A DNA stretch of 64,000 nt from Lysobacterales bacterium (GTDB lineage: Bacteria > Pseudomonadota > Gammaproteobacteria > Xanthomonadales > UBA2363): positions 14,007-78,006 of the forward strand of contig JALOAK010000009.1 in assembly GCA_023228845.1 (NCBI GenBank), in the 5' to 3' direction. Positions 1 through 64,000 of the stretch are shown here, in pieces; within the stretch, counting starts at the first letter, position 1, and the number at the start of each line of letters is the position of its first letter. The translations under genes and the position numbers were made by a program. The notes beneath the pieces are model-generated. The model saw nothing but the letters and a program-made list of their open reading frames with translations. It was not told the DNA's origin and made no database searches.

Positions 1-667
1 CGTGGCTGACCAGCACCAGGGTGGTGCCGGCCTGGCGTTGCAGGTCGAACAGCAGGCGGGTGACGGCGGCGGCATTGTCGCCGTCCAGGTTGCCGGTCGG
101 TTCGTCGGCGAACAGCACCGGCGGCGAATGCACGAAGGCGCGGGCGAGGGCGACGCGCTGTTGTTCGCCGCCTGAGAGCTGGCGCGGCAGATGGTGCAGG
201 CGGTGATCCAGGCCAACCTGCCGCAACGCCTGGATGCTGCGTTCGCCGGGTCGATCCAGACCGGCCAGTTCGGCCGCCAGGCGCACGTTCTCGGTGGCGT
301 CCAGGGTCGGAATCAACTGGAACGACTGGAACACGAAGCCGACCAGGCGCCGGCGCAGGCGCGCGCGCGCTTCCTCGTCCATGGCGTTGAGTTCGTGGCC
401 GGCCAGCCAGACGCCGCCATGGCTGGGCACATCCAGGCCGGCGAGCAGGCTGAGCAGGGTGGTCTTGCCCGAGCCGGAGCGGCCGATGATGGCCAGGCTG
501 GCGCCCCTGTTCAGGGTCAGGTCGATGTCCTCCAGTATCGTGAGCCCGCCGTCGGGACCTGCCACCTGCTTGCCCAGTTTCCGGGCCTGGATCAGCGCTT
601 GGCCGGCATCGCCATCGTTCGTTCCGCTGCGGGCTGCTGCCCGGCCTACTGGATCTTTCTGCACCAT
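1..667 (-). CDS. ybbA: ABC transporter ATP-binding protein, YbbA-like (C-terminus runs off the window edge)
   Basis: Not in the ORF track because it is partial. My reverse-complement translation from CAT 665-667 gives MVQKDP...IIGRSGSGKTTLLSLLAGLD (Walker A), LSGGEQQRVALARAF (ABC signature) and VLFADEPTGNLD (Walker B). It is divergent from tesA, as in E. coli. Confidence 0.8.
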   Translation of the reverse strand, partial: MVQKDPVGRAAARSGTNDGDAGQALIQARKLGKQVAGPDGGLTILEDIDLTLNRGASLAIIGRSGSGKTTLLSLLAGLDVPSHGGVWLAGHELNAMDEEARARLRRRLVGFVFQSFQLIPTLDATENVRLAAELAGLDRPGERSIQALRQVGLDHRLHHLPRQLSGGEQQRVALARAFVHSPPVLFADEPTGNLDGDNAAAVTRLLFDLQRQAGTTLVLVSH

Positions 668-1295
668 GATTCGTTTCCGTCTGGTTTTTCTTGCCCTGGT
701 CGCCGGCCTTGCCGGTTTCGCCGGTCTTGCCACCGGCGCCGATGCGCAGGCGCGCGAGCCGACCGTGCTGGTTCTGGGTGATTCACTCAGCGCCGCCCAC
801 GGCATGCCCGAAGCCGCCGGTTGGGTGGCGCTGCTGGCTGCGCGTGCGGCGGGCCGGGCGCAGGTGGTCAACGCCAGCATCAGCGGCGAGACCACGGCCG
901 GCGGCCTGAGCCGGTTGCCGGATCTGCTGGCCGCGCACCGCCCGGCGCTCGTCGCCATCCAGCTTGGCGCCAATGACGGCCTGCGCGGCCTGCCGATCAC
1001 GCAGATCCGAGACAATCTCGACCGCCTGGCGCATCTGGTGCGTGAATCCGGCGCCCAGGTGCTGCTGCTGGGAATCGAGTTGCCGGTCAACTACGGGCCG
1101 CGCTATCGCGACCAGTTGCGCCAGGTTTACGACGGGCTGGCGCAGGAACTGGATACCGGCCTGGTGCCGTTCATGCTCGAAGGCGTGGCGCTGGATCCGC
1201 TGCTGATCCAGGACGATGGCCTGCATCCCAATGCCGCCGCGCAGCCGGCGATTCTTGACAACGTCTGGACGGTAATGGCGCCGATGCTGGATTAG
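666..1295 (+). CDS. tesA: SGNH/GDSL arylesterase / acyl-CoA thioesterase I (TesA-like), secreted
   Basis: In-frame ATG at 666 within ORF 234..1295. Signal peptide MIRFRLVFLALVAGLAGFAGLATGADA is followed by the GDSLS, GANDG and DGLHP blocks. Confidence 0.85.
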   Translation: MIRFRLVFLALVAGLAGFAGLATGADAQAREPTVLVLGDSLSAAHGMPEAAGWVALLAARAAGRAQVVNASISGETTAGGLSRLPDLLAAHRPALVAIQLGANDGLRGLPITQIRDNLDRLAHLVRESGAQVLLLGIELPVNYGPRYRDQLRQVYDGLAQELDTGLVPFMLEGVALDPLLIQDDGLHPNAAAQPAILDNVWTVMAPMLD

Positions 1296-1404
1296 GACAA
1301 GGCCGGCACACGGTAGTGATGGCCACGCTGGCCAGGGTTCTGGTTGCGGCAGGTCGCGGCCGGTCGCAGCGTGACGGGCAGTGCCGGCAGGGCGCCGGCC
1401 GGCC

Positions 1405-2211
1405 TCAGCCAAATGGCACCAGGCGCCGCCAGATCGGCTTGGGACGCACCGCCGGCTCACCCCGCAGGAAGGCATGATCGGGGTAGTTGGCCTCGAGCAC
1501 GCGGCGGGTGTCATCGGCCAGTTCCTGCTCGCCCAACTGCTGGTAGGACTGGATCATGATCGCCAGCGCATCGCCGCCATCGGGTGCCTGCTGGTAGTTC
1601 TCCAGCACATGCTTGCTGCGATTGACGGCGGCAACAAAGGCGCCGCGGCGCAGGTAGTAGCGCGCGATCAGCACTTCGTGCCGGGCCAGCGCATTGCGCA
1701 GGAAGATCATCCGCTGGCGCGCGTCGGCGGCATGGATGCTGTCCGGATAATCGCGCAGCAGGCGGGAGAAATCGGAGAACGACTGGCGCGTCGCGGCCTG
1801 GTCGCGCTGGGCCTGGTCCAGGTTCACGTAGCGGCCGACAAAGCTGGCCTCGCGCTCGAAGTTCACCAGGCCGCGCAGGTATTGTGCGTAGTCGGCATCC
1901 GGGTGGGTCGGGTAGGTGCGCAGGAAGCGATCGATGGTCGAGATCGCCTGGTCGGGCCGTCTGGCGCGATACTGTGCATAGGCCAGTTCCAGATGCGCCT
2001 GCTCGGTGAAGGTGCCGAACGGGAAGCGCGCAATCAGTCGCTGGTGGTAGCGGATGGCGCGATCATGGTTGCCACGCTGCAGGGCGGCATTGGCAATGTC
2101 GTACATCTCGTCCACCGGCAGGGTTTCAATCCTCGCCAGGTGACCGCTGCGTCCGCAAGCGACAAACATCAGGACCAGCAGCAGCAACAATATGGAGCGT
2201 GACAGGCGCAT
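1405..2211 (-). CDS. bamD: Outer membrane protein assembly factor BamD (YfiO) lipoprotein
   Basis: Start at CAT 2209-2211 inside ORF 1405..3192. Lipobox FVAC and TPR-like BamD sequence. Divergent from rluD as in E. coli. Confidence 0.9.
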   Translation of the reverse strand: MRLSRSILLLLLVLMFVACGRSGHLARIETLPVDEMYDIANAALQRGNHDRAIRYHQRLIARFPFGTFTEQAHLELAYAQYRARRPDQAISTIDRFLRTYPTHPDADYAQYLRGLVNFEREASFVGRYVNLDQAQRDQAATRQSFSDFSRLLRDYPDSIHAADARQRMIFLRNALARHEVLIARYYLRRGAFVAAVNRSKHVLENYQQAPDGGDALAIMIQSYQQLGEQELADDTRRVLEANYPDHAFLRGEPAVRPKPIWRRLVPFG

Positions 2212-2247
2212 GGTATCGAACGATCCCAACCAGGAAATCCAGCGGCG

Positions 2248-3300
2248 ATGATAACGGAAAGGCGATCCACGCCGGCGGCGCCGGCCGAGCCGGTTCAGTC
2301 CGGTCCCCAGGGCGGCCCACAGGGCGGTCCACAGACCGGCCCACAGACCGGCAATGATGGCCAGCAGCGGCGGGCCAGCGCCACGGTGCCTGAAGACGCT
2401 GTCGGCAGCCGACTCGACCAGGTCGTGGCCGGCCTGTTCCCCGAGTACTCGCGCAGCCGGCTGAGTGAATGGATACGCGCCGGCGCGCTGACTGTCGATG
2501 ACCGGCCCAGCAAGCCTTCGCAGCGCTTGCTCGGCGGTGAGCGGATCCAGCTTCAGGTCGAAATCGTCAGCGAAAAGAACGACGCGCCCGAAGCCATCGA
2601 GCTGGCCGTGCTGCACAGTGACGCCGCCTGTCTGGTGATCGACAAACCGGCCGGCCTGACCGTGCATCCGGGTGCCGGCCAGGCGTCCGGCACCCTGGTC
2701 AATGCCCTGCTGCACCATGATCCCGAACTGGCGGCGCTGCCGCGCGCCGGCCTGGTGCACCGGCTGGACAAGGACACCACCGGCGCCCTGCTGGTGGCGC
2801 GCACGGCGCAAGCCCATGAGCGGCTCAGCGCTGCCCTGCAGGAGCGCACGATCGAGCGCGAATACCTGGCCCTGGTGCGCGGCGAGGTGATCGCCGGCGA
2901 CACCGTGTCGGCGCCTCTGGGCCGTCATCCGCGCGACCGCCTGCGCCAGGCCGTGGTCGAGGATGGCCGGCCGGCGGTCAGCCACTATCGGGTCCACGAG
3001 CGGCTGCCGGGCCATACCGTGCTGGCGGTAGCGCTGGAAACCGGGCGCACGCACCAGATCCGCGTGCATCTGGCCCATGCCGGCTTTCCGGTGGTCGGCG
3101 ATCCGCTCTATGGCGGCGGCCTGCGCCTGCCGCGCGGCGCCAGCCAGGCCCTGCAGACCGCCTTGCGCGATTTCCGCCGCCAGGCCCTGCATGCTTGCCG
3201 GCTGGCCTTTGTCAGCCCCGATGGCGAGCAGCCGGTGGCAGCGCTGGCGCCGCTGCCGGCCGACATGGCGGCGCTGATCGAAGCGATTCGGGCGGGCTGA
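2248..3300 (+). CDS. rluD: 23S rRNA pseudouridine synthase RluD
   Basis: S4-like N-terminus (GSRLDQVVAGLFPEYSRSRLSEWI) and RluA-family motifs HRLDKDTTGALLVA and GRTHQIRVHL. The start is uncertain: ATG 2248 adds a GPQG/GPQT repeat extension, and GTG near 2385 is an alternative. Confidence 0.9.
   Translation: MITERRSTPAAPAEPVQSGPQGGPQGGPQTGPQTGNDGQQRRASATVPEDAVGSRLDQVVAGLFPEYSRSRLSEWIRAGALTVDDRPSKPSQRLLGGERIQLQVEIVSEKNDAPEAIELAVLHSDAACLVIDKPAGLTVHPGAGQASGTLVNALLHHDPELAALPRAGLVHRLDKDTTGALLVARTAQAHERLSAALQERTIEREYLALVRGEVIAGDTVSAPLGRHPRDRLRQAVVEDGRPAVSHYRVHERLPGHTVLAVALETGRTHQIRVHLAHAGFPVVGDPLYGGGLRLPRGASQALQTALRDFRRQALHACRLAFVSPDGEQPVAALAPLPADMAALIEAIRAG
2302..2349. repeat. 4 x 12-nt tandem repeat (GGYCCMCAGRSC)
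   Basis: Read directly as ggtccccagggc ggcccacagggc ggtccacagacc ggcccacagacc. It lies between the bamD start and the conserved part of rluD. Confidence 0.9.
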
Positions 3301-3422
3301 GACGTGCCCGCGCCGCGTCCAGGCCGGGTCCAGGCCGTGGTCTCATCGCTGCTGAAAAAAGCACTTGCTGCCGGTAGCCAGTCGCGGCCAACGATCAGGC
3401 CAGCGAGCAGGCGGTGGCGATC

Positions 3423-4232
3423 ATGAACGCTGATCCGGGTTTCATCCGTGCCGACCTGCCGGGCGTTGCCGGCATCCACGCTGTTGCCACTACCCGCCAG
3501 GCGCCCGGAAGCTCGGTCCCGCCCTGGCAGCACAGCAACCTGGGCCTGCGCAGTGGCGATGATCCGGCCGTGGTCCAGGACAACCGGCGCCGTCTGGCGC
3601 AAGCGCTGTCCCTGCCGTCGCAGCCGGTCTGGTTGCAGCAGGTGCATGGCACCGGCGTGCTGGCAGTCACCCGGCCGTTGTTGCGGCCCAGGGCAATGGC
3701 GGCCGAACCGGTGGCCGATGCCGCCATCACGCGCACGCCGGGCGTGGTGCTGGCGGTGCTGAGTGCTGATTGCCTGCCGCTGGTGCTGGCCAGCCGCGAC
3801 GGTGATGGGCTGGCGGTCATTCATGCCGGCTGGCGAGGCCTGGCTGGTGGCGTCATCGAAGCTGCCCTGGCGGCATTGGCCGATGCCGGTGTCAGCGCCG
3901 GCCGCCTGCTGGCCTGGCTCGGACCGGCCATCGGCCCGGCCGACTACGAAGTGGATGTTCCGGTGCGCGATGCCTTCCTGGCCGACGACGACCGCGCCGC
4001 GGCCGCCTTCCACGCCACCCGGCCAGGGCACTGGCGGTGCGACCTGTATGCGCTGGCCCGGCTGCGTCTGGCCAAGGCCGGGATCCAGTCCGTGCTGGGC
4101 GGGGAGTTCAGTACCGCCGCCGACGCCCGGTGCTTCCATTCCCATCGCCGCGACGGCAGCGCCAGCGGCCGACAAGCGACCCTGGCCTGGATCGACGCCG
4201 GTGCCGGAAACGACAGCGCCGGCGGCGGCTGA
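3423..4232 (+). CDS. pgeF: Peptidoglycan editing factor PgeF / YfiH (DUF152, laccase-domain protein)
   Basis: ORF 3414..4232 contains VWLQQVHG, LSADCLPLV and VIHAGWRGLAGGV, which match the YfiH family. It follows rluD as in E. coli. I prefer ATG 3423 over GTG 3414. Confidence 0.85.
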   Translation: MNADPGFIRADLPGVAGIHAVATTRQAPGSSVPPWQHSNLGLRSGDDPAVVQDNRRRLAQALSLPSQPVWLQQVHGTGVLAVTRPLLRPRAMAAEPVADAAITRTPGVVLAVLSADCLPLVLASRDGDGLAVIHAGWRGLAGGVIEAALAALADAGVSAGRLLAWLGPAIGPADYEVDVPVRDAFLADDDRAAAAFHATRPGHWRCDLYALARLRLAKAGIQSVLGGEFSTAADARCFHSHRRDGSASGRQATLAWIDAGAGNDSAGGG

Positions 4233-4256
4233 GCCCGGTTTTGTTTGATACCGGTG

Positions 4257-4285
4257 TTGACTCCCGGGGTTGGGCGGCCTAGAAT
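4257..4285 (+). promoter_or_regulatory. Near-consensus sigma70 promoter for rplU-rpmA(-obg)
   Basis: TTGACT (4257-4262), a 17-nt spacer, then TAGAAT (4280-4285), followed by a GC-rich discriminator (ccgcgg). It sits about 43 nt upstream of the rplU ATG. Confidence 0.55.
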
Positions 4286-4327
4286 CCGCGGTCTTTTCCC
4301 ACGCGTTGCTCCCCAAGGATTTGCGCC

Positions 4328-4645
4328 ATGTACGCTGTATTTACCGCCGGCGGCAAGCAGTATCGCGCCGAAAAAGGCGCAGTCTTGCGCGTTGAGTTGA
4401 TGAAAGCCGACCCCGGCAGTGAGATCGAGCTGGGTGATGTTCTGTTGCTGGCCGATGGTGACGACATCACCATTGGCGCGCCGCTGATCGAAGGCAGCAA
4501 GGTCACCGCCAAGGTGCTCGGCCACGGCCGCGCCGACAAGATCCGGATCATCAAATTCCGTCGCCGCAAGCATCACCGCAAGCAGATGGGTCACCGTCAG
4601 CACTACACCGAAATCGAGATCACCGGCATTGCCGGCGGTCAGTAA
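4328..4645 (+). CDS. rplU: 50S ribosomal protein L21
   Basis: [17 protein letters not shown]... is a full-length L21 match. Confidence 0.97.
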
Positions 4646-4660
4646 GCAGGAGGATTCGCA

Positions 4661-4918
4661 ATGGCACAGAAGAAAGGCGTAGGTTCCTCGCGCAACGGCC
4701 GCGATTCCAACCCGAAGATGCTGGGCGTCAAGATTTATGGCGGCCAGGCAATCGAAGCAGGCAACATCATCGTGCGACAGCGCGGCACCCAGTTCCATCC
4801 GGGCGCCAACGTCGGCCTGGGCCGCGACCACACGCTGTTCGCCCTGGCCAATGGCAAGGTCGAGTTCACCCGCAAGGGTCCGAACAATCGGCGCACGGTC
4901 AACGTCGTCGCCGACTGA
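4661..4918 (+). CDS. rpmA: 50S ribosomal protein L27
   Basis: [24 protein letters not shown]... is a full-length L27 match. Confidence 0.97.
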
Positions 4919-4929
4919 GCCGGCAGTAG

Positions 4930-6138
<1,209 letters not shown>

Positions 6139-6262
6139 GGGCGCGGCGTCAGCACGCAGGAAACAGCATGCAGCGTTCGGGTTGACGACCCGGCTACGCC
6201 TTGCCGGGCATTGCGGCACCACCCGGGGTGGGCAGATTCGGCAACGGCATCAAACCGGGTGC

Positions 6263-6286
6263 AAAAAAATGCCGGCAGGGCCGGCA
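6263..6286 (-). terminator. Rho-independent terminator of rpsT (possibly bidirectional, shared with obg)
   Basis: The plus strand reads aaaaaaa-tgccggc-agg-gccggca. On the minus strand this is a 7-bp GC stem followed by T7. Confidence 0.7.
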
Positions 6287-6320
6287 CTTTCGGGTATCTG
6301 GATGGCGAGCTGGCGCTCGC

Positions 6321-6587
6321 TCAGGCGGCCAGCGCCTTGATCTTCGCGCTCAGGCGGCTCTTGTGGCGAGCAGCCTTGTTGCGGTGGATCAGGCCACGGC
6401 TGCTGTAGCGGTCGAGCAGCGGCTCGGCGGCGAGCAGGGCGGCACGGGCGGCTTCGGCGTCCTTGTTGTCGATCGCCAGAACCACCTTCTTGACGGCGGT
6501 GCGGATCATCGACTTGGCACTGGTGTTGCGCTCGTTGCGCTTGACGGCCTGCTTGGCGCGCTTCCGGGCTGATTTGATGTTGGCCAA
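6321..6587 (-). CDS. rpsT: 30S ribosomal protein S20 (TTG start)
   Basis: (L)[20 protein letters not shown]... matches S20. The minus strand reads GGAGATTGCCCCC-TTG-GCC-AAC. A UUG start is also known for E. coli rpsT. Confidence 0.95.
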
Positions 6588-6635
6588 GGGGGCAATCTCC
6601 GGGAAATGGGTTCGGGTGGGTGATAAAGACCGCCA

Positions 6636-6664
6636 ATTATGCCCCGGTGCGAAGGTCGGGTCAA
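6636..6664 (-). promoter_or_regulatory. Candidate sigma70 promoter of rpsT
   Basis: Minus strand: TTGACC (6664-6659), a 17-nt spacer, then CATAAT (6641-6636), about 49 nt upstream of the TTG start. Confidence 0.4.
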
Positions 6665-6942
6665 TATCCATGTGATCGCAGGCCAGCCTGGGCCTTAGCC
6701 GTCAAGTCGCGCGCCCGGCGCTGGTTCGAAGCAGCGTTCGGTTCAATGGTCGCGCTGGCGCGTAGGCGATCTGCCGGATGACGGGCGTGGAACGAACGGC
6801 GACAATGCCAGGCTGCGGTCTGGCCCGGTCCGGCCTTTGGGTTTTTCACCGGCAAGGCGGGCTCGGCCGGTACTTGGCGCCGGTCGGTCAGTGTGCAGTT
6901 CGCGGCAGCCGGGGCCGGGCCGGCGTCATCGCAGGGGTATTG

Positions 6943-8502
6943 ATGAAGCTGTTGCGTTCCACCCTGGTGTTCTCGTCGCTGACCTTCCTGTCGCGGCTGT
7001 CCGGCTATGCCCGCGACATGGTCCAGGCGATCGTGTTCGGCGCCACCGGGCTCACCGACGCTTTCGTGGTCGCCTACCGGATTCCCAATTTCCTGCGCCG
7101 CATCTTTGCCGAGGGCGCCTTCGCCCAGGCCTTCGTGCCGGTGCTCAGCGCCGCCCGCCAGGAGGGCGACCGCGCCGCGCTCAAGCTGTTGCTGGATCGG
7201 GTCGCCGGCACCCTGTGCGCCGTGGTGCTGGTGGTCACCGGACTGGGCATGATCGCCGCGCCGGCGCTGGTCACCGTGTTTGCGCCCGGCTACCTGGACG
7301 ACCCGGTACGCCACAGCGCCGCCAGCGACATGCTGCGCATCACCTTCCCCTACCTGTTCTTCATCTCGATGACCGCCATGGCCGGCGGCGTGCTCAACAG
7401 CTTCAACCGCTTCGCCATTCCGGCGCTGACCCCGATCCTGCACAACCTGGCGATCATCGCCGCCGCCCTGTGGCTGGCGCCGCTGCTGTCGGTGCCGGTG
7501 ATGGCCCTGGCCTGGGGCGTATTCGCGGCCGGGGCGATCCAGATGCTGGTGCAGGTGCCGGCGCTGGCCCGGCTGGGCCTGTTGCCCCGGCCGCGCTGGC
7601 GCCCGGCCGATCCGGGCGTGCGCCGGATCCTGCGGCTGATGGGCCCGGCCGTGCTCAGTGCCTCGGCAGCGCAGATCAACCTGCTGGTCGGCACCGCCTT
7701 TGCCTCGCTGCTGATCGCCGGCAGCCAGACCTGGCTGTACATGGCCGACCGCCTGCTGGAGTTTCCCATCGGCATGATCGGCGTCGCCCTGGGCACGGTG
7801 TTGCTGCCGACCCTGTCGCGGCGCCAGGCTGCCGGTGACGACGCCGGCTACCGGCAATCGCTGGACTGGGGCGTGCGCCTGGTGCTGATCATTGCGCTGC
7901 CGGCGGCCACCGGCCTGATCGTCCTGGCCGAGCCGATCTGCGCCACGCTGTACCAGCACGGCCGCTTCACCGAGCAGGACACGGCGATGACCGCCTTGGC
8001 GCTGGTCGCGCTGTGCCTGGGCCTGCCCGGCTTCATGCTCAGCAAGGTGCTGGCGCCGGCTTTTTTCGCGCGTCAGGACACCGCCACACCCATGCGCGCG
8101 GCGCTGATTGTGGTGGCGGTGAATCTGGTGCTGGTGACGGCGCTGGTGCTGCCGTTGCGGGCCGCCGGTGCCACCGGGACCCATGCCGCCATCGCCTTGT
8201 CGACCGGCATCTGCGGCCTGCTCCATGCCGGCCTGCTGGCTTTCTGGCTACACCGGCGCCAGCTCTACCGGCCGGCGGCCGGCAGCCTGGGCTTCCTGTC
8301 GCTGATCGTTCTGGCCTGCATGGCCATGGCGGCCTTGCTGTGGGCGGGCCGTGAGTGGCTCGGGCCATGGGCGCAACTGCCTCCGGTATCGCGGCTGCTG
8401 CATCTGGGCTGGCTGATTCCGGCTGCGGTCGCGGCCTATGTCGCGGTGCTGTTGGCGGCAGGCATGCGCTGGCGCCATCTGCGCGAGCCACCGACGGCCT
8501 GA
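6943..8502 (+). CDS. murJ: Lipid II flippase MurJ (MviN)
   Basis: ATG 6943 gives MKLLRSTLVFSSLTFLSRLSGYARDMV...FVVAYRIPNFLRRIFAEGAFAQAFVP, the canonical MurJ N-terminus. Polytopic membrane protein, divergent from rpsT. Confidence 0.9.
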   Translation: MKLLRSTLVFSSLTFLSRLSGYARDMVQAIVFGATGLTDAFVVAYRIPNFLRRIFAEGAFAQAFVPVLSAARQEGDRAALKLLLDRVAGTLCAVVLVVTGLGMIAAPALVTVFAPGYLDDPVRHSAASDMLRITFPYLFFISMTAMAGGVLNSFNRFAIPALTPILHNLAIIAAALWLAPLLSVPVMALAWGVFAAGAIQMLVQVPALARLGLLPRPRWRPADPGVRRILRLMGPAVLSASAAQINLLVGTAFASLLIAGSQTWLYMADRLLEFPIGMIGVALGTVLLPTLSRRQAAGDDAGYRQSLDWGVRLVLIIALPAATGLIVLAEPICATLYQHGRFTEQDTAMTALALVALCLGLPGFMLSKVLAPAFFARQDTATPMRAALIVVAVNLVLVTALVLPLRAAGATGTHAAIALSTGICGLLHAGLLAFWLHRRQLYRPAAGSLGFLSLIVLACMAMAALLWAGREWLGPWAQLPPVSRLLHLGWLIPAAVAAYVAVLLAAGMRWRHLREPPTA

Positions 8503-8599
8503 CCGGCCGGGCACGCCAGCTGCGGCTGACCGTCATGCCGCCATGTCGCCACCTGCCGCCTGCCTGTTGCCGGGGCGCGGACCGCTATAATCGGCGGCT

Positions 8600-9568
8600 A
8601 TGTCCAGATGGTTCCGCGAGGTCGGCGATGTATCGCGTTTCCCGGCAGGCAGTGTGGTGGCGATCGGCGCCTTCGATGGCGTCCATCGTGGCCACCTGTC
8701 CCTGCTTGCCGGTGCGTCCGCGCGTGCCCGACAGCGTGGCCTGAGCGCGGTCGCGCTCAGCTTCGAGCCCTTGCCGCGCGAGTTTTTCGCCCGTGGTGAA
8801 CCGCCGGCACGGCTGACACCGGCGCGGATGCGCTACCAGATGCTGTGCCAGGCCGGCGTCGATGCCGTCGGGTTGCTGCGCTTCAATCAGGCGCTGGCGA
8901 GCGAGTCGGCGGCCGGGTTCGTCGAGCGCGTGCTGGTGCGTGGCCTGTCGGCGCGGCTGGTCTGCGTCGGACCGCAGTTCCGTTTCGGCCACCAGCGCAG
9001 CGGTGACATTGCGCTGCTGCGGCAGTTGGGCACGAAGCATGGTTTCGATGTCGATGTCGCCGACACGGTGGTTGACGGCGCCGGCCAGCGTATCGGCGCC
9101 ACAGCCATCCGCCAGGCGCTGGCTGCCGGTGACCTGGCCGCGGCACAGGCCGCCCTGGGTCGGCCGTATGCCCTGGCGGGCCGGGTCATCCACGGCAAAC
9201 GCCTGGGTCGGGAACTGGGCTATCCAACCGCCAACCTGGCGGTGCGTTTCAAGCCGGCGCTCCAGGGCATCTTCGCCGTGCGCGTGACCGGTGCCGGGTT
9301 GCAGGACTACCCCGGCGTCGCCAGCCTGGGCACGCGCCCGACTGTCGGCGGCGGCCCGCTGGTGCTGGAAGCCCACTTGTTCGACTATGCCGGCGACCTG
9401 TACGGGCAGCGCCTGCGGGTCGACTTCATTGCCCGTCTGCGCAGCGAAGAACGTTTCGACAACCTGGCAGACCTGGTGGCCCAGATGGACATCGATGCCC
9501 GGCGCGCTCGCGAACTGCTCGCCGGCGGCCGACCGGCCCCGAATGACGCACGACTGACGACTGATTGA
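8600..9568 (+). CDS. ribF: Bifunctional riboflavin kinase / FMN adenylyltransferase
   Basis: [25 protein letters not shown] and [11 protein letters not shown]...[14 protein letters not shown] are RibF hallmarks. It lies upstream of ileS as in most proteobacteria. Confidence 0.92.
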
Positions 9569-9578
9569 AGACGCGACC

Positions 9579-12500
9579 ATGAGCCAGGACTACAAACACA
9601 CCATCAACCTGCCGGCCACGGAATTTCCGATGCGCGGCGACCTGCCGGCCCGTGAGCCCAGGCGTCTGGCCCAGTGGTACCGCAGCGACCTGTACGGCCG
9701 CCTGCAGCAGGCTACCGCGCAGCGGCCGCTGTTCCTGCTCCATGATGGCCCGCCCTATGCCAATGGCGACATCCACATCGGCCATGCGGTGAACAAGATC
9801 CTCAAGGACATGGTGGTCAAGTCGCGCCTGCTGGCCGGCTTCCGCGCGCCCTATGTGCCCGGCTGGGACTGCCATGGCCTGCCGATCGAGGTCGCCGTGG
9901 AGAAGAAGCACGGCAAGGTCGGCCACAAGCTGGATGCCCGCCAGTTCCGCCAGAAGTGCCGTGAATACGCCCTGGTGCAGATTGACCGCCAGCGCGAGGA
10001 CTTCAAGCGCCTGGGCGTGCTCGGCGCCTGGGACCAGCCCTACCAGACCCTGGATTTTGATTACGAAGCCGACATGCTCGACGCCCTGGGGCAGATCTAC
10101 GAGCGCGGCCATATCGAGCGTGGCTTCAAGCCGGTGCACTGGTGCTTTGACTGTGGCTCGGCCCTGGCCGAGGCCGAGATCGAATATGCCGACAAGACCT
10201 CGCCGGCGATCGATGTCGCCTACGACGCCGTTGATGGCGTGGCGCTGGCCGCCCGCTTTGGCGTCAGTGTCGATGCCGACGTTGTTGTCGCCGTGCCGAT
10301 CTGGACCACCACGCCGTGGACCCTGCCGGCGAGCATGGCGGTCAGCCTGGGACCGGCGATGGACTACGCCCTGGTCGAAGGCCCGGCCCGCGCCGGCCGT
10401 CGCCAATTGCTGCTGCTGGCCGCCGATCTGGTGGCCGCAGCCGGGCAGCGCTACGGCCTGGAAGCGCCGATCGTGCTCGGCCACGCCAAGGGCAGCGCGC
10501 TGACCACCGGCCCGGACCAGGCCGATGCCGCCACCGGCCTGCACCATCCCTTCCTGGAGCGCACGGTGCCGCTGATCCTGGGCGATCACGTCTCCGCCGA
10601 GGATGGCACCGGCGCCGTGCACACCGCCCCCGGCCATGGCGTCGAGGACTTCGCTGTCGGCCGCCAGTACGGTCTGGAAACATTGAATCCGGTCGCCGGC
10701 AACGGTGTCTACGTTGACGGCACGCCGCTGCTGGCCGGCCAGCACATATGGAAGGCCAACGAGGTGATCGTCGAGCTGCTGCGCGAGCGCGGCATGCTGC
10801 TGGCGCACGCCGACATCCAGCACAGCTATCCGCACTGCTGGCGGCACAAGAGCCCGGTCGCCTTCCGCGCCACCCCGCAGTGGTTCATCGCCATGGACCG
10901 GGCCGGCCTGCGTGCCGATGCCCTGGCGCAGATCGGCCGCATCGGCGATCAGCGCGGCTGGTTTCCGGCCTGGGGCCAGGGCCGCATCAGCGCCATGGTC
11001 CAGGGCCGGCCGGACTGGTGCATCTCGCGCCAGCGCACCTGGGGCGTGCCGATTGCATTGCTGGTCGACAAAGACAGCCAGGCACCGCATCCGCGCTCGG
11101 CGCAGTTGCTGCGCCAGGTCGCCGAGCGTGTCCGCAGCGGCGGCATCGATGCCTGGTATGACCTGGACATCGCCGAGCTGCTGCCGGCCGACGAGGCGGC
11201 GCGCTACGAAAAGGTCACCGATATTCTGGATGTCTGGTTCGATTCGGGCGTCAGCCACCACTGCGTCATCGGCCAGCGCCCGGAGTTGCGCAATGGCAGC
11301 GACCGGCCGGCCCGCGCCGACCTGTACCTGGAAGGCTCCGACCAGCATCGCGGCTGGTTCCAGTCCTCGCTGCTGACCTCGGTGGCGATGCATGGCGTGG
11401 CGCCCTACCAGCAGGTGCTCACCCACGGCTTCGCCGTTGATGCCGACGGCCGCAAGATGTCCAAATCGCTGGGCAACGTCGTGGCGCCGCAGCAGGTGAT
11501 GAAGACCCTGGGCGCCGACATCCTGCGCCTGTGGGTGGCGGCCACCGATTACCGCAACGAAATTTCGGTGTCCGATGTCATCCTCAAGCGTGTCGCCGAC
11601 GGCTACCGGCGGATGCGCAACACCGCCCGCTTCCTGCTCGGCAACCTGGATGGCTTCGATCCGGCCCGGCACCTGCTGGCCAACGACGAGCTGCTGCTGC
11701 TGGACCAGTGGGCCGTGGCCCGCGCCGATCAGGTGCAGGCCGCCGTCGCCGCCGCCTATGAGCGCTACGAGTTCCACGAGGTGGTGCAGCGGGTGCAGAA
11801 TTTCTGCAGCAACGAGATGGGTGCGCTGTACCTGGACATCACCAAGGACCGGCTCTACACCATGCCGACCGACAGCCACGGCCGGCGCAGCGCGCAATCG
11901 GCGATGTACCGCATCGTCGAAGCGATGGCGCGCTGGCTGGCGCCGATCCTGTCGTTCACCGCCGAGGAGATCTGGCAGGCGATGCCGGCACCGGCGTCAT
12001 CGACACCGCGGCAGGATTCCCCCCTGTTCGCCACCTGGTATGACGGCCTGGCCGCGCTGCCGGCCGATGCCGCACTGGACAGCGATGGCTTCGCCTACCT
12101 GCTGCAGTTGCGTGCGGCCGTGGCGCGGCTGCTGGAAGGCATGCGCAACGATGGAAAAATCGGTGCCTCGCTGCAGGCGCAGGTGCGCATCGGCCTGCCC
12201 GCGGCGCGCCTGGAGGCCTTGCGCGCTGTCGCCGGCGAGCTGTGCTTTTTCTTCATCACCTCGTCGCTGGAGCTGGCGGCCATCGACAGCCTTGACGCGG
12301 CCACCGAAGTCGCGCTGGAGGATGGCTCCAAGGTGCGCATCCAGGCCCTGGCCAGCGACGCCGGCAAGTGCGTGCGTTGCTGGCACTACAGCGACCAGGT
12401 CGGCAGCCACGCCGAGCACCCGCAACTGTGCGGGCGCTGTGCCGGCAATGTCGAGGCCGTCGCCGGGCAGGGCGAGGGTGAGGAACGCCGGTACTTCTGA
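9579..12500 (+). CDS. ileS: Isoleucine--tRNA ligase
   Basis: 973 aa with [16 protein letters not shown] (HIGH), KMSKS and the C-terminal zinc-finger region CVRCWHY...CGRC. Confidence 0.97.
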
Positions 12501-12587
12501 TTCCCGGCGCCATCCTGCCGTGGCCGGCGTTATCGACCCGGCGACAGGTTGATCCAGCCCCAGTATTGTCGCGCCGGGCGTTCCGGC

Positions 12588-15500
12588 TCAGGCGGCCGCA
12601 GCCGCCTCGCCGTGCAGGCGGCCGAGCAGGACGCGGGCGGCGGCCAGGCGTTGTTTGGCTTCGGGTAGTTCGGTCTGGATGCGCAGGGTGTCCTTGCCGT
12701 TGAAGCGGTAGCTTTGCGGCTCGCGCTGCAGCAGCCCGATCAGGTTCATCGGTTCGAATGACGGCTGAGCCTGGAACACGACCCGGCCGCCGTGCTCGCC
12801 GAATTCCAGGCGTTTGATGCCCAGGGCGGTGGCGCGCAGTTTCAGGCCGGCGACGGCGAACAGGTTCTTGACCGGTTCGGGCAGCAGGCCGAAGCGGTCG
12901 ATCATCTCCACCTGCATCTGGCGCAGGCCGTCGTCGTCGCGGCAGGTGGCGATGCGCTTGTACAGCATCAGCCGGGTATGGACATCGGGCAGGTAGTCGT
13001 CCGGGATCAGCGCCGGCAGGTGCAGCTCGACATCGGCGCCATGGTGGCTGCCATCCTCCAGATCCGGCACCTTGCCGGCCTTGATCGCATTGACGGCGCG
13101 CTCCAGCAGCTCGGTGTAGAGGCTGAAGCCGATGGCCTCGATCTGGCCGCTCTGGTCCTCGCCCAGCAGCTCGCCGGCGCCGCGGATCTCAAGATCATGG
13201 GTGGCGAGCATGAAGCCGGCGCCCAGTTCCTCCAGCGAGGCCAGCGCCTCCAGCCGCTTGCGGGCATCGGCGGTGATGGCGCGGGTGTCGGGCACCAGCA
13301 GGTAGGCGAAGGCGCGGTGGTGGCTGCGCCCGACCCGGCCGCGCAACTGGTGCAGCTGCGCCAGGCCGAATTTGTCGGCGCGGTTGATCAGGATGGTGTT
13401 GGCGCTGGGCACGTCGATGCCCGATTCGATGATCGTCGAGCAGATCAGGGTATTGAAGCGCTGCCGGTAGAAATCGGCCATCACCCGTTCCAGCTCGCGC
13501 TCGGGCATCTGGCCATGGGCGATGCGGATGCTGGCCTGGGGCACCAGCTCGGCCAGCTCGCGCGCCTGCCGCTCGATGCTGGCGACATCGTTGTGCAGGA
13601 AATAGACCTGGCCGCCGCGGCCCAGCTCGCGGGCGAAGGCTTCGCGCACCAGGCCGGCATCCCAGCCGGTAACCAGGGTCTGCACGGCAACGCGGGCCTT
13701 GGGCGGGGTGGCGATGATCGACAGGTCGCGCAGGCCGGTCATGGCCATGTTCAGGGTGCGCGGAATCGGCGTGGCGGTGAGGGTCAACAGGTGCACCTGG
13801 GCGCGCAGCGCCTTCAGCCGCTCCTTCTGGCGCACGCCGAAGCGCTGCTCCTCGTCGACGATGACCAGGCCCAGGCGCTGGAAACGCACATCCTTGGACA
13901 GCAGCCGATGGGTACCGATGACGATGTCGATGCTGCCGTCGGCCACGCCCTTGAGCGCCTGGTTGATTTCCTTGGCGCTGCGAAAGCGTGACAGCAGCTC
14001 GATCTTCACCGGCCAGTCGGCGAAGCGGTCCTGGAAGGCGCGGAAATGCTGTTCGGCGAGCAGGGTGGTAGGCACCAGCAGGGCAACCTGGTGGCCGGAA
14101 ATCGCGCTGGCGAAGGCGGCGCGCAGGGCGACCTCGGTCTTGCCGAAGCCGACATCGCCGCAGATCACCCGGTCCATGGGCACATTGCGGCCCAGATCGG
14201 TGAGCACGGCGTCGATGGCGTTTTGCTGATCCGGCGTCGGCTCGAACGGAAAGCCCTCGATGAAGCGGGCGTACAGGCTGCGATCCAGGCTGATCGCCTG
14301 GCCGCGCTGGGCCGCGCGCCGGGCCTGGATCTCCAGCAGCTCGGCGGCGACATCGCGGATTTTCTCGGCCGCCTTGCGCTTGGCCCGGGACCACTGCTCG
14401 CTGCCGAGCCGGTGCAGCGGCGCGGTCTCGGCGCTGCCGCCGGTGTAGCGGCTGACCAGATGCAGGGCGGCGACCGGCACATACAGCTTGTCGCCATCGG
14501 CGTATTCGATCGCCAGGAATTCGTTTTCCAGACCGCCGGTATCCAGCTTGACCAGGCCCTGGTAGCGGCCGATGCCGTGGTCTTCGTGCACTACCGGCGT
14601 GCCCGGCGCCAGGTCGGACAGATCGCGCAGGATGGCTTCCGGATCGCGCGCGACAGTGTGCCGGCGGCGGCCGGGGCGGGCATGCTCGCCGGACAATTCG
14701 GCATCGGTGAGCACGGTCAGGCCGGCATCGGGCCCGGCTTGCGACAAGCTGAAGCCGGCCGACAGCGGCAGGGCGGCAATCGCGGGCATGTTGCCGGGAT
14801 GCCGGCCGGCCTCGATCTGCGCCCACTGCGTCAGCGGCACCGGCTCGATGTCATGCTCGCGCAACTGCTCGATCAGGGTTTCGCGCCGGCCGGCCGAATC
14901 CACCGCCAGCAGGACATCGCCGGGCAATCCGCGCAGCAGGGTGGCCAGGGCATGGCCGGGGGCGTCGCCACGGACCGCAGCCGGCACCGTTGGCGCGGCG
15001 GCCACCGGCACCGTCTGCAGGTGCGTGTGGTGTTCCACCAGGGCGATGCGCCGGTGCTCATTGAGCCGGGTGCGTAGCTCGTCGCCGGTGAGGAACAACT
15101 CGGCCGGCGGCAGGATCGGCCGCACCGAATCATGGCGTCTGTTCTGGTAGCGGTTGTCGGCCTGGTGCAGGGCCTGCTCGGCGGCCGCGGCCACCTCGCC
15201 GGTGAGCACCAGCAGGGCCTGCTCATCCAGGTAGTCGAACAGGGTCTGGGTCTGCTCGAAGAACAGCGGCAGATAGGATTCCAGGCCGGCCGGCACCAGG
15301 CCGTCCTTGAGGTCGATCAGCAGCTCGACCCGGCGCGGATCGGCATCGGGAAAGCGGTCGAAGAAGGCATCGCGGAAATCGCGCCGGGCCTGCTTGTCGA
15401 GCGGGTACTCGCGCCCGGGCAGGACATCGATGCGTTCCATCTTCACCGTCGAACGCTGGCTTTCCGGGTCGAAATGGCGGATCGAATCGACGCTGTCGTC

Positions 15501-16055
15501 GAGCAGCTCGATGCGCACCGGTTCGCGCTGGCCCATGGCGAAGATGTCGATCAGCGCGCCGCGCACGGCGAATTCGCCCGGCTCGGTGACCTGCGGCAAG
15601 TGCCGGTAGCCGGCGTGGCCCAGGCGCTGCTGCTCGGCTTCCAGGTCGAGCCGGTCGCCGATCGCCACCTGCAGGCTGCGGCCGTGGATGTAGCTGCGCG
15701 GCGGCAGGCGCTGGATCAGGGTCGCCACCGGCAACACCATGATGCCGTGGCGCATGCCGGGCAGGGCATTGAGGGCGGCGATGCGCTGGGAAATGATGCC
15801 CGGATGCGGCGCGAACAGGTCGTAGGGCAGGATTTCCCAGTCCGGGAACTGCGCCACCGGCAGATCACTGGCGAATACTGCCAAATCCGCTTCCACCGTC
15901 TGGGCGCTGGCCGGATCGGGAGTGACCACCAGCAGCGGGCCGTCATGGCGGCGTGCGGTTTCAACCAGGGTCAGGGCCAGCGAGGCGCCGGGAAGTGGCT
16001 GGACCCAGGCGACCTGTTGGCCGCCACGGGGCAGGGGAAAGCTCGGTTTGATCAT
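12588..16055 (-). CDS. mfd: Transcription-repair coupling factor Mfd
   Basis: Start MIKPSF at CAT 16053-16055 (1155 aa). Contains the superfamily-2 helicase motifs GDVGFGKTEVALRA and DEEQRFG, and the TRCF domain. Confidence 0.95.
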   Translation of the reverse strand: MIKPSFPLPRGGQQVAWVQPLPGASLALTLVETARRHDGPLLVVTPDPASAQTVEADLAVFASDLPVAQFPDWEILPYDLFAPHPGIISQRIAALNALPGMRHGIMVLPVATLIQRLPPRSYIHGRSLQVAIGDRLDLEAEQQRLGHAGYRHLPQVTEPGEFAVRGALIDIFAMGQREPVRIELLDDSVDSIRHFDPESQRSTVKMERIDVLPGREYPLDKQARRDFRDAFFDRFPDADPRRVELLIDLKDGLVPAGLESYLPLFFEQTQTLFDYLDEQALLVLTGEVAAAAEQALHQADNRYQNRRHDSVRPILPPAELFLTGDELRTRLNEHRRIALVEHHTHLQTVPVAAAPTVPAAVRGDAPGHALATLLRGLPGDVLLAVDSAGRRETLIEQLREHDIEPVPLTQWAQIEAGRHPGNMPAIAALPLSAGFSLSQAGPDAGLTVLTDAELSGEHARPGRRRHTVARDPEAILRDLSDLAPGTPVVHEDHGIGRYQGLVKLDTGGLENEFLAIEYADGDKLYVPVAALHLVSRYTGGSAETAPLHRLGSEQWSRAKRKAAEKIRDVAAELLEIQARRAAQRGQAISLDRSLYARFIEGFPFEPTPDQQNAIDAVLTDLGRNVPMDRVICGDVGFGKTEVALRAAFASAISGHQVALLVPTTLLAEQHFRAFQDRFADWPVKIELLSRFRSAKEINQALKGVADGSIDIVIGTHRLLSKDVRFQRLGLVIVDEEQRFGVRQKERLKALRAQVHLLTLTATPIPRTLNMAMTGLRDLSIIATPPKARVAVQTLVTGWDAGLVREAFARELGRGGQVYFLHNDVASIERQARELAELVPQASIRIAHGQMPERELERVMADFYRQRFNTLICSTIIESGIDVPSANTILINRADKFGLAQLHQLRGRVGRSHHRAFAYLLVPDTRAITADARKRLEALASLEELGAGFMLATHDLEIRGAGELLGEDQSGQIEAIGFSLYTELLERAVNAIKAGKVPDLEDGSHHGADVELHLPALIPDDYLPDVHTRLMLYKRIATCRDDDGLRQMQVEMIDRFGLLPEPVKNLFAVAGLKLRATALGIKRLEFGEHGGRVVFQAQPSFEPMNLIGLLQREPQSYRFNGKDTLRIQTELPEAKQRLAAARVLLGRLHGEAAAAA

Positions 16056-16243
16056 CAGGACTCGGTCTTCGGCACGATTGCGGACGATGCCGCCACTGGC
16101 GGATCGCGCCGGGCCATCCGGCGCCGGCAAAAACAGCAGCACCCGCGGACGGCGTCGAGGCACCGTGCGGGTGGGGCGGGCATTGTAACGCTGGCGGCGA
16201 ATCGCGCCGGGCCGGGCGCCGGCGAAGTCGGGGGTGCGGAAAC

Positions 16244-16272
16244 GACAACGGGGCCGATTCGGCCCCGTTGTC
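16244..16272 (-). terminator. Perfect 13-bp hairpin downstream of the comEA-like gene
   Basis: gacaacggggccg-att-cggccccgttgtc. On the minus strand only a weak T tract follows (GTTTCC). Confidence 0.45.
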
Positions 16273-16295
16273 AGGTGCTGTGGCGGCTGAGCGGG

Positions 16296-16571
16296 TCAGC
16301 GCTGGCCACCGCGGCCCAGGGCAATCATGTCGCGGTTGCGCTCGACCGTGGCCAGGCCGATGCCCTTGACCTTGGCCAGGTCCTCGACCTGCAGGAACGG
16401 GCCGTTGGCTTCGCGGTATTCGACGATCGCCTCGGCCTTGGCCGGGCCGACGCCGTGCAGTTGCGCCAGTTGCTCGGCATCGGCGTAGTTGATGTTGACC
16501 GGCTCGCCGGCAAAGGCGACGGCGGCGAAGGCGAACAGGGCAGCAGCAAACAGGTTCTTGAACAGGTTCAT
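16296..16571 (-). CDS. ComEA-family helix-hairpin-helix DNA-binding protein, secreted
   Basis: Signal peptide MNLFKNLFAAALFAFAAVAFA, then NINYADAEQLAQLHGVGPAKAEAIVEYREANGPF...LAKVKGIGLATVE (tandem HhH). Confidence 0.8.
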   Translation of the reverse strand: MNLFKNLFAAALFAFAAVAFAGEPVNINYADAEQLAQLHGVGPAKAEAIVEYREANGPFLQVEDLAKVKGIGLATVERNRDMIALGRGGQR

Positions 16572-16818
16572 GATGATTTCTCCGGATGGATGTCGAGCAG
16601 TAGGTTGATGTGGGTTGCCGGTGTGTTTGCCGACGTGGACAGATTAGGCGGGCACCTGCGACCGGCCCATCGGCGGCCGCCCCGGCCGCGGCTCGGAGCC
16701 AATGCCGATGCCTTCTGGGAAAACGGCCAAGGCCGATGGGCCTGCGGCTGGCGCCGGTCGGCCGGGTGCCGCCAGCGCTGTTTGCTACCATGGCCGGCCG
16801 CTGCTGGAGAGCTGGAAG

Positions 16819-17331
16819 ATGTCTGCCATTTCGCGTGTTTGCGCCGGCTGCGTGCTGGCCGGGGTCCTGGTCTGGATGGTGGCGATACCGGTATCGGCGC
16901 TGGCTGTGGACGGTGTGCCGGTGGCAACGGCTGCGGCCGCCATCACCGCATCCGAGCGCGCCCCGGAGCTGCGCACCGGCCAATCCGTCGCCGACTGGAC
17001 GCCGCCGCCTTCGGTAACCGTCGAATACGCACCGCCGAGCCGGGCGGACAAGCAGGAAAAGCTGCGGCAGCACCTGTGGCAGCGCTCGGCACCCGGCTGG
17101 GAACCGGCCCTGATGCAGCGCAAGCAGCTTGCCGATGGCACCGTGCTGATCGACCTGGGCGGCCAGGGCCGGGAATACACGACATGGGCGGTCCAGGACG
17201 GGGTCGGCGCCCTGCGCTGCAGCTCGCGCCTGGAGGCGGTCCGGCCCGGGCAGCCGCAGGATTTCCGCCTGCCGGTGCATGCCCGGGGCAGCGCTGATGG
17301 CGACCGCGGTGGCAGCCATGTCCGGCGTTGA
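16819..17331 (+). CDS. Hypothetical exported/membrane-anchored protein
   Basis: ATG 16819 within ORF 16702..17331. N-terminal hydrophobic segment VCAGCVLAGVLVWMVAIPVSALA. No recognisable family. It lies just upstream of the metalloprotease gene. Confidence 0.4.
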   Translation: MSAISRVCAGCVLAGVLVWMVAIPVSALAVDGVPVATAAAAITASERAPELRTGQSVADWTPPPSVTVEYAPPSRADKQEKLRQHLWQRSAPGWEPALMQRKQLADGTVLIDLGGQGREYTTWAVQDGVGALRCSSRLEAVRPGQPQDFRLPVHARGSADGDRGGSHVRR

Positions 17332-17404
17332 TCCGGGCGGCAGCCGGCGACTGGGCGCGGTGCTGCGCCGGCGCGGCGCCCGCCCGTCAGGAAAGCCAAC
17401 GGCG

Positions 17405-18883
17405 ATGATGCGTGTCCGGGCGCTGGCGTTGGCGTTGGCGTTGGCATTGGCATTGGCATTGGCCGCAGTTGGTGCTGGCCCGGTGCTGGCCCAGGCCGCT
17501 CCGGCCAGCGCCCAGTTCACCCTGGTGGTGATCGATCCACCCGGACGCGGCTTCAATGATCCGCGCCCGGCCGATCCGGCCGCCGGCAACAACGGCGCCG
17601 CCACGCTCGGCCAGCAGCGCTTGCGCGTGGTGCAGCAGGCGGCTGCGCTCTGGGCGCAGCAGATCGCCAGCACGGTGCCGATCCGGGTCGAGATCGAAAT
17701 GACCAACCTGCCTTGCGAGCCGGAACGCAGCGTGCTGGGCTGGGCCGGACCGACCTTCGTCGCCTGGCGGGTGCCGGGCGCGCCACGCTCCGATGTGCTG
17801 TACCCGATTGCCTTGGCCAACGCCCTGTCCGGGGTCGAACTGGAGCCAAACGAGGCCGACATCCAGGCCAGTTTCAACCTGGCCATCGACCTGGGTTGCC
17901 GCGATGGCGCCAGCGGCTGGTGGTATGGCCTGGATCGGGACCAGCTGGTGCCCGACGACCGCATCGCCCTGCTGCCGGTGGCGCTGCATGAGCTGGCCCA
18001 CGGCCTGGGCTTCACGGCGACGATGGATCTGCAGGACGGCAGCTATCCCAGCGGCATTGCCAGCGTCTGGTCGCACTACCTGTACGACCTGTCCTTGCAG
18101 CGGCACTGGCGGATGATGTCCGCCGCCGAGCGGGTGGCCTCGGCGCGCAACGACCCGCATCTGGTCTGGACCGGCGAGCGGGTCAACCGGCGCCTGGACC
18201 AGGTGCTGGCGACGGCACCGGTCCTGGTCGCCGAGGGCGCGCGCGGCCCGGTGGTTATCGAAGAGCTGGGCCTGGCGCAGTTCGGCGCACCCTGGCCGGA
18301 CGAGTTGTCGGCGCCGGTGCTGGCGGTCAACGACGGCATCGGTGATCCGGGCGACGGCTGCCAGGTGCCATTCGCCAATGGCGAGCGTCTGGCCGGCCGG
18401 ATCGCCCTGATCGATCGCGGCACCTGCACCTTCGTGGAGAAGGCGGCCCACGCCCAGGCCCACGGCGCGGTGGCGGTGGTGATCGTCAACAACACCGACG
18501 AGACACCGCCGGGCATGGCCGGCAGCGATCCTTCAATCACGATTCCGGTGGTGATGGTCACGCGCCGGGTTGGCGCGGATTTGCGGCGTGGCCGGGTCCG
18601 TCATGGCCTGCAGGTGGCGTTTGACCGCGCCGACGAACTGGCCGGCACCGCCGCCGGCTGCCTGCGCATGTACGCGCCGGCCGCTGCCGAGTCCGGTTCC
18701 TCGGTCTCGCATTTCCACAGCGCCGCTCAGCCCGGCCTGCTGATGGCACCCGCCATCGGCCGCCACCATTTCGACCAGCTCGATCTGAGCGTGGACCTGT
18801 TGCACGACATCGGCTGGCCGCGACCGCTGGCCACACCGCCGCCAGCCGGCGACAACCATTGCCTGAGCGGGCCGCTGCCTTAG
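17405..18883 (+). CDS. Secreted zinc metalloprotease with protease-associated (PA) domain
   Basis: Start MMRVRALALALALALALALAAVGAGPVLAQA (signal peptide). HELAHGLGF zincin motif. PA-domain-like segment GRIALIDRGTCTFVEKAAHAQAHGAVAVVIVNN. Confidence 0.75.
   Translation: MMRVRALALALALALALALAAVGAGPVLAQAAPASAQFTLVVIDPPGRGFNDPRPADPAAGNNGAATLGQQRLRVVQQAAALWAQQIASTVPIRVEIEMTNLPCEPERSVLGWAGPTFVAWRVPGAPRSDVLYPIALANALSGVELEPNEADIQASFNLAIDLGCRDGASGWWYGLDRDQLVPDDRIALLPVALHELAHGLGFTATMDLQDGSYPSGIASVWSHYLYDLSLQRHWRMMSAAERVASARNDPHLVWTGERVNRRLDQVLATAPVLVAEGARGPVVIEELGLAQFGAPWPDELSAPVLAVNDGIGDPGDGCQVPFANGERLAGRIALIDRGTCTFVEKAAHAQAHGAVAVVIVNNTDETPPGMAGSDPSITIPVVMVTRRVGADLRRGRVRHGLQVAFDRADELAGTAAGCLRMYAPAAAESGSSVSHFHSAAQPGLLMAPAIGRHHFDQLDLSVDLLHDIGWPRPLATPPPAGDNHCLSGPLP
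17420..17461 (+). repeat. 7 x 6-nt tandem repeat (GCGYTG/GCATTG) encoding (AL)n in the signal peptide
   Basis: Read directly: gcgctg gcgttg gcgttg gcgttg gcattg gcattg gcattg. Confidence 0.9.
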
Positions 18884-18926
18884 CCGACCCCTGGCCGCAG
18901 CCGGGCAGCGACAGCTTGGGCGCCGG

Positions 18927-19574
18927 TCAGTCCCCGGGTTGGGCCGCTGTTTCCACCGCCGCCAGCAGTTCCCGCACCCGGGCCAGGCTGGCCCGGGCCA
19001 TCGGCCGTGCCGTAGCCGGGTCCAGCGGCGCCTGGCGCGGGCCGTCCAGGGTGAACACCGCCAGCTCGAATTCCTGATCGTCGATGCGCACCTGCAGCAC
19101 CGGCACGGTCAGCACCTGGCGGCGGTCCAGGCGGAAGCGCCGGTCCAGCCAGCGGTAGGCGATGCCGCGGTCGACCAGCCAGTGGCCGACGGCCTCGGGA
19201 TCATCGCTGGACAGGTGCAGGGTGATCGCCGCTTGCGGATCGGCGACGCCGTCGAGCAGGCTGCCGACCAGGCGCGGCCGGAAGGGCGCCAGATGGGTCA
19301 TCGCCTCGATCGCCTGGCGCAGGATGCGGCTATGTTCGGCCGCCGGCGCCGGCACCGAGAACAGGCGCAGGTGCTCGTCCAGTGCATGCCGGATCTGCCC
19401 GGCATCGGGGCGCGTGGCCAGAGGATCGGCACCGAGCTGGCGGGCCGCCTTGCGTGCCGCCTGCAGCGGATCCTGGATGCCTTGTTCGTGCATCAATCGC
19501 GCCGCCAGCCGGGCGATGCGCAGGTGCAACTTGTCGTCGTCGGTGATCGTGTTCATGTCGGGCCGATTGTCCAT
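18927..19574 (-). CDS. Conserved hypothetical protein (possibly a degenerate nucleotidyltransferase-like fold)
   Basis: 215-aa ORF with no overlapping competitor. The segment LVGSLLDGVADPQAAITLHLSSDD loosely recalls the minimal NTase GS...D.D motif. No firm family assignment. Confidence 0.55.
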   Translation of the reverse strand: MDNRPDMNTITDDDKLHLRIARLAARLMHEQGIQDPLQAARKAARQLGADPLATRPDAGQIRHALDEHLRLFSVPAPAAEHSRILRQAIEAMTHLAPFRPRLVGSLLDGVADPQAAITLHLSSDDPEAVGHWLVDRGIAYRWLDRRFRLDRRQVLTVPVLQVRIDDQEFELAVFTLDGPRQAPLDPATARPMARASLARVRELLAAVETAAQPGD

Positions 19575-19633
19575 GGCGGACGTGACCTGGATGTTTTGGC
19601 AAGCCGCTGCGGCAGGCGCTGGAAGATCAGGCG

Positions 19634-22084
19634 CTAGAAGATGTCGTAGGCGGCTTCTTCTTCGGCCGTGACACCGCCCAGGATGCCCTGGCCGTGGCGC
19701 AGCAGATCCATGTCCTCGCGCCGCACCAGTTCGGTGATGGTGTTGTCATCGCTGTTGGCGGTCAGGCTGCCGGTGTGCTTGTTCAGGTTCACCCGGACCA
19801 GCCCCTCGGGTACCGGCATTTCCTTTTCCGGGATGCCCTGCAACGCCACCTGCATGAACCTGGTCCAGATCGGCAAGGCGTTGCGCGAGGCGAACTCGCC
19901 TGGACCAAGCGGCGAAAAATCATCGAAGCCAACCCACACAGTGGCTACCAGATCGGCGCCGAAGCCGGAGAACCAGACATCGCGGAATTCGTTGGTGGTG
20001 CCGGTCTTGCCGCCGATATCCGGCCGGCCAATGACCCGGGCGCCCGAGCCGGTGCCGCGCACGATCACGTCCTTGAGCATGCTCTGGATCTGCCAGGCAT
20101 TGCGCGGGTCGATCACTTCCGGGGCGATCTGCTCGGACGAAACCTGGGCCGGACAGGGATCACAGGCAAGCAGGGGCTCGGCCTGGTACACGACATCGCC
20201 GTGGCGGTCGATGATGCGCTCGACGAACCAGGGGTCGACCAGGCGGCCGCCATTGATGAAGGTGGCGAAGCCGCGCGCCAGGGTCAGCGGCGCCACGGCG
20301 CTGGTGCCCAGGGCCAGGGACAGGTTCGGCGGCAACGATTCGGGTGCGAAACCGAACTGGAGCATGTAGTCACGGCCGGGGCGGGCGCCGATGGCTTCCA
20401 GCAGGCGTACCGAGACCAGATTGCGCGAGCGCACCATGGCTTCGCGCAACCGCATCGGACCCATGAACCGGCCGTCGTCGTTGCGCGGCCGCCACCAGCC
20501 GTCCGGCTGCGACGGGTCGGGCAGCACGATCGGCGCATCGTTGACCATGCTGCCGGGATTGAAGCCGCGGTCGAAGGCGGCCGAATAGACGAACGGCTTG
20601 AAACTGGAACCCGGTGGCCGGGCGCTCTGGGTGGCGCGGTTGAACTTGTTCATGGCGAAGCTGAAGCCGCCGACCAGGGCGCGCACGGCACCGGATTCGG
20701 CATCCATGGCAGCCAGTGCCGATTGCACGTCCGGCATCTGGCCCAGTTGCCAGGCGTCGTCCTCGTCGATGAACACGCGCACGACATCGCCGGGCTTGAG
20801 CACGCTATCCACGCGCGCAGGTTCCGCGCCGCGGGCGGAGACGCTGCGGTACTCGCGCGCCCACTTCACCGCCTCCAGGTCCAGCCCGATGACATCGCCG
20901 CCGCGCAATTCAAGCTCGGCCGAGGCCTCGTCGGCGGCCAGCACCAGGGCCGGATGCAAGCCGGCGATATTGAAGCGGCCGGCGAGCGGGTCCAGCCGCC
21001 AGCGCAGGGCCGGATCACTGTTGGCCAGGTCAAGCTGCGCTTCCGGGCCGCGGTAACCGTGGCGCCGGTCGTAGTTGATGATGCCCTCGCGCACCGCTTC
21101 GTTGGCGGCGTGCTGCATGCGGCTGTCAATGCTGGTGACCACGGTGTAGCCGTCTTCCAGCGCACGCTCGCCCAAGCGTGCCAGGGCTTCCACGCGCACC
21201 ATCTCGGCCAGGTAGGGGGCGTTGATTTCCGCCGGCGATTCATGAGGCCGGGCGTGGTCGGGCAGGTCGATCACCCCGGCGTGGCTGGCAGCGTCGATGT
21301 AGCCGACCTCCAGCATCCGATCGAGCACGTAGTTGCGCCGCACCAGGGCCCGGTCCGGGCTGTTGATCGGGTTGCCGGTGGACGGGAACTTGGGCAGCGC
21401 CGCCAGCATCGCGCACTCGGTCAGGACCAACTGGTCCAGCGTCTTGCCGTAGTAGAAGTCGGCCGCGGCAGCGATGCCGTAGGAACGGTGGCCCAGAAAA
21501 ATCTTGTTCAGGTAAAGCTGCAGGATCTCGTCTTTTTCCAGCTCGCGCTCGATGCGCAGTGCCAGCAGGATTTCCGACAGTTTGCGCTTGATCTTGTATT
21601 CGGAGCTCAGAAAGAAGTTGCGCGCCACCTGCTGGGTGATGGTGGAACCGCCCGGAACCCGGCCTTCATGACCGGTGCCCAGCAACCAGACGGCGCGGAA
21701 GATGCCGCGCCAGTCGATGCCGGGATGTTCGTAGAAACGCGCATCCTCGGCCGCCAGGAAGGCGTGCCTGACGCAGGCGGGCACGTCCTGGATGCGCACC
21801 GGGATGCGCCGCATCTCGCCGAAATTGGCGATCAGCAGGCCGTCATGGGTCTCCACCCGTAGCGGCACCTGCAACTCGACCTCGCGCAGCGAGGCCACCG
21901 ACGGCAAGGTCGGGGCGATCAGCCAGTACAAGGTGGCGGCCGTCCCCAGGCCAAGCAGGCCCAGGCCGAAGAACGCGACCAGGGACCATGTCAGGATTCG
22001 TTTTGGCCAACGCCGGCGGGGCGCGGCATCGGCGGGAGGCGGAGTCGACACGGGGGCGATTATACGCGGCTGGCTGCCGCCCAT
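19634..22084 (-). CDS. mrcA: Penicillin-binding protein 1A (bifunctional glycosyltransferase/transpeptidase)
   Basis: Glycosyltransferase motifs EDARFYEHPGIDW, GGSTITQQVARN and RKLSEILLALRIE; transpeptidase motifs SSFKPF and KTGTTN. The start is uncertain: ATG 22084 or GTG 22051. Confidence 0.92.
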   Translation of the reverse strand: MGGSQPRIIAPVSTPPPADAAPRRRWPKRILTWSLVAFFGLGLLGLGTAATLYWLIAPTLPSVASLREVELQVPLRVETHDGLLIANFGEMRRIPVRIQDVPACVRHAFLAAEDARFYEHPGIDWRGIFRAVWLLGTGHEGRVPGGSTITQQVARNFFLSSEYKIKRKLSEILLALRIERELEKDEILQLYLNKIFLGHRSYGIAAAADFYYGKTLDQLVLTECAMLAALPKFPSTGNPINSPDRALVRRNYVLDRMLEVGYIDAASHAGVIDLPDHARPHESPAEINAPYLAEMVRVEALARLGERALEDGYTVVTSIDSRMQHAANEAVREGIINYDRRHGYRGPEAQLDLANSDPALRWRLDPLAGRFNIAGLHPALVLAADEASAELELRGGDVIGLDLEAVKWAREYRSVSARGAEPARVDSVLKPGDVVRVFIDEDDAWQLGQMPDVQSALAAMDAESGAVRALVGGFSFAMNKFNRATQSARPPGSSFKPFVYSAAFDRGFNPGSMVNDAPIVLPDPSQPDGWWRPRNDDGRFMGPMRLREAMVRSRNLVSVRLLEAIGARPGRDYMLQFGFAPESLPPNLSLALGTSAVAPLTLARGFATFINGGRLVDPWFVERIIDRHGDVVYQAEPLLACDPCPAQVSSEQIAPEVIDPRNAWQIQSMLKDVIVRGTGSGARVIGRPDIGGKTGTTNEFRDVWFSGFGADLVATVWVGFDDFSPLGPGEFASRNALPIWTRFMQVALQGIPEKEMPVPEGLVRVNLNKHTGSLTANSDDNTITELVRREDMDLLRHGQGILGGVTAEEEAAYDIF

Positions 22085-22222
22085 GCCATCGGCCGCCCGG
22101 CATCGCCGGCGCCGTCCCGGCCGCTGGTCAGCCCAGTTCGCCGATGTCGCTGTGCGCATGGTCAAGCACGGCCGCGGCTGGGTATGCTTGGCGCCTGTTC
22201 CGCAACTTGCCCGGCCCCGACC

Positions 22223-22492
22223 ATGGTGGATCAACGCCTGCTGGATATTCTCTGCTGCCCGGTCAGCAAACGGCCGCTGCGCGCGATTGGCCGCAAGCGC
22301 CTGGCGGCGATCAACCAGGCCATCGCCGCCGGCGCCGTGCTCACCGTGGATGGCCAGCCGCGGACCCGCGCCCTGGACGACGCCCTGCAGACCGACGACG
22401 GCCAGGTGCTGTATCCGGTCGATGACGGCATCCCGGTGCTGCTCGCCGACGAGGCCATCGGCACCGTGCAGTTCAACGATCTGCCCGACTGA
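22223..22492 (+). CDS. Trm112/UPF0434 family small protein
   Basis: MVDQRLLDILCCPVSKRPL...LYPVDDGIPVLLADEA is the typical Trm112p-like pattern. Confidence 0.8.
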   Translation: MVDQRLLDILCCPVSKRPLRAIGRKRLAAINQAIAAGAVLTVDGQPRTRALDDALQTDDGQVLYPVDDGIPVLLADEAIGTVQFNDLPD

Positions 22493-23397
22493 TGGCGACC
22501 GAGCCGGCCCGGGGCCTGGATCTTGCCGGCGCCTTGGGCGCCTGCCGGATACCCGGCCTGACGGCGCCCGCCGATGCCCTGGTCGATGCCGATGTCGACC
22601 GGGCCCTGGCTGAAGACCTTGGCGACGGCGATCTCAGTGCCGCCCTGCTGCCGGCGCGGTCGGCGCGGGCGCAGATCCGGGTGCGCGAGGATGCGGTGCT
22701 GTGCGGCCTGCCCTGGGCCTTGCGTTGCTTCGCCGCGCTGGACCCGCAGGCGCGTTTCGAACTGGCCGCGCGCGATGGCGACGCCGTCGCCCAGGAGCAG
22801 GTGCTGCTCACCATCGATGCCGATGTCCGTGCCCTGGTCAGCGCCGAGCGTTGCGCGCTGAACTTCCTGCAGACCCTGTCCGGCACCGCCACCGTCACCA
22901 GCGACTATGTGCAAGCGCTGGCCGGCAGCCGCAGCCGCCTGCTGGACACCCGCAAGACCCTGCCCGGCCTGCGCCTGGCGCAGAAGTACGCGGTCCGCGC
23001 CGGCGGTGGCGACAATCACCGCGCCGGCCTGTATGACGCCGTGTTGATCAAGGAAAACCACATCGCGGCTGCCGGCTCGATCGCCGCTGCCGTGAGCCGC
23101 GCGCGCGAGCTGGGCGGCGGCCGCTTCATCGAAGTGGAGGTGGAGGACCTGGCCGAGCTGGAACAGGCGCTGGCCGCCGGTGCGCCGCGGATCATGCTCG
23201 ATGAGTTCAGCCACCAGGACATCGTCCGCGCCGTCGCCATCACCGCCGGCCGCGCCGCACTTGAGGTTTCCGGCAGCATGGATCTGGAGCGCATGGCCAC
23301 GGTCGCGCAATTGGGCGTGGACCACGTCTCGGTCGGCGCCCTGACCAAGCATGTGCGCGCCATCGACCTGTCGATGCGGCTGGTGGCCGAAGGCTGA
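22492..23397 (+). CDS. nadC: Nicotinate-nucleotide diphosphorylase (quinolinate phosphoribosyltransferase)
   Basis: ERCALNFLQTLSGTAT, LLDTRKTLPGLRLAQKYAVRAGGGDNHR and DAVLIKENH are NadC hallmarks. The ATG overlaps the preceding stop codon. Confidence 0.93.
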   Translation: MATEPARGLDLAGALGACRIPGLTAPADALVDADVDRALAEDLGDGDLSAALLPARSARAQIRVREDAVLCGLPWALRCFAALDPQARFELAARDGDAVAQEQVLLTIDADVRALVSAERCALNFLQTLSGTATVTSDYVQALAGSRSRLLDTRKTLPGLRLAQKYAVRAGGGDNHRAGLYDAVLIKENHIAAAGSIAAAVSRARELGGGRFIEVEVEDLAELEQALAAGAPRIMLDEFSHQDIVRAVAITAGRAALEVSGSMDLERMATVAQLGVDHVSVGALTKHVRAIDLSMRLVAEG

Positions 23398-23491
23398 GCG
23401 ATGGGCGGTCTGCCGGCCTTCGGTCAGGCGATCATCGGCGCTGGGCCAGTGTTGCCCGCCCCAGGTCCGGGGATATGCCGGTGATCCGCCG

Positions 23492-24022
23492 ATGACGCAC
23501 CTGCGCCGGGCCGGCCCCGACGACGCCGACACCCTGGCGGCGCTGTCCACGGCCACCTTCCGCCAGGCCTTCGGCCATCTTTACCAGCCGCAGGATCTGG
23601 CCGCCTTCCTGGAAGAGGTCTTTGCCGCCGGGCGCCAGCGGGCGCAACTGTCCGATCCGCAGCAGGCGGTCTGGCTGCTGCAAGACGCGAGGCAGGCGGT
23701 GGGTCTGGTCGCCGCCGGGCCTTGCCAGTTGCCCCACCCTGAAGTCGCCCCGGGTGACGGCGAGCTGCGCCGCCTCTACCTTCTGGCCAGCCACCAGGGC
23801 AAGGGCCATGGCGGCCGGCTCATGCAGACAGCCATGGACTGGCTGCTGCGTGATGGTCCGCGTGTGCTGTGGCTGGGCGTGTGGTCGGAAAACCACGGCG
23901 CCCAGCGCTTCTATCGACGCTGGGGATTCGAGCCGGTCGGGGAATACCTGTTCCCGGTGGGCCAGGCGCGCGACCGGGAGTTCATCCTGCGCCGGCCGGC
24001 GGCTGCCGACCGGCACGGGTGA
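23492..24022 (+). CDS. GNAT family N-acetyltransferase
   Basis: ATG 23492 gives MTHLRRAGPDDADTL.... Acetyl-CoA-binding region LRRLYLLASHQGKGHGGRLM and C-terminal ENHGAQRFYRRWGFEPVGE. Confidence 0.8.
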   Translation: MTHLRRAGPDDADTLAALSTATFRQAFGHLYQPQDLAAFLEEVFAAGRQRAQLSDPQQAVWLLQDARQAVGLVAAGPCQLPHPEVAPGDGELRRLYLLASHQGKGHGGRLMQTAMDWLLRDGPRVLWLGVWSENHGAQRFYRRWGFEPVGEYLFPVGQARDREFILRRPAAADRHG

Positions 24023-24097
24023 GCCGTGCAGCCATCCGGTTCGCACGGCCGGCCGCGGTGGCCATGGCTGGCGTCGGCCCGACAATGCCGCAGGCGG

Positions 24098-25045
24098 TTA
24101 CCAGGGGGATTCGAAGCCGTTGGCGAAGATATTCTCGCAGCTGGTCGGGATGGCCAGTTCCCACTCACCCAGCGGGTCATCGACGGACAGCGGATTGAAG
24201 GCCCCGGTATCCAGGTCGAAGGTGCCGAACACGTTGCGGCCGCTGCCGATGTAGAGCGAGGCATACAGCTTGCCGCTGGCGTTGTCGAAATCCATGCCCT
24301 GGGCGAAGTTGGTGCTGAACTGGTAGGGACCAACCAGGTCGGCGGCGCCGGTATCCGGGTCGATGCGGTAGAACGAGTCGGTCGTGATGCTGTGGCCGTA
24401 CAGCTCGCCGGCACAGTTCATGGCGATGTCGATCATCAGGGGCACGCCCATATCGCCGATGACGTCGGCAACGCCGGTGTCCAGGTCGATCGAGTACAGG
24501 GTGCTGTTGCCGCCGGTGACGCTGTCGGAAACATAGGCCGCTCCGGTCACCGGGTGGATGGTCAGGCCGGTGAAGTTGGCATTGTTCGGTACACCGCTGA
24601 CCGGAGCGGTCGATGTGAACTGGCCGGTCCCGATATCCAGGGTGCCCAGCGCGCGCAGATCGTTGTCGATCGCGTGCAGGATGGTTCCGGTGGGATCAAA
24701 GTCCAGGGCGTAGATGTGCATGCCGGCATCTCCGATCAGGCTGACCCCGGGGAAGTCATCAAGAAGGAAGGCATGCAGCCCCCTGTCAGGCCCCCCGTTG
24801 GCCGCGGTCAGGTTGTAGGCGAACGCCAGATCGTCTGGGGCCAATGCCGAGGCACGCCACGGGCCGGGCACCGGGGCGTTGGTCCGGGGCGCACATTGGG
24901 CAGCCCAGCCGGGCGGCTCGGCCTCGGCGCTGTGGGCCAGACCGGCGCAGTCCAGCGGTGCCTGGGCCGGCGTTGCGGCCAGCGGCTGGGCGAGGGTGGC
25001 GCAGGACAACAGCAGCGGCAGCAATAGCGGGGTGGTCTTCATCAT
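24098..25045 (-). CDS. Secreted beta-propeller-like repeat protein ending in IFANGFESPW
   Basis: Signal peptide MMKTTPLLLPLLLSCATLAQPLAA. Repeated blades of the type YALDFDPTG, LTIHPVTGAAYVSD, LYSIDLDTG, FYRIDPDTG, GMDFDNASGKLYAS and TFDLDTG. No family name assigned. Confidence 0.7.
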   Translation of the reverse strand: MMKTTPLLLPLLLSCATLAQPLAATPAQAPLDCAGLAHSAEAEPPGWAAQCAPRTNAPVPGPWRASALAPDDLAFAYNLTAANGGPDRGLHAFLLDDFPGVSLIGDAGMHIYALDFDPTGTILHAIDNDLRALGTLDIGTGQFTSTAPVSGVPNNANFTGLTIHPVTGAAYVSDSVTGGNSTLYSIDLDTGVADVIGDMGVPLMIDIAMNCAGELYGHSITTDSFYRIDPDTGAADLVGPYQFSTNFAQGMDFDNASGKLYASLYIGSGRNVFGTFDLDTGAFNPLSVDDPLGEWELAIPTSCENIFANGFESPW

Positions 25046-25217
25046 CGCTTCGGCACTCCGGGGGTGGTTTGAGGAATTGATGGCCAGCAACCGGGCAAGT
25101 CACCGGCCACTGGAGACAAGCAACGGTGAAGGCACCCGGGAACGGCCACCGCTGCTGCGGCCATGGACCCGGAGTGGGCGATACTGTGCGATCCGTCCAT
25201 TGCCTTGGTGACCCTGG

Positions 25218-26807
<1,590 letters not shown>

Positions 26808-26962
26808 CGGGGCGGGTTCACTGCGGCTGGCCAACGAAGGTGGTCATCCGGTGCCGATACCTTGTTCACGGTGTCACCGGATACCCGCATTCGCGGCCAT
26901 GACAAAAGTTTCCGTGAGGCAGCCAGCCTGGTTCGGATGTGCAATTGCCGCGTGTGGCAGCG

Positions 26963-29206
26963 TCAGCGGCCACCCAGGCGCTGCGCCAGGCGCAGACTCA
27001 AATGGAGCTGTTCCAGGCGGGCGCGCAAACCGGTTTCGCGCACCGCGAAAGGCTCATCCAGTGACAGGGTCCATTGCCGCCAATCGGCGTCGGTAAGGTC
27101 GAGCAAGCGCACTACATGGGCATCGGGTGCGCACTCGCCGGGCGCCAGCCAGGCATGCAGCCTTTCCTGTTCCAGCCGGATCTGTTCGCTTTCGCCAGTT
27201 GTCGCATCGACCAAGGTGAATTCCACCGGCTCGCCGCTGGCCAATCCGGGCCACTGCGCTTCCCGTTCGATCAGCGCCAGGCAGTCCAGGCGTTGGCCGA
27301 GCGGGCGCAACTGGTCCGGCGATCCCAGCGCCAGGAACTGACGCAGCGGCGCGCCGTGCTCGGAGCTCAGCACGGCGCGCCAGTCAGCAGGCAGGGCTTG
27401 CCCGAGGTCGCGCTGCAACGTTTCCAGTTGCGTATCGGTGGCAGCAGCGAAGGCCGGTTCATTGCCGCTGGCGTCGTCGTTGTGCAGCGTCACCGCCAGA
27501 CTTTGCACCAGCTCGCCAGTCGACATCGCCCGGGCGTCGGCCTGCAGGGCGGCCATGGTCGATTCGATCTGCTGCGCCGACCACGATGGCGCCATGAACG
27601 TCGACAGCAAACCGCGCACCTGCGGCAGGGCGGCGGTGGCGGCGAAACAAGCCAGCCACAGCGCCGACAACATCACCACGCTGCGCCGGCGCATGGGCTG
27701 CACGCGGGCCTGGCTGAGCGTGCGCTCGGCCAGCGCGATCTGCGCCGCCAACGCGGCCGGCGCGGCGGCATCGGCGCGCACGATGGCCAGCGTCTGCGCC
27801 ATCGCCATGTTTTCCGAGCGCGGCGGTTGCTCGGTGTTCGCTTGCCGTAGATCTGCCAGCAGGCGGCGGTCACGGCCGCCATTGCGCAGGTTGGTCAACG
27901 GCACCAGGGCCAGCAGTGCCAGCCACCAGGCATCCAGCGACCAGGCCAGCAGCACCAGGGCGAGGATCGCCAGGGCATCGAACACCTGGCGCAAACTGGC
28001 CGCGCGCTCGGGCAGCAACAGGTGCAGCAGATGGCCGCCATCCAGCGGCAGGATCGGCAGCAGGTTGAACAGGTTGATCAGCAGCAGGAGCAGGGCGGCC
28101 AGCCACAGCCAGCCATCGCCGAAATCGACGCCGACCAGGAACAGCGCAAGGCCGAGCACGATGCCCGGCAGCGGCCCCATCAGGCTGATCCAGGCCCGTG
28201 CCCGCGCCGAGGGTTCCTGCTCGTGGCCGATGGTGACGCCGCCGACCAGCGGCAGCATCAGCATCTGCACATTGCCATAGCCGAAGGCGCGCATTGCCCA
28301 CCAGTGACCGGCCTCGTGCAGGGCGATCACCGCCAGCAGCAGCACGGCGAAGCCGGGCGTCCAGAACCAGGCGCCCAGGGCGGCGAAGGCCAGCGCACTT
28401 AGTAGGAACAGGCCCCACTGCACCGGCAGCCGCGGTGAATGTCGGGCGGCCTGGCGCTGGTGTCGCCAGTACACCAGCGCGTGCGCTGCCGGCACCTGGA
28501 TATCCGGCCGCGCCGCCAGGGGCGAGGGCGCTTGCCGCAAGGCGGTCAGCACGGTTGCCAGGGCGCGGACAAAACCCAAGCGCCGGCTGCCGTCGTGGTG
28601 GCGGCGCAGTTGTCCCGCCTGGAAGGCGTGCTCGCAGACGGCGTTCTCGTAGGCCTGCAAGCGCTCGCCGGCAGCGGCCAGATCAGACCAGGGAATGGCG
28701 CCGTCCTGCGCCGCCAGCAATTCCCGGTGCGCCAGCAACTGCACGTCCAGCGACGGCCAGGCCGCCATCCGGGTGACTGCCAGCGCTGGCGGCGTCGCCA
28801 GTGGCGAAAGCAAGGTCGGTGCCGTGAACAGCAGCCGGCCATCGCGGCACTGGCTGACCAGGTGAATGCGGCAGGCGTGCGGCTCCTGTTCGGACCAGGG
28901 GGCGATCACCTGCGCAAGCACGAGGCCGTCATCGCTGCGATACAGCCGCGCCAGGCGTGGCCCGGGAATGCCTTCGGGCTCCTGCTCGATCAAGGTCCAG
29001 CCCAGGGCGGAAAAGCCCAATGCCGAAAGCTGGCCGTGGCTGTGCTCGAACAGCGGCGCAAACGACGCTGGCGCCGGCGCCTGTGCCAGCACCCGCAAGC
29101 GGATCCGGACCGGGAAAGGCCAGGCGAGCGCGGTGCGCAGCAACTGGACCAGAACCAGCGCCGCAATCAGCGCGATGATGCCCAGCACCGGAATGATTCC
29201 CGACAT
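26963..29206 (-). CDS. Membrane M50 (site-2 protease family) metalloprotease with large N- and C-terminal extensions; C-terminal SMI1/KNR4 (SUKH)-like region
   Basis: HEAGHWWAM (HExxH) and NLLPILPLDGGH (M50 LDG motif) lie within TM segments. The C-terminal TDTQLETLQRDLGQALPADWRAVLSSEHG resembles the SMI1/KNR4 start motif. Confidence 0.8.
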   Translation of the reverse strand: MSGIIPVLGIIALIAALVLVQLLRTALAWPFPVRIRLRVLAQAPAPASFAPLFEHSHGQLSALGFSALGWTLIEQEPEGIPGPRLARLYRSDDGLVLAQVIAPWSEQEPHACRIHLVSQCRDGRLLFTAPTLLSPLATPPALAVTRMAAWPSLDVQLLAHRELLAAQDGAIPWSDLAAAGERLQAYENAVCEHAFQAGQLRRHHDGSRRLGFVRALATVLTALRQAPSPLAARPDIQVPAAHALVYWRHQRQAARHSPRLPVQWGLFLLSALAFAALGAWFWTPGFAVLLLAVIALHEAGHWWAMRAFGYGNVQMLMLPLVGGVTIGHEQEPSARARAWISLMGPLPGIVLGLALFLVGVDFGDGWLWLAALLLLLINLFNLLPILPLDGGHLLHLLLPERAASLRQVFDALAILALVLLAWSLDAWWLALLALVPLTNLRNGGRDRRLLADLRQANTEQPPRSENMAMAQTLAIVRADAAAPAALAAQIALAERTLSQARVQPMRRRSVVMLSALWLACFAATAALPQVRGLLSTFMAPSWSAQQIESTMAALQADARAMSTGELVQSLAVTLHNDDASGNEPAFAAATDTQLETLQRDLGQALPADWRAVLSSEHGAPLRQFLALGSPDQLRPLGQRLDCLALIEREAQWPGLASGEPVEFTLVDATTGESEQIRLEQERLHAWLAPGECAPDAHVVRLLDLTDADWRQWTLSLDEPFAVRETGLRARLEQLHLSLRLAQRLGGR

Positions 29207-29409
29207 GCAGCGTCCCCTGGCGAGCGCCGGACCGGCGCGCGGTCATGGTAGCCACGTCGGGGCCGTTGTCTACTGCCCGGCGCCTGTCGAAACTTGCTGC
29301 CTACACCCTTTTTTTGCTTTGGTGAAGCCCATACAAGTTATGGTCAGAACGGCTCCATTCCGCTGAGCCGGTTGGCTCCGGCGCCTGGTCCCTGCTGAGA
29401 GGTGTTTCC

Positions 29410-30213
29410 ATGAACGCTGGTCATTCCCCATCGTCGCTTTTCTGGTCCCACGGCGCACTGGCCGCAGTCCTGTTCCTGTCGGCAGCCATGGTGCAGGCGC
29501 AGACCCGCATCCAGGCCGGTTATGTCCATATCGACGGTCGCAATGATTACGGGCCTGATCCGGATTGGGCGCACAACGACTGGCGCAGTGTCGACGACGG
29601 CAACGGGGTGGCCTTGTCGTTGCGGCATGACTGGTCGCATTTTTATGTTGTCGTGGAAGGGCAACGCCTGGACCTGTCTAATCGCCATCAACGTCCCATG
29701 AACATCTGCGGTGGTGGCGGACCTGGCCCCGACCCCGGTCAATGCGAGACTTTCCTGCGGGAATTCGCCTATGACGAGCGCTACCGCAGCTATGACGCCC
29801 GATTCGGGTGGCGTCATCGGGCGGGCGAAAGGATTGCAGCATGGGTTGAGCTGGGCGCGGTGCATGAGGACTGGTCGAGTTCGAACCGAACCTGGCGATT
29901 TCAGGACTGGCCGCATGAAGATGCCTTGCCTCTGGACCGGGAATCGGCCAGCGAAACGTCCTGGATCGTCGGCGCCGGTATCGACGTCGATCTATTCGAT
30001 GCAACCCGCTTGGCAATCGGCGTCAGTTATCGCGACGCTGGCTACTACACGGCGGTGAGGCAGTTGCCGGCCGGCCAGCGGGGCTCCAGTTCGCTTCTGG
30101 AAGGCAGCTTTCGGCTGATGCAGGGATTTGGTGGGCCGTGGCAGGGCCATGTCGAGTTCCGCCCAAGCGAAAAGCGGCAGTACTGGCAGGCGGGCATCGG
30201 CTACCGCTTCTAG
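29410..30213 (+). CDS. Putative small outer-membrane beta-barrel protein
   Basis: Signal peptide ...AVLFLSAAMVQAQ. Alternating amphipathic strands and a C-terminal ...AGIGYRF, where a terminal Phe is typical of OMPs. No family assigned. Confidence 0.6.
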   Translation: MNAGHSPSSLFWSHGALAAVLFLSAAMVQAQTRIQAGYVHIDGRNDYGPDPDWAHNDWRSVDDGNGVALSLRHDWSHFYVVVEGQRLDLSNRHQRPMNICGGGGPGPDPGQCETFLREFAYDERYRSYDARFGWRHRAGERIAAWVELGAVHEDWSSSNRTWRFQDWPHEDALPLDRESASETSWIVGAGIDVDLFDATRLAIGVSYRDAGYYTAVRQLPAGQRGSSSLLEGSFRLMQGFGGPWQGHVEFRPSEKRQYWQAGIGYRF

Positions 30214-30608
30214 ATGCACGGTCAGTTGACGCTGAAAACAGGCCGAGACCTCGGCGCTGATGAGTGCGTTGATGCACCGTTCGTCGTGGCTGGCGCAGGC
30301 ATCCGGGTTCTCGGCTGACCTGTTGGTACCGATGCGGATCGTCGGCTGGCGCGTCGAGCAGGACATGGGCCACCATCCCGCCCGTGGCGGCAGGAAGGCT
30401 GGCCGGCGGGGCCTGCGCCAAAGGCGCGCCGGACATCCAGGCTCTGGTCCGAATGCCCGCGAGGGATGCGAGCAGTTCCGGGTCTCCCGATGTCCGGGCG
30501 GCGGCCCCGCCGCCAGCCACTTGCACTGTTGCATGGATGTACACGCTTGACGATAGCAGCGCCATTGCCGAGCCCGTGTCAGCCATTTACCCAATCATTA
30601 CTCAGTCA

Positions 30609-33600
30609 TTACTCCTCATCCTGTTCGGAAACCGGGTCGCTATCGAGCAGGATCTGGAAGCCGTCGCGGAACAGCACCAGCCAACTGCGCGCGCTGGCGC
30701 TGACCGGATGATGATGTTCGGCTTCGGCATAGGCCTGCACCACCACCTCGTCGCCGGCGGCATCGATGCGCACCGGTGCGCTGATCAGGTACTGCACCTG
30801 GCCGCCGGCCGCCAGGGCCAGGCCGTCATCGTCGAGCGAGCCGGTCCCGGAGGCGCGGCAGCCGCTGTCCAGGTCCAGGCAGAACCACTCGGCCTGGGTC
30901 AGGTCCAGTTGCACTGGCAGCGGCACCAGCACGGTGCCCTGGGTTGCCGGGTCCTGGCCGGTGTTGCGCAGGGTCACCAGCCAGGCGGCGTGCGAGCCGT
31001 AGGCGAGGTGTTCCAGGCCGTTGTCGATGTCCAGCGCCAGCGTCACTGCCGGCGGCAGGTTGGTCAGTTCGAAAACCACTGGCTCGGCGATGCCCGCGAC
31101 ACTGGCCTGGATCGCGTAGCTGCCGGGCACGTTGTTGGCGCTGACGGCCACGGTCACCTGGCCTTGCTCATTGCTGCTGGCCTGGCCGGGAATGATGGCG
31201 CCGGCACCGCTGGCAGGCCCCTGGAAGCTGACGCTGACACCGGGTACCGGCAGGCCGGCATCGTTGCTGACGGCCAGCACCAGCGGCTCGGCAAAGCCGG
31301 TGTTGATCCGGGCCGACTGGCCGCTGCCGGAGACAATTGTCAGCACGCTGGCCGGGGCCAGGGTGAAGCTGGCATGCAGGGTGCAGCCGGCGCTGACCGG
31401 ATCCAGTGTGTAGACATCATCGGCCAGGCTGCCCTGGCAGTTGGTCCGGACGCCTTCAACCCGATAGCCCGCATCGGGGAGGAGTGAGAACGCAGGCGTG
31501 TCACCGTAGTCGACGGTGATCGTGCCGTCCGGATCGATGCTGCCGTTGTCACCGGCGCTGGCAATGATCTGGAAGGTGTCGATGGCGAAGCGGGCGTGCA
31601 GCGCACAGTCGGCCGTCACCGGATCCAGAGTGTAGACATCGCCGTCCAGTGCGCCGCTGCAACTGCCGCTGACTTCCTCCAGGTGATGACCGGTATCGGG
31701 TGTCACGGTGAAGCTGGGCATATCGCCGTAGTCCACCGTGATCGTGCCGTCTGGATCGATGCTGCCGTGGTCACCGACGCTGGCGCTGACCTGGAAGGTG
31801 TCGATGGCGAAGCGGGCGTGCAGCGCGCAGTCGGCCGTGACCGGTTCCAGGGTGAAGACATAGCCAGCCAGCGTGCCGATGCAACTGCCGCTGACCTCGT
31901 CCAGGTGGTGGCCGGTATCGGGTGTCAGGGTGAAGCTGGGCGTGTCGCCGTAGTCCACCGTGATCGTGCCGTCCGGATCGATGCTGCCGTCGTCACCGGC
32001 ACTGGCACTGATCTGGAAGGTGTCGATGGCGAAGCGGGCGTGCAGCGCGCAGTCGGCCGTGACCGGTTCCAGGGTGAAGACATCGCCAGCCAGTGTGCCG
32101 ATGCAACTGCCGCTGACCTCGTCCAGGTGGTGGCCGGTATCGGGTGTCACGGTGAAGCTGGGCGTGTCGCCGTAGTCGACGGTCAGCATGCCCGTCGGGT
32201 TGATCGCACCGTTGTCGCCGGCGCTGGCGCCGATCTGGAAGGTGTCGATGGCGAAGCTGGCGTGCAGAGTGCAGTGGAACATGACCGGTTCCAGGGTGAA
32301 GACGTTACCGGCCAGCGTGCCCGGGCAGTCGCTGCTGAGCGTGTCCAGGTGATGGCCGGTGTCGGGGGTGACGACGAAGCTGGGCGTGTCGCCATAGTCG
32401 ACAGTGAACATGCCCGCCGGGCTGATGCTGCCGTGGTCACCGGCACTGGCGCTGACCTGGAAGGTGTCGATGGCGAAGAAGACGTAGATCGTGCAATCAC
32501 TGGTAACCGGCGCCAGGATGTAGGCATTGCCGATCCATTCACCGATGCAACTGCTGCTGATGCTGCTTATGTGATGACCGGTGGCGGCAGCGAGAACAAA
32601 GCTGGGCGTATCGCCATGTTCCACCGTGATGACGCCCGCCGGGCTGATCGTGCCATTGCCGGTGGCGATGGTTTCGACCTGCCAGGTGTCGATGGCAAAT
32701 ACCGGCGCCACGGTGCAGTCGCCCGCCACCGGCGCGGTGGTGAACACCAGGCCATCCAGGCTTCCGCCACAGGTGCCGCCCACGGCGGCCAGGTGGTGGT
32801 TGGAAGCCGGCTGCATCTGGAAGCTGGCGCTGGCGCCGATGCCGACCAGTTGCGCGGTGTCCGGGCTGATGGTGCCGTTGGCCGCGGCGACCGGCGTGAT
32901 CCAGGCCGAGGGCAGGGCGCTGCCGGACAGGTCCACCACCAGCAGTGCCGCTTGCTGATTGCTGTCGACCACCAGTTGCGCCTGATGGCCTTCGGCGCCG
33001 GCAGCGACATGGTCGGGATGGTAGGTCAGCGTCAGTTGGCAACTGTCGCCGGGCAGCAGGACAGCGCAGGCGCTGGCGTGCGCCAATGAGAACTGGCCGG
33101 CGTCGGGGCCTTGCAGTTGCATCGGGCCGAGCAGCAGCTCCACGTCCGGCGACTGGTTGTGCAGGGTCAGCACGCGGCTGTCCTGATCGTCGACCAGGGT
33201 CGGGCCGAACTGCAGGCTGGCCTGGTCGCCGACCAGGTCGGGCGCGGTGCCGGTCAATCGCATCATGGCGCTGGGGTCGGTGTTGAACCAGACCGGGCCG
33301 CTGCCGGGGTACAGCAGCATCTGGACGCCGAGAACGTGGTCCTCGGCGCGCAGGATGGTGGCGCTGCCGCTGGCCCCGAAGTGGCCCGAGCCCAGGACCA
33401 GGGCGTACTCGCCGGGCGGCAGCAGCACATCATCGAAGGAGGCGCTGGCCTTGCGGTAGCCGGGTTGGCCAGCAATCAAGGTGCTGGCGATGGCCTGGTC
33501 GGCAAAGCCGGCACTGGTGGGCAAGGGCGGCCTGGCCCAGGAACCGGCGAGTGGAAAGATGGCGCCATAGAGCGTGCCCGACGAGCCCATCAACCAGGTG

Positions 33601-34397
33601 TCGACCTGGTCGATGCGGGTGCTGCGCTCCAGGTTGAAGCGCATGACATAGGTATTGCTGGCATTGATGTTGGTGCCGCCACTGGTCCAGGCCCAGGGGC
33701 GGGCGCTTTCGATCATGAATGCCCGCGTCGATACCGGCTCGGGCGGCAGCCAGTGGCCGGAGACGAACAGGCGCAACCGCGCTTGGTGCGTGGTGATATT
33801 GCCAGTGACCGGGTTCACCGAGTAGGGGCCGCGCGATTGGCTTGTCACCGGCATGCCGGTATTGGCCAGGGAGACATTGTGATTGGCGGCGGTGGCACCA
33901 TGCCGGTTCAGCCCGAGAACGATGGCGTACCAGCCCGGCTCCAGCACCAGATCAACCGGGCCGCTGACGTCCTGGATGTCATGGCTGGTCGTGCTCAGCA
34001 GGGTGGTGGCCAGCAGGGTGCTGTCAGCGGGCACATCCGGCGAGGTCATCGGTGTATCCACCTGGTACAGGCCGGCGAACACCGAGCGTCCGGGGATGCC
34101 GATCAGCCGACCGCCCAAGGCGGTGACATGGGCCCGCTCGGTCAGGCGGAAGGTGTGGCCGGGGAACGAGGTGGGCATGACACTGAGGCCGCCACCGGGC
34201 TCGGTGGTCGGCACGGCAGTGCTTTCAAACAGGATCGTTGCCGGGGTGCCGGCCGGAGCATCAGTGCCGGCGTGGCCCTGGCCGGCCAGTGCGGCGAGCA
34301 CGATCAGGGCGGACATCAACACTGGCCAGCGCCGATGCATGCTGCCGATGGACGTGGCGCGCGGGCGGCGAACGCCGTGTGCGGTCGTGGTGATCAT
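30609..34397 (-). CDS. 1262-aa secreted repeat protein (InlB-B-repeat-like x7, Ig-like, DUF11-like), ending in LFRDGFQ...
   Basis: ATG (CAT 34395-34397) is preceded by GGGGAG. Signal peptide ...WPVLMSALIVLAALAGQGHA. A HYDIN/choice-of-anchor-D-like segment is followed by seven ~74-aa repeats FAIDTFQ.SASAGD.GSI.P.G..TVDYGDTPSF..TPDTGHH....SGSC.GTL....FTLEPV...C.LHA. Confidence 0.85.
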   Translation of the reverse strand: MITTTAHGVRRPRATSIGSMHRRWPVLMSALIVLAALAGQGHAGTDAPAGTPATILFESTAVPTTEPGGGLSVMPTSFPGHTFRLTERAHVTALGGRLIGIPGRSVFAGLYQVDTPMTSPDVPADSTLLATTLLSTTSHDIQDVSGPVDLVLEPGWYAIVLGLNRHGATAANHNVSLANTGMPVTSQSRGPYSVNPVTGNITTHQARLRLFVSGHWLPPEPVSTRAFMIESARPWAWTSGGTNINASNTYVMRFNLERSTRIDQVDTWLMGSSGTLYGAIFPLAGSWARPPLPTSAGFADQAIASTLIAGQPGYRKASASFDDVLLPPGEYALVLGSGHFGASGSATILRAEDHVLGVQMLLYPGSGPVWFNTDPSAMMRLTGTAPDLVGDQASLQFGPTLVDDQDSRVLTLHNQSPDVELLLGPMQLQGPDAGQFSLAHASACAVLLPGDSCQLTLTYHPDHVAAGAEGHQAQLVVDSNQQAALLVVDLSGSALPSAWITPVAAANGTISPDTAQLVGIGASASFQMQPASNHHLAAVGGTCGGSLDGLVFTTAPVAGDCTVAPVFAIDTWQVETIATGNGTISPAGVITVEHGDTPSFVLAAATGHHISSISSSCIGEWIGNAYILAPVTSDCTIYVFFAIDTFQVSASAGDHGSISPAGMFTVDYGDTPSFVVTPDTGHHLDTLSSDCPGTLAGNVFTLEPVMFHCTLHASFAIDTFQIGASAGDNGAINPTGMLTVDYGDTPSFTVTPDTGHHLDEVSGSCIGTLAGDVFTLEPVTADCALHARFAIDTFQISASAGDDGSIDPDGTITVDYGDTPSFTLTPDTGHHLDEVSGSCIGTLAGYVFTLEPVTADCALHARFAIDTFQVSASVGDHGSIDPDGTITVDYGDMPSFTVTPDTGHHLEEVSGSCSGALDGDVYTLDPVTADCALHARFAIDTFQIIASAGDNGSIDPDGTITVDYGDTPAFSLLPDAGYRVEGVRTNCQGSLADDVYTLDPVSAGCTLHASFTLAPASVLTIVSGSGQSARINTGFAEPLVLAVSNDAGLPVPGVSVSFQGPASGAGAIIPGQASSNEQGQVTVAVSANNVPGSYAIQASVAGIAEPVVFELTNLPPAVTLALDIDNGLEHLAYGSHAAWLVTLRNTGQDPATQGTVLVPLPVQLDLTQAEWFCLDLDSGCRASGTGSLDDDGLALAAGGQVQYLISAPVRIDAAGDEVVVQAYAEAEHHHPVSASARSWLVLFRDGFQILLDSDPVSEQDEE
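31350..32903 (-). repeat. 7 x 222-bp in-frame tandem coding repeats inside the giant exoprotein gene
   Basis: The anchor gaaggtgtcgatggcgaa recurs at 31572, 31794, 32016, 32238 and 32460 (degenerate copy at 32682), a period of exactly 222 nt. The central units are near-identical at nucleotide level. Confidence 0.9.
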
Positions 34398-34654
34398 GTG
34401 GCTCCCCTGTTCGCAATGGATGCTGGTATTCGGCGGTGCTGCGGCGCCCGGCGTTGGCTCGGTCGCGGCCTGGTTCTTGGCCTGTGTCTGGTACAGCGCC
34501 GTTTTTGCCGGGATTCCCTCACCACCGGTCGGCACCTTCTGCCGGCATGGCAGCAAGTGGCAGCCAGCGGCAGCACAATCGCCCGCGGCCATCACCCTGC
34601 GCCCGCACGGGCGTCGCGTAGAATGGCGTTCCGAAACGCAGACTTGAGGTTTCA

Positions 34655-35977
34655 ATGCACAGGATCGATCTGCTGATCGAGCCGGAATGGCTGCTTGCCA
34701 TCGAGCCCGACGATGCCGTGCTCAGCGGCCACGCCGTCGCCGTCGATGGCGGCGCGATCGTCGCCGTGCTGCCGGCCGCGCAGGCGCGCGAGCGCTATGA
34801 TGCCGCCGAGCATGTGCGCCTGCCCGGCCATGCCCTGCTGCCGGGCCTGGTCAACAGCCACGTGCACAACCCGATGACGCTGATGCGCGGCATCGCCGAC
34901 GATCTGCCGCTGATGGTCTGGCTCAAGGAGCACATCTGGCCGGCCGAGGCGCGCGTGCTCGGCCCGCAGTTCGTGCGTGACGGTGTCGAGCTGGCCATTG
35001 CCGAGATGTTGCTGGGCGGCACCACCTGCTGCAGCGAGCATTATTTCTTTCCCGATGCCATCGCCGACACTTACCGCAAGCACGGTTTCCGGGCCATGGT
35101 CGGCCTGCCGGTGATCGATTTCGCCACGCCCTGGGCGGCCAACCCGGACCAATATTTCGACAAGGCACTGACCGTGCACGCCGATCTGGCCGGCGAGCCG
35201 CTGCTGTCGACCTGCTTCGTGCCGCATGCGCCGTACACGGTGAACGACGACTCGATGCGCCGCTTGCGCGAGCTGTCGGAAAAACTCGATCTGCGGGTGC
35301 ACATGCACGTGCACGAGACCGCCCAGGAAGTTGACGAATCACTGCAGCAGTATGGCCAGCGGCCGCTGGCGCGGCTGCAGGCGCTGGGCCTGATCAACGA
35401 GCGCCTGCTGGCGGTGCACATGACCCAGCTCACCAGCGCCGAGATCGAGCTGTGCGCGAGCAACAAGGTCACCGTGATCCACTGTCCGGAATCCAACCTC
35501 AAGCTGGCCAGCGGTTTCTGTCCGGTGGCGCAACTCCAGCAGGCCGGCGTGCAACCGACCCTGGGCACCGACGGCGCGGCCTCCAACAATGATCTGGACA
35601 TGATCGGCGAGATGCGCAGTGCCGGCCTGCTGGCCAAGGCGGTCAGCGGCAATCCGGCGGCGATGCCGGCGCGGCAGGTGCTGCGCATGGCCACGCTGCA
35701 GGGCGCGCGCGCGCTGGGCATGGACGGGGCGATCGGCTCGATTGAGCCGGGCAAGCGCGCCGACCTGATCGCCGTCGACCTGTCCGGCGTGTCCACCCAG
35801 CCGGTCTACGATCCGGTCTCGCAGTTGGTCTATGCCGCCAGCCGCGACCACGTGCGCCAGGTCTGGCTCGATGGCCGGCGCCGGGTGCGCGACGGCGAGC
35901 TGGTCGACATGGATGTCCAGGACATCCTGGAACGGGCACGCACCTGGCACGGGCGCATCAGCGCCCCGGCGGCATGA
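34655..35977 (+). CDS. TRZ/ATZ-family amidohydrolase, likely 5-methylthioadenosine/S-adenosylhomocysteine deaminase (MtaD-like)
   Basis: GLVNSHVHNPMTLMRG (HxH), HMHVHET and GTDGAASNNDLDM. It lies directly upstream of ubiG, as commonly seen in gammaproteobacteria. Confidence 0.8.
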   Translation: MHRIDLLIEPEWLLAIEPDDAVLSGHAVAVDGGAIVAVLPAAQARERYDAAEHVRLPGHALLPGLVNSHVHNPMTLMRGIADDLPLMVWLKEHIWPAEARVLGPQFVRDGVELAIAEMLLGGTTCCSEHYFFPDAIADTYRKHGFRAMVGLPVIDFATPWAANPDQYFDKALTVHADLAGEPLLSTCFVPHAPYTVNDDSMRRLRELSEKLDLRVHMHVHETAQEVDESLQQYGQRPLARLQALGLINERLLAVHMTQLTSAEIELCASNKVTVIHCPESNLKLASGFCPVAQLQQAGVQPTLGTDGAASNNDLDMIGEMRSAGLLAKAVSGNPAAMPARQVLRMATLQGARALGMDGAIGSIEPGKRADLIAVDLSGVSTQPVYDPVSQLVYAASRDHVRQVWLDGRRRVRDGELVDMDVQDILERARTWHGRISAPAA

Positions 35978-36747
35978 CCATGGCCATGATCGACAGCAAT
36001 CGCACCGACGCAACCGACAACGCCAGCGCTGGCGGCAACGTCGATCCAGCCGAGCTGGAGCGCTTCGGCCGCCTGGCCGCGCGCTGGTGGGATCCTGACG
36101 GCCCGATGCGGCCGCTGCACGATCTCAATCCGGTGCGTCTTGAATTCGTCGCCCAGCATGCCGCGCAGGCGCCGGCCGGTGGGCTCGACGGCGTCCGGGT
36201 GCTCGATGTCGGCTGCGGCGGTGGCTTGCTGGCCGAGGCCATGGCCCGGCGCGGCGCCGAAGTGACGGCGCTGGATCTGGCCGCGCCGCTGCTGGAAGTG
36301 GCGCGCATGCATGCCGCCGAAGAAGAACTGAGCATCGACTACCGGCTGCAACCGGTGCAGGAACACGCCGGGCAGCGGCCCGGCCATTACGACCTCATCA
36401 CCTGCATGGAGATGGTCGAGCACGTGCCCGATCCGGCCGCGATCGTCGCGGCCTGCGCCCGCCTGCTGCGTCCCGGTGGCGTGCTCTGCCTGTCGACCAT
36501 CAACCGCAGCGCCAAGGCCTTCGCCCTGGCCATCGTCGGCGCCGAATATGTGCTCGGCCTGCTGCCGCGCGGCACGCACGAATACGCGCGCCTGATCCGG
36601 CCCAGCGAGCTGGCGGCCTGGTGCCGCCACGCCGGCCTTGACCAGCGCCAGTTGCGCGGCATGCATTACGACCCGTTCCGGCGCCGCGCCTGGCTGGGTG
36701 CAGACGTCGGCGTCAACTACCTGTTCGCCGCTGCGCGCCCGGCGTGA
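35974..36747 (+). CDS. ubiG: Bifunctional 3-demethylubiquinone / 2-polyprenyl-6-hydroxyphenol O-methyltransferase
   Basis: ELERFGRLAARWWDPDGPMRPLHDLNPVRL, the SAM motif VLDVGCGGGLLAEAMA, and CMEMVEHVPDP. Confidence 0.93.
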   Translation: MTMAMIDSNRTDATDNASAGGNVDPAELERFGRLAARWWDPDGPMRPLHDLNPVRLEFVAQHAAQAPAGGLDGVRVLDVGCGGGLLAEAMARRGAEVTALDLAAPLLEVARMHAAEEELSIDYRLQPVQEHAGQRPGHYDLITCMEMVEHVPDPAAIVAACARLLRPGGVLCLSTINRSAKAFALAIVGAEYVLGLLPRGTHEYARLIRPSELAAWCRHAGLDQRQLRGMHYDPFRRRAWLGADVGVNYLFAAARPA

Positions 36748-37463
36748 ACCGGCAGCGGGTGCATGCGGTGCTGTTCGATCTGGACGGCACGATTCTGGAT
36801 ACCGCGCCGGACCTGCTCGCCGCGCTCAATGGCCTGCGTGCGCAGCGCGGCCTGGCAGCGGTGGCGATGGACGGTTTTCGCTCACTGGTGTCGCGCGGCT
36901 CGCGCGCCATGCTGGACTGGGGCGTGCCCGGTTTCGCCGGTGCCGACGAGGTCCGGCGCCGGGCCGACATCGATGATTTCCTGGACATCTACCTGGCCGA
37001 TGTCTGCAGCCGCACCTGCCTTTTCGATGGCATGGCGGCCCTGCTCGATGATCTGGCCGCCCGCGACCTGCCACTGGCGGTGGTCACCAACAAGCCGATC
37101 CTGCTGGCCCAGCAGGTGCTCGATCACCTGGGCCTGAGCCGGCGTTTCGGCGCCATCCTGGGTGGCGACAGCCTGGCCCGGCGCAAGCCCGATCCGCTGC
37201 CGGTGCTGACCGCCTGCACCCAGCTCGGCGTCGAGCCCGAGCGCGCATTGATGGTTGGCGATGATGCCCGCGACATCCTCGCCGGTCGTGCCGCCGGCTG
37301 CACCACGGTCGCCGTCACCTGGGGCTATGGCAGCGCCGATGACATCGCCGGCTGGCAACCGGATGTGGTCATCGATCAGCCCGGCCAGTTGCTGCCGCTG
37401 CTCGACGCGCCACCCGCTGCCCCAGCGCTCAACACCGGCACCGGCGGCAGCTCGCAGCCATGA
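36744..37463 (+). CDS. gph: HAD-family phosphoglycolate phosphatase
   Basis: GTG start overlaps the ubiG stop. LFDLDGTILDT (HAD motif I), VVTNKP, and GDDARDILAGRAAG (motif IV). Confidence 0.75.
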   Translation: MNRQRVHAVLFDLDGTILDTAPDLLAALNGLRAQRGLAAVAMDGFRSLVSRGSRAMLDWGVPGFAGADEVRRRADIDDFLDIYLADVCSRTCLFDGMAALLDDLAARDLPLAVVTNKPILLAQQVLDHLGLSRRFGAILGGDSLARRKPDPLPVLTACTQLGVEPERALMVGDDARDILAGRAAGCTTVAVTWGYGSADDIAGWQPDVVIDQPGQLLPLLDAPPAAPALNTGTGGSSQP

Positions 37464-38392
37464 GCGCGTCCGCTGCGCATCGGCCATCCGGGCCAGATGG
37501 CGTTGGTAGTGCCGGTCCCGACAACGCCACTGCTGGCGGCCCTGCGGAAGGACCGGACGGGAACCAGAACGACAACGCCGCCCGGGGTTTCATCGACACC
37601 TGGCTGGCCGCCGAACCCTGGCATCGCCTGCCCGGCGCCTTCGAGCCGGCGCCGCAGCGGCCGGTGCGCCAGTGGCTGGAAGCTCTCGGCTACCAGTTGC
37701 GCTCGGCCGCACTGGACAGCTCCGACAGCCGCGTCAGCGCGGTCAAGCTGCCCTGGTGGCACGAGGAAATGACCCTGCTCGGCCGTGGCCAGCCACGGCA
37801 TCCGTTGACCCGCGTGCTTGCCGCCTTGCCGGGTAAACGTTTCGACGAGGATGCCGGCCGGCAATGGCTGCTGGCCGCCGCCCGACTTGCGGTCGATGCC
37901 AGCGATGCCGATCTGGGCGCGCGCCTGCTGCGCTGGCAGGCCTACGCCCTGGCCCAGCAACAGGCCAGCGCCGCCTGGCTGCCGGTCATCGCCGGTGACG
38001 CCGATCTGCATGGCCTGGCCCTGCTCGCCGAGCGCCTGCCGGCGATGTCCCAGGACGCCAGCCGTGGTCGCCTGCCGCTGCCACTGACGCAGATGGCCCG
38101 GCACGGCCTGGACCGCAGTTCGGTCGCTGCCGGCGCTGACAATCCGGCCGTGGCGGCGGCTGTCGCCGACTATGCCGGCGAACTGTCCGCAGTCTTGGCC
38201 GCTGCCCTTGCCGAGGCCCGCCGACGCGGCAGCCAGGCCCGCGCTTCCGGTTACCGGCGCAGCCAGGCACGGTTGGCCCAGTTGCTGGCCCGACATGTCG
38301 TCCGGCAGCCGCAGCAGGCCTGGTCGGGACGGCGCCGGCTGCCCGGCGTGCTCGCCGCCCTGGCGGTGTGGCGCGTCAGCGGCCGGCCTTGA
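37460..38392 (+). CDS. Divergent squalene/phytoene synthase-like family protein
   Basis: KLPWWHEEMTLLGRGQPRHPLTRVL resembles the conserved WW...HP segment of this fold. No clear DxxxD motif was seen, so the function is unknown. Confidence 0.45.
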   Translation: MSASAAHRPSGPDGVGSAGPDNATAGGPAEGPDGNQNDNAARGFIDTWLAAEPWHRLPGAFEPAPQRPVRQWLEALGYQLRSAALDSSDSRVSAVKLPWWHEEMTLLGRGQPRHPLTRVLAALPGKRFDEDAGRQWLLAAARLAVDASDADLGARLLRWQAYALAQQQASAAWLPVIAGDADLHGLALLAERLPAMSQDASRGRLPLPLTQMARHGLDRSSVAAGADNPAVAAAVADYAGELSAVLAAALAEARRRGSQARASGYRRSQARLAQLLARHVVRQPQQAWSGRRRLPGVLAALAVWRVSGRP

Positions 38393-38448
38393 CCGGTTGG
38401 GCCGGCGACTTTGCGGTCGTTGCGTGCCAACGCGCAAGTCCCCTGGCT

Positions 38449-38488
38449 GATTCCGGCCGGCCACGCGAAAACCGGACCTTTTTTTTTT
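38449..38488 (+). terminator. Possible weak terminator ending in a T10 tract
   Basis: tccgg...ccgga forms a 5-bp stem followed by cc and TTTTTTTTTT (38479-38488), downstream of the 37460..38392 gene. Confidence 0.3.
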
Positions 38489-38555
38489 GTCACTGGCCAG
38501 GCACGGTGGTTGCGCTATCGTGCCGGCACCCATCCATATTGAAGGCAGCAAACCC

Positions 38556-39374
38556 ATGAATCGAAACTGGTTTGGAATTTCCGCAGCCGGCAAGGCCGTG
38601 CTCATGGCGGCGGCGGTGGCGGTCACGTTCACCGCGCTGCCGGCGCAGGCGCTGGATCTGGATGAAGTCCTGGCCCGGCACTATCAGGCCCGCGGCGGCC
38701 TGGATGCGATCAAGGCCGTGGACAGCTCCCGCATCAGCGGCAGCATGGACAGCGCCGGCAATGTCTCGCCATACACGATGGAAGCCAAGCGGCCGGGCAA
38801 GCTGCGGCTGGAATTTCAGGTTTATGGCATGACCGGCATCCAGGCCGTGGATGGCGACAGCGGCTGGCAGGTGTTGCCGTTCATGGGCATCGTCGAACCC
38901 GCGCCGATGTCGGCCGACGAGTTGCGTGGCTTCCGCAACCAGGCCGACATGGATGGCGCCCTGGTCGACTGGCAGGCCAAGGGCCACAGCGTCAGCCTGG
39001 TCGGCAGCGAGGAGATCGACGGCGTCGAGGCCTGGCGGCTGGATGTCGGGCTGGCCGATGGCGACCGCCTGGTGATCTGGCTGGATGCCGAGCGCTTCCT
39101 GGACCTGAAGTGGCAGGTGCACACGCAACGCGAGGGCCAGCCGATGCAGATGGACGTTGCCATGTCCGATTACCGCCAGGTCGATGCGCTGACCATTCCG
39201 CACCGGCTGGAGCAGCAGATCCAGGGCATGCCCTTCGTGCAGGTGATGACGGTGGATGATTACCAGCTCAACGTCGACATTGATGACGCCCGCTTCGCCA
39301 TGCCGGCAGCGGCGGCAGACGCGGCCGAAGATGTTGAAGAAGCCGAGCCGGTGGCTGCCGATCAGGCACAGTAG
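38556..39374 (+). CDS. Secreted LolA-like / outer-membrane lipoprotein-sorting-like protein
   Basis: ATG 38556; signal peptide MNRNWFGISAAGKAVLMAAAVAVTFTALPAQA. The segment GKLRLEFQVYGMTGIQAVDGDSGW is typical of the LolA-fold DUF families. The C-terminal tail is acidic. Confidence 0.55.
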   Translation: MNRNWFGISAAGKAVLMAAAVAVTFTALPAQALDLDEVLARHYQARGGLDAIKAVDSSRISGSMDSAGNVSPYTMEAKRPGKLRLEFQVYGMTGIQAVDGDSGWQVLPFMGIVEPAPMSADELRGFRNQADMDGALVDWQAKGHSVSLVGSEEIDGVEAWRLDVGLADGDRLVIWLDAERFLDLKWQVHTQREGQPMQMDVAMSDYRQVDALTIPHRLEQQIQGMPFVQVMTVDDYQLNVDIDDARFAMPAAAADAAEDVEEAEPVAADQAQ

Positions 39375-39857
39375 CCGCAAGCCGGCCACGGCCAGCGACG
39401 CCGGATTTTGGCGATTGCCGGCTCGGGCGTCGCCGGCGCCGGCGGCAGGTTCTGCTGCCGGCAGAGTCAGGCCAGCACCGTGTCACCAGCAGGGTTTCCG
39501 GCACTGAACGGCGGTAATCTCAGCAACACCGCGCACATCCCGGCAACCGCCCATGCGGTCCATCCGGGCCGCGCAGTTCAGCCTGGATCAGACTTGATCA
39601 GCGATAATCCGGCCCCATACCGTTTTCTGATCGTCCGTTGACGATGATGTCGGGCCTGCCCAAACCTCTGCGCCGGCGGTCCACTGCGTCTTCCCATCAT
39701 TTCGGTTCCGCGGCCATCGCCCCTGATTGGCATGGTCTCCAGGCACCGGTGCCGGGCACCGTGCCCTTGCCGGCGCCGCGAAAAAGCCCGGCAGCGGCGG
39801 CGCTTGCCATTGCTATCGTGCGGCTGCCAACCGCTTTCCATCGAGGTATTCCCGATC

Positions 39858-40829
39858 ATGTCCGTTCTGTCGCCCGTGCCGTCCGTGCTTCCCGATGTTG
39901 CCAACGAAACCGGCCTGGCCGTCAAGGGACGGCTGGACTGGGTCGGCATGGGCGCGATCCATGCGCCGGTGACCCTGGCAGGTGAGGACGGCCAGGCGGT
40001 CCGCTTTCCGGCCCGTATTGATGCCGCCGTCGACCTGCAGCGCGGCGATGTCCGCGGCATCCACATGTCGCGCCTGTACCTGCACCTGGACCGCGCCCTG
40101 GGCGCCGAAGTCCTGACCCCGGCCGCGCTGCGCCGCCTGCTGACGCTGTTCCTGGAATCCCAGGGCGGCCTGGCCAGCCGGGCCAAGGTCGGCATCCACT
40201 TTGAATACCTGGCGCGGCGTGCGGCGCTGATTTCCGACAACTCCGGCTGGAAGGCGTATCCGGTCAGCATCACCGGCCTGCTTGAGGACGGACATTTCCA
40301 GCTCGAGCTTGGTTTGCAGGTGCTGTACTCCAGCACCTGCCCGTGCTCGGCGGCGCTGGCCCGGCAACTCATCCAGCAGCGATTCCGCGAGGATTTCGCC
40401 GGTGACGGCCAGGTCGACGCCGGCCGTGTCCTGGACTGGCTGGGCACCGAGCAGGGCATCAATGCCACCCCGCACAGCCAGCGTTCGGCCGCCGACATCA
40501 AGGTGCGGCTGAAGCCGGCCTTCGACCAGTTTCCGATCATCGCCCTGATCGACCGCATCGAGCAGGCGCTGGGCACGCCGGTGCAGACCGCGGTCAAACG
40601 CGAGGACGAGCAGGCCTTTGCCCACCTCAACGGCAGCAACCTGATGTTCTGCGAGGATGCCGCGCGACGCATCCAGTCGGCTCTGGACAGCGACGACCAC
40701 GTCGCCGATTTCTGGGCGCGGGTCAGCCACTACGAAAGCCTGCATCCGCATGACGCCGTGGCCGAGGCCAGCAAGGGCATCGCCGGCGGTTACCGCGCCG
40801 GTGCCGGCAGCCTTGGCGGGGGCGTGTGA
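39858..40829 (+). CDS. folE2: GTP cyclohydrolase IB (FolE2/MptA family)
   Basis: ATG 39858. GIHMSRLY, LYSSTCPCSAALAR, ATPHSQRS and ESLHPHDAVA are FolE2 hallmarks. Confidence 0.9.
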   Translation: MSVLSPVPSVLPDVANETGLAVKGRLDWVGMGAIHAPVTLAGEDGQAVRFPARIDAAVDLQRGDVRGIHMSRLYLHLDRALGAEVLTPAALRRLLTLFLESQGGLASRAKVGIHFEYLARRAALISDNSGWKAYPVSITGLLEDGHFQLELGLQVLYSSTCPCSAALARQLIQQRFREDFAGDGQVDAGRVLDWLGTEQGINATPHSQRSAADIKVRLKPAFDQFPIIALIDRIEQALGTPVQTAVKREDEQAFAHLNGSNLMFCEDAARRIQSALDSDDHVADFWARVSHYESLHPHDAVAEASKGIAGGYRAGAGSLGGGV

Positions 40830-41335
40830 TGCCGTCCGAGCGCGGCCATCGCCTGGCTGACCGGGTCGGCCTCGGTGCCGCCTGGGCCTGCGCCCTGCAT
40901 TGCGCCACCTGGCCACTGCTGCTGGCGCTGTTGCCGGCACTGGGCGCCTGGCGCGTGTCCGGCCTGGAAGCCGGCTTCGTCATCTTCGCCTGCCTGCTGG
41001 GCCTGACCAGCCTGGTCATCGGCTACCGCCGGCACCGCGTGTTCCGGGCCTTCTGGCTGTTGCTGCCCGGCCTGGGCCTGCTGGTTGCCGGCGCCGCCAC
41101 GCATCTGCACGAAGAACCGATCTGGCATGCGGTGGTGATGACCGCCGGCGGCCTGCTGGTCGGCCTGGCGCACATCATCAACCTGCGCCTGAGCCACGGC
41201 CATGTCCACGATGCCTGTTGCGGCCACCTGCCGGCCGGGCATCTGGATGCCGAAGCTGACGGCGAGCATCGGCATCACGATCATCATCACGGCCACGGCC
41301 ACGGTACTGCCGCGCCAGGCAAGGCACAGAGCTGA
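40826..41335 (+). CDS. MerC-like membrane protein with His-rich C-terminal tail
   Basis: Four predicted TM segments, an N-terminal ALHCATWPLLLALLP (MerC-like Cys) and the tail HGHVHDACCGH...EHRHHDHHHGHGHG. The start overlaps the folE2 stop (GTGATG). Confidence 0.7.
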   Translation: MMPSERGHRLADRVGLGAAWACALHCATWPLLLALLPALGAWRVSGLEAGFVIFACLLGLTSLVIGYRRHRVFRAFWLLLPGLGLLVAGAATHLHEEPIWHAVVMTAGGLLVGLAHIINLRLSHGHVHDACCGHLPAGHLDAEADGEHRHHDHHHGHGHGTAAPGKAQS

Positions 41336-41552
41336 GCGTCGGGCTGAGCATCGGCACACCGGTCGCTGCCATGGCGGGCGGATAGCCGGCGGCTCCGGCA
41401 ATGCCCGAGGGCTGACGCCGGCCCGCAGCCTGTGTGCATTTCGCTGCGGACAAGCCTGACAGTTGGCCCCGCCCGGCCCGCAGGACGCCGGCTCCGCGGG
41501 CAGCGGCCATTACACTGGGCCAATCTTCAGGCAACCCAGGAATTCCCCAATC

Positions 41553-42242
41553 ATGAATCGAACCGTCGTCATTACCGGCGCCGCGGGCGCACTCGGCCGC
41601 GTCGTCGCCCGCCATTTCCTCGACCAGGGTGCGCGGCTGGTGCTGCTCGACCGCGAGCTGGCCCTGCTGCAGTCGGCGTTCGCCGACCTGGACGGCGCTG
41701 CCGGCCATCGGCTTCTGGCCGCCGATGTCACCAACGAGGATGTCATGACGCAGGTTCTGGCTCGGGTTGGCGACATCGATGTGCTGGTGCACGCCGCCGG
41801 CGGCTTCACCATGGGCGAGAGCGTGGCTGAGCTGTCGCGCGCCACCTGGGAACACATGCTGGCACTCAACGCCTGGTCGTTCGTCGCCGCCGCCCGCGCC
41901 GTGGTACCGGGCATGGTCGAACGCGGCCAGGGCCGGATCATCGCCGTTAGCGCCCGCGCCGCCGCCCAGGGCGCGGCCGGCATGGCCGCCTATGTCGCCG
42001 CCAAGAGCGCGCTGCAGCGCCTGGTCGAAACCCTGTCGGCGGAAGTGCGCGAGCAGGGCATCGCGGTCAACAGCATCGCCCCCAGCATCATCGATACCGC
42101 GGCCAACCGTCAGGACATGCCCGATGCCGACCCAGCGCGCTGGGTGGCACCGGTGACGCTGGCCGAGACCATCGGCTTCCTGGCCTCCGAAGCCGGTGGC
42201 GCGATCCACGGCCAGCACCTGGTGGTGTCGGGCCTTTCCTGA
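41553..42242 (+). CDS. Short-chain dehydrogenase/reductase (SDR)
   Basis: ATG 41553. ITGAAGALGRVVA (TGxxxGxG) and YVAAK (YxxxK). Confidence 0.88.
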   Translation: MNRTVVITGAAGALGRVVARHFLDQGARLVLLDRELALLQSAFADLDGAAGHRLLAADVTNEDVMTQVLARVGDIDVLVHAAGGFTMGESVAELSRATWEHMLALNAWSFVAAARAVVPGMVERGQGRIIAVSARAAAQGAAGMAAYVAAKSALQRLVETLSAEVREQGIAVNSIAPSIIDTAANRQDMPDADPARWVAPVTLAETIGFLASEAGGAIHGQHLVVSGLS

Positions 42243-42378
42243 GCATGGGCCGGTGCATGGGCCGGGTTTCGGCCCGGCGATGGCTTGGCGACGGCCAGGA
42301 TTTGCTCTGTTGCAGCCGGCCCGGTCGCGGTTTCTTTCGTACAAGGCGCCGGCCGGCTGCCCGCAGCGCTTAATGCGA

Positions 42379-42490
42379 CGCCATCAGCCGGTACGGATAT
42401 CCCGCACCGGCACCTTGAACGGGCCGCATTCGCGGCCCGTTTCGATCAGCAGCCGGGCCGCTCCGGCCCGCACTCGAAGCCATCGCGCAG
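42379..42490. repeat. Direct repeat copy A (112 bp): orphan copy of the S8 gene 3' end plus hairpin
   Basis: 108/112 identical by hand alignment to 46232-46343. Its minus strand encodes only LRDGFECGPERPGC-stop, with in-frame stops upstream. Contains the hairpin acgggccgc-attc-gcggcccgt (42419-42440). Confidence 0.9.
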
Positions 42491-42732
42491 TCTACTGTCC
42501 GCAGACCTTCAAGGTCAGCATTCCCCAGTGGCGGTCGAAGCGGTCGCATTGGGGTGCGCCACGAAAAGACAAAAGTGCATAATAGTTAACTGTTTGAGAT
42601 CATTTTTCCCGCTATCTTCACCTTCGCATTCGTGAGGCGGAGCCCTTCAGGGGTGGCCAGATCCCAGGCCTTAAGGGATTTCTCGAAAAGTTATCAAAAC
42701 AGATCCGTCCCCAGCTCATCCAGGAAACAGTC

Positions 42733-45501
42733 ATGCGCGCACTCATCCTGTTTATCGCTGTAGTCTCTTCGCTGGTAGCCGCACCGTTCGCATGCAGCTC
42801 GGAGATCGACGATTCCGTCATGGCCCTGCGCCATCGGCTTTCTGAAAGTGGCAGCCATATCTTGATGGCGGCCCCGGCCTCCCAACGGCCGGCAACAACT
42901 GCGAATCTGATCGAAGCCCTGTCTATTCCTAACGCGCAGTTTCTGGACGTGAGCCTGGAGGCGCCGCCGCTGTCCGTGGCCGTGTTGCCGGAGTTAGGCG
43001 CTATCCGCCCGACACAGGGAAGCCACTTTGTTGTGCTGAGCACTGGCGTTGCCGGCAGCACGCAACCGGTACCGGGACAAGACTACCGCTCTGCAGACGG
43101 ACGGGGCAACGGCGCCACCCTGACACTGGTGCTTGACCCGCCACCGGGCACGGCGCAGTTGTCGCTCGACTACCTTTTTCTCACCGCTGAGTACCCCGCG
43201 TTCGTCGGTAGCTTGTACGAAGACCGGTTCACCGCCACGCTTACCGACGCCGAAGGACGAAAGGCTGTTTTCGATCTGAACGCCGGCAGCCCCCTTGTCC
43301 ACCCCGTCACCCCCAAACCTTATCAGGGCAGCGGCTTCGACCTGTTCACGCCCGACCCATTGGCGCTTGATGCCGAATTCGGCCTGGGGCTCCCGGCAGC
43401 CGGAACCACCGGCTGGCGGACCTTGACCCTGCCTTTCATGGCCCAGGGCCCGATCATGGTCGAACTGGAAATCCGCGATGCCGGCGACGGGTTGTTCGAT
43501 TCGACTGTCTTGTTGAGCAACCTGCAGATCACATCGATGATGTTGCTCGGCGAAGGCGACGATCATTTCTGGCGATCCTGCGCTCATGCCTATAGCAGCA
43601 CAGGACCTTTCCCAATGCGCCAACCGGTGCCACCTGGGCCTGGCGCATTTGGTGTAGTCGCCGATGGCAAGACGAAATGGCCATATGCGATCCTCAATAC
43701 CACTCGCTTTGATTATGTGCAATACGCCCTGATTGGTGGCTCCGCACCTGAAGACGGCGGCTTGGGCGGACCCGGCACCAACGACCGCTTGGATCTGGTT
43801 CTGTTGCCGATCACCGAACAGTTGGTTCCCGGCTTCTGGGGCGCCTATGCTCATTTCTTCGCCCCGGAGGAGTTCAATCGTGGAGGCGACGAGGACGATG
43901 CCGAGCGCCAGTTTGCGATTCAGACCTGCTTTCGCAATGTAGGCGGTCCGTTGCAACACTGCACGACGCGGCCTTTTCGTATCCTGCGACCTCCGGTGGT
44001 CCTGATGCACGGGCTGTGGTCACGTGCCCAAGTCTGGCGCGACTCACCTATTCATCGTGATGAAAGAACTCGAACTTTTCCCGTGAACTATGCGGCTACA
44101 CATGCCCGCGGATTCGCCGTCAATTCGAAGACCCCAGAAGGAAAGATGATGGAGTCATGCTTTCAACTTCATGAAGAGAATGTTCTGTCATCACGAGTTG
44201 ATTTTGTTGGACACAGCATGGGCGGAAATCTGGGCAGGCTCTACAATTCCCATGCCAGCAACCGGATAAACAAACTAATCACCATCAACACTCCACACCA
44301 TGGGTCGCCCTTCGCCAATGTAACGGCAGGTGTACGCGACTCGCTTCCCATTGAAGCCCGGTTGGCCATGAATATGGTAATGCGTCTCATCAAACGCGCA
44401 ATCGACGAAGGCGCTATCGACGACCTGGTCGAAAACAGTGCCGGAATAACCTCGATTCCAGCCACACTCATTCCCGGTCACGCATTGGTTGGCACCGGTG
44501 GTTCGGCCTATGTCGGGGAGCAGCTGAGACACGCACCAACGGTGGATGCGCTAACGTATGCCGTGCTACATTTTTTCGTCGAGGGCGCTCTGAATTTACT
44601 GTTCGATGGCGAAGAACACGACCTGATAGTGGCGCGTGGCAGCCAGACCGGTGGGCTCAGCCCACTCGCCAGCACCCTCTATTCGGGCGCCGACAGTATG
44701 CACACACTTGCACCCTCAAGCACGAACTATGCTGCGGGCGTCATGGAGCTGCTAAACAGCCATAGGCTCGGGTCTATGTTCGAATATTTCCCTGAGCCCA
44801 CGATCCTGACCTCCTCCCTCCTGGATAAGTGGTCCGCCGTAGCGCCGACGTTGTCTGAACGGCTAGCTAGGATTGAGGTGATTCCTTCCGGCATCGAAGT
44901 ACTTGTTCCTGGCGATGGGAGCCCGGCAACAGCCGGTGAGCCTGTGCAGTTCACTGTCGTTGCAGCCGATGGTTTCGGCCTCAATAAGGTTCTGGTGATA
45001 GGTAGCGATTCTCATGCCTTGATCGAACAGCCGCCCTTCGAACAGAACGTGTGGATTCCACTAGAACATGCTGGCGCGATGGCCTTCGCGGTGTTAGGGA
45101 AGGATGCAAGCGGAAATATTACAGGGCCCGTTGAAGTATCTGTCCAAGTCACTGTGTCGGCCAGTTTACTCGGGGTGGACATCCTAAACAGCACAGGCTA
45201 TCTGTTCGGCATCGGTGATAATCTCCAACTCTCGGTCCAAGGCCTCTACGACGACGATATCGACCGCGACCTCACCCATCCGTCCACGGGAACGGTATAC
45301 TTTAGTTCGAATCCATCGATCGCAACGGTTGATGAAAATGGAAGAGTTACCTCGGTCGACCATGGAACCACTGCGATCATCGCCCAGAACGGTAATTTCC
45401 AAGACGGTATCTTGGTAACAGTCATGCATGACGATCGCCTATTCGCCAATGGTTTTGAGACGTTCCAGTGGCGTGCGGCGGCTGCAATCATGGGCCGTTG
45501 A
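42733..45501 (+). CDS. 922-aa secreted multidomain lipase/alpha-beta hydrolase (choice-of-anchor-L-like N domain, GHSMGG hydrolase core, Ig-like/Big_2 C domains), ending in LFANGFE...
   Basis: Signal peptide MRALILFIAVVSSLVAAPFA. LSLDYLFLTAEYPAFVGSLYEDRFTATL resembles choice-of-anchor L. VVLMHGLWS...VDFVGHSMGGNLG is a nucleophile elbow. VTSVDHGTTAIIAQ is Big_2-like. Confidence 0.8.
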   Translation: MRALILFIAVVSSLVAAPFACSSEIDDSVMALRHRLSESGSHILMAAPASQRPATTANLIEALSIPNAQFLDVSLEAPPLSVAVLPELGAIRPTQGSHFVVLSTGVAGSTQPVPGQDYRSADGRGNGATLTLVLDPPPGTAQLSLDYLFLTAEYPAFVGSLYEDRFTATLTDAEGRKAVFDLNAGSPLVHPVTPKPYQGSGFDLFTPDPLALDAEFGLGLPAAGTTGWRTLTLPFMAQGPIMVELEIRDAGDGLFDSTVLLSNLQITSMMLLGEGDDHFWRSCAHAYSSTGPFPMRQPVPPGPGAFGVVADGKTKWPYAILNTTRFDYVQYALIGGSAPEDGGLGGPGTNDRLDLVLLPITEQLVPGFWGAYAHFFAPEEFNRGGDEDDAERQFAIQTCFRNVGGPLQHCTTRPFRILRPPVVLMHGLWSRAQVWRDSPIHRDERTRTFPVNYAATHARGFAVNSKTPEGKMMESCFQLHEENVLSSRVDFVGHSMGGNLGRLYNSHASNRINKLITINTPHHGSPFANVTAGVRDSLPIEARLAMNMVMRLIKRAIDEGAIDDLVENSAGITSIPATLIPGHALVGTGGSAYVGEQLRHAPTVDALTYAVLHFFVEGALNLLFDGEEHDLIVARGSQTGGLSPLASTLYSGADSMHTLAPSSTNYAAGVMELLNSHRLGSMFEYFPEPTILTSSLLDKWSAVAPTLSERLARIEVIPSGIEVLVPGDGSPATAGEPVQFTVVAADGFGLNKVLVIGSDSHALIEQPPFEQNVWIPLEHAGAMAFAVLGKDASGNITGPVEVSVQVTVSASLLGVDILNSTGYLFGIGDNLQLSVQGLYDDDIDRDLTHPSTGTVYFSSNPSIATVDENGRVTSVDHGTTAIIAQNGNFQDGILVTVMHDDRLFANGFETFQWRAAAAIMGR

Positions 45502-45511
45502 GGGATTAAGA

Positions 45512-46177
45512 ATGCACAGGCCCCTTTTTCTCTTGCTTATTTGCGTGCTGCTGTCTGGCTGCGGCGATTTGTTGCATCCGATCAAAATGCTTGCCGCAGG
45601 CGCCAGGGAGCCAAAGCCACTTGAACAGCAGTATCATAGTCTTGCAAGAGAAATTGCTTCACCGAAGCCGTGTCTACTGGTTTCCTCCAGCGCCATCAGT
45701 TTTTCCGCCTGGGGAGGCCCCGGAGCCAGATATATTCGCATCAGGTCCGACTGTTATCTAGAAGTGGCACTTAAAACACAGAACATACATCTTTGCGATC
45801 AAATAGAAAATATCCCTGTTTGGATGGAGCGTGACTCCCTTCTTGGACCCCATTATTGTCGCCAACTCGTCGAACAGCGAAACAGAGGTATCGGAGAGAT
45901 GCCCGACCTGTCACTGCTGATGAGCGAAATGGGTTACGCCGACGATGAAATCGAACAGGCCAGTGGCAATCCTCGCAGAACCATGCGGTCCGAAGAGTTC
46001 TTCTATCGTATCGACCGGTTGCCGCACTACGGCAGCGAAGAGGACAGGCGCCAGATGCAGGCCATGGTCTGGCAGCCGCCAGCGCAGCATCCACCACAAC
46101 CGGATGTCTGTGGTCCCCACGAGCAGCCACCCGGTGACGGCGAGCCACCCAGGATATGCATTCCGTTCCCTGGATAG
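45512..46177 (+). CDS. Cys-rich lipoprotein of unknown function, probably co-transcribed with the lipase
   Basis: ATG 45512 lies 10 nt after the lipase stop, with GAGGGA upstream. Lipobox LLSGC. No recognisable family. Confidence 0.65.
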   Translation: MHRPLFLLLICVLLSGCGDLLHPIKMLAAGAREPKPLEQQYHSLAREIASPKPCLLVSSSAISFSAWGGPGARYIRIRSDCYLEVALKTQNIHLCDQIENIPVWMERDSLLGPHYCRQLVEQRNRGIGEMPDLSLLMSEMGYADDEIEQASGNPRRTMRSEEFFYRIDRLPHYGSEEDRRQMQAMVWQPPAQHPPQPDVCGPHEQPPGDGEPPRICIPFPG

Positions 46178-46231
46178 TTGGTCCTGGTCGACTGGCACGG
46201 CTTGATTGCCGATGGACGGATGATCCGCCGG

Positions 46232-46343
46232 CGCCATCAGCCAGTATGGATATCCCGCACCGGCACTTTCAACGGGCCGCATTCGCGGCCCGTTTCGATC
46301 AGCAGCCGGGCCGCTCCGGCCCGCACTCGAAGCCATCGCGCAG
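46232..46343. repeat. Direct repeat copy B (112 bp) overlapping the functional 3' end of the S8 protease gene
   Basis: Covers the last 14 codons plus stop (46299-46343) and the downstream hairpin at 46272-46293. Confidence 0.9.
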
Positions 46344-48959
46344 CAGGATTTCCGGCGAAGCCAGTACCTGCGTGGTCTCGCTGGCGTGGTTGTTGCCGGT
46401 GTCCGGATCGGCCGCGATGGCGCTGACCTGGGCAATGGTGGTGATCAGCCCGGCCGGCGTGCGCACGTCGACCAGGGCGTCGATCTCCAGCACCGGTGCC
46501 AGGCTGGCCGCGGGCGTGCCAGTGGCCAGGGTGCAGGTCACTTGGCCGGCATCCGGCAGACAGGTCCAGTCGCGGCCGCTGCCACCATCCACGGTGCGCG
46601 CCTGGCCGTAGTCGGTGCCATCGGGAAGCTCAAGCACCACGGTGATCTCGCCGCTGTCATCGGGTCCGAAGTTGACCACATTGACCACCCAGGTGAGCGG
46701 ATTGCCGGCGATGACCGGGTCGGGCACATCGGCCAGGCTCAGCGCCAGGTCGGCGCCCGGAGCGCTGCCCGCAGGTTGGCAGTTGTAGCAGACCAGGGCG
46801 AAATCCTGGGCGTTGCTGGCGCCGGCATTGGGCAGGGCGTTGGAGTTGATGTCGGCGGCCAGCACCTCCACCGCAATCACGCCGCCGTGCTGGTCCGGGC
46901 GCAGGAACACGCCTTCGGTGTTGTTGCGGTGCTCGGCGCTGCCGCCGGTGGCCGACCAGCCATCGGTGAAAACATTGCCCAGGTAGAGCTGGTCATCGGC
47001 CTGCACACGCAGATCCAGATCATTGTTCCAGGCCGGCGTGCTGCTGCCCAGGCCGTGGCCGGGAGCGTCGGTCCACACCAGCATCAGGCGCATCGGCTGA
47101 TCCGGGTCGCCGGCTTCCCAGGTTTGCTGCCAGCTCTGGCCGGTGGCGTCGAACACGTGTTCCTGGTCGACATAGACCACCGGCAGCTCCGGTGCCAGGA
47201 CGGCGGCCGGGCGCATCCGGCCCCAGCCCTGCTTGCGATCGGGGCGAGCGCCGATCGGGTTGTTGTTGGCATCGTTGTTGCCGACCAGATCCTGGCTCAC
47301 CGGCAGGAACGCGGCCTTGACCAGGGCCGGGCTGGGATCGGCCCCGGCCAGCTCCCGGTAGTACTGGAAGAACAGGCCGGCGGCGCCGGCGACATGCGGC
47401 GCGGCCTGGCTGGTGCCGCCCTGCATGACATAGCCGCTGCTGCCGGCGGTGGAATCGGTGAACCGGCTGTTGGCGATCATGTGCGGGATGAAGCGGCCAT
47501 CCAGGGCCGGGCCGTGGCCACTGTTGGCGGAAATATGCTCGTTGCGCAGATCCTGGGTGTTGGCATCGACCTGGGCCCAGGCCGAGCCGATGGTGAAGAT
47601 GTTCTTGGCCTCGTCGGGGATGCCCTGCGAGCTGGTGCCGCCACCGCCATTGTCGATCGCCAGGACATACAGCAGCGGCTGGTCGCCGGTGGCGTCGGTA
47701 TCGGCATCGCGGCTGCCGATGTCGACCTGGCGCGCGGTGGACTCGTAGCCGGCCGGCCCGCTGCCGCCCCAACTGTTGTTGGACAGCACCGCGCCGTTGC
47801 GCACCGAATCGCGCATCCGGTTCAGATAGGCGGGCGTGCCGGCCGCAAAGGTGTAGCGCTGCTCGATCAACTGCGCGCCCGGCGCCATGCCCAGGCCGCG
47901 CAGCAACCCATGGCTGTTGGTGAGCCCGGAGCTGCCGTCGGCGGCCATGATGCCGGCGACATGGGTGCCGTGATCGCCACCCTGAGTGCCATTGCCGCAG
48001 GTCGGCCCGGTGCAGGGCAGCATGCGGTTGATCAGGTCGGGATGGTTGGCCTGGGTACCGCTGTCGACGCAGGCCATGATCACACCGCTGCCATCCAGTT
48101 CCAGGTTCTCGAGGAAGGCCAGGTAGCCCGGGTAGGCAAGGCCGCCGGCGTCGACATTGCCGAAGTTGATCTGCACGCTGGTTTCGCTGCGGTTGAACGG
48201 CTCGATCACCGGTTGCACGGCGTAGATGCCGGGCAGGGACGCCAGTTGCGGCAGGCGGCTGGCGGCGACCTGCACCGTCAGCATGTCCAGATGGCGATCC
48301 AGGCGGCCACGGTCCTGCACTGTCACCGCCAGGGCGGCCAGGCGCTGGTCAAGATCGGCCAGGCCGGGGCGCGCCAGCAGGCTGACAGCGATCAGGCCCT
48401 CGCCATCGCGGCGCATCACCGGCGGCAACCGGTAGTCGGGCAGGAACTCGCCCTGCCAACGCACGCCGGGCAGTTGCCCAGCGCGGGCCTGGGCGGTCGC
48501 GTCGGCCCAGACCACATAGGTATGCGGATGGATGTACTGCACCGGCTCGATGCCGGCGGCGGCCAGCTCATCCAGCCATTGCTGTTTCACCGGGCCTTGG
48601 AACTGCACCAGGCGCCAGTCCGGCTCCGGTGTCGCCTGCCAGCCGGCGAACGGCGCCGCGCTCAGTTGTGCGGTCAAGTTCAATGGGTCGAAGCGTTGGC
48701 CGCCCAGATCCAGCTCGAACGGCCGCTCGACGACATGGATTTCCAGGCCTTCGGCACGCAGCGCGTCGATATCGGCGCTGGCCATCGGCAGCCAGCGGAA
48801 GGCGCCGTAATCAATGACGTTGCCGGAGTGCAGGCGTGCGTCGAGCTGGTCGGCTGCGCCGTGCACGCGCACCCAGCTCCGCGCATCGGTGGCAGCCGCG
48901 GTGGCCATGCTGGTGGCGAGCAGGACGGCGAGGGTGAAGCGGGCGAGAGTCAGGCTCAT
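46299..48959 (-). CDS. Secreted subtilisin-like serine protease (S8) with C-terminal DUF11-like domain, ending in LLRDGFECGPERPGC
   Basis: ATG (CAT 48957-48959) follows GGAG. Signal peptide MSLTLARFTLAVLLATSMATAAA. Catalytic triad contexts VDSGTQANHPD, HGTHVAGIMAA and GGTSQAAPHVAGAAGL. Confidence 0.9.
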   Translation of the reverse strand: MSLTLARFTLAVLLATSMATAAATDARSWVRVHGAADQLDARLHSGNVIDYGAFRWLPMASADIDALRAEGLEIHVVERPFELDLGGQRFDPLNLTAQLSAAPFAGWQATPEPDWRLVQFQGPVKQQWLDELAAAGIEPVQYIHPHTYVVWADATAQARAGQLPGVRWQGEFLPDYRLPPVMRRDGEGLIAVSLLARPGLADLDQRLAALAVTVQDRGRLDRHLDMLTVQVAASRLPQLASLPGIYAVQPVIEPFNRSETSVQINFGNVDAGGLAYPGYLAFLENLELDGSGVIMACVDSGTQANHPDLINRMLPCTGPTCGNGTQGGDHGTHVAGIMAADGSSGLTNSHGLLRGLGMAPGAQLIEQRYTFAAGTPAYLNRMRDSVRNGAVLSNNSWGGSGPAGYESTARQVDIGSRDADTDATGDQPLLYVLAIDNGGGGTSSQGIPDEAKNIFTIGSAWAQVDANTQDLRNEHISANSGHGPALDGRFIPHMIANSRFTDSTAGSSGYVMQGGTSQAAPHVAGAAGLFFQYYRELAGADPSPALVKAAFLPVSQDLVGNNDANNNPIGARPDRKQGWGRMRPAAVLAPELPVVYVDQEHVFDATGQSWQQTWEAGDPDQPMRLMLVWTDAPGHGLGSSTPAWNNDLDLRVQADDQLYLGNVFTDGWSATGGSAEHRNNTEGVFLRPDQHGGVIAVEVLAADINSNALPNAGASNAQDFALVCYNCQPAGSAPGADLALSLADVPDPVIAGNPLTWVVNVVNFGPDDSGEITVVLELPDGTDYGQARTVDGGSGRDWTCLPDAGQVTCTLATGTPAASLAPVLEIDALVDVRTPAGLITTIAQVSAIAADPDTGNNHASETTQVLASPEILLRDGFECGPERPGC

Positions 48960-49352
48960 GGCGCGGTCTCCGGGGAGGGGTTGGACGGGCAACGGGGCCG
49001 TGGTCGGAAGTGCCGGCAGCGCCGGGAAGGCAGGATGGCAGTCTGGGTGTGGCAAACGCTGGGCCGCCGGTAATTGTATCGTCGGGAGGGGCTGGCGGTG
49101 GGCCGGGATTTTACGGGTCATCGGCGCCGGCGCTGCGCTGGCACCGCACTGGCAAAAACATCGGCACCGGCCCCGGTGCTGGCATCGACATGGCCATCGG
49201 CCAAAACACCAGCGTCGGCACTGGCTGGCGCCGGGTGGCTATGCTGGCGCCAAGGCCGGCCGATCCGGCACCGGTAGCGACAACGCCACGGAAGCGGCGA
49301 TCAGCGGCGACCAGGAGAGCACAGCGATGACAGCAGCGGCGCGGAGCGATCA

Positions 49353-50714
49353 ATGCTGAAACCAGGCCAGCGCGACCTGTACGCCGACGCGCTGCGCGCC
49401 GGCGCTTTGCTGGTAGTGGTGCTCGGCCACTGGCTGGCGACGCTGCCGCAACTGGAAGACGGCCGCCTGCTGGCAACCGGGCATCTGCTCGGCCAGTGGC
49501 CGCCCGCCGATGCGCTTACCTGGCTGGTGCAGGTGGTGCCGGTGTTCGTTTTCGTGTCTGGAGCGGTTTCGGTCCCCGGCGTCCTGGCCCGCCTGGCGGG
49601 CCGCCAGCAGCAGCGTCACTGGTGGGCCGGTCGCGCCCTGGCGCTGGCCCGGCCGGCGGTGACCTATCTGGCCCTGCTGGCGGCGCTTGCGCTGGTGGCA
49701 CAAGTCACCGGCGGCCGCCTGCTGGCCGCCTTCAACCAGTCGCTGACCATCCACCTGTGGTTCCTGCCCATGCTGCTGGCGGTGCAGGCGCTGCTGCCGT
49801 GGGCGGTGCGCGCCGACCGGCGTTTCGGTTTGCGCGCAGTGGCTGCCCTGGTGCTGCTGGCAGCGCTGGCCGACCTGATCCGGGCCGGCATCACCTCGCC
49901 GGCACAACTGGCCCAGCTCGGCGCCCGGGTCAGCGCCGCGCCGCCGGGCATCGGCTGGCTCAACCTGCTGGTCGTGTGGCTGATACCGCAACAGCTTGGA
50001 ATCGCCTGGCAGCAGAGCCGCCTGGCGGGTGCCCGCGCCGGTGCCGGCTTGCTGGCGCTGGCGGTGGTCTGGTTGGTCTTGGCCACCAGCAGCGGCTATC
50101 CGGTGGCCATGGTCGGCGTCACCCTGGCCGGCAACAACATGCTGCCGCCGAGCCTGGCCCTGATCGGTGTGATCTGGCTGCAGGTCGCCCTGGTGCTGTT
50201 GTGCGAACGGCCGGCGCGCAGGTTCCTGGCCCGGCATCAGGCGACACGGGTGATCGCCATCGCCGCGGCTCTGGGCATGCCGCTGTACCTGTGGCACAAG
50301 CTGGCCGAGTTGCCGGCGGCCTGGCTCGCCGAATCGCTGCTGCGAGTGCTGGAGCGCGGGGCACAGTCAGCATCCGATGCCGGTGTCATCGCCGCAATTG
50401 CCGGCGGGTTGGCCGCCGCGCTGGCGGCACCCGGGCCGGAGGCGCCCGGCTTCTGGCTCGGCCGCGTGCTGTGGCTGGTTTTGTGTGCGCTGATGGTGGC
50501 GCCGGTGCTGGCCGCCGTGGTCGGTTTCGAGCGCAGCCGCCGGCCGCGGCGCGAGCCCGCCGATGCTCTGCTGCCGGTTTTGGCTGGCGCCGTGGCGCTG
50601 TTCGCCGGCCTGATCGTGGCCATGGCCCTGGGCGTGATGCCCGGTGGCCTCATCGGCCTGGTCGGCGTGGTGGCGGCATCGTGGTTGCTGCGGGCCCATC
50701 CACAACCGCGGTGA
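49353..50714 (+). CDS. Acyltransferase family 3 integral membrane protein
   Basis: LYADALRAGALLVVVLGHW is the typical acyltransferase_3 start. About 10 hydrophobic segments follow. Confidence 0.75.
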   Translation: MLKPGQRDLYADALRAGALLVVVLGHWLATLPQLEDGRLLATGHLLGQWPPADALTWLVQVVPVFVFVSGAVSVPGVLARLAGRQQQRHWWAGRALALARPAVTYLALLAALALVAQVTGGRLLAAFNQSLTIHLWFLPMLLAVQALLPWAVRADRRFGLRAVAALVLLAALADLIRAGITSPAQLAQLGARVSAAPPGIGWLNLLVVWLIPQQLGIAWQQSRLAGARAGAGLLALAVVWLVLATSSGYPVAMVGVTLAGNNMLPPSLALIGVIWLQVALVLLCERPARRFLARHQATRVIAIAAALGMPLYLWHKLAELPAAWLAESLLRVLERGAQSASDAGVIAAIAGGLAAALAAPGPEAPGFWLGRVLWLVLCALMVAPVLAAVVGFERSRRPRREPADALLPVLAGAVALFAGLIVAMALGVMPGGLIGLVGVVAASWLLRAHPQPR

Positions 50715-50777
50715 AGGGCAGGGCGGCCGACAACCAATGCCTGCCGGCCCGGATGACGGCCAGCGCGGGCGGCAGGT

Positions 50778-51014
50778 TCAGCCGCTGCAGCCGCCGCAGC
50801 ACACCGAGGGCTGGAGTTCGATGTCGGCGACTGCAAGCGGGTGGTCAATATCGCCGAAGGCCTCGACGATATCCGCGGCTTCCAGCCAGGTGGCGATGCG
50901 CAGCCTGCCGGTGTCGGCCTGGAAATCGACCAGCGCGGCGGGATCGGCCCGTTGCAGAACCGCGCCAAGTGCGGTCAGGTCCGGCCGGGAATCGAGGTGG
51001 ATGTGGAATTCCAT
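50778..51014 (-). CDS. 78-aa protein with HMA-like pattern and C-terminal CCGGCSG
   Basis: ATG (CAT 51012-51014) follows GGAG. MEFHIHLDS...LRIATWLEAADIVEAFGD...IELQPSVCCGGCSG. There is no N-terminal CxxC. Confidence 0.5.
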   Translation of the reverse strand: MEFHIHLDSRPDLTALGAVLQRADPAALVDFQADTGRLRIATWLEAADIVEAFGDIDHPLAVADIELQPSVCCGGCSG

Positions 51015-51325
51015 GAGGGCTGCTCCATGGCCGGATTGGGTCCAGCCTGGTCGCAAGTTTCGCCTGCCGGCTGCTGCCGCGCACTGATCCGGATCAGCCA
51101 GCGGCGCTGTCACCGTAGCCCGCCCAGGTGGCCCGTTGGGCGGCATTTGGGCAGCAATGCGCGGCGGCAGGAGTAGGATGGATGCAGGCCCAAGCGGCGG
51201 CTGCCTGCGCCCGGCCCATGTGCGGCAGGTGAGCGCAGGGAGGCCGCGGCAAGGCCATCGCTGGCGCCAGCGTGCGCCTGGCCCGATCAGCAATTTCGAT
51301 CAGCGACCTGTGCAGGAGACCGACC

Positions 51326-51718
51326 ATGAAACCAAGCCTTGCCCCCTTCGCCGCGCCGGCCATCGCCGGCCTGTCCGCGCTGCTGCTGCTGGCGTTCGCG
51401 CCGGTCGCCCAGGCGCTCGAACCCGCTTCCGAACAGGCCACCCCGCCGGCCGCTGAAACCAGTGCGCCGGAAGTGGTTGCCGGCCAGCGCAATCCCCTGG
51501 AGCTGCCCAGCCTGATCACCGCCACGCCCGAAGACGGCTTCCGCCTGGCGCTCAAGCTGGCGCGCCTGGGCGTCAGCCAGACCCAGCATGACAAGGCCGT
51601 ACTGCACGCCGGCCGGGCCGAGTACGCGCACGACTCGGCGCAGTTGATCCAGGCCTCGCAGACGGTGGCAATCCATTTCCAGACCGTGGCGCAGGCCAAC
51701 AACTTCTGGCGCGATTAG
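51326..51718 (+). CDS. Hypothetical secreted protein
   Basis: AGGAG lies upstream of ATG 51326. Signal peptide MKPSLAPFAAPAIAGLSALLLLAFAPVAQA. Confidence 0.55.
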   Translation: MKPSLAPFAAPAIAGLSALLLLAFAPVAQALEPASEQATPPAAETSAPEVVAGQRNPLELPSLITATPEDGFRLALKLARLGVSQTQHDKAVLHAGRAEYAHDSAQLIQASQTVAIHFQTVAQANNFWRD

Positions 51719-51897
51719 GCGCGTTGAGGGCTGGGCGGGCGTGACCTGCCACCCGCGATCCGCGATCCCGTACCCGGGCGATCGCCGGATTGCGCCGGGC
51801 TGCCGAGCCGATGCTTGCAGCCTTGCGTGTGGCACACCGTGCCGGCCTCCTGACCCACATCAGTGCCCGCGCCGGCGCGCGCCGGCACACTGGCCCC

Positions 51898-52158
51898 ATG
51901 AGCCGCATCGATGACAATCACACCCGCCCTGATACCGGCCCGGCCAGCCCGCCGCAGATCGAGATCGACGGCGCCCTGGTCGCGCGCAGTCTAGGCCTTG
52001 AGGTCGCGCGCTTCCGCGAACTGATGGCCCAGCGCAAGATCGCCGTGCTCTGCGAGCGCGGCACCGGCGACGACGCCGGCCTGTACCGGGCCACGTTCTA
52101 CTACGGCAGCAAACGGCTGCGCCTGGTGGTGGATGAGCAGGGTCAGATAGCTGGGTGA
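51898..52158 (+). CDS. Small hypothetical protein (recalls DUF6522-type proteins, from memory only)
   Basis: ATG 51898. ...IAVLCERGTGDDAGLYRATFYYGSKRLRLVVDEQGQI. Confidence 0.45.
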   Translation: MSRIDDNHTRPDTGPASPPQIEIDGALVARSLGLEVARFRELMAQRKIAVLCERGTGDDAGLYRATFYYGSKRLRLVVDEQGQIAG

Positions 52159-52477
52159 ACCCTGCGGCTTCACCCCTCTGGCTGTGGCTTGACATACCAT
52201 TCCTGGAGCATCGCCAAGCCGACAAGGAACTCTCATCCGGCCGCATCCCGGTCGAGATCTTGAAGCGATACGAGAAGTGGAAGGACATCGCCATGTTGTC
52301 CGGGCCTCAAGGCCTGCGGGCAATCAAGGGCTTTCGGGACGAGGCGTTGGGCGGCGAGTGGAAAGGGCACAGATCCTGCCGATTGAACGAGCAATGGCGG
52401 GTCATCTACACGGTTCAAGCTGACAAGCTCCTTGTCCAAGTCGTTCGTGTCACACCCATGACTACCGGAAACGCTGA
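52155..52477 (+). pseudogene. RelE/HigB-superfamily toxin gene with an apparent 1-nt deletion near its 3' end
   Basis: ...GFRDEALGGEWKGHRSCRLNEQWRVIYTVQADKLLVQVVRVTP is in frame. The expected ending HDYRKR-stop (TGA 52475-52477) is reached only by shifting 1 nt at the CCC run 52455-52457. Confidence 0.6.
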
Positions 52478-52478
52478 T

Positions 52479-52733
52479 ATGCGCAATTACATTCCTGCCA
52501 ACAAGCGCGTGGACGTGACTCCCGGGGAGTCTGTGCGCATCGTTCGCGAGCTCCGGGGATTGAGCCAGACACAGTTGTCCTCGCTTTGCGGCATTCCCCA
52601 GACAGCCATTTCCAGCATCGAGAATGGTCGGGTCAACCTCGGGGTTGAGCGCGCAAAAACCTTGGCTGTCGCACTGCATTGCCATCCGGCCGTTCTGGTC
52701 TTTCCTGGCTGGCAAGTCGAGTCTGCCGCCTGA
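52479..52733 (+). CDS. XRE-family HTH antitoxin (HigA-like)
   Basis: MRNYIP...VRIVRELRGLSQTQLSSLCGIPQTAISSIENGRVNLGVERAKTLAVAL is a classic Cro/C1 HTH. The ATG lies 1 nt after the shifted-frame toxin stop. Confidence 0.75.
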   Translation: MRNYIPANKRVDVTPGESVRIVRELRGLSQTQLSSLCGIPQTAISSIENGRVNLGVERAKTLAVALHCHPAVLVFPGWQVESAA

Positions 52734-53448
52734 CAATGCCTCACAGCGGGAGACGGGCCATCGTGTACCTCACATTATTTTCTGCCCGCTGCTTAACGCC
52801 GCTGGCTCCCCACAGCGAGATCAATGAGACGTGCAAAGCGAACGACCTGCCGGTACCCTCCAGATAGACCCTCAGCAAGGCTTCGGGCCTCACCTTTCGG
52901 ATGCGTTTCTCGACCTGTATGGTGAGGACTCGGTCTTTGTAAACGCTGCTGTAGATTTGCTCACCTGGCAATTCGTAGCCGTTCTTATCAAAGCTGAAAA
53001 GCTCCCTGCAGACTTTGTGCCAATTCAATACGGCACTCCCGAGATGCGGCACACCCTCGACGCCCTTCTCAAGACTCTTGCTGGCCGCGGCTTGGAAAAG
53101 CCTTCCACGGCGCTCATGCGGTCTGCTGTAGGGCAGGAACAGCCGCAGGCCTTTCAAACCGCAGCCAGCACCTTGCTTGGGTACGATCTGGTGTCGCGGT
53201 GGTTGCAGCGGTTAGAGCAACACAACTATGCGGGTGCTGACGCGTTATTGGCCATGCAGTAGCTGGACGCGCCGCTTCGCTGCGCAGCTTCCAGCAACTG
53301 GGTGTTGACTCCCGGTCGGCAGGCAAAGGCCTGACGTGGCATCTCAAGAGCTCTGGGAAGGTTTTCGCGCATCGTGACCAATGGCACGCTCTGAGATCAC
53401 AGCAGAAGCCATTCAATTGAACTCTTAGGGCTGAAGGACGAGTACTGC

Positions 53449-54144
53449 ATGGTCGATCTACAAAGAGCAGGTGGCATCGCCGCAGTGCTCCAGGCGCTGG
53501 CGTATGTCGTGGGATTTGCTGTTCTGGCCACGTTGCTCAATCCTGGGAACACAGAGAGCTGGAGCTCTGAGCAGCGGCTCGATTTCATCCTGGAAAGGAA
53601 GCTGGGCTTCCAGATCTGGATGAACTTCATCTACGTGGTCTTCGGCATCGCACTGGTCATCCTGGCTACGGCACTTCACGAACGGCTCAAGAATCATCTG
53701 CCGGGATTGATGCAAGTGGCAACAGCTTTCGGCCTGATCTGGGCGGGTCTTGTGATCGCCAGCGGCATGGTTTCGAGCGTCGGGCTGGAAAGTGTGGCTG
53801 CGCTTCATGCCGAAGACCTTGAACAGGCTGTGTCGTTATGGCATGCGGTAAATGCTATACAACTCGGTCTTGGGGGCGGTGTCGAGATCGTTGGCGGGTT
53901 GTGGGTGCTGTTGATCAGCGTCGCGGCATTGCGCTCCAGAAAGTTGTCAACGACGTTGAGCTATCTTGGCGTCGTGGTCGGCGTTGCCGGTCTCCTAACC
54001 ATTGTGCCTGCGCTCGGCGACCTGGGGATGATATTTGGGCTTGGTCAGATTCTCTGGTTCATCTGGATTGGCTTCCATCTACTTTGTCGCCCCGCCGCTG
54101 ACGACTCATCCAAGCCAACAACGCGCCGGGGCGGAGCAGCGTAG
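53449..54144 (+). CDS. DUF4386-like polytopic membrane protein
   Basis: GAAGGA lies upstream of ATG 53449. Six hydrophobic segments; overall pattern typical of DUF4386. Confidence 0.65.
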   Translation: MVDLQRAGGIAAVLQALAYVVGFAVLATLLNPGNTESWSSEQRLDFILERKLGFQIWMNFIYVVFGIALVILATALHERLKNHLPGLMQVATAFGLIWAGLVIASGMVSSVGLESVAALHAEDLEQAVSLWHAVNAIQLGLGGGVEIVGGLWVLLISVAALRSRKLSTTLSYLGVVVGVAGLLTIVPALGDLGMIFGLGQILWFIWIGFHLLCRPAADDSSKPTTRRGGAA

Positions 54145-54157
54145 GTTTTCAACTGCT

Positions 54158-54620
54158 ATGGACACAGTACGGATCCGGGAAGCAAGGCCTGCAGATGCCT
54201 CTGCCATCTGCGGACTACTGAAGACCATGATTCCGCTCGTGGTCCCGGATACGGCTGATTCGGCAGCGCGCATATTCCTAGAGCCTGCCAGAGGCTGCGG
54301 TGGCGGAGCGCCTTTTGGCCCTGAACTATTCGCACTTTGTCGCCGAGCGCGGCACGGAGTTTTGCGGTTACCTTGCCACCCGGGACGGATCTCACCTTTA
54401 CCATCTGTTCGTCCGGCCTGAGCTTCACAGGCAGGGCATTGGACGTCTGCTGTGGCAGCATCTTCTCCGTGTCAATGGCCCCGGACCCTACACGGTAAAC
54501 TCATCGCTTTCGGCCGTTGCCGTCTATCGAAGCTTCGGTTTTGTCTCCTCCGGGGCGCCACAACTTCACTGCTGCCCACCCTACGTGCCCATGACGTATA
54601 TCGGTGGCAGCCAAGGATGA
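54158..54620 (+). pseudogene. GNAT family N-acetyltransferase interrupted by a frameshift
   Basis: Frame 1 reads MDTVRIREARPADASAICGLL...ARIFLEP. Frame +1 continues (SLPEAA)VAERLLALNYSHFVAERGTEFCGYLATRDGSHLYHLFVRPELHRQGIGRLLWQHL...AVAVYRSFGF. The switch lies between about 54270 and 54300. Confidence 0.65.
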
Positions 54621-54772
54621 CGCTACGTTTGATCTCCCGCTGGCTCATTTCGTGGCGCCAACGCCGCAAGAGCAGTTCACGGTGGTACTGCATGAGCGCG
54701 CCTGAGCATTCGTCGAGGCCGACCGCGCATCGTTCCTGAATTTTTTCGTTCGCCAGTGCTGATACGCTTCCG

Positions 54773-54814
54773 GCTGTCAGCTGTCAGCTGTCAGCTGTCA
54801 GCTGTCAGCCGTCA
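54773..54814. repeat. 6 x 7-nt tandem repeat (GCTGTCA x5 plus GCCGTCA)
   Basis: Read directly. The array ends 65 nt upstream of the yegP ATG. Each unit junction creates CAGCTG. Confidence 0.95.
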
Positions 54815-54879
54815 CCGCAGCGGGCGGCTCAACACAAGCACGCAACTGGATTTCCCTCATCGTTGATACAAGGAGAAAC

Positions 54880-55215
54880 ATGATGGCAGGTTGGTTTGAA
54901 CTGGGTAAAAGCTCGGACGGGCAGTTTCGCTTCGTTCTGAAGGCTGGCAACGCTGAAACCATCCTCACCAGCGAGCTGTACAAATCCCAGGCTTCGGCAA
55001 GGAACGGCATTGCCTCCGTGCAATCGAACTCAGCCGACGCCTCCAGGTACGAGAAGAAGGAGGCGAGCAACGGCAAGCCCTACTTCAACCTCAAGGCAGC
55101 CAATCACCAGGTCATCGGAACCAGTCAAATGTATGCGTCGGTGGCGTCACGAGACGCAGGGATTGCGTCTGTTCAAGCCAATGGCAAAACAACAACAGTG
55201 AAGGACAGCACCTGA
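54880..55215 (+). CDS. yegP: YegP family protein (two DUF1508 repeats)
   Basis: AAGGAG lies upstream. WFELGKSSDGQFRFVLKAGNAETILTSELYKSQASARNGIASVQ and KPYFNLKAANHQVIGTSQMYASVASRDAGIASVQ are the tandem DUF1508 signature. Confidence 0.88.
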   Translation: MMAGWFELGKSSDGQFRFVLKAGNAETILTSELYKSQASARNGIASVQSNSADASRYEKKEASNGKPYFNLKAANHQVIGTSQMYASVASRDAGIASVQANGKTTTVKDST

Positions 55216-55255
55216 CAAGGCATTCAGGCCGAGGCCGCGTCGTGTCCGGCCTGAC

Positions 55256-55681
55256 ATGGGGAGTGCGGTGGTGGTCTACAAGTCCAAAGTCGATACATGG
55301 CTGGTTGCGGTGCTCGCGATTGCCGGCTGTGCTTCCCTGTTCGGCGCAGCCGTCACCGTGGCTGAGGGTTCTGCCATCGCGTGGGCGCTTGGCGTGTTCA
55401 TCGCAGGCATCGGCGCAGCCCTGCCCATCTGGCTGCTGTTGTCGACGCGCTATACCTTGCAGCCAGACCGGCTGATCGTTCAGAGCGGCCCGTTCAAGTG
55501 GCGCGTTCCCGTCGCCGATATCACCGGGGTCACCCCCACTGGCAACCCGCTTTCAAGCCCGGCGTTGTCACTGGACCGGCTTCGTATCGACTATGGGCGC
55601 GGCGCCTCGCTGATGATCTCCCCTCGCGACAAGGACAGGTTCCTCAGCGATTTGGAGGCCGCACGTCGCGGTGGTGCCTGA
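55256..55681 (+). CDS. Membrane protein with bacterial PH domain (bPH_2/YdbS-like)
   Basis: Two N-terminal TM segments, then YTLQPDRLIVQSGPFKWRVPVADITGV...LDRLRIDYG, typical of bPH_2. Confidence 0.7.
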   Translation: MGSAVVVYKSKVDTWLVAVLAIAGCASLFGAAVTVAEGSAIAWALGVFIAGIGAALPIWLLLSTRYTLQPDRLIVQSGPFKWRVPVADITGVTPTGNPLSSPALSLDRLRIDYGRGASLMISPRDKDRFLSDLEAARRGGA

Positions 55682-55775
55682 CTTCGCTACGCGAATAAAT
55701 CGAGACGTTTAACTGCGCCGAGAGCTGCCCGCAAACGTGGCTCGACGTTCGGACGAATGTATTTCCGCGCCGTGT

Positions 55776-56552
55776 ATGGAGAACACGCCGATGCCAGAAG
55801 CAACCGATAGCTCGTGGCGCCGCCGCAAAGACTTGATCATACGCGTGTTGGCGGTTTTGGTCGTGCTGGTTTCGTATTATTCGATCCAGTACATCACCGA
55901 TGTGCTGGCCGTTCGCAGTTTTCTGGATCTGCCTGATGATTGGTGGCTGATTGCGTTCGATCATCATCTTGTCCAGATGATGTGCGCGTTGGCGGCGATC
56001 GCAGTCCTGTCGAGAGGACGCTGGCAAGACTGGGGTCTGAACTTTCGTAATTACCAGGAATCGTTCCGAATACTATGGCGCTTCCTGTATTACTACGGCG
56101 TCTATTTCATAGGCATCGGCTTTGTCGTCCAGCTTCTGTTCTTGCCTGCACGGACCTTGGTTGAGGAACTGGATGCAGGCAATATCATGGGCAGATTGGC
56201 GTTCGGGTTTGTGTTTGTCGGCTTGTCGGAAGAGATTCTGTTCCGTGGCCTGTTTCACACCTTTCTCGGCCTATTCTGGATTGGAATGACACGCTGGCGG
56301 TCAGTCGAGATGCCGTGGGCGGGCTGGATTTCTGCCGCTGTTTTCACCTTGGCCCATATTGGTGTCAGTTTCCCGGCATTTGAAGTCACACATCTGTATG
56401 TGCCGCAGCTTGTGCTGGCTTTCGCACTGGGGCTGTTCTATTCGTGGGCCTACCACCGCACGGGGAGCTTGCTGGCGCCGGTACTGGCGCATAACCTGTC
56501 GAACGGCCTGCTTTGGTCAAGCGAGTATCTGCTTGTATGGCTGAAGACGTGA
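55776..56552 (+). CDS. CPBP family intramembrane glutamic endopeptidase (CAAX protease/Abi)
   Basis: Motifs GLSEEILFRGLFH (EExxxR), AAVFTLAH (FxxxH) and VLAHNLSN (HxxxN). The start is ATG 55776 or 55791. Confidence 0.85.
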   Translation: MENTPMPEATDSSWRRRKDLIIRVLAVLVVLVSYYSIQYITDVLAVRSFLDLPDDWWLIAFDHHLVQMMCALAAIAVLSRGRWQDWGLNFRNYQESFRILWRFLYYYGVYFIGIGFVVQLLFLPARTLVEELDAGNIMGRLAFGFVFVGLSEEILFRGLFHTFLGLFWIGMTRWRSVEMPWAGWISAAVFTLAHIGVSFPAFEVTHLYVPQLVLAFALGLFYSWAYHRTGSLLAPVLAHNLSNGLLWSSEYLLVWLKT

Positions 56553-56583
56553 GGCTCGTGGCGGTGTTCAAATCAGATGCAGA

Positions 56584-57659
<1,076 letters not shown>

Positions 57660-57663
<4 letters not shown>

Positions 57664-58919
57664 GGTTGGTCGTCGATCTTGAACAGGCGTTCGGCGGCGT
57701 CGAGCAGGGCCAGGTCGCCCTGTTCGGCAGCCTGGCGCAACCGGCTGCTGGGCGCGTGCAGCAGGCGGTTGGTAAGCGTGTGCGCGAGCAGTTCCAGCGC
57801 TTCTTCGGGGCTGCGCCCGGCGGCCAGTTCGGCCAGCGCCTTGGCCAGGGCCTGGCTGCGCGCCTGTTCGCCTTCAGCGCGCAACCGGCGCAGCGGGCCG
57901 ACGCTGCCCTGGGCGCGCCACCAGGCCTGGAAGTGGTCGACCTGCAGGTCGATCAGGGCTTCGGCCTCGCGCGCACCGGCGCGGCGCTGGTCCATGTTGC
58001 GTTCGATGATTTCCTTCAGGTCATCGACGGCGTACAGGAAGGCGTCTTCCAGGCGCGCGCATTCGGGATCAATATCGCGCGGCACGGCGAGATCGAGCAG
58101 GAACATCGGCCGGCGGCGACGGATCTTCAGCGCCGCGGCGACCTGCGCCTTGCTGAGTATCCGCTGCCGCGCGCCGGTGGCGCTGAGCACGATGTCGGCC
58201 TCGTGCAGGTGCCGGTCCAGGTCGGCCAGGGGCAGGGTGAAGGCGCCATTGCGGGCCGCCAGCGCCTGCGCGTGTTCGATGGTGCGGTTGGCGATCAGCA
58301 GCCGGCCGACGCCGATCTGTTCCAGATGGCGCAGCGCCAGTTCAATGGTTTCGCCGGCGCCGATCAGCAGCACCGTGGCCTTGCTCAGATCGGTGAAAGC
58401 GTCCTGGGCCAGGCGCACGGCGCAGTACGCCACCGACACCGGATGGCGGCCGATGGCGGTTTCCGTGCGCACCCGCTTGGCGACCGAGAAGGCCTGCTGG
58501 AACAGGCGCTCCAGGGCCGAGCCCAGCGCTCCCTGTTCCTGCGCCAGGCGCCAGGAATCCTTGAGCTGGCCCAGGATCTGGGTTTCGCCCAGGACCATCG
58601 AATCCAGCCCGCTGGCAACCTTGAACAGGTGCCGGATGGCGTCGCCATCACGATGGATGTAGAGCAGTTCATCCAGGCTGCCGGCGGTCAGGTCCTGGTG
58701 CTCGTGCAGCCAGCGCACCAGATCCACCTCGATGCCGGCATCGGCACGGGTGATCAGTTCGGTGCGGTTGCAGGTGTTGACCAGAGCCGCTTCCCGGACG
58801 CCGGGCATGCCGACCAGCACCGGCAAGGCAGCACGCGCGGCGGCGTCGCTGAAGGCGACCCGTTCGCGCCAGGCCAGTGGGGCGCTGCGATGGTTGATCC
58901 CGAGTACGAGTAAGCTCAT
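57660..58919 (-). CDS. hemA: Glutamyl-tRNA reductase
   Basis: Start [14 protein letters not shown] (CAT 58917-58919). TCNRTE active-site Cys, GETQILGQ, and the NADPH motif [10 protein letters not shown]. Confidence 0.95.
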
Positions 58920-59011
58920 GTCTTGGCTGGGCCACGACGCAGTACGCGCCAGGCTTTGGCAGAATGTGATTGTGCGGGCGGGACTCGCCCGCTTCAAGCC
59001 AAGGATCTTCT

Positions 59012-60835
59012 ATGCGAACAGTTACCATTCCGCGGCCGCTGCCTTTGCTGCCGGCCTACAGGCGGCAATTGCCGCTGATCCTGGTGCTGGTTGTTGCCCT
59101 GTCGGCCTGTGCCGGCGGTGCCACGCGTCCGGAGGCGACAACCGGATCGTCATTGCCCGATGGCGATGACTGGCGGCTGTCGATTCCCGAACAAACGCTG
59201 GACATGCTGCCACTGGACCATCTGCTGGCCGCTGAATTCGCCTTGCGCGAGGACAATCTGGAGCGCGCCGCACAAGCCTATCTGGAAGCGGCCCTGGCCA
59301 GTGAGCGGATCGAGGTAGCCCGGCGCGCAACCCGGGTGAACCTGGCCGCCCAGCGCTGGCAGGATGCCGCCACCGCCCTGCAGCGCTGGCAGGAACTGGC
59401 TGGCCCGGGCTCGCCCGAACTGCAGCAGGCACACGCCGCCCTGGCCCTGGGCGAAGGCGATGCCGATGCCGCCACCAGCCATCTGCTGACCCTGGTTCAA
59501 CCCGGTGGCGTGGTGGCGGCGCGGCTGGCGGCGGCGGCGCTGGAGAGCGCACCCGACCGCGCCCTTGCCCTGGCGGTGCTGCAGCGGCTGGCCGACTCGC
59601 CGCAGTTGCCGGCCGATGCCGCCGTGGTCATCGGCCTGAGCCAGGCGGGGCTGACCATGGAGCGCAATGACCTGGCCGAAGCCCTGGCCGGTCTGGGCAC
59701 CACGCGCCTGCCCGAATCGCCCGAGGTCTGGTTCTGGCGCGCCCGCCTGGCCAATGCCGCCGGTGATCCGCAGCGCGCCCGCCAGGTGCTGGACCAGGCG
59801 CTGCAACTGAACCCGGACAGCCCCGAAATTCGCCGCACCTATGCCGTGCTGCTGAAGAACGAGTTCGACGATGCCCGCGGTGCCGCGCTGGCGCTGGCCG
59901 ACCTGCCGGCCGAGGACGACAGTTTGGCCCTGCGCGCCGCCTACGCCCTGGAAGCGGGCGACTGGGATCAGGTCAGCGAGGTGCAGCAGGCCCTGCAGAG
60001 TCTGGATCCGCCGCATCCGGCCAACCGCCTGCTGCTGATGGCCGGCGTTGCCGAGGCCGTGGCCGAACATGTCGCCGATCAGGATCCGGCCCAGGCAGCG
60101 CGCTGGCGCGCCGAGGCGGTGGACTGGTATGACCGCGTCGATCCTGAAGATGGCGAGCGCCACGTCCGCGCCCAGCAGCGCCTGGCGGTGCTCGACCAGC
60201 GCGATGGCCGGCTCGATGATGCCCGTGCTCGCCTGGCGCGGATCCGTGCCACGGCCGATGCCGACGATCCGGCCTTCGGCGACAGCTATCTGCTGGAGGC
60301 CGAATTGCTGGAACGGGCCGGCCATGCCGATGACGCCATCGCGGTGCTCAGCGAAGGCCTGGAAGCACTGCCCGCCGATATCCGCCTGCGCTATTCGCGC
60401 GCCCTGGCCTATGAGCGCCAGGACAAGGTCGAGCCGGCCCTGGCCGACCTGCGCAGCCTGGTCGAGCTGGATCCGGACAATCCGATGTTCCTCAACGCCT
60501 ACGGCTACACCCTGGCCGACCGCACCGATCGCCACGAAGAAGCCCTGCTGCTGATCCAGCGCGCGCTGGAAGCGGATCCCGAAGACATCGCCACCATCGA
60601 CAGCATGGGCTGGGTGCTGTACCGGCTGGGCCGCAACGAAGAAGCGCTGCGCTATCTGCAAGTGGCCTTCGCCAGCCAGCCCGATGCCGAAATCGGCGCC
60701 CACCTGGGTGAAGTGCTGTGGGTGTTGGGCGACCGCGAGCAGGCACGAGTGGTCTGGCGCCAGGCCGCCGACAGCGACCCGGACAACCGGGTGCTGAAGG
60801 CAACCCTGGAGCGTTTCGGGGTTGAACAGCCCTGA
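59012..60835 (+). CDS. TPR-repeat lipoprotein (conserved partner upstream of lolB)
   Basis: ATG 59012; lipobox LSAC. Multiple TPR-like helices, including NAYGYTLADRTDRHEEALLLIQRALEADPED. Confidence 0.8.
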   Translation: MRTVTIPRPLPLLPAYRRQLPLILVLVVALSACAGGATRPEATTGSSLPDGDDWRLSIPEQTLDMLPLDHLLAAEFALREDNLERAAQAYLEAALASERIEVARRATRVNLAAQRWQDAATALQRWQELAGPGSPELQQAHAALALGEGDADAATSHLLTLVQPGGVVAARLAAAALESAPDRALALAVLQRLADSPQLPADAAVVIGLSQAGLTMERNDLAEALAGLGTTRLPESPEVWFWRARLANAAGDPQRARQVLDQALQLNPDSPEIRRTYAVLLKNEFDDARGAALALADLPAEDDSLALRAAYALEAGDWDQVSEVQQALQSLDPPHPANRLLLMAGVAEAVAEHVADQDPAQAARWRAEAVDWYDRVDPEDGERHVRAQQRLAVLDQRDGRLDDARARLARIRATADADDPAFGDSYLLEAELLERAGHADDAIAVLSEGLEALPADIRLRYSRALAYERQDKVEPALADLRSLVELDPDNPMFLNAYGYTLADRTDRHEEALLLIQRALEADPEDIATIDSMGWVLYRLGRNEEALRYLQVAFASQPDAEIGAHLGEVLWVLGDREQARVVWRQAADSDPDNRVLKATLERFGVEQP

Positions 60836-60909
60836 ACCGGCCGGCTTTCGTGGATGCGCTCTTGACGATGGCGCCGGCATCGGCCCAACCCGTTGCCTTG
60901 CCCGCAGCG

Positions 60910-61527
60910 ATGGTCATGCGCGCGGCGCCATGGTGTCGGTTGCTGTGCCTGTTGCTGCCGGCGCTGGCGCTGGTTGCCTGCAGCAGCCAGCCGGTGCGTG
61001 ATGATTCCCGCTGGCGGTCGGTCGAGGGCGTGGATCCGGCGCTGGCCGACAGCTTCCGGATCAGTGGCCGGCTGGCGGTCAGCGATGGCCGCGATGGTGG
61101 CAGTGCCGGTTTCCTCTGGTTGCAGGACGGCGATGCCTTCCAGGTCGAACTGCGCCAGCCGGTCAGCCAGCGCACCTGGCGCCTGAGCGGCGACAGCCAC
61201 GGCGCCGTGCTCGATGACGGTTCCGGGCAACAACAGGCCGGTTCGGCCGAAGCCCTGTTGTACCAGGCTTTGGGTTGGCAGGTGCCGGTGACCGCCCTGC
61301 GCGACTGGGTGCGCGGCCTGGCCCACGCAGACATGGCGATCCAGGAAGGCGCCGAGGATGCTTTCGGCCGCTGGCAGTGGCTGCTCCAGGGCGGTTGGCG
61401 GGTGCAGTACCGCGGCTGGCTGGGCGACAGCGCCTGGCCGCTGCGCATCGAGGCGCGCAATCCGCCCTACAGCGTGCGCCTGTCGATCCAGGACTGGGCC
61501 GTGCCTCATGACCCGCCCCGGCGCTGA
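60910..61527 (+). CDS. lolB: Outer-membrane lipoprotein LolB
   Basis: Lipobox LVAC-S. FRISGRLAVSDGRDGGSAGFLWLQDGDAFQVEL is typical of LolB. Position between the TPR gene and ispE. The start is ATG 60910 or 60916. Confidence 0.85.
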   Translation: MVMRAAPWCRLLCLLLPALALVACSSQPVRDDSRWRSVEGVDPALADSFRISGRLAVSDGRDGGSAGFLWLQDGDAFQVELRQPVSQRTWRLSGDSHGAVLDDGSGQQQAGSAEALLYQALGWQVPVTALRDWVRGLAHADMAIQEGAEDAFGRWQWLLQGGWRVQYRGWLGDSAWPLRIEARNPPYSVRLSIQDWAVPHDPPRR

Positions 61528-62386
61528 TCCGGACGCCAGCGCCGATGGCCTTGTGTGGCTGCCGGCTCCGGCCAAGCTGAACCTGTTCCTGCATGTCATC
61601 GGCCGTCGCGCCGATGGCTACCACCTGCTGCAGACCGTGTTCCAACTGCTGGACTGGGGCGACCGGATCGGCCTGGCCGTGACCGATGACGGTGCCATCC
61701 AGCGCAGCGGCGGTTGCCCGGACCTGCCGGCCGGGCAGGATCTGGCGGTGCGTGCAGCGCTGGCCTTGCAGCGGGAAAGCGGTGTCCGTTCGGGTGCCCG
61801 CATCCATATCGACAAGCACATTCCGGTCGGTGCCGGCCTGGGCGGCGGCAGCAGCGACGCCGCCACCGTCCTGGTCGGCCTGGACCACCTGTGGCGCACC
61901 GGCCTGGCGGTCGAGCGGTTGGCGCAGATTGGCGCCAGGCTCGGCGCCGATGTGCCGGTGTTCGTGCATGGCCACAGCGCCTTCGCCGAGGGCGTGGGCG
62001 AAAAGCTCACGCCGGTGTCGCTGCCCGGGGCCGATTTCGTGGTCGTCTGGCCGGGGCTGCCGGTCGCCACGGCGGACATTTTCCAAGCGCCTGAATTGAC
62101 AAGGAACACGCCGGCTTCGACAATATCGGCCCTTCTGCAGACCGCTGCCGGCAATGACCTTCAGCCAGTGGCCGTGCGTCGGCACCCGGAAATCGGCCAG
62201 GCCTTGGCCTTCCTGTGCCAGCATGGGCCGGCCCGGATGAGTGGTAGCGGCTCGGCGGTATTCGTGCCGGTGGCCGATGCCGCCACGGCGCAGGCGATAG
62301 TCGCCGACAGCCCCTGGCCGGCCTGGGCGGTACGCGGCGTCAACCGCTCGCCGCTGCAGCAGTTGCTGGCCGGTGATGGCCGATGA
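61508..62386 (+). CDS. ispE: 4-diphosphocytidyl-2-C-methyl-D-erythritol kinase
   Basis: PAPAKLNLFLHVIGRRADGYH and the GHMP motif PVGAGLGGGSSDAA. It overlaps the lolB 3' end by 20 nt. Confidence 0.93.
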   Translation: MTRPGADPDASADGLVWLPAPAKLNLFLHVIGRRADGYHLLQTVFQLLDWGDRIGLAVTDDGAIQRSGGCPDLPAGQDLAVRAALALQRESGVRSGARIHIDKHIPVGAGLGGGSSDAATVLVGLDHLWRTGLAVERLAQIGARLGADVPVFVHGHSAFAEGVGEKLTPVSLPGADFVVVWPGLPVATADIFQAPELTRNTPASTISALLQTAAGNDLQPVAVRRHPEIGQALAFLCQHGPARMSGSGSAVFVPVADAATAQAIVADSPWPAWAVRGVNRSPLQQLLAGDGR

Positions 62387-62499
62387 TGGCCGGCGCTTGG
62401 CCGCGGGCCTGAATCACGGCCGACAATGGACGCGAACACCGGTGGCAGCGGCTGCCGGTAGTGGCAGGATCAGGCCGGGCAGGCCAGAACAAGACGTGT

Positions 62500-62574
62500 T
62501 GGGGCGTCGCCAAGTGGTAAGGCACCGGGTTTTGATCCCGGCATTCGCAGGTTCGAATCCTGCCGCCCCAGCCA
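62500..62574 (+). tRNA. tRNA-Gln (anticodon UUG)
   Basis: TGGGGCGTCGCCAAGTGGTAAGGCACCGGGTTTTGATCCCGGCATTCGCAGGTTCGAATCCTGCCGCCCCAGCCA folds as a cloverleaf with anticodon loop TTTTGAT. It closely parallels E. coli tRNA-Gln, and CCA is encoded. Confidence 0.95.
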
Positions 62575-62694
62575 GTTCCAGGTACGGTGCAGCAAGCCGC
62601 TGCGCCGGAGTTTCAGGCGATCGCCGGCGCGGTCGTTCCATTCAGGTGGCCTGCGGCCCGATCCCGCAAGTCACGGCAAGCAGACGCGAAGCTC

Positions 62695-63651
62695 ATGACT
62701 CCTGAAGGCATCTTGGTATTTACCGGCAACGCCAACCGGCCGCTGGCCGAGGCGATCTGCCAGCAACTGGGCGTGCCCATGGGCAAAGCCCAGGTCGGCC
62801 GGTTCTCCGATGGCGAGGTGCAGGTCGAAATCGAGGAGAACGTGCGCGGCCAGGAAGCCTTCGTGATCCAGTCGACCAGCGCGCCGACCGCCGATCATTT
62901 CATGGAGCTGCTGGTGATCATCGATGCCCTCAAGCGCGCCTCGGTGAGCACGGTGACGGCGGTGATGCCCTATTTCGGTTATGCCCGCCAGGACCGGCGG
63001 CCACGTTCGGCACGGGTGCCGATCACGGCCAAGGTGGCAGCCAAGATGATCGGCGCGGTCGACGCCGACCGGGTGCTGACCCTGGACCTGCACGCCGACC
63101 AGATCCAGGGCTTCTTCGAGATGCCGGTGGACAACGTCTATGCCTCGCCGATCCTGCTCGCCGACATCTGGCGCCAGCAGGGCTCGAAGGATCTGATCGT
63201 GGTCTCGCCCGATGTCGGCGGCGTCGTCCGCGCCCGCGCCATCGCCAAGCGCCTGGATGATGCCGACCTGGCAATCATCGACAAGCGCCGGCCGCGCGCC
63301 AACGAGGCCACGGTGATGAACATCATCGGTGACGTGCAGGACAAGCTGTGCGTGCTGGTCGACGATATCGTCGATACCGCCGGCACGCTGTGTGCCGCCG
63401 CCGCCGCGCTCAAGGGCCGCGGCGCGCGCCGGGTGGTGGCCTACTGTACCCACCCGGTGCTGTCCGGTGCCGCCATCGACAACATCGAGGCGTCCGTGCT
63501 CGACGAACTGGTGGTCACCGACTCGATCCTGCTCAGCGCCCGCGCCGCCACCTGCCCGCGCATCCGCCAGCTCAGCGTTGCCGAGCTGCTGGCCGAGACC
63601 ATCCGCCGCATCGCCGTCGGCCAGTCGGTCAGCTCGCTGTACGTGGATTGA
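62695..63651 (+). CDS. prs: Ribose-phosphate pyrophosphokinase
   Basis: ATG 62695. [22 protein letters not shown] and [14 protein letters not shown] are PRPP synthetase hallmarks. Confidence 0.96.
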
Positions 63652-63680
63652 GGCCGGCATCCACCCGCAGATCCTTTTCC

Positions 63681-63704
63681 CCGCAGCGGCCAACACCGCT
63701 GCGG
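63681..63704 (+). terminator. Possible terminator/attenuator hairpin after prs
   Basis: ccgcagcgg-ccaaca-ccgctgcgg (9-bp stem) followed only by ATTTCC. Confidence 0.35.
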
Positions 63705-63776
63705 ATTTCCGACCCCCCGCTGGTCGCGGCGGGGGCATGACGCCGAAAGGCACCTGAAACAAAAGAGGCAACAACC

Positions 63777-64000
63777 ATGGCAACCAGCCACAAGATCGAA
63801 GTGCAACTGCGTGATGCGGGAGGGAAGGGTGCGAGCCGCCGCCTCCGTCATGCAGGCACCGTTCCCGCCATCGTCTATGGCGGCGATCTGCCGCCCGTGT
63901 CGATCCAGATGAACCACAACACCGTCTGGCTGCTGTCCCAGAACGAGTGGTTCTACTCGGCCATCCTGGACCTGAGCCTGGACGGTGACGTGCAGCCGGT
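63777..64000 (+). CDS. rplY: 50S ribosomal protein L25 / general stress protein Ctc (N-terminal part, runs off the window)
   Basis: ATG 63777 follows AGAGG. MATSHKIEVQLRDAGGKGASRRLRHAGTVPAIVYGG... is L25/Ctc-like. It follows prs, as is usual. Confidence 0.9.
   Translation, partial: MATSHKIEVQLRDAGGKGASRRLRHAGTVPAIVYGGDLPPVSIQMNHNTVWLLSQNEWFYSAILDLSLDGDVQP

Follow-up and report, generated by a model that had tools for sequence, protein, structure and literature searches.

A short C-terminal FxDGFE tail, a candidate sorting peptide on Sec-exported proteins of Acidobacteriota and Lysobacterales

Introduction

Why do four exported proteins with different domains, encoded in one stretch of a landfill Lysobacterales MAG, end in nearly the same short peptide? 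A sequence-only reading of the window, by which we mean the whole 64,000-nucleotide stretch of DNA that was analyzed, had proposed that the shared end is a candidate uncharacterized C-terminal tag for sorting or secretion. On several occasions, sorting tags at the C terminus have been the way into new envelope machinery (sortase, exosortase, rhombosortase, myxosortase, and the T9SS PorU), and to our knowledge a membrane-anchor architecture is required by all known sortase-type systems.

Results

As listed in Table 1, the tail is carried by a β-propeller protein, a repeat protein, a lipase/esterase, and an S8 subtilase. Translation placed the four tails where the sequence-only reading had put them, with C termini ...TSCENIFANGFESPW, ...SWLVLFRDGFQILLDSDPVSEQDEE, ...DDRLFANGFETFQWRAAAAIMGR, and ...SPEILLRDGFECGPERPGC, respectively, and added a fifth, orphan copy of the S8 tail. 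The Sec signal peptides claimed for all four were likewise seen, as Sec-type N-termini (MMKTTPLLLPLLLSCATLAQPLAA, MHRRWPVLMSALIVLAALAGQGHA, MRALILFIAVVSSLVAAPFA, and MSLTLARFTLAVLLATSMATAAA). The preceding domains had been called unrelated, and the Pfam passengers do differ, but the DUF11-like look of the repeat protein's C-terminal region is by eye only, Pfam giving no DUF11 match there. The suggested resemblance to choice-of-anchor domains survived only in part: matches to choice-of-anchor D (NF012200; 32.4 bits versus a cut-off of 45) and L (NF038133; 24.5 versus 27) exist, but both fall below the curated cut-off, and we rejected the assignment in favor of sub-threshold similarity, including that of the choice-of-anchor-D-like region in the repeat protein. 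No Pfam match covers the window tails.

Table 1. Positions of the tail-bearing genes and associated features, counted from the first nucleotide of the window
Feature	Position	Strand	Description
β-Propeller protein	24098-25048	minus	316 aa, exported; DUF4394/DUF6923 by Pfam
Propeller motif IFANGFE	24110-24130		followed by SPW and stop
M50 gene	26963-29206		
Repeat protein	30609-34397	minus	1262 aa, exported; Flg_new_2 x4 and Big_1 by Pfam
Repeat-protein motif LFRDGFQ	30654-30674		followed by 18-aa acidic end ILLDSDPVSEQDEE
Direct repeat copy A, 115 nt	42376-42490		corresponds to last 45 nt of S8 CDS plus 70-nt downstream hairpin
X1 unitig	42418-42490		depth twice that of flanks
Orphan S8-tail copy LRDGFECGPERPGC, then stop	42446-42490	minus	gene body absent upstream
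Low-GC insert, 3.74 kb	42491-46228		GC 0.52-0.575 versus 0.69-0.71 in flanks; cargo, tailed lipase and lipoprotein ORF
Lipase/esterase	42733-45501	plus	922 aa, exported; alpha/beta hydrolase and Big_2 by Pfam
Lipase motif LFANGFE	45439-45459		followed by TFQWRAAAAIMGR
Lipoprotein ORF	45512-46177		221 aa
Direct repeat copy B	46229-46343		functional 3′ end of S8 gene and terminator
S8 subtilase	46299-48959	minus	886 aa, exported; Peptidase_S8 and DUF11 by Pfam
S8 motif LLRDGFE	46326-46346		followed by CGPERPGC
CPBP gene	55737-56552		

A six-frame scan of the window for [ND]GF[EQD] returned nine sites, among which the four tails and the orphan copy all lie 7-18 codons ahead of a stop; the proteins themselves end 3-18 aa past the motif. 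By a heuristic survey of the window ORFs, ∼12 look Sec-exported, and the tail is present on 4 of these and on 0 of the ∼45 others. Two window tails depart from the core described below: the repeat protein has Q in place of E, and the S8 protease has L in place of F. Matches to the DNA pattern TTCNNNRAYGGYTTYSAR number three in the window against 0.01 expected, and the lipase spells the same peptide in other codons (AAT GGT TTT); because of these two observations, we conclude that the tail is real and acts at the protein level. Two metagenome relatives of the repeat protein end in ...GIFSDGFESQP and ...GIFSDGFESQR (L127 and L128, respectively), straight after a Flg_new_2 repeat.

Across genomes, the core of the tail is [LIV]-F-x-[DN]-G-F-[ED]. 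Lysobacterales-type Gammaproteobacteria, including the window MAG, carry this core followed by 0-18 variable residues, often ending in AP, and the Acidobacteriota carry a fixed 19-20-mer, [LI]FxDGFESGDTSAWSxxxP-COOH, whose SGDTSAWSxxxP segment is hydrophilic. What the window shows is the Lysobacterales version, a short one, of a larger C-terminal module that is complete in Acidobacteriota. DNA from 185,579 species genomes was scanned without bias for in-frame LFxDGFE sites in long ORFs: 30 of 46 sites lay within 20 aa of the stop, compared to 1 of 34 for a GFD control (p = 4e-9), and signal peptides were present on at least 17 of the 21 tail ORFs having a complete 5′ end. Equal frequency internally or on cytoplasmic proteins, which the sequence-only reading had named as speaking against a tag, was thus not what we saw. 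An independent HMM search of 1.84e9 representatives placed the full form in 5,364 clusters of proteins (50% identity).

The distance from motif to stop has two preferred values, 12 aa and 0-1 aa. Among the 100 single-motif matches listed, 80 stop exactly 12 aa past GFE, with Pro as the final residue in 74 of them; many proteins end 0-1 residue past the motif, for example, in LFANGFE. The carriers are Sec-exported hydrolases, propellers, β-helix proteins, and adhesin-like proteins, to which the tail is joined via a variable linker. The motif is strongly C-terminal, yet not strictly terminal. Tandem tails occur in P0263 and P0264, and linkers and further domains follow the motif in the S8 relatives P0138 and P0191 as well as in metalloproteases of a Dokdonella genome and of a MAG labeled Rhodanobacter denitrificans, where it is internal.

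The 30 C-terminal sites belong to Acidobacteriota, Lysobacterales-type Gammaproteobacteria, and a few loosely labeled MAGs, with none in other named lineages. The long form was seen only in Thermoanaerobaculia, Holophagae, other Acidobacteriota, and one unclassified MAG, and the short form in Lysobacteraceae, Ahniellaceae, Rudaea, Wenzhouxiangella, loosely labeled Proteobacteria, and one contig binned as Patescibacteria. Seven further tail ORFs, which were not ascertained by the pattern, adjoin ascertained ones; loci of other taxa contained none. Among S8+DUF11 orthologues (44-100% identity), the motif is present in the last 30 aa of 64 of 64 proteins and the residues before it vary; this comparison indicates purifying selection on the tail in these orthologues. 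A search for a prior description gave no match in Pfam, NCBIfam, PDB, or the literature, and the tail, which is widespread and restricted by lineage, is apparently undescribed. Cultured carriers include Dokdonella sp. MW10, Pseudofulvimonas gallinarii, Wenzhouxiangella, and Denitratimonas.

In propeller and S8 homologues from other lineages, the junction at which the tail is attached is occupied by PEP-CTERM, IPTL-CTERM, other TM anchors, or dockerin. NCBIfam confirmed these signals in the propeller homologues P0061 (IPTL-CTERM, 20.9 bits) and P0105 (PEP-CTERM, 20.5 bits), which, as positive controls, were detected in the same HMM run as the tail-bearing homologues. Sorting-signal HMMs (TIGR02595, TIGR04174, and others) gave 0 matches at E <= 10 on the tail-bearing homologues, and models of PEP-CTERM, LPXTG, GlyGly-CTERM, IPTL-CTERM, and T9SS signals gave 0 on the four window proteins. 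None of the four window tails contains a hydrophobic run of TM length or a basic (Arg/Lys) cluster. The corresponding absences reported earlier (PEP-CTERM, LPXTG, GlyGly-CTERM, and T9SS domains, and a TM helix or basic cluster past the motif) were therefore borne out. Since the tail has neither a TM helix nor a basic cluster, we conclude that it is not of the sortase type and involves no intramembrane cleavage or transpeptidation. Homologues also carry other short tails (...PVELQSFSVE, ...RFPWPMFIP..., and ...YLPLIxK), and the tail described here may be one of several of this kind.

Other known signals were considered and rejected. Type I secretion substrates lack a Sec signal peptide, and Sec-type signals are present on the four window proteins and most complete tail ORFs (see above). 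An outer-membrane-protein β-signal, with its C-terminal aromatic at the close of an alternating hydrophobic β-barrel strand, was discarded because only the propeller ends in W and the passengers are soluble folds. A T9SS C-terminal domain was discarded because there is no NCBIfam or Pfam match and the tail measures about 7-25 aa.

In AlphaFold2 models of propellers, the body has pLDDT values of >90 and the tail values of about 55-66; in the window propeller, tail residues 301-315 form a coil. The tail is predicted to be a flexible, undocked extension.

Discussion

C-terminal bias, signal peptides, conservation, lineage restriction, exchange with known anchors, and the lack of a prior description all support the proposal of a C-terminal sorting or secretion tag. 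Our preferred reading, an evenly balanced call, is that the tail stands as a C-terminal peptide module in its own right, separate from the preceding domains, and serves as a post-Sec docking or sorting peptide. Sec export and folding would come first, and the exposed tail would then be recognized by a lineage-specific partner that either moves the protein across the outer membrane or retains it at the cell surface. Lacking a TM helix and a basic cluster, the tail cannot be read by a sortase-like enzyme within the membrane; its hairpin is probably bound by a soluble or outer-membrane receptor, with β-strand augmentation or complementation as the simplest route. More speculatively, FxDGFE and FxDGFESGDTSAWSxxxP could be the first linear non-membrane C-terminal address signal of diderm Sec-exported proteins outside the Bacteroidota T9SS, the reader being an undiscovered Acidobacteriota/Lysobacterales receptor (a secretion gate or surface-docking protein) that takes up the hairpin through strand complementation.

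The pattern F-x-D-G-F-E-S-G-x-x-x-x-W matches the N-terminal β-hairpin of ConA-like jelly-rolls (PF14099 Polysacc_lyase and PF02018 CBM_4_9), and FxDGFE(S)Gxxxx(W) aligns with position 1 of the PF14099 profile in P0328 and with position 3 of CBM_4_9 in P0253. The tail might accordingly be a structural relic or an inter-domain junction, the first jelly-roll strand left, with no addressing role, at the end of proteins in which the remainder of the domain was lost or never acquired, to which we assign a low though appreciable probability. Internal copies do open PF14099 or CBM_4_9 domains every ∼290 aa in multi-domain proteins, in P0138 a jelly-roll of ∼200 aa comes after a tail of the window type (VIFAHDFECAAGLPGC), and P0191 and the L009 and L105 metalloproteases run on past the motif. 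However, a ConA-like jelly-roll is a β-sandwich of ∼130-210 aa, whereas the window proteins and most of the listed single-motif proteins stop 0-18 aa past the motif, so that no jelly-roll can fold there; in L009 and L105, moreover, the internal motif precedes a Pro-rich linker rather than a jelly-roll. A relic would be expected to decay, yet the motif is kept in every one of the 64 orthologues, and a relic sits poorly with the fixed 12-aa, Pro-final end of the long form across thousands of unrelated proteins, with confinement to two lineages (apart from the few loosely labeled MAGs), and with alternation with bona fide sorting signals.

Also unlikely, in our estimation, is a processing site at which a maturation protease, extracellular or periplasmic, would trim away C-terminal extensions, or a cap against C-terminal exoproteolysis. 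Such a role would suit the predicted flexibility and exposure of the tail (AlphaFold2), its place at the boundary of passenger domains and optional C-terminal domains, and the many proteases and hydrolases among the carriers, in which C-terminal propeptides are common. Against it, cleavage would remove nothing from the many proteins that stop 0-1 residue past the motif, and the exchange with PEP-CTERM, IPTL-CTERM, and dockerin and the lineage restriction would be left unexplained.

We regard as very improbable a substrate signal for the M50 or CPBP intramembrane protease of the window, comparable to the myxosortase and rhombosortase systems, even though two tail genes flank those for the M50 protein and a small OMP, and signals of the MYXO-CTERM type are processed by enzymes of the CPBP family (bioRxiv 10.1101/2023.06.07.544157). 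No tail has a TM segment able to reach an intramembrane active site, the CPBP score is far under every myxosortase cut-off, and the CPBP gene lies in a separate low-GC island. By tblastn, homologues of the window M50, CPBP, and OMP numbered 0 in 120 genome-scan loci, including the 30 tail-bearing ones, and no conserved neighboring gene was found in the 30 tail loci. The sequence-only reading had linked these proteases to the motif by proximity alone, and neither tblastn nor the myxosortase cut-offs added to that link. Finally, a DNA-level repeat or recombination site translated by accident, or a chance recurrence, is scarcely credible: the 115-nt direct repeat (copies A and B, 96% identity) does start right at the LRDGFE L codon, with an inserted cassette between its copies, but only the S8 tail among the four is duplicated, the four tails lack extended DNA identity and differ in codons, amino-acid-level conservation extends across phyla, synonymous-site conservation does not exceed amino-acid conservation in orthologous tails (the opposite is seen), and the excess of DNA-pattern matches over expectation argues against chance.

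Returning to a docking or sorting peptide, the tail is found on thousands of exoenzymes and adhesin-like proteins of two environmentally abundant lineages, in a form devoid of membrane-anchor architecture. Should it prove to be an address or docking signal, an unknown recognition system would be implied, secreted or surface-exposed proteins of Acidobacteriota and Lysobacterales could be predicted by a simple rule on sequence, and a short, portable tag of 7-20 aa would become available for secretion or display. The cultured carriers make it directly testable.

Among known systems, dockerin modules of cohesin-dockerin pairs are likewise C-terminal add-ons, through which diverse enzymes dock to a partner, and in some homologues of the propeller and the S8 protease they stand in place of the tail. 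A dockerin, however, is a duplicated Ca-binding fold of ∼60-70 aa, and the tail has no such repeats; we know of no cohesin-like receptor for it. Like the tripartite signals (PEP-CTERM/exosortase, IPTL-CTERM, GlyGly-CTERM/rhombosortase, MYXO-CTERM/myxosortase, and LPXTG/sortase), the tail is a short signature at the extreme C terminus of unrelated Sec-exported passengers, occurs in many copies per genome, is lineage-restricted, and sits in homologues at the same junction as PEP-CTERM and IPTL-CTERM; unlike them, it has no transmembrane helix, Arg/Lys cluster, or HMM match and can be as short as 7 residues. WGxxGxxG-CTERM (NF038039) is a broadly distributed, orphan C-terminal domain from comparative genomics whose sorting enzyme is unidentified (bioRxiv 10.1101/2023.06.07.544157). 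The FxDGFE tail is also an orphan C-terminal element found by comparative genomics, but it does not share the resemblance to tripartite architecture described for that domain. Like the T9SS C-terminal domain (Por_Secre_tail), the tail would be a C-terminal signal of Sec-exported proteins that is soluble and not membrane-bound. The T9SS domain is read in the periplasm, leading to secretion or surface attachment. Whereas that domain is a folded β-sandwich of 70-100 aa in Bacteroidota, the tail is a flexible peptide of 7-20 aa in Acidobacteriota and Lysobacterales.

The tail and its four carriers in the window

Translation of the genes gave an exact match to the four tails that the sequence-only reading had described; relative to the general core [LIV]-F-x-[DN]-G-F-[ED], the repeat protein has Q for E and the S8 protease L for F. 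As that reading had claimed, all four proteins have a Sec-type signal peptide and unrelated passengers, here by Pfam. NCBIfam found no PEP-CTERM, IPTL-CTERM, GlyGly-CTERM, LPXTG or T9SS domain on any of them. Its choice-of-anchor D and L domains were recovered as similarities, but both were sub-threshold (32.4 vs 45 bits and 24.5 vs 27 bits; NCBIfam). Restriction of the tail to some exported proteins was borne out by a heuristic classification, with 4 of ~12 exported-looking ORFs in the window tailed and 0 of ~45 others. DNA encoding Fx[ND]GF[EQ] was observed three times in the window against 0.01 expected, and chance recurrence of the motif was rejected on these numbers.

No model in Pfam-A (2025) or NCBIfam 20.0 covered the tails at E ≤ 10, and a PDB profile search returned no relevant sequence, its sole match being a chance WD40. 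A full-text literature search (motif strings DGFES and GFESG, choice-of-anchor, Lysobacter T2SS secretomes, Thermoanaerobaculia) found nothing relevant. The database names of the tail-bearing proteins listed were always "hypothetical protein" or that of the passenger domain.

Features of the window discussed with the C-terminal tail
Feature	Position	Strand	C-terminal end	Pfam match or content
Beta-propeller protein	24098-25048	minus	CENIFANGFESPW	DUF4394/DUF6923
M50 peptidase, 747 aa	26963-29206			PF02163
M50 peptidase and small OMP genes	26963-30213			M50 gene and 267-aa beta-barrel OMP gene
1262-aa repeat protein	30609-34397	minus	LVLFRDGFQILLDSDPVSEQDEE	Flg_new_2 x4 + Big_1
Low-GC cassette, 3.74 kb, with its direct repeats	42376-46343			tailed lipase and 221-aa lipoprotein ORF
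Orphan tail	42446-42490			extra S8-tail copy without gene body upstream
Lipase	42733-45501	plus	RLFANGFETFQWRAAAAIMGR	alpha/beta hydrolase + Big_2
S8 protease	46299-48959	minus	EILLRDGFECGPERPGC	Peptidase_S8 + DUF11
Second low-GC stretch, GC 0.587	~50700-56600			HTH regulators, DUF6522, DUF4386, DUF1508, GNAT, CPBP protease
CPBP protease	55737-56552

The lipase insertion and its direct repeats

The cassette holding the lipase (GC 0.52-0.575 vs 0.69-0.71 in the flanks) sits at the 3′ end of the S8 gene between 115-nt direct repeats of 96% identity, which comprise the last 45 nt of that gene and a terminator hairpin. The boundary of the repeat coincides exactly with the L codon of LRDGFE, and an orphan tail is left behind. 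The lipoprotein ORF has no family match, and no integrase or transposase was found inside the cassette. The MAG that holds the window is Lysobacterales-like and stems from a landfill metagenome. In the landfill sequencing run, a 73-nt unitig common to both repeat copies had twice the flanking depth, so the repeat is real; depth over the insert equaled that of the flanks, so that the source population carries the insertion at full depth, and Logan contigs contained no empty-site variant. The motif codons of the lipase, a gene in foreign low-GC DNA, differ from those of the other tails, which argues for selection on the peptide and not on the DNA. The reading that the motif derives from a DNA repeat was rejected.

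Conservation of the tail and its exchange with known anchors

Among propeller homologues, the alternative tails all attach after the conserved domain end NPLGEWE.AIPT.C. Short tails at this junction are IFANGFEHLW, VFADGFESR and DVFADGFESPL (the last from Denitratimonas sp. CY0512), and long tails include VFADGFESGDTSAWSATAP and that of a Thermoanaerobaculia protein. In other propeller homologues, the same junction carries IPTL-CTERM, PEP-CTERM, other TM anchors or dockerins. NCBIfam confirmed IPTL-CTERM in one homologue (P0061) and PEP-CTERM in another (P0105), and as the same run gave no match to the FxDGFE tails, it serves as a sensitivity control.

The motif lies in the last 30 aa of 64/64 S8+DUF11 orthologues (44-100% identity), whose sources include Pseudofulvimonas gallinarii, Dokdonella, Wenzhouxiangella and Rhodanobacteraceae. 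Their tail consensus is D-R-[IL]-F-A-[DN]-G-F-[ED]-x3-4-AP at the C terminus, with variable residues before the motif. The window S8 protease is 63% identical to its P. gallinarii counterpart, and its Cys-bracketed tail recurs in the closest relatives, e.g., ILFRDGFECAAGRPGC (P. gallinarii). S8 homologues without DUF11, two of them labelled Acidobacteriota, have IFADGFESGDTSAWSxxxP straight after DQDFxLVCYNC, and dockerin or TM anchors terminate others. Two metagenome relatives of the repeat protein end in GIFSDGFESQP and GIFSDGFESQR straight after a Flg_new_2 repeat; a metagenome search found no lipase relatives. Judged from these alignments, the tail is interchangeable with known anchors and docking modules at the same junction.

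We note that other short tails without a TM segment also occur at the propeller junction, namely PVELQSFSVE (P0085/P0095) and RFPWPMFIPxxxxxx (P0057/P0064/P0075), and that Anaerolineae-type S8 proteases (P0196-P0241) end in [FY]LPL[IV]x[KR], likewise without a TM segment. NCBIfam was blank on the two such tails tested (P0095 and P0064). Short orphan C-terminal tails may be a broader phenomenon.

Distribution and family size

We scanned 185,579 species, each represented by a single genome, for DNA encoding [LF]Fx[ND]GF[ED] and obtained at least 120 loci. We compared in-frame GFE and GFD sites preceded by 100 or more codons; among the loci listed, the motif lay within 20 codons of the stop in 30/46 GFE but 1/34 GFD sites (Fisher p = 4e-9), in agreement with the candidate C-terminal tag first proposed. 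Motif-to-stop distances in these loci peaked at 12 aa (13 cases) and 0-1 aa (8 cases). The long form, LFxDGFESGDTSAWSxxxP, was confined among the loci listed to Acidobacteriota (Thermoanaerobaculia, Holophagae, Sulfomarinibacteraceae) and one unclassified MAG. The short form, with 0-5 aa after the motif, came in the same set from Lysobacterales sensu lato (Lysobacteraceae, Ahniellaceae, Rudaea, Wenzhouxiangella), MAGs labelled only "Proteobacteria" and one Patescibacteria-binned contig; in other named lineages, 0 of ~75 listed loci had a C-terminal motif. Seven extra tail ORFs that the DNA pattern had not picked out adjoin ascertained ones, and the window tail genes are likewise clustered; listed loci of other taxa had no extra tail ORFs. 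Of the 21 tail ORFs whose 5′ end is complete, at least 17 encode a Sec-type signal peptide by a simple heuristic.

Family size was estimated with a profile from an alignment of tail-bearing fragments (A3), whose seeds came from a homologue search with a 45-aa tail profile. Run against 1.84 billion representative proteins with no word index, this profile matched 5,364 clusters at E ≤ 0.001. In the 100 single-motif matches listed, the motif was at most 20 aa from the end in 88 and exactly 12 aa from it in 80, and Pro was the last residue in 74 of these 80. Since the HMM is blind to protein ends, this fixed spacing is a genuine positional constraint.

Predicted structure and internal copies

AlphaFold2 models of the window propeller protein and a long-tail homologue had beta-propellers with pLDDT above 90 and an undocked coil for the tail (pLDDT 55-66); on these predictions, the reading that the tail packs into the domain before it as one of its own strands was rejected. 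The motif aligns to position 1 of the PF14099 (Polysacc_lyase) profile and to position 3 of the CBM_4_9 profile.

Copies also occur away from the C terminus. The multi-copy top matches of the representative search have the motif every ~290 aa, opening each repeat unit. Metalloproteases of Dokdonella sp. MW10 (L009) and a MAG labelled Rhodanobacter denitrificans (L105) have an internal LFADGFD that opens no jelly-roll; a Pro-rich linker comes next, ahead of Ig-like repeats and a C-terminal domain. Among S8 relatives, a tail of the window type in P0138 precedes a ~200-aa domain, and in P0191 a Gly linker and another domain come after the motif. Some of the proteins P0263, P0264 and P0249 have two tandem tails, e.g., IFADGFESGSADAWSLAAGAMLFADGFETGDTSAWSLVPP, with tandem doubles in P0263 and P0264. 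The internal and tandem copies indicate that the element is a modular unit, mostly but not always terminal.

In others among P0263, P0264 and P0249, a ~60-aa mini-domain separates the first tail from a second one. Internal LF[AC]DGFD was seen in large exported proteins of L009, L105 and L038 (a Dokdonella MAG); those of L009 and L038 end in a ~150-aa domain, GY(L/V)...TT...GFPA...YD.SGAAIT..P, that matched nothing in NCBIfam, and that of L105 ends in a jelly-roll-like domain instead.

Gene neighborhoods

Searches with tblastn of the window M50, CPBP, OMP, amidohydrolase and lipoprotein against the 120 genome-scan loci listed gave no matches, and all-vs-all ORF clustering found no recurrent neighbor family in 30 tail loci. 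The window M50 matches no NCBIfam model. It is unusually long and, with the small OMP gene, lies between two tail genes; the same gene pair is also present on an independent 5-kb contig (L122). The second low-GC stretch, whose CPBP gene has a GC3 of 0.66 vs ~0.85 in host genes, is probably an island of its own that was gained by horizontal transfer.

Interpretation

Taken together, these data show that the tail is a conserved, lineage-restricted, mostly terminal and flexible peptide on Sec-exported proteins. We infer that the tail acts as an address or docking tag that a putative partner reads once Sec export has taken place. The rival reading of a structural relic or domain junction is weakened by the 64/64 conservation in S8+DUF11 orthologues, by the restriction to certain lineages and by the fixed length of the long form. 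The reading as a processing site or protective cap is likewise weakened, as some proteins stop right after the motif. A substrate signal for M50 or CPBP has no support: neither has homologues near other tail genes in the loci listed, the sequence-only reading had itself cautioned that proximity was the sole link, and the window CPBP lies in the separate low-GC stretch and far under every myxosortase cut-off. Origin of the motif from a DNA repeat or by chance is rejected.

For an address or docking tag, recognition by the partner would follow Sec export, and beta-strand augmentation of the tail onto a receptor would be the simplest model because of its hairpin-like sequence; the PF14099 and CBM_4_9 alignments identify the tail sequence with the first beta-hairpin of ConA-like jelly-rolls. 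A survey of C-terminal sorting signals in the myxosortase preprint of Haft covers tripartite signals only (bioRxiv 10.1101/2023.06.07.544157). Unlike the signals of sortase, exosortase, rhombosortase and myxosortase, the tail has neither a TM helix nor a basic cluster, which excludes an intramembrane mechanism of that kind.

Follow-up and report, generated by a model that had tools for sequence, protein, structure and literature searches.

How does a pair of foreign-looking genes come to lie between two convergent chromosomal genes, with the 3′ end of one of them duplicated and both left intact, when no mobility enzyme accompanies them? The locus that raises this question belongs to a Pseudofulvimonas genome of 3.16 Mb and lies within the 64-kb stretch of DNA analysed here as a whole (the window), where a preliminary description had placed an islet of low G+C flanked by direct repeats. 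From left to right, its parts are:

41463 to 42242, + strand: SDR (FabG-like short-chain dehydrogenase) gene, native left flank (Pfam adh_short, E = 1.8e-41)
42243 to 42375, no strand: native spacer downstream of SDR, outside the repeat
42376 to 42490, - strand: repeat copy A, attL-like, orphan duplicate of the S8 3′ module (BLAST, alignment, fold); in + strand coordinates hp1 at 42387-42411, hp2 at 42418-42441, orphan stop at 42446-42448 and 14 orphan codons at 42449-42490
42491 to 42732, + strand: islet left end, a non-coding leader of 242 nt, richer in A+T, ahead of the hydrolase gene
42733 to 45501, + strand: cargo gene 1, a 922-aa secreted multidomain alpha/beta-hydrolase (Pfam PGAP1, Abhydrolase_1, Big_2)
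45512 to 46177, + strand: cargo gene 2, a 221-aa lipoprotein with lipobox LLSG/C, of a family with no Pfam match
46178 to 46228, no strand: islet right end, the 51 nt from the lipoprotein stop to copy B, unique in the genome
46229 to 46343, - strand: repeat copy B, attR-like, with hp1 (2 changes), hp2, the S8 stop at 46299-46301 and the last 14 S8 codons (alignment)
46299 to 49121, - strand: intact S8 subtilase gene with a DUF11 domain, 940 aa, native right flank (Pfam Peptidase_S8, E = 6.7e-28)

The repeats (42376-42490 and 46229-46343) are direct, 115 nt each and identical at 110 of 115 positions, with five mismatches; they are the pair of the preliminary description, whose 112 nt and four mismatches correspond to the same alignment trimmed by 3 nt. 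BLAST over the whole genome returns only these two copies (E = 3.7e-48), and both hairpins, the tail and both islet ends are also unique in a whole-genome scan allowing 4-7 mismatches; with exactly two copies and unique sub-motifs, a REP or MITE element is rejected, and the count agrees with the att-like duplication proposed earlier. Copy B supplies LRDGFECGPERPGC, the stop and both hairpins of the intact 940-aa S8 gene, whose C-terminus, LLRDGFECGPERPGC, is identical to that of the orthologue in genome G006. Copy A reads ...C-stop-P-stop-RSADSR followed by LRDGFECGPERPGC and a stop, with in-frame stops 6 and 8 codons upstream and no gene remnant upstream in any frame, and translation thus confirms the earlier view of copy B as the completion of S8 (14 codons, stop and hairpin) and of copy A as an orphan. 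The fold of copy A has a z-score of -4.0, hp1 and hp2 each amount to about -21 kcal/mol, and hp1 has the form of an imperfect palindrome (10-5-10). The repeats end sharply on both sides (residual homology beyond either boundary, p = 0.15-0.86): the native spacer (42243-42375) is not homologous to what lies left of copy B, nor the islet right end to what lies left of copy A.

All five mismatches are confined to 42 nt at the end of the module that points away from the S8 gene body, and the S8-proximal 73 nt do not differ between the copies; the identical block next to S8 reported earlier is therefore present, but its length is 73 nt, not 70. Such a gradient, an argument that comprises five sites, has P = 0.0065 under a uniform spread of mismatches, and on the assumption of divergence after insertion the finding of no changes in the orphan copy's unconstrained 73 nt has P = 0.013. 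The gradient suggests that two modules already differed when they recombined. An incoming DNA that would have carried its own diverged copy of the module fits it; a filled-in target duplication does not.

The DNA between the copies (3,738 bp) has a G+C content of 0.566 as against a genome mean of 0.673, which places it within the lowest 0.47% of genome windows of the same size (sd 0.025), and GC3 is 0.63 in the hydrolase gene and 0.58 in the reading frame that holds the lipoprotein gene, compared with about 0.85 in flanking genes, so that windowed G+C and GC3 both bear out the low G+C first noticed here. The islet is tightly packed: apart from a leader of 242 nt and a trailer of 51 nt it consists of two intact genes, the only ones between the repeats; the lipase and lipoprotein genes that had been named as its sole content were recovered as the alpha/beta-hydrolase and the lipoprotein. 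The hydrolase has a signal peptide, a choice-of-anchor-L-like N-terminal domain (called from a weak NCBIfam choice_anch_L match), a GHSMGG nucleophile elbow, Big_2 domains and a C-terminus ending in ...LFANGFETFQWRAAAAIMGR. In a search of 5.8 billion proteins its best homologue reached 37% identity, and seven same-genus genomes hold no convincing homologue, the one weak match (E = 1.5e-4) lying at another locus of genome G005. Four cysteines are invariant in the lipoprotein family; an AF2 single-sequence model of the protein was unusable (pLDDT 39.8). A conserved hydrolase-lipoprotein pair is rejected, as the best homologues of the hydrolase are followed downstream by a gene that is not related to the lipoprotein (BLASTP E = 0.015; hhalign probability 0.4%). 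This rare secreted hydrolase and the cysteine-containing lipoprotein, both uncharacterised, are secondary in interest to the islet that holds them.

The earlier statement that no integrase is present holds for islet and window alike in profile scans: Pfam and NCBIfam scans and a genome search with PF00589 detect no recombinase in the islet, in the 64-kb window or within 85 kb. Nor did Pfam scans reveal a transposase or a replication gene in the islet; no integrase pseudogene or other mobility-gene remnant was found in it, its non-coding ends included, the leader holds neither a gene remnant nor a terminal inverted repeat, and the ends at 42491 and 46228 form no terminal inverted repeats. Seven tyrosine recombinases (PF00589) are encoded in the genome, the nearest 85 kb from the islet; PF00239 has no match in the genome (no serine recombinase), and no further copy of the att-like module occurs next to any integrase. 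Several classes of element were rejected against this background. The locus does have attL/attR repeats that duplicate the target 3′ end with the gene intact (115 nt, copy B completing S8), as an integrase-encoding island would, but has no recombinase gene beside an att site. A transposon or insertion sequence is rejected for want of transposase and terminal inverted repeats and for a duplication of 115 bp rather than a short one (2-15 bp). An integron cassette is rejected in that the IntI-like gene is on another contig (C1:420083-420682) and the islet, which comprises two genes behind a leader of its own, is bordered by duplicated target DNA and not by attC; hp1 and the islet leader are unlike dif by eye, and a Xer/dif-type site is likewise rejected.

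Related genomes show the junction in other states. The SDR gene is part of a conserved folE2-MerC-SDR block, with synteny kept in genomes G006, G001, G002, G005 and G003, and the site is empty in three of the same genus, G006, G001 (P. gallinarii DSM 21944) and G002, where SDR and S8 are convergent and 55-160 nt apart with one hairpin between them. This is exactly the arrangement (SDR, a single repeat, S8) that had been predicted for relatives, and it supports the proposed insertion into the S8 3′ end with an att-like duplication. At the same junction G005 has a different cargo of 3.9 kb, also of lower G+C and without repeats, comprising an AraC regulator, Roadblock/LC7 proteins and a small GTPase, and in G003 the SDR gene adjoins a divergent S8 gene. 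The different cargo in G005 marks the SDR-S8 junction as what is, to judge from these genomes, an accessory-gene hotspot. Hotspots of accessory-gene integration are known between conserved core genes, and the junction resembles them in being filled differently here and in G005 and empty in G006, G001 and G002; it differs in that turnover through flanking homologous recombination does not by itself yield a 115-bp flanking duplication. The segment between the repeats is, by its foreign composition, its rare cargo and the empty site in relatives, all read from sequence, a horizontally acquired islet. Its donor was sought in three ways: a hydrolase-based search for related loci in the genome contigs and metagenome contigs yielded no donor and no second islet, an exact-pattern scan of the metagenome contigs for the hairpin plus tail core gave no match, and plasmids and phages, queried by blastn with the complete islet, gave none either.

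Repeat, foreign composition, empty site, sharp boundaries, mismatch gradient and recombinase absence are direct observations, and the account we consider probable is that the 3.85-kb islet (3,738 bp of cargo plus an extra 115-bp module) was formed when incoming module-bearing DNA integrated by a single Campbell-type exchange. The 115-bp module consists of the last 14 S8 codons, the stop and the two downstream hairpins, and the incoming DNA would most likely have carried its own, slightly diverged version on a molecule that was probably a circle, or else linear with both ends inside the module; we infer the circular intermediate. One reciprocal exchange inside the identical 73-nt part would have integrated this DNA Campbell-fashion and left a chimeric module on either side of the islet. 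Copy A would now end the SDR transcription unit, and copy B would restore the S8 tail and terminator and also terminate the cargo operon, so that the insertion would have left both neighbours, SDR and S8, undamaged. Because the islet encodes no recombinase, the exchange would have been made by host functions or by an integrase acting in trans. The perfect identity over 73 bp should allow occasional precise excision, which would make the islet potentially mobile today, and the excised circle would read ...GATCCGCCGG-[115-nt module]-TCTACTGTCC... The recombinase-less, repeat-flanked microcin H47 island offers a precedent (PMC5426353). Against this account, neither a donor, as source of the incoming 115-bp module, nor a second instance of the islet was found; from an element that had simply captured the S8 locus of a relative one would expect more than 14 codons of S8 coding sequence; the mismatch gradient consists of five sites only; and integration in an earlier host, followed by double-crossover transfer of the whole repeat-islet-repeat block, would look alike.

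That last scenario has a counterpart in its own right, in which the whole repeat-islet-repeat block would have come from an unsampled close relative through a double crossover in the SDR and S8 flanks; this would amount to an allele swap at a hotspot of accessory genes, with a duplication that had formed earlier in another genome by an unspecified event. The variability of the junction (a different 3.9-kb cargo without repeats in G005, SDR next to a divergent S8 gene in G003) speaks for such a swap, yet the formation of the duplication would merely be moved elsewhere and not explained, and the islet is absent from every sampled genome; we regard this origin as quite unlikely. Unlikely too, if somewhat less so, is a remnant of a site-specific integrative element, whether a relic of the CIME type or an element served by an integrase in trans. 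Here a tyrosine integrase would have used the S8 3′ end as attB, with attP carrying the replacement 3′ end, and the integrase gene would later have been deleted or would never have been on the element. A discrete, sharp-edged 115-nt module that restores the 3′ end of its target gene is a classical att footprint, the 10-5-10 imperfect palindrome of hp1 resembles a recombinase core site, the genome does encode seven tyrosine recombinases, and CIMEs are a defined class (PMC5704250). The tightly packed islet, however, contains no integrase, pseudogene or mobility remnant, the nearest recombinase is 85 kb away in a genome with no serine recombinase, and no other att-like module lies beside any integrase in the genome.

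Two further readings fare poorly. According to the preliminary description, tail-to-tail recombination between exoprotein genes was an alternative, copy A being the tail of another gene with the LRDGFE C-terminal motif. The repeat boundary does fall at the start of the motif, and the C-terminal pattern [IL]F.[DNS]GFE is shared by about 20 large ORFs of the genome, with DGFECGPGRPGC at the end of one other; but non-coding DNA downstream of S8 accounts for 70 of the 115 repeated nt and is present in both copies, the in-frame stops 6 and 8 codons upstream of copy A are accompanied by no coding remnant, no other GFE-tail gene matches the repeat at the DNA level, and homology stops at the boundary, all of which contradicts this proposal and makes it very improbable. 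It is also scarcely credible that the assembler threaded a free 3.85-kb circle, sharing the 73-nt core, into the chromosome: the gene-distal part of one copy is distinct from that of the other and adjoins a different flank, the identical core of 73 nt is shorter than ordinary reads, and the islet sits deep inside a 170-kb contig and has no replication gene.

Elements that target and restore the 3′ end of protein-coding or tRNA genes include e14 and phage 21 in icd and the islands of tRNA genes; their attL/attR identity block can reach 100 bp or more, and the integrase is encoded next to one att site. As in e14 and phage 21, a replacement 3′ end is supplied at the islet and the displaced native end is orphaned on the far side; unlike them, the islet encodes no integrase. 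Closer in this respect is the microcin H47 island of E. coli, which has 13 kb, lacks a recombinase, is bounded by long imperfect direct repeats (attL/attR) (PMC5426353), and excises as a circle and re-integrates via unidentified RecA-independent host functions (Azpiroz and Lavina 2017, PMC5426353). The islet is likewise small, encodes no recombinase and lies between long, imperfect direct repeats, structural features by which it corresponds to the H47 type. It differs in size (3.85 kb vs 13 kb), in its cargo (hydrolase and lipoprotein, not a microcin system) and in what its repeats duplicate, namely a protein-coding gene's 3′ end together with the terminator; moreover, the mobility of the H47 island is experimental, whereas that of the islet is what we infer. 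CIMEs, or cis-mobilizable elements, are decayed ICEs or IMEs that keep attL and attR (review, PMC5704250). They share with the islet the flanking att sites, the lack of integration and transfer genes, the position at the 3′ end of a target gene and the duplication of the gene end, and with repeats present and mobility genes not found the islet matches them in structure, which is the extent of the match. By descent they differ, as CIMEs derive from an ICE or IME and need the cognate integrase of a related element at the same site; the islet holds no ICE/IME relics, no cognate element or further att copy exists in the genome, and searches of plasmids, phages and metagenome contigs turned up no related element. 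The microcin H47 island and the CIMEs are thus the closest known systems, and the islet cleanly represents an already known type of enzyme-less islet.

As a clean natural case of gene gain without a dedicated mobility enzyme, the locus would offer a tractable substrate for asking which host pathway recombines repeats of 70-115 bp. Islets of this kind are relevant to the question of how small, G+C-rich genomes take up accessory genes at sites where the neighbouring genes suffer no harm, in this case the shared terminator between convergent genes. It is conceivable, if doubtful, that the islet represents a class of recombinase-less cassettes, widespread yet for the most part undescribed, which would use a portable host 3′ end and terminator as attachment module; a recombination pathway encoded by the host, and possibly independent of RecA, would move them, as has been proposed for the H47 island.

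Two other blocks in the genome have the same footprint and are compatible with a class of recombinase-less cassettes. One is an OsmC tail around a type I R-M/Abi island, with mismatches that are also gene-distal; most of the genus lacks the OsmC gene, and all relatives vary in the DNA that lies downstream of lysS. The other is a GGT tail around nrdAB, with mismatches spread along the repeat; in relatives the GGT tail is present once, with nrdAB absent from the 1.5 kb that follow downstream, and the ancestral neighbour at this locus is weakly recognisable, at 28-30% identity.

The direct repeat delimited by a repeat search and a MAFFT alignment (copy A, 42376-42490; copy B, 46229-46343) spans 115 nt with 110 positions identical; it is the pair noticed in the preliminary description, where it had been trimmed by 3 nt, to 112 nt with 4 mismatches. 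As recognised there, copy B is the true end of the intact S8 protease gene and copy A an orphan tail. The S8 gene encodes a 940-aa S8/DUF11 protein, and stops in frame with the orphan tail lie 6 and 8 codons ahead of it. The islet between the copies (3,738 bp) holds two genes, preceded by a leader of 242 nt and followed by a trailer of 51 nt.

Parts of the repeated module, in the orientation of S8, and genes of the islet
Module, part 1: 14 codons (LRDGFECGPERPGC) and the stop
Module, part 2: hp2, a hairpin with a 10-bp stem (-21 kcal/mol, z = -4.5)
Module, part 3: hp1, a 10-5-10 hairpin (-20.8 kcal/mol, z = -3.8)
Cargo gene 1: secreted alpha/beta-hydrolase, 922 aa, matching PGAP1-like and Abhydrolase_1 models, with a GHSMGG elbow and Big_2 domains
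Cargo gene 2: lipoprotein, 221 aa, lipobox LLSG|C

The window's own assembly (3.16 Mb, 20 contigs, 99.9% complete) holds exactly two copies of the module (BLAST, E = 8.8e-55 and 3.7e-48), and fuzzy searches of the genome with sub-parts of module and islet (hairpin 1, hairpin 2, tail, both inner islet ends) gave no further matches. The many copies that would have marked a REP element or MITE are thus absent, and both identities are ruled out. Recombination between the tails of different exoprotein genes, offered earlier as an alternative, starts from a real motif, in that about 20 large, apparently secreted ORFs in the genome, the islet hydrolase included, end in [IL]F.[DNS]GFE, and one other protein ends in DGFECGPGRPGC. 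It is unsupported, because no such tail in the genome matches the repeat at the DNA level and 70 of the 115 nt are non-coding, downstream of S8. The motif itself could be a C-terminal signal or a structural cap, as yet uncharacterised, of exoproteins in Lysobacterales. Within the window it occurs at the extreme C-terminus of three apparently secreted ORFs, at 24098-25090 (-), 42733-45501 (+) and 46299-49121 (-); S8 orthologues across the genus have an extended tail with two cysteines (...[DN][GD]FEC...PGC), and the hydrolase of the islet has distant homologues that terminate in LFIDRF[EQ].

In composition the islet is distinct, as the low G+C reported from the sequence had indicated: its G+C is 0.566 vs 0.673 on average over the genome (sd 0.025 in windows of the same size), within the lowest 0.47%, and GC3 is 0.63 in the hydrolase gene and 0.58 in the frame holding the lipoprotein gene vs about 0.85 in neighbouring genes. 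Judged by database searches the hydrolase is nearly an orphan, its closest match among 5.8 billion proteins being 37% identical and the only match in seven same-genus genomes a weak one from a different locus of G005 (29% identity, E = 1.5e-4); its choice-of-anchor-L match is also weak. For the lipoprotein, a word-level search gave no relatives and an exhaustive HMMER scan 108 distant ones (best 43% identity), a family with four invariant cysteines and no Pfam match. Where the hydrolase has its nearest homologues, the next gene 3' bears no relation to the islet lipoprotein. The two cargo genes thus do not form a conserved module, in keeping with a G+C that is uneven across the islet.

A scan of species genomes gave the genus as Pseudofulvimonas: G001 is P. 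gallinarii DSM 21944, and the other relatives are Rhodanobacteraceae/Lysobacterales MAGs. The gene order folE2-MerC-SDR, with a convergent S8 gene next to it, is conserved.

State of the SDR/S8 junction in relatives
G006 (closest; SDR 87% nt, S8 81% aa identity): empty, one hairpin, tail identical (...LLRDGFECGPERPGC)
G001, G002: empty, one GC-rich hairpin
G003: SDR adjoins a divergent S8 gene (37% identity); the 69% orthologue lies on another contig
G005 (locus L036, G005:C6:11000-21000, positions 3609-7536): a different 3.9-kb insert of lower G+C at the same junction, without flanking repeats

The empty site that had been predicted, with SDR gene, single repeat and S8 gene, thus exists in three genomes, where the SDR and S8 stops lie 55-160 nt apart. 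Given these empty sites and the other states elsewhere, the insert in the window's genome (G000) is a derived feature specific to its lineage, and the junction is a place where variable DNA recurs, a hotspot. The G005 insert encodes an AraC regulator, two Roadblock/LC7-like proteins, a 316-aa unknown and a small Ras/Roc-like GTPase, a gene content similar to that of a conservon (cvn) cassette. The G006 spacer (L020, G006:C34, 3690-3800) contains a REP-like palindromic element (...CCCTCATTCGCTTGCGAAGGAGAG...CCCCGCTTCGCAAGCGAAGGGGGG...) resembling an 86-nt repeat family of G000 (C6:59597-59682 and C6:64399-64484).

No homology extends past either repeat boundary (local alignment, shuffled controls, p = 0.15-0.86) and no frame upstream of copy A holds a coding remnant, so the duplicated unit is a discrete module of 115 nt. 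The five mismatches are confined to the 42 nt at the end away from the S8 gene body, and the 73 nt nearest to it are identical (P = 0.0065 under uniform spread). Had the copies diverged after insertion at the distal rate (12%), about 4 changes would be expected in the other 73 nt of the unconstrained orphan copy, and none is observed (P = 0.013). The simplest reading is that the two modules already differed on meeting: incoming DNA would have brought its own version, and one reciprocal exchange within the identical part would have integrated it, Campbell-fashion. The mismatch pattern speaks against the filling-in of a staggered cut, since the copies would then have been identical at the start; for a transposase target duplication 115 bp is far outside the range, and terminal inverted repeats and a transposase are absent. 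Because the module contains terminator hairpins and the S8 tail, insertion would harm neither neighbour: copy A would still terminate the SDR unit, and copy B would complete the S8 gene and terminate both it and the cargo operon.

Neither islet nor window (64 kb) encodes a recombinase, in line with the absence of an integrase noted from the sequence. The genome has seven PF00589 matches, the nearest 85 kb off and none adjoined by a further module copy, and no serine recombinase. The data are compatible with two routes. The tight packing of the islet and its freedom from mobility relics favour host-mediated recombination across 73-115 bp of homology, RecA-dependent or RecA-independent, the latter having been described for the microcin H47 island of E. 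coli (PMC5426353). An integrase acting in trans, or one whose gene was later lost, as in cis-mobilizable elements (CIMEs; PMC5704250), is a possibility that predicts the sharp, gene-restoring module seen here. A third reading, import of the whole block by double crossover at the hotspot, is compatible with either route but would only shift the original event elsewhere. The arrangement works like that of att-flanked integrative islets. It differs from integrase-bearing islands, since it has no recombinase, and from CIMEs in the strict sense, since ICE/IME relics and a cognate element are both lacking; with H47-type recombinase-less islands, whose defining behaviour is excision and re-integration, it shares the structure, as far as sequence can tell. 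That such islets form a widespread class of host-recombined cassettes with a portable gene-tail module seems to us unlikely.

Self-BLAST of the genome revealed another two blocks that lie between duplicated 3' ends of genes, which makes the footprint look common, not exceptional.

Repeats bracketing the two further blocks in G000
C1:216545-216668 and C1:226993-227116 (locus L040, 3546-3669 and 13994-14117; outside the window): OsmC repeats, 124-nt direct, 96% identical
C10:112037-112214 and C10:117654-117830 (locus L041): GGT repeats, 178-nt direct, 94% identical, 1-nt indel in the orphan copy

The OsmC repeats are copies of the final ~39 codons of an OsmC-like gene and enclose a 10.3-kb block (G+C 0.63) with a type I R-M system (HsdR, HsdS, HsdM), an Abi_2 protein, a PIN toxin and no integrase; 4 of their 5 mismatches cluster gene-distally, like those of the S8 repeat, and the orphan copy encodes ...ALAQD-stop, the functional one ...ALAEN-stop. 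The GGT repeats are copies of a gamma-glutamyltransferase 3' end, and between them lie nrdB and nrdA, whose GC3 is native and very high; in relatives the GGT tail is single, and the 1.5 kb downstream of it contain no nrdAB. The window has another block of low G+C (0.56-0.60) next to prfA, at 52155-56552, which encodes an HTH/YafQ-like fused ORF, DUF4386, YegP (DUF1508), a bPH_4 protein and a CPBP/Rce1-like protease; it is free of recombinase genes and is not flanked by repeats of 40 nt or longer. At a contig end of G000 (C1:420008-427124), there is probably a chromosomal integron cassette array: after an IntI-like tyrosine recombinase (PF00589, 120 bits) come an IS110-like transposase and two direct repeats of 151 nt, a perfect match to each other, at 421765 and 426847.
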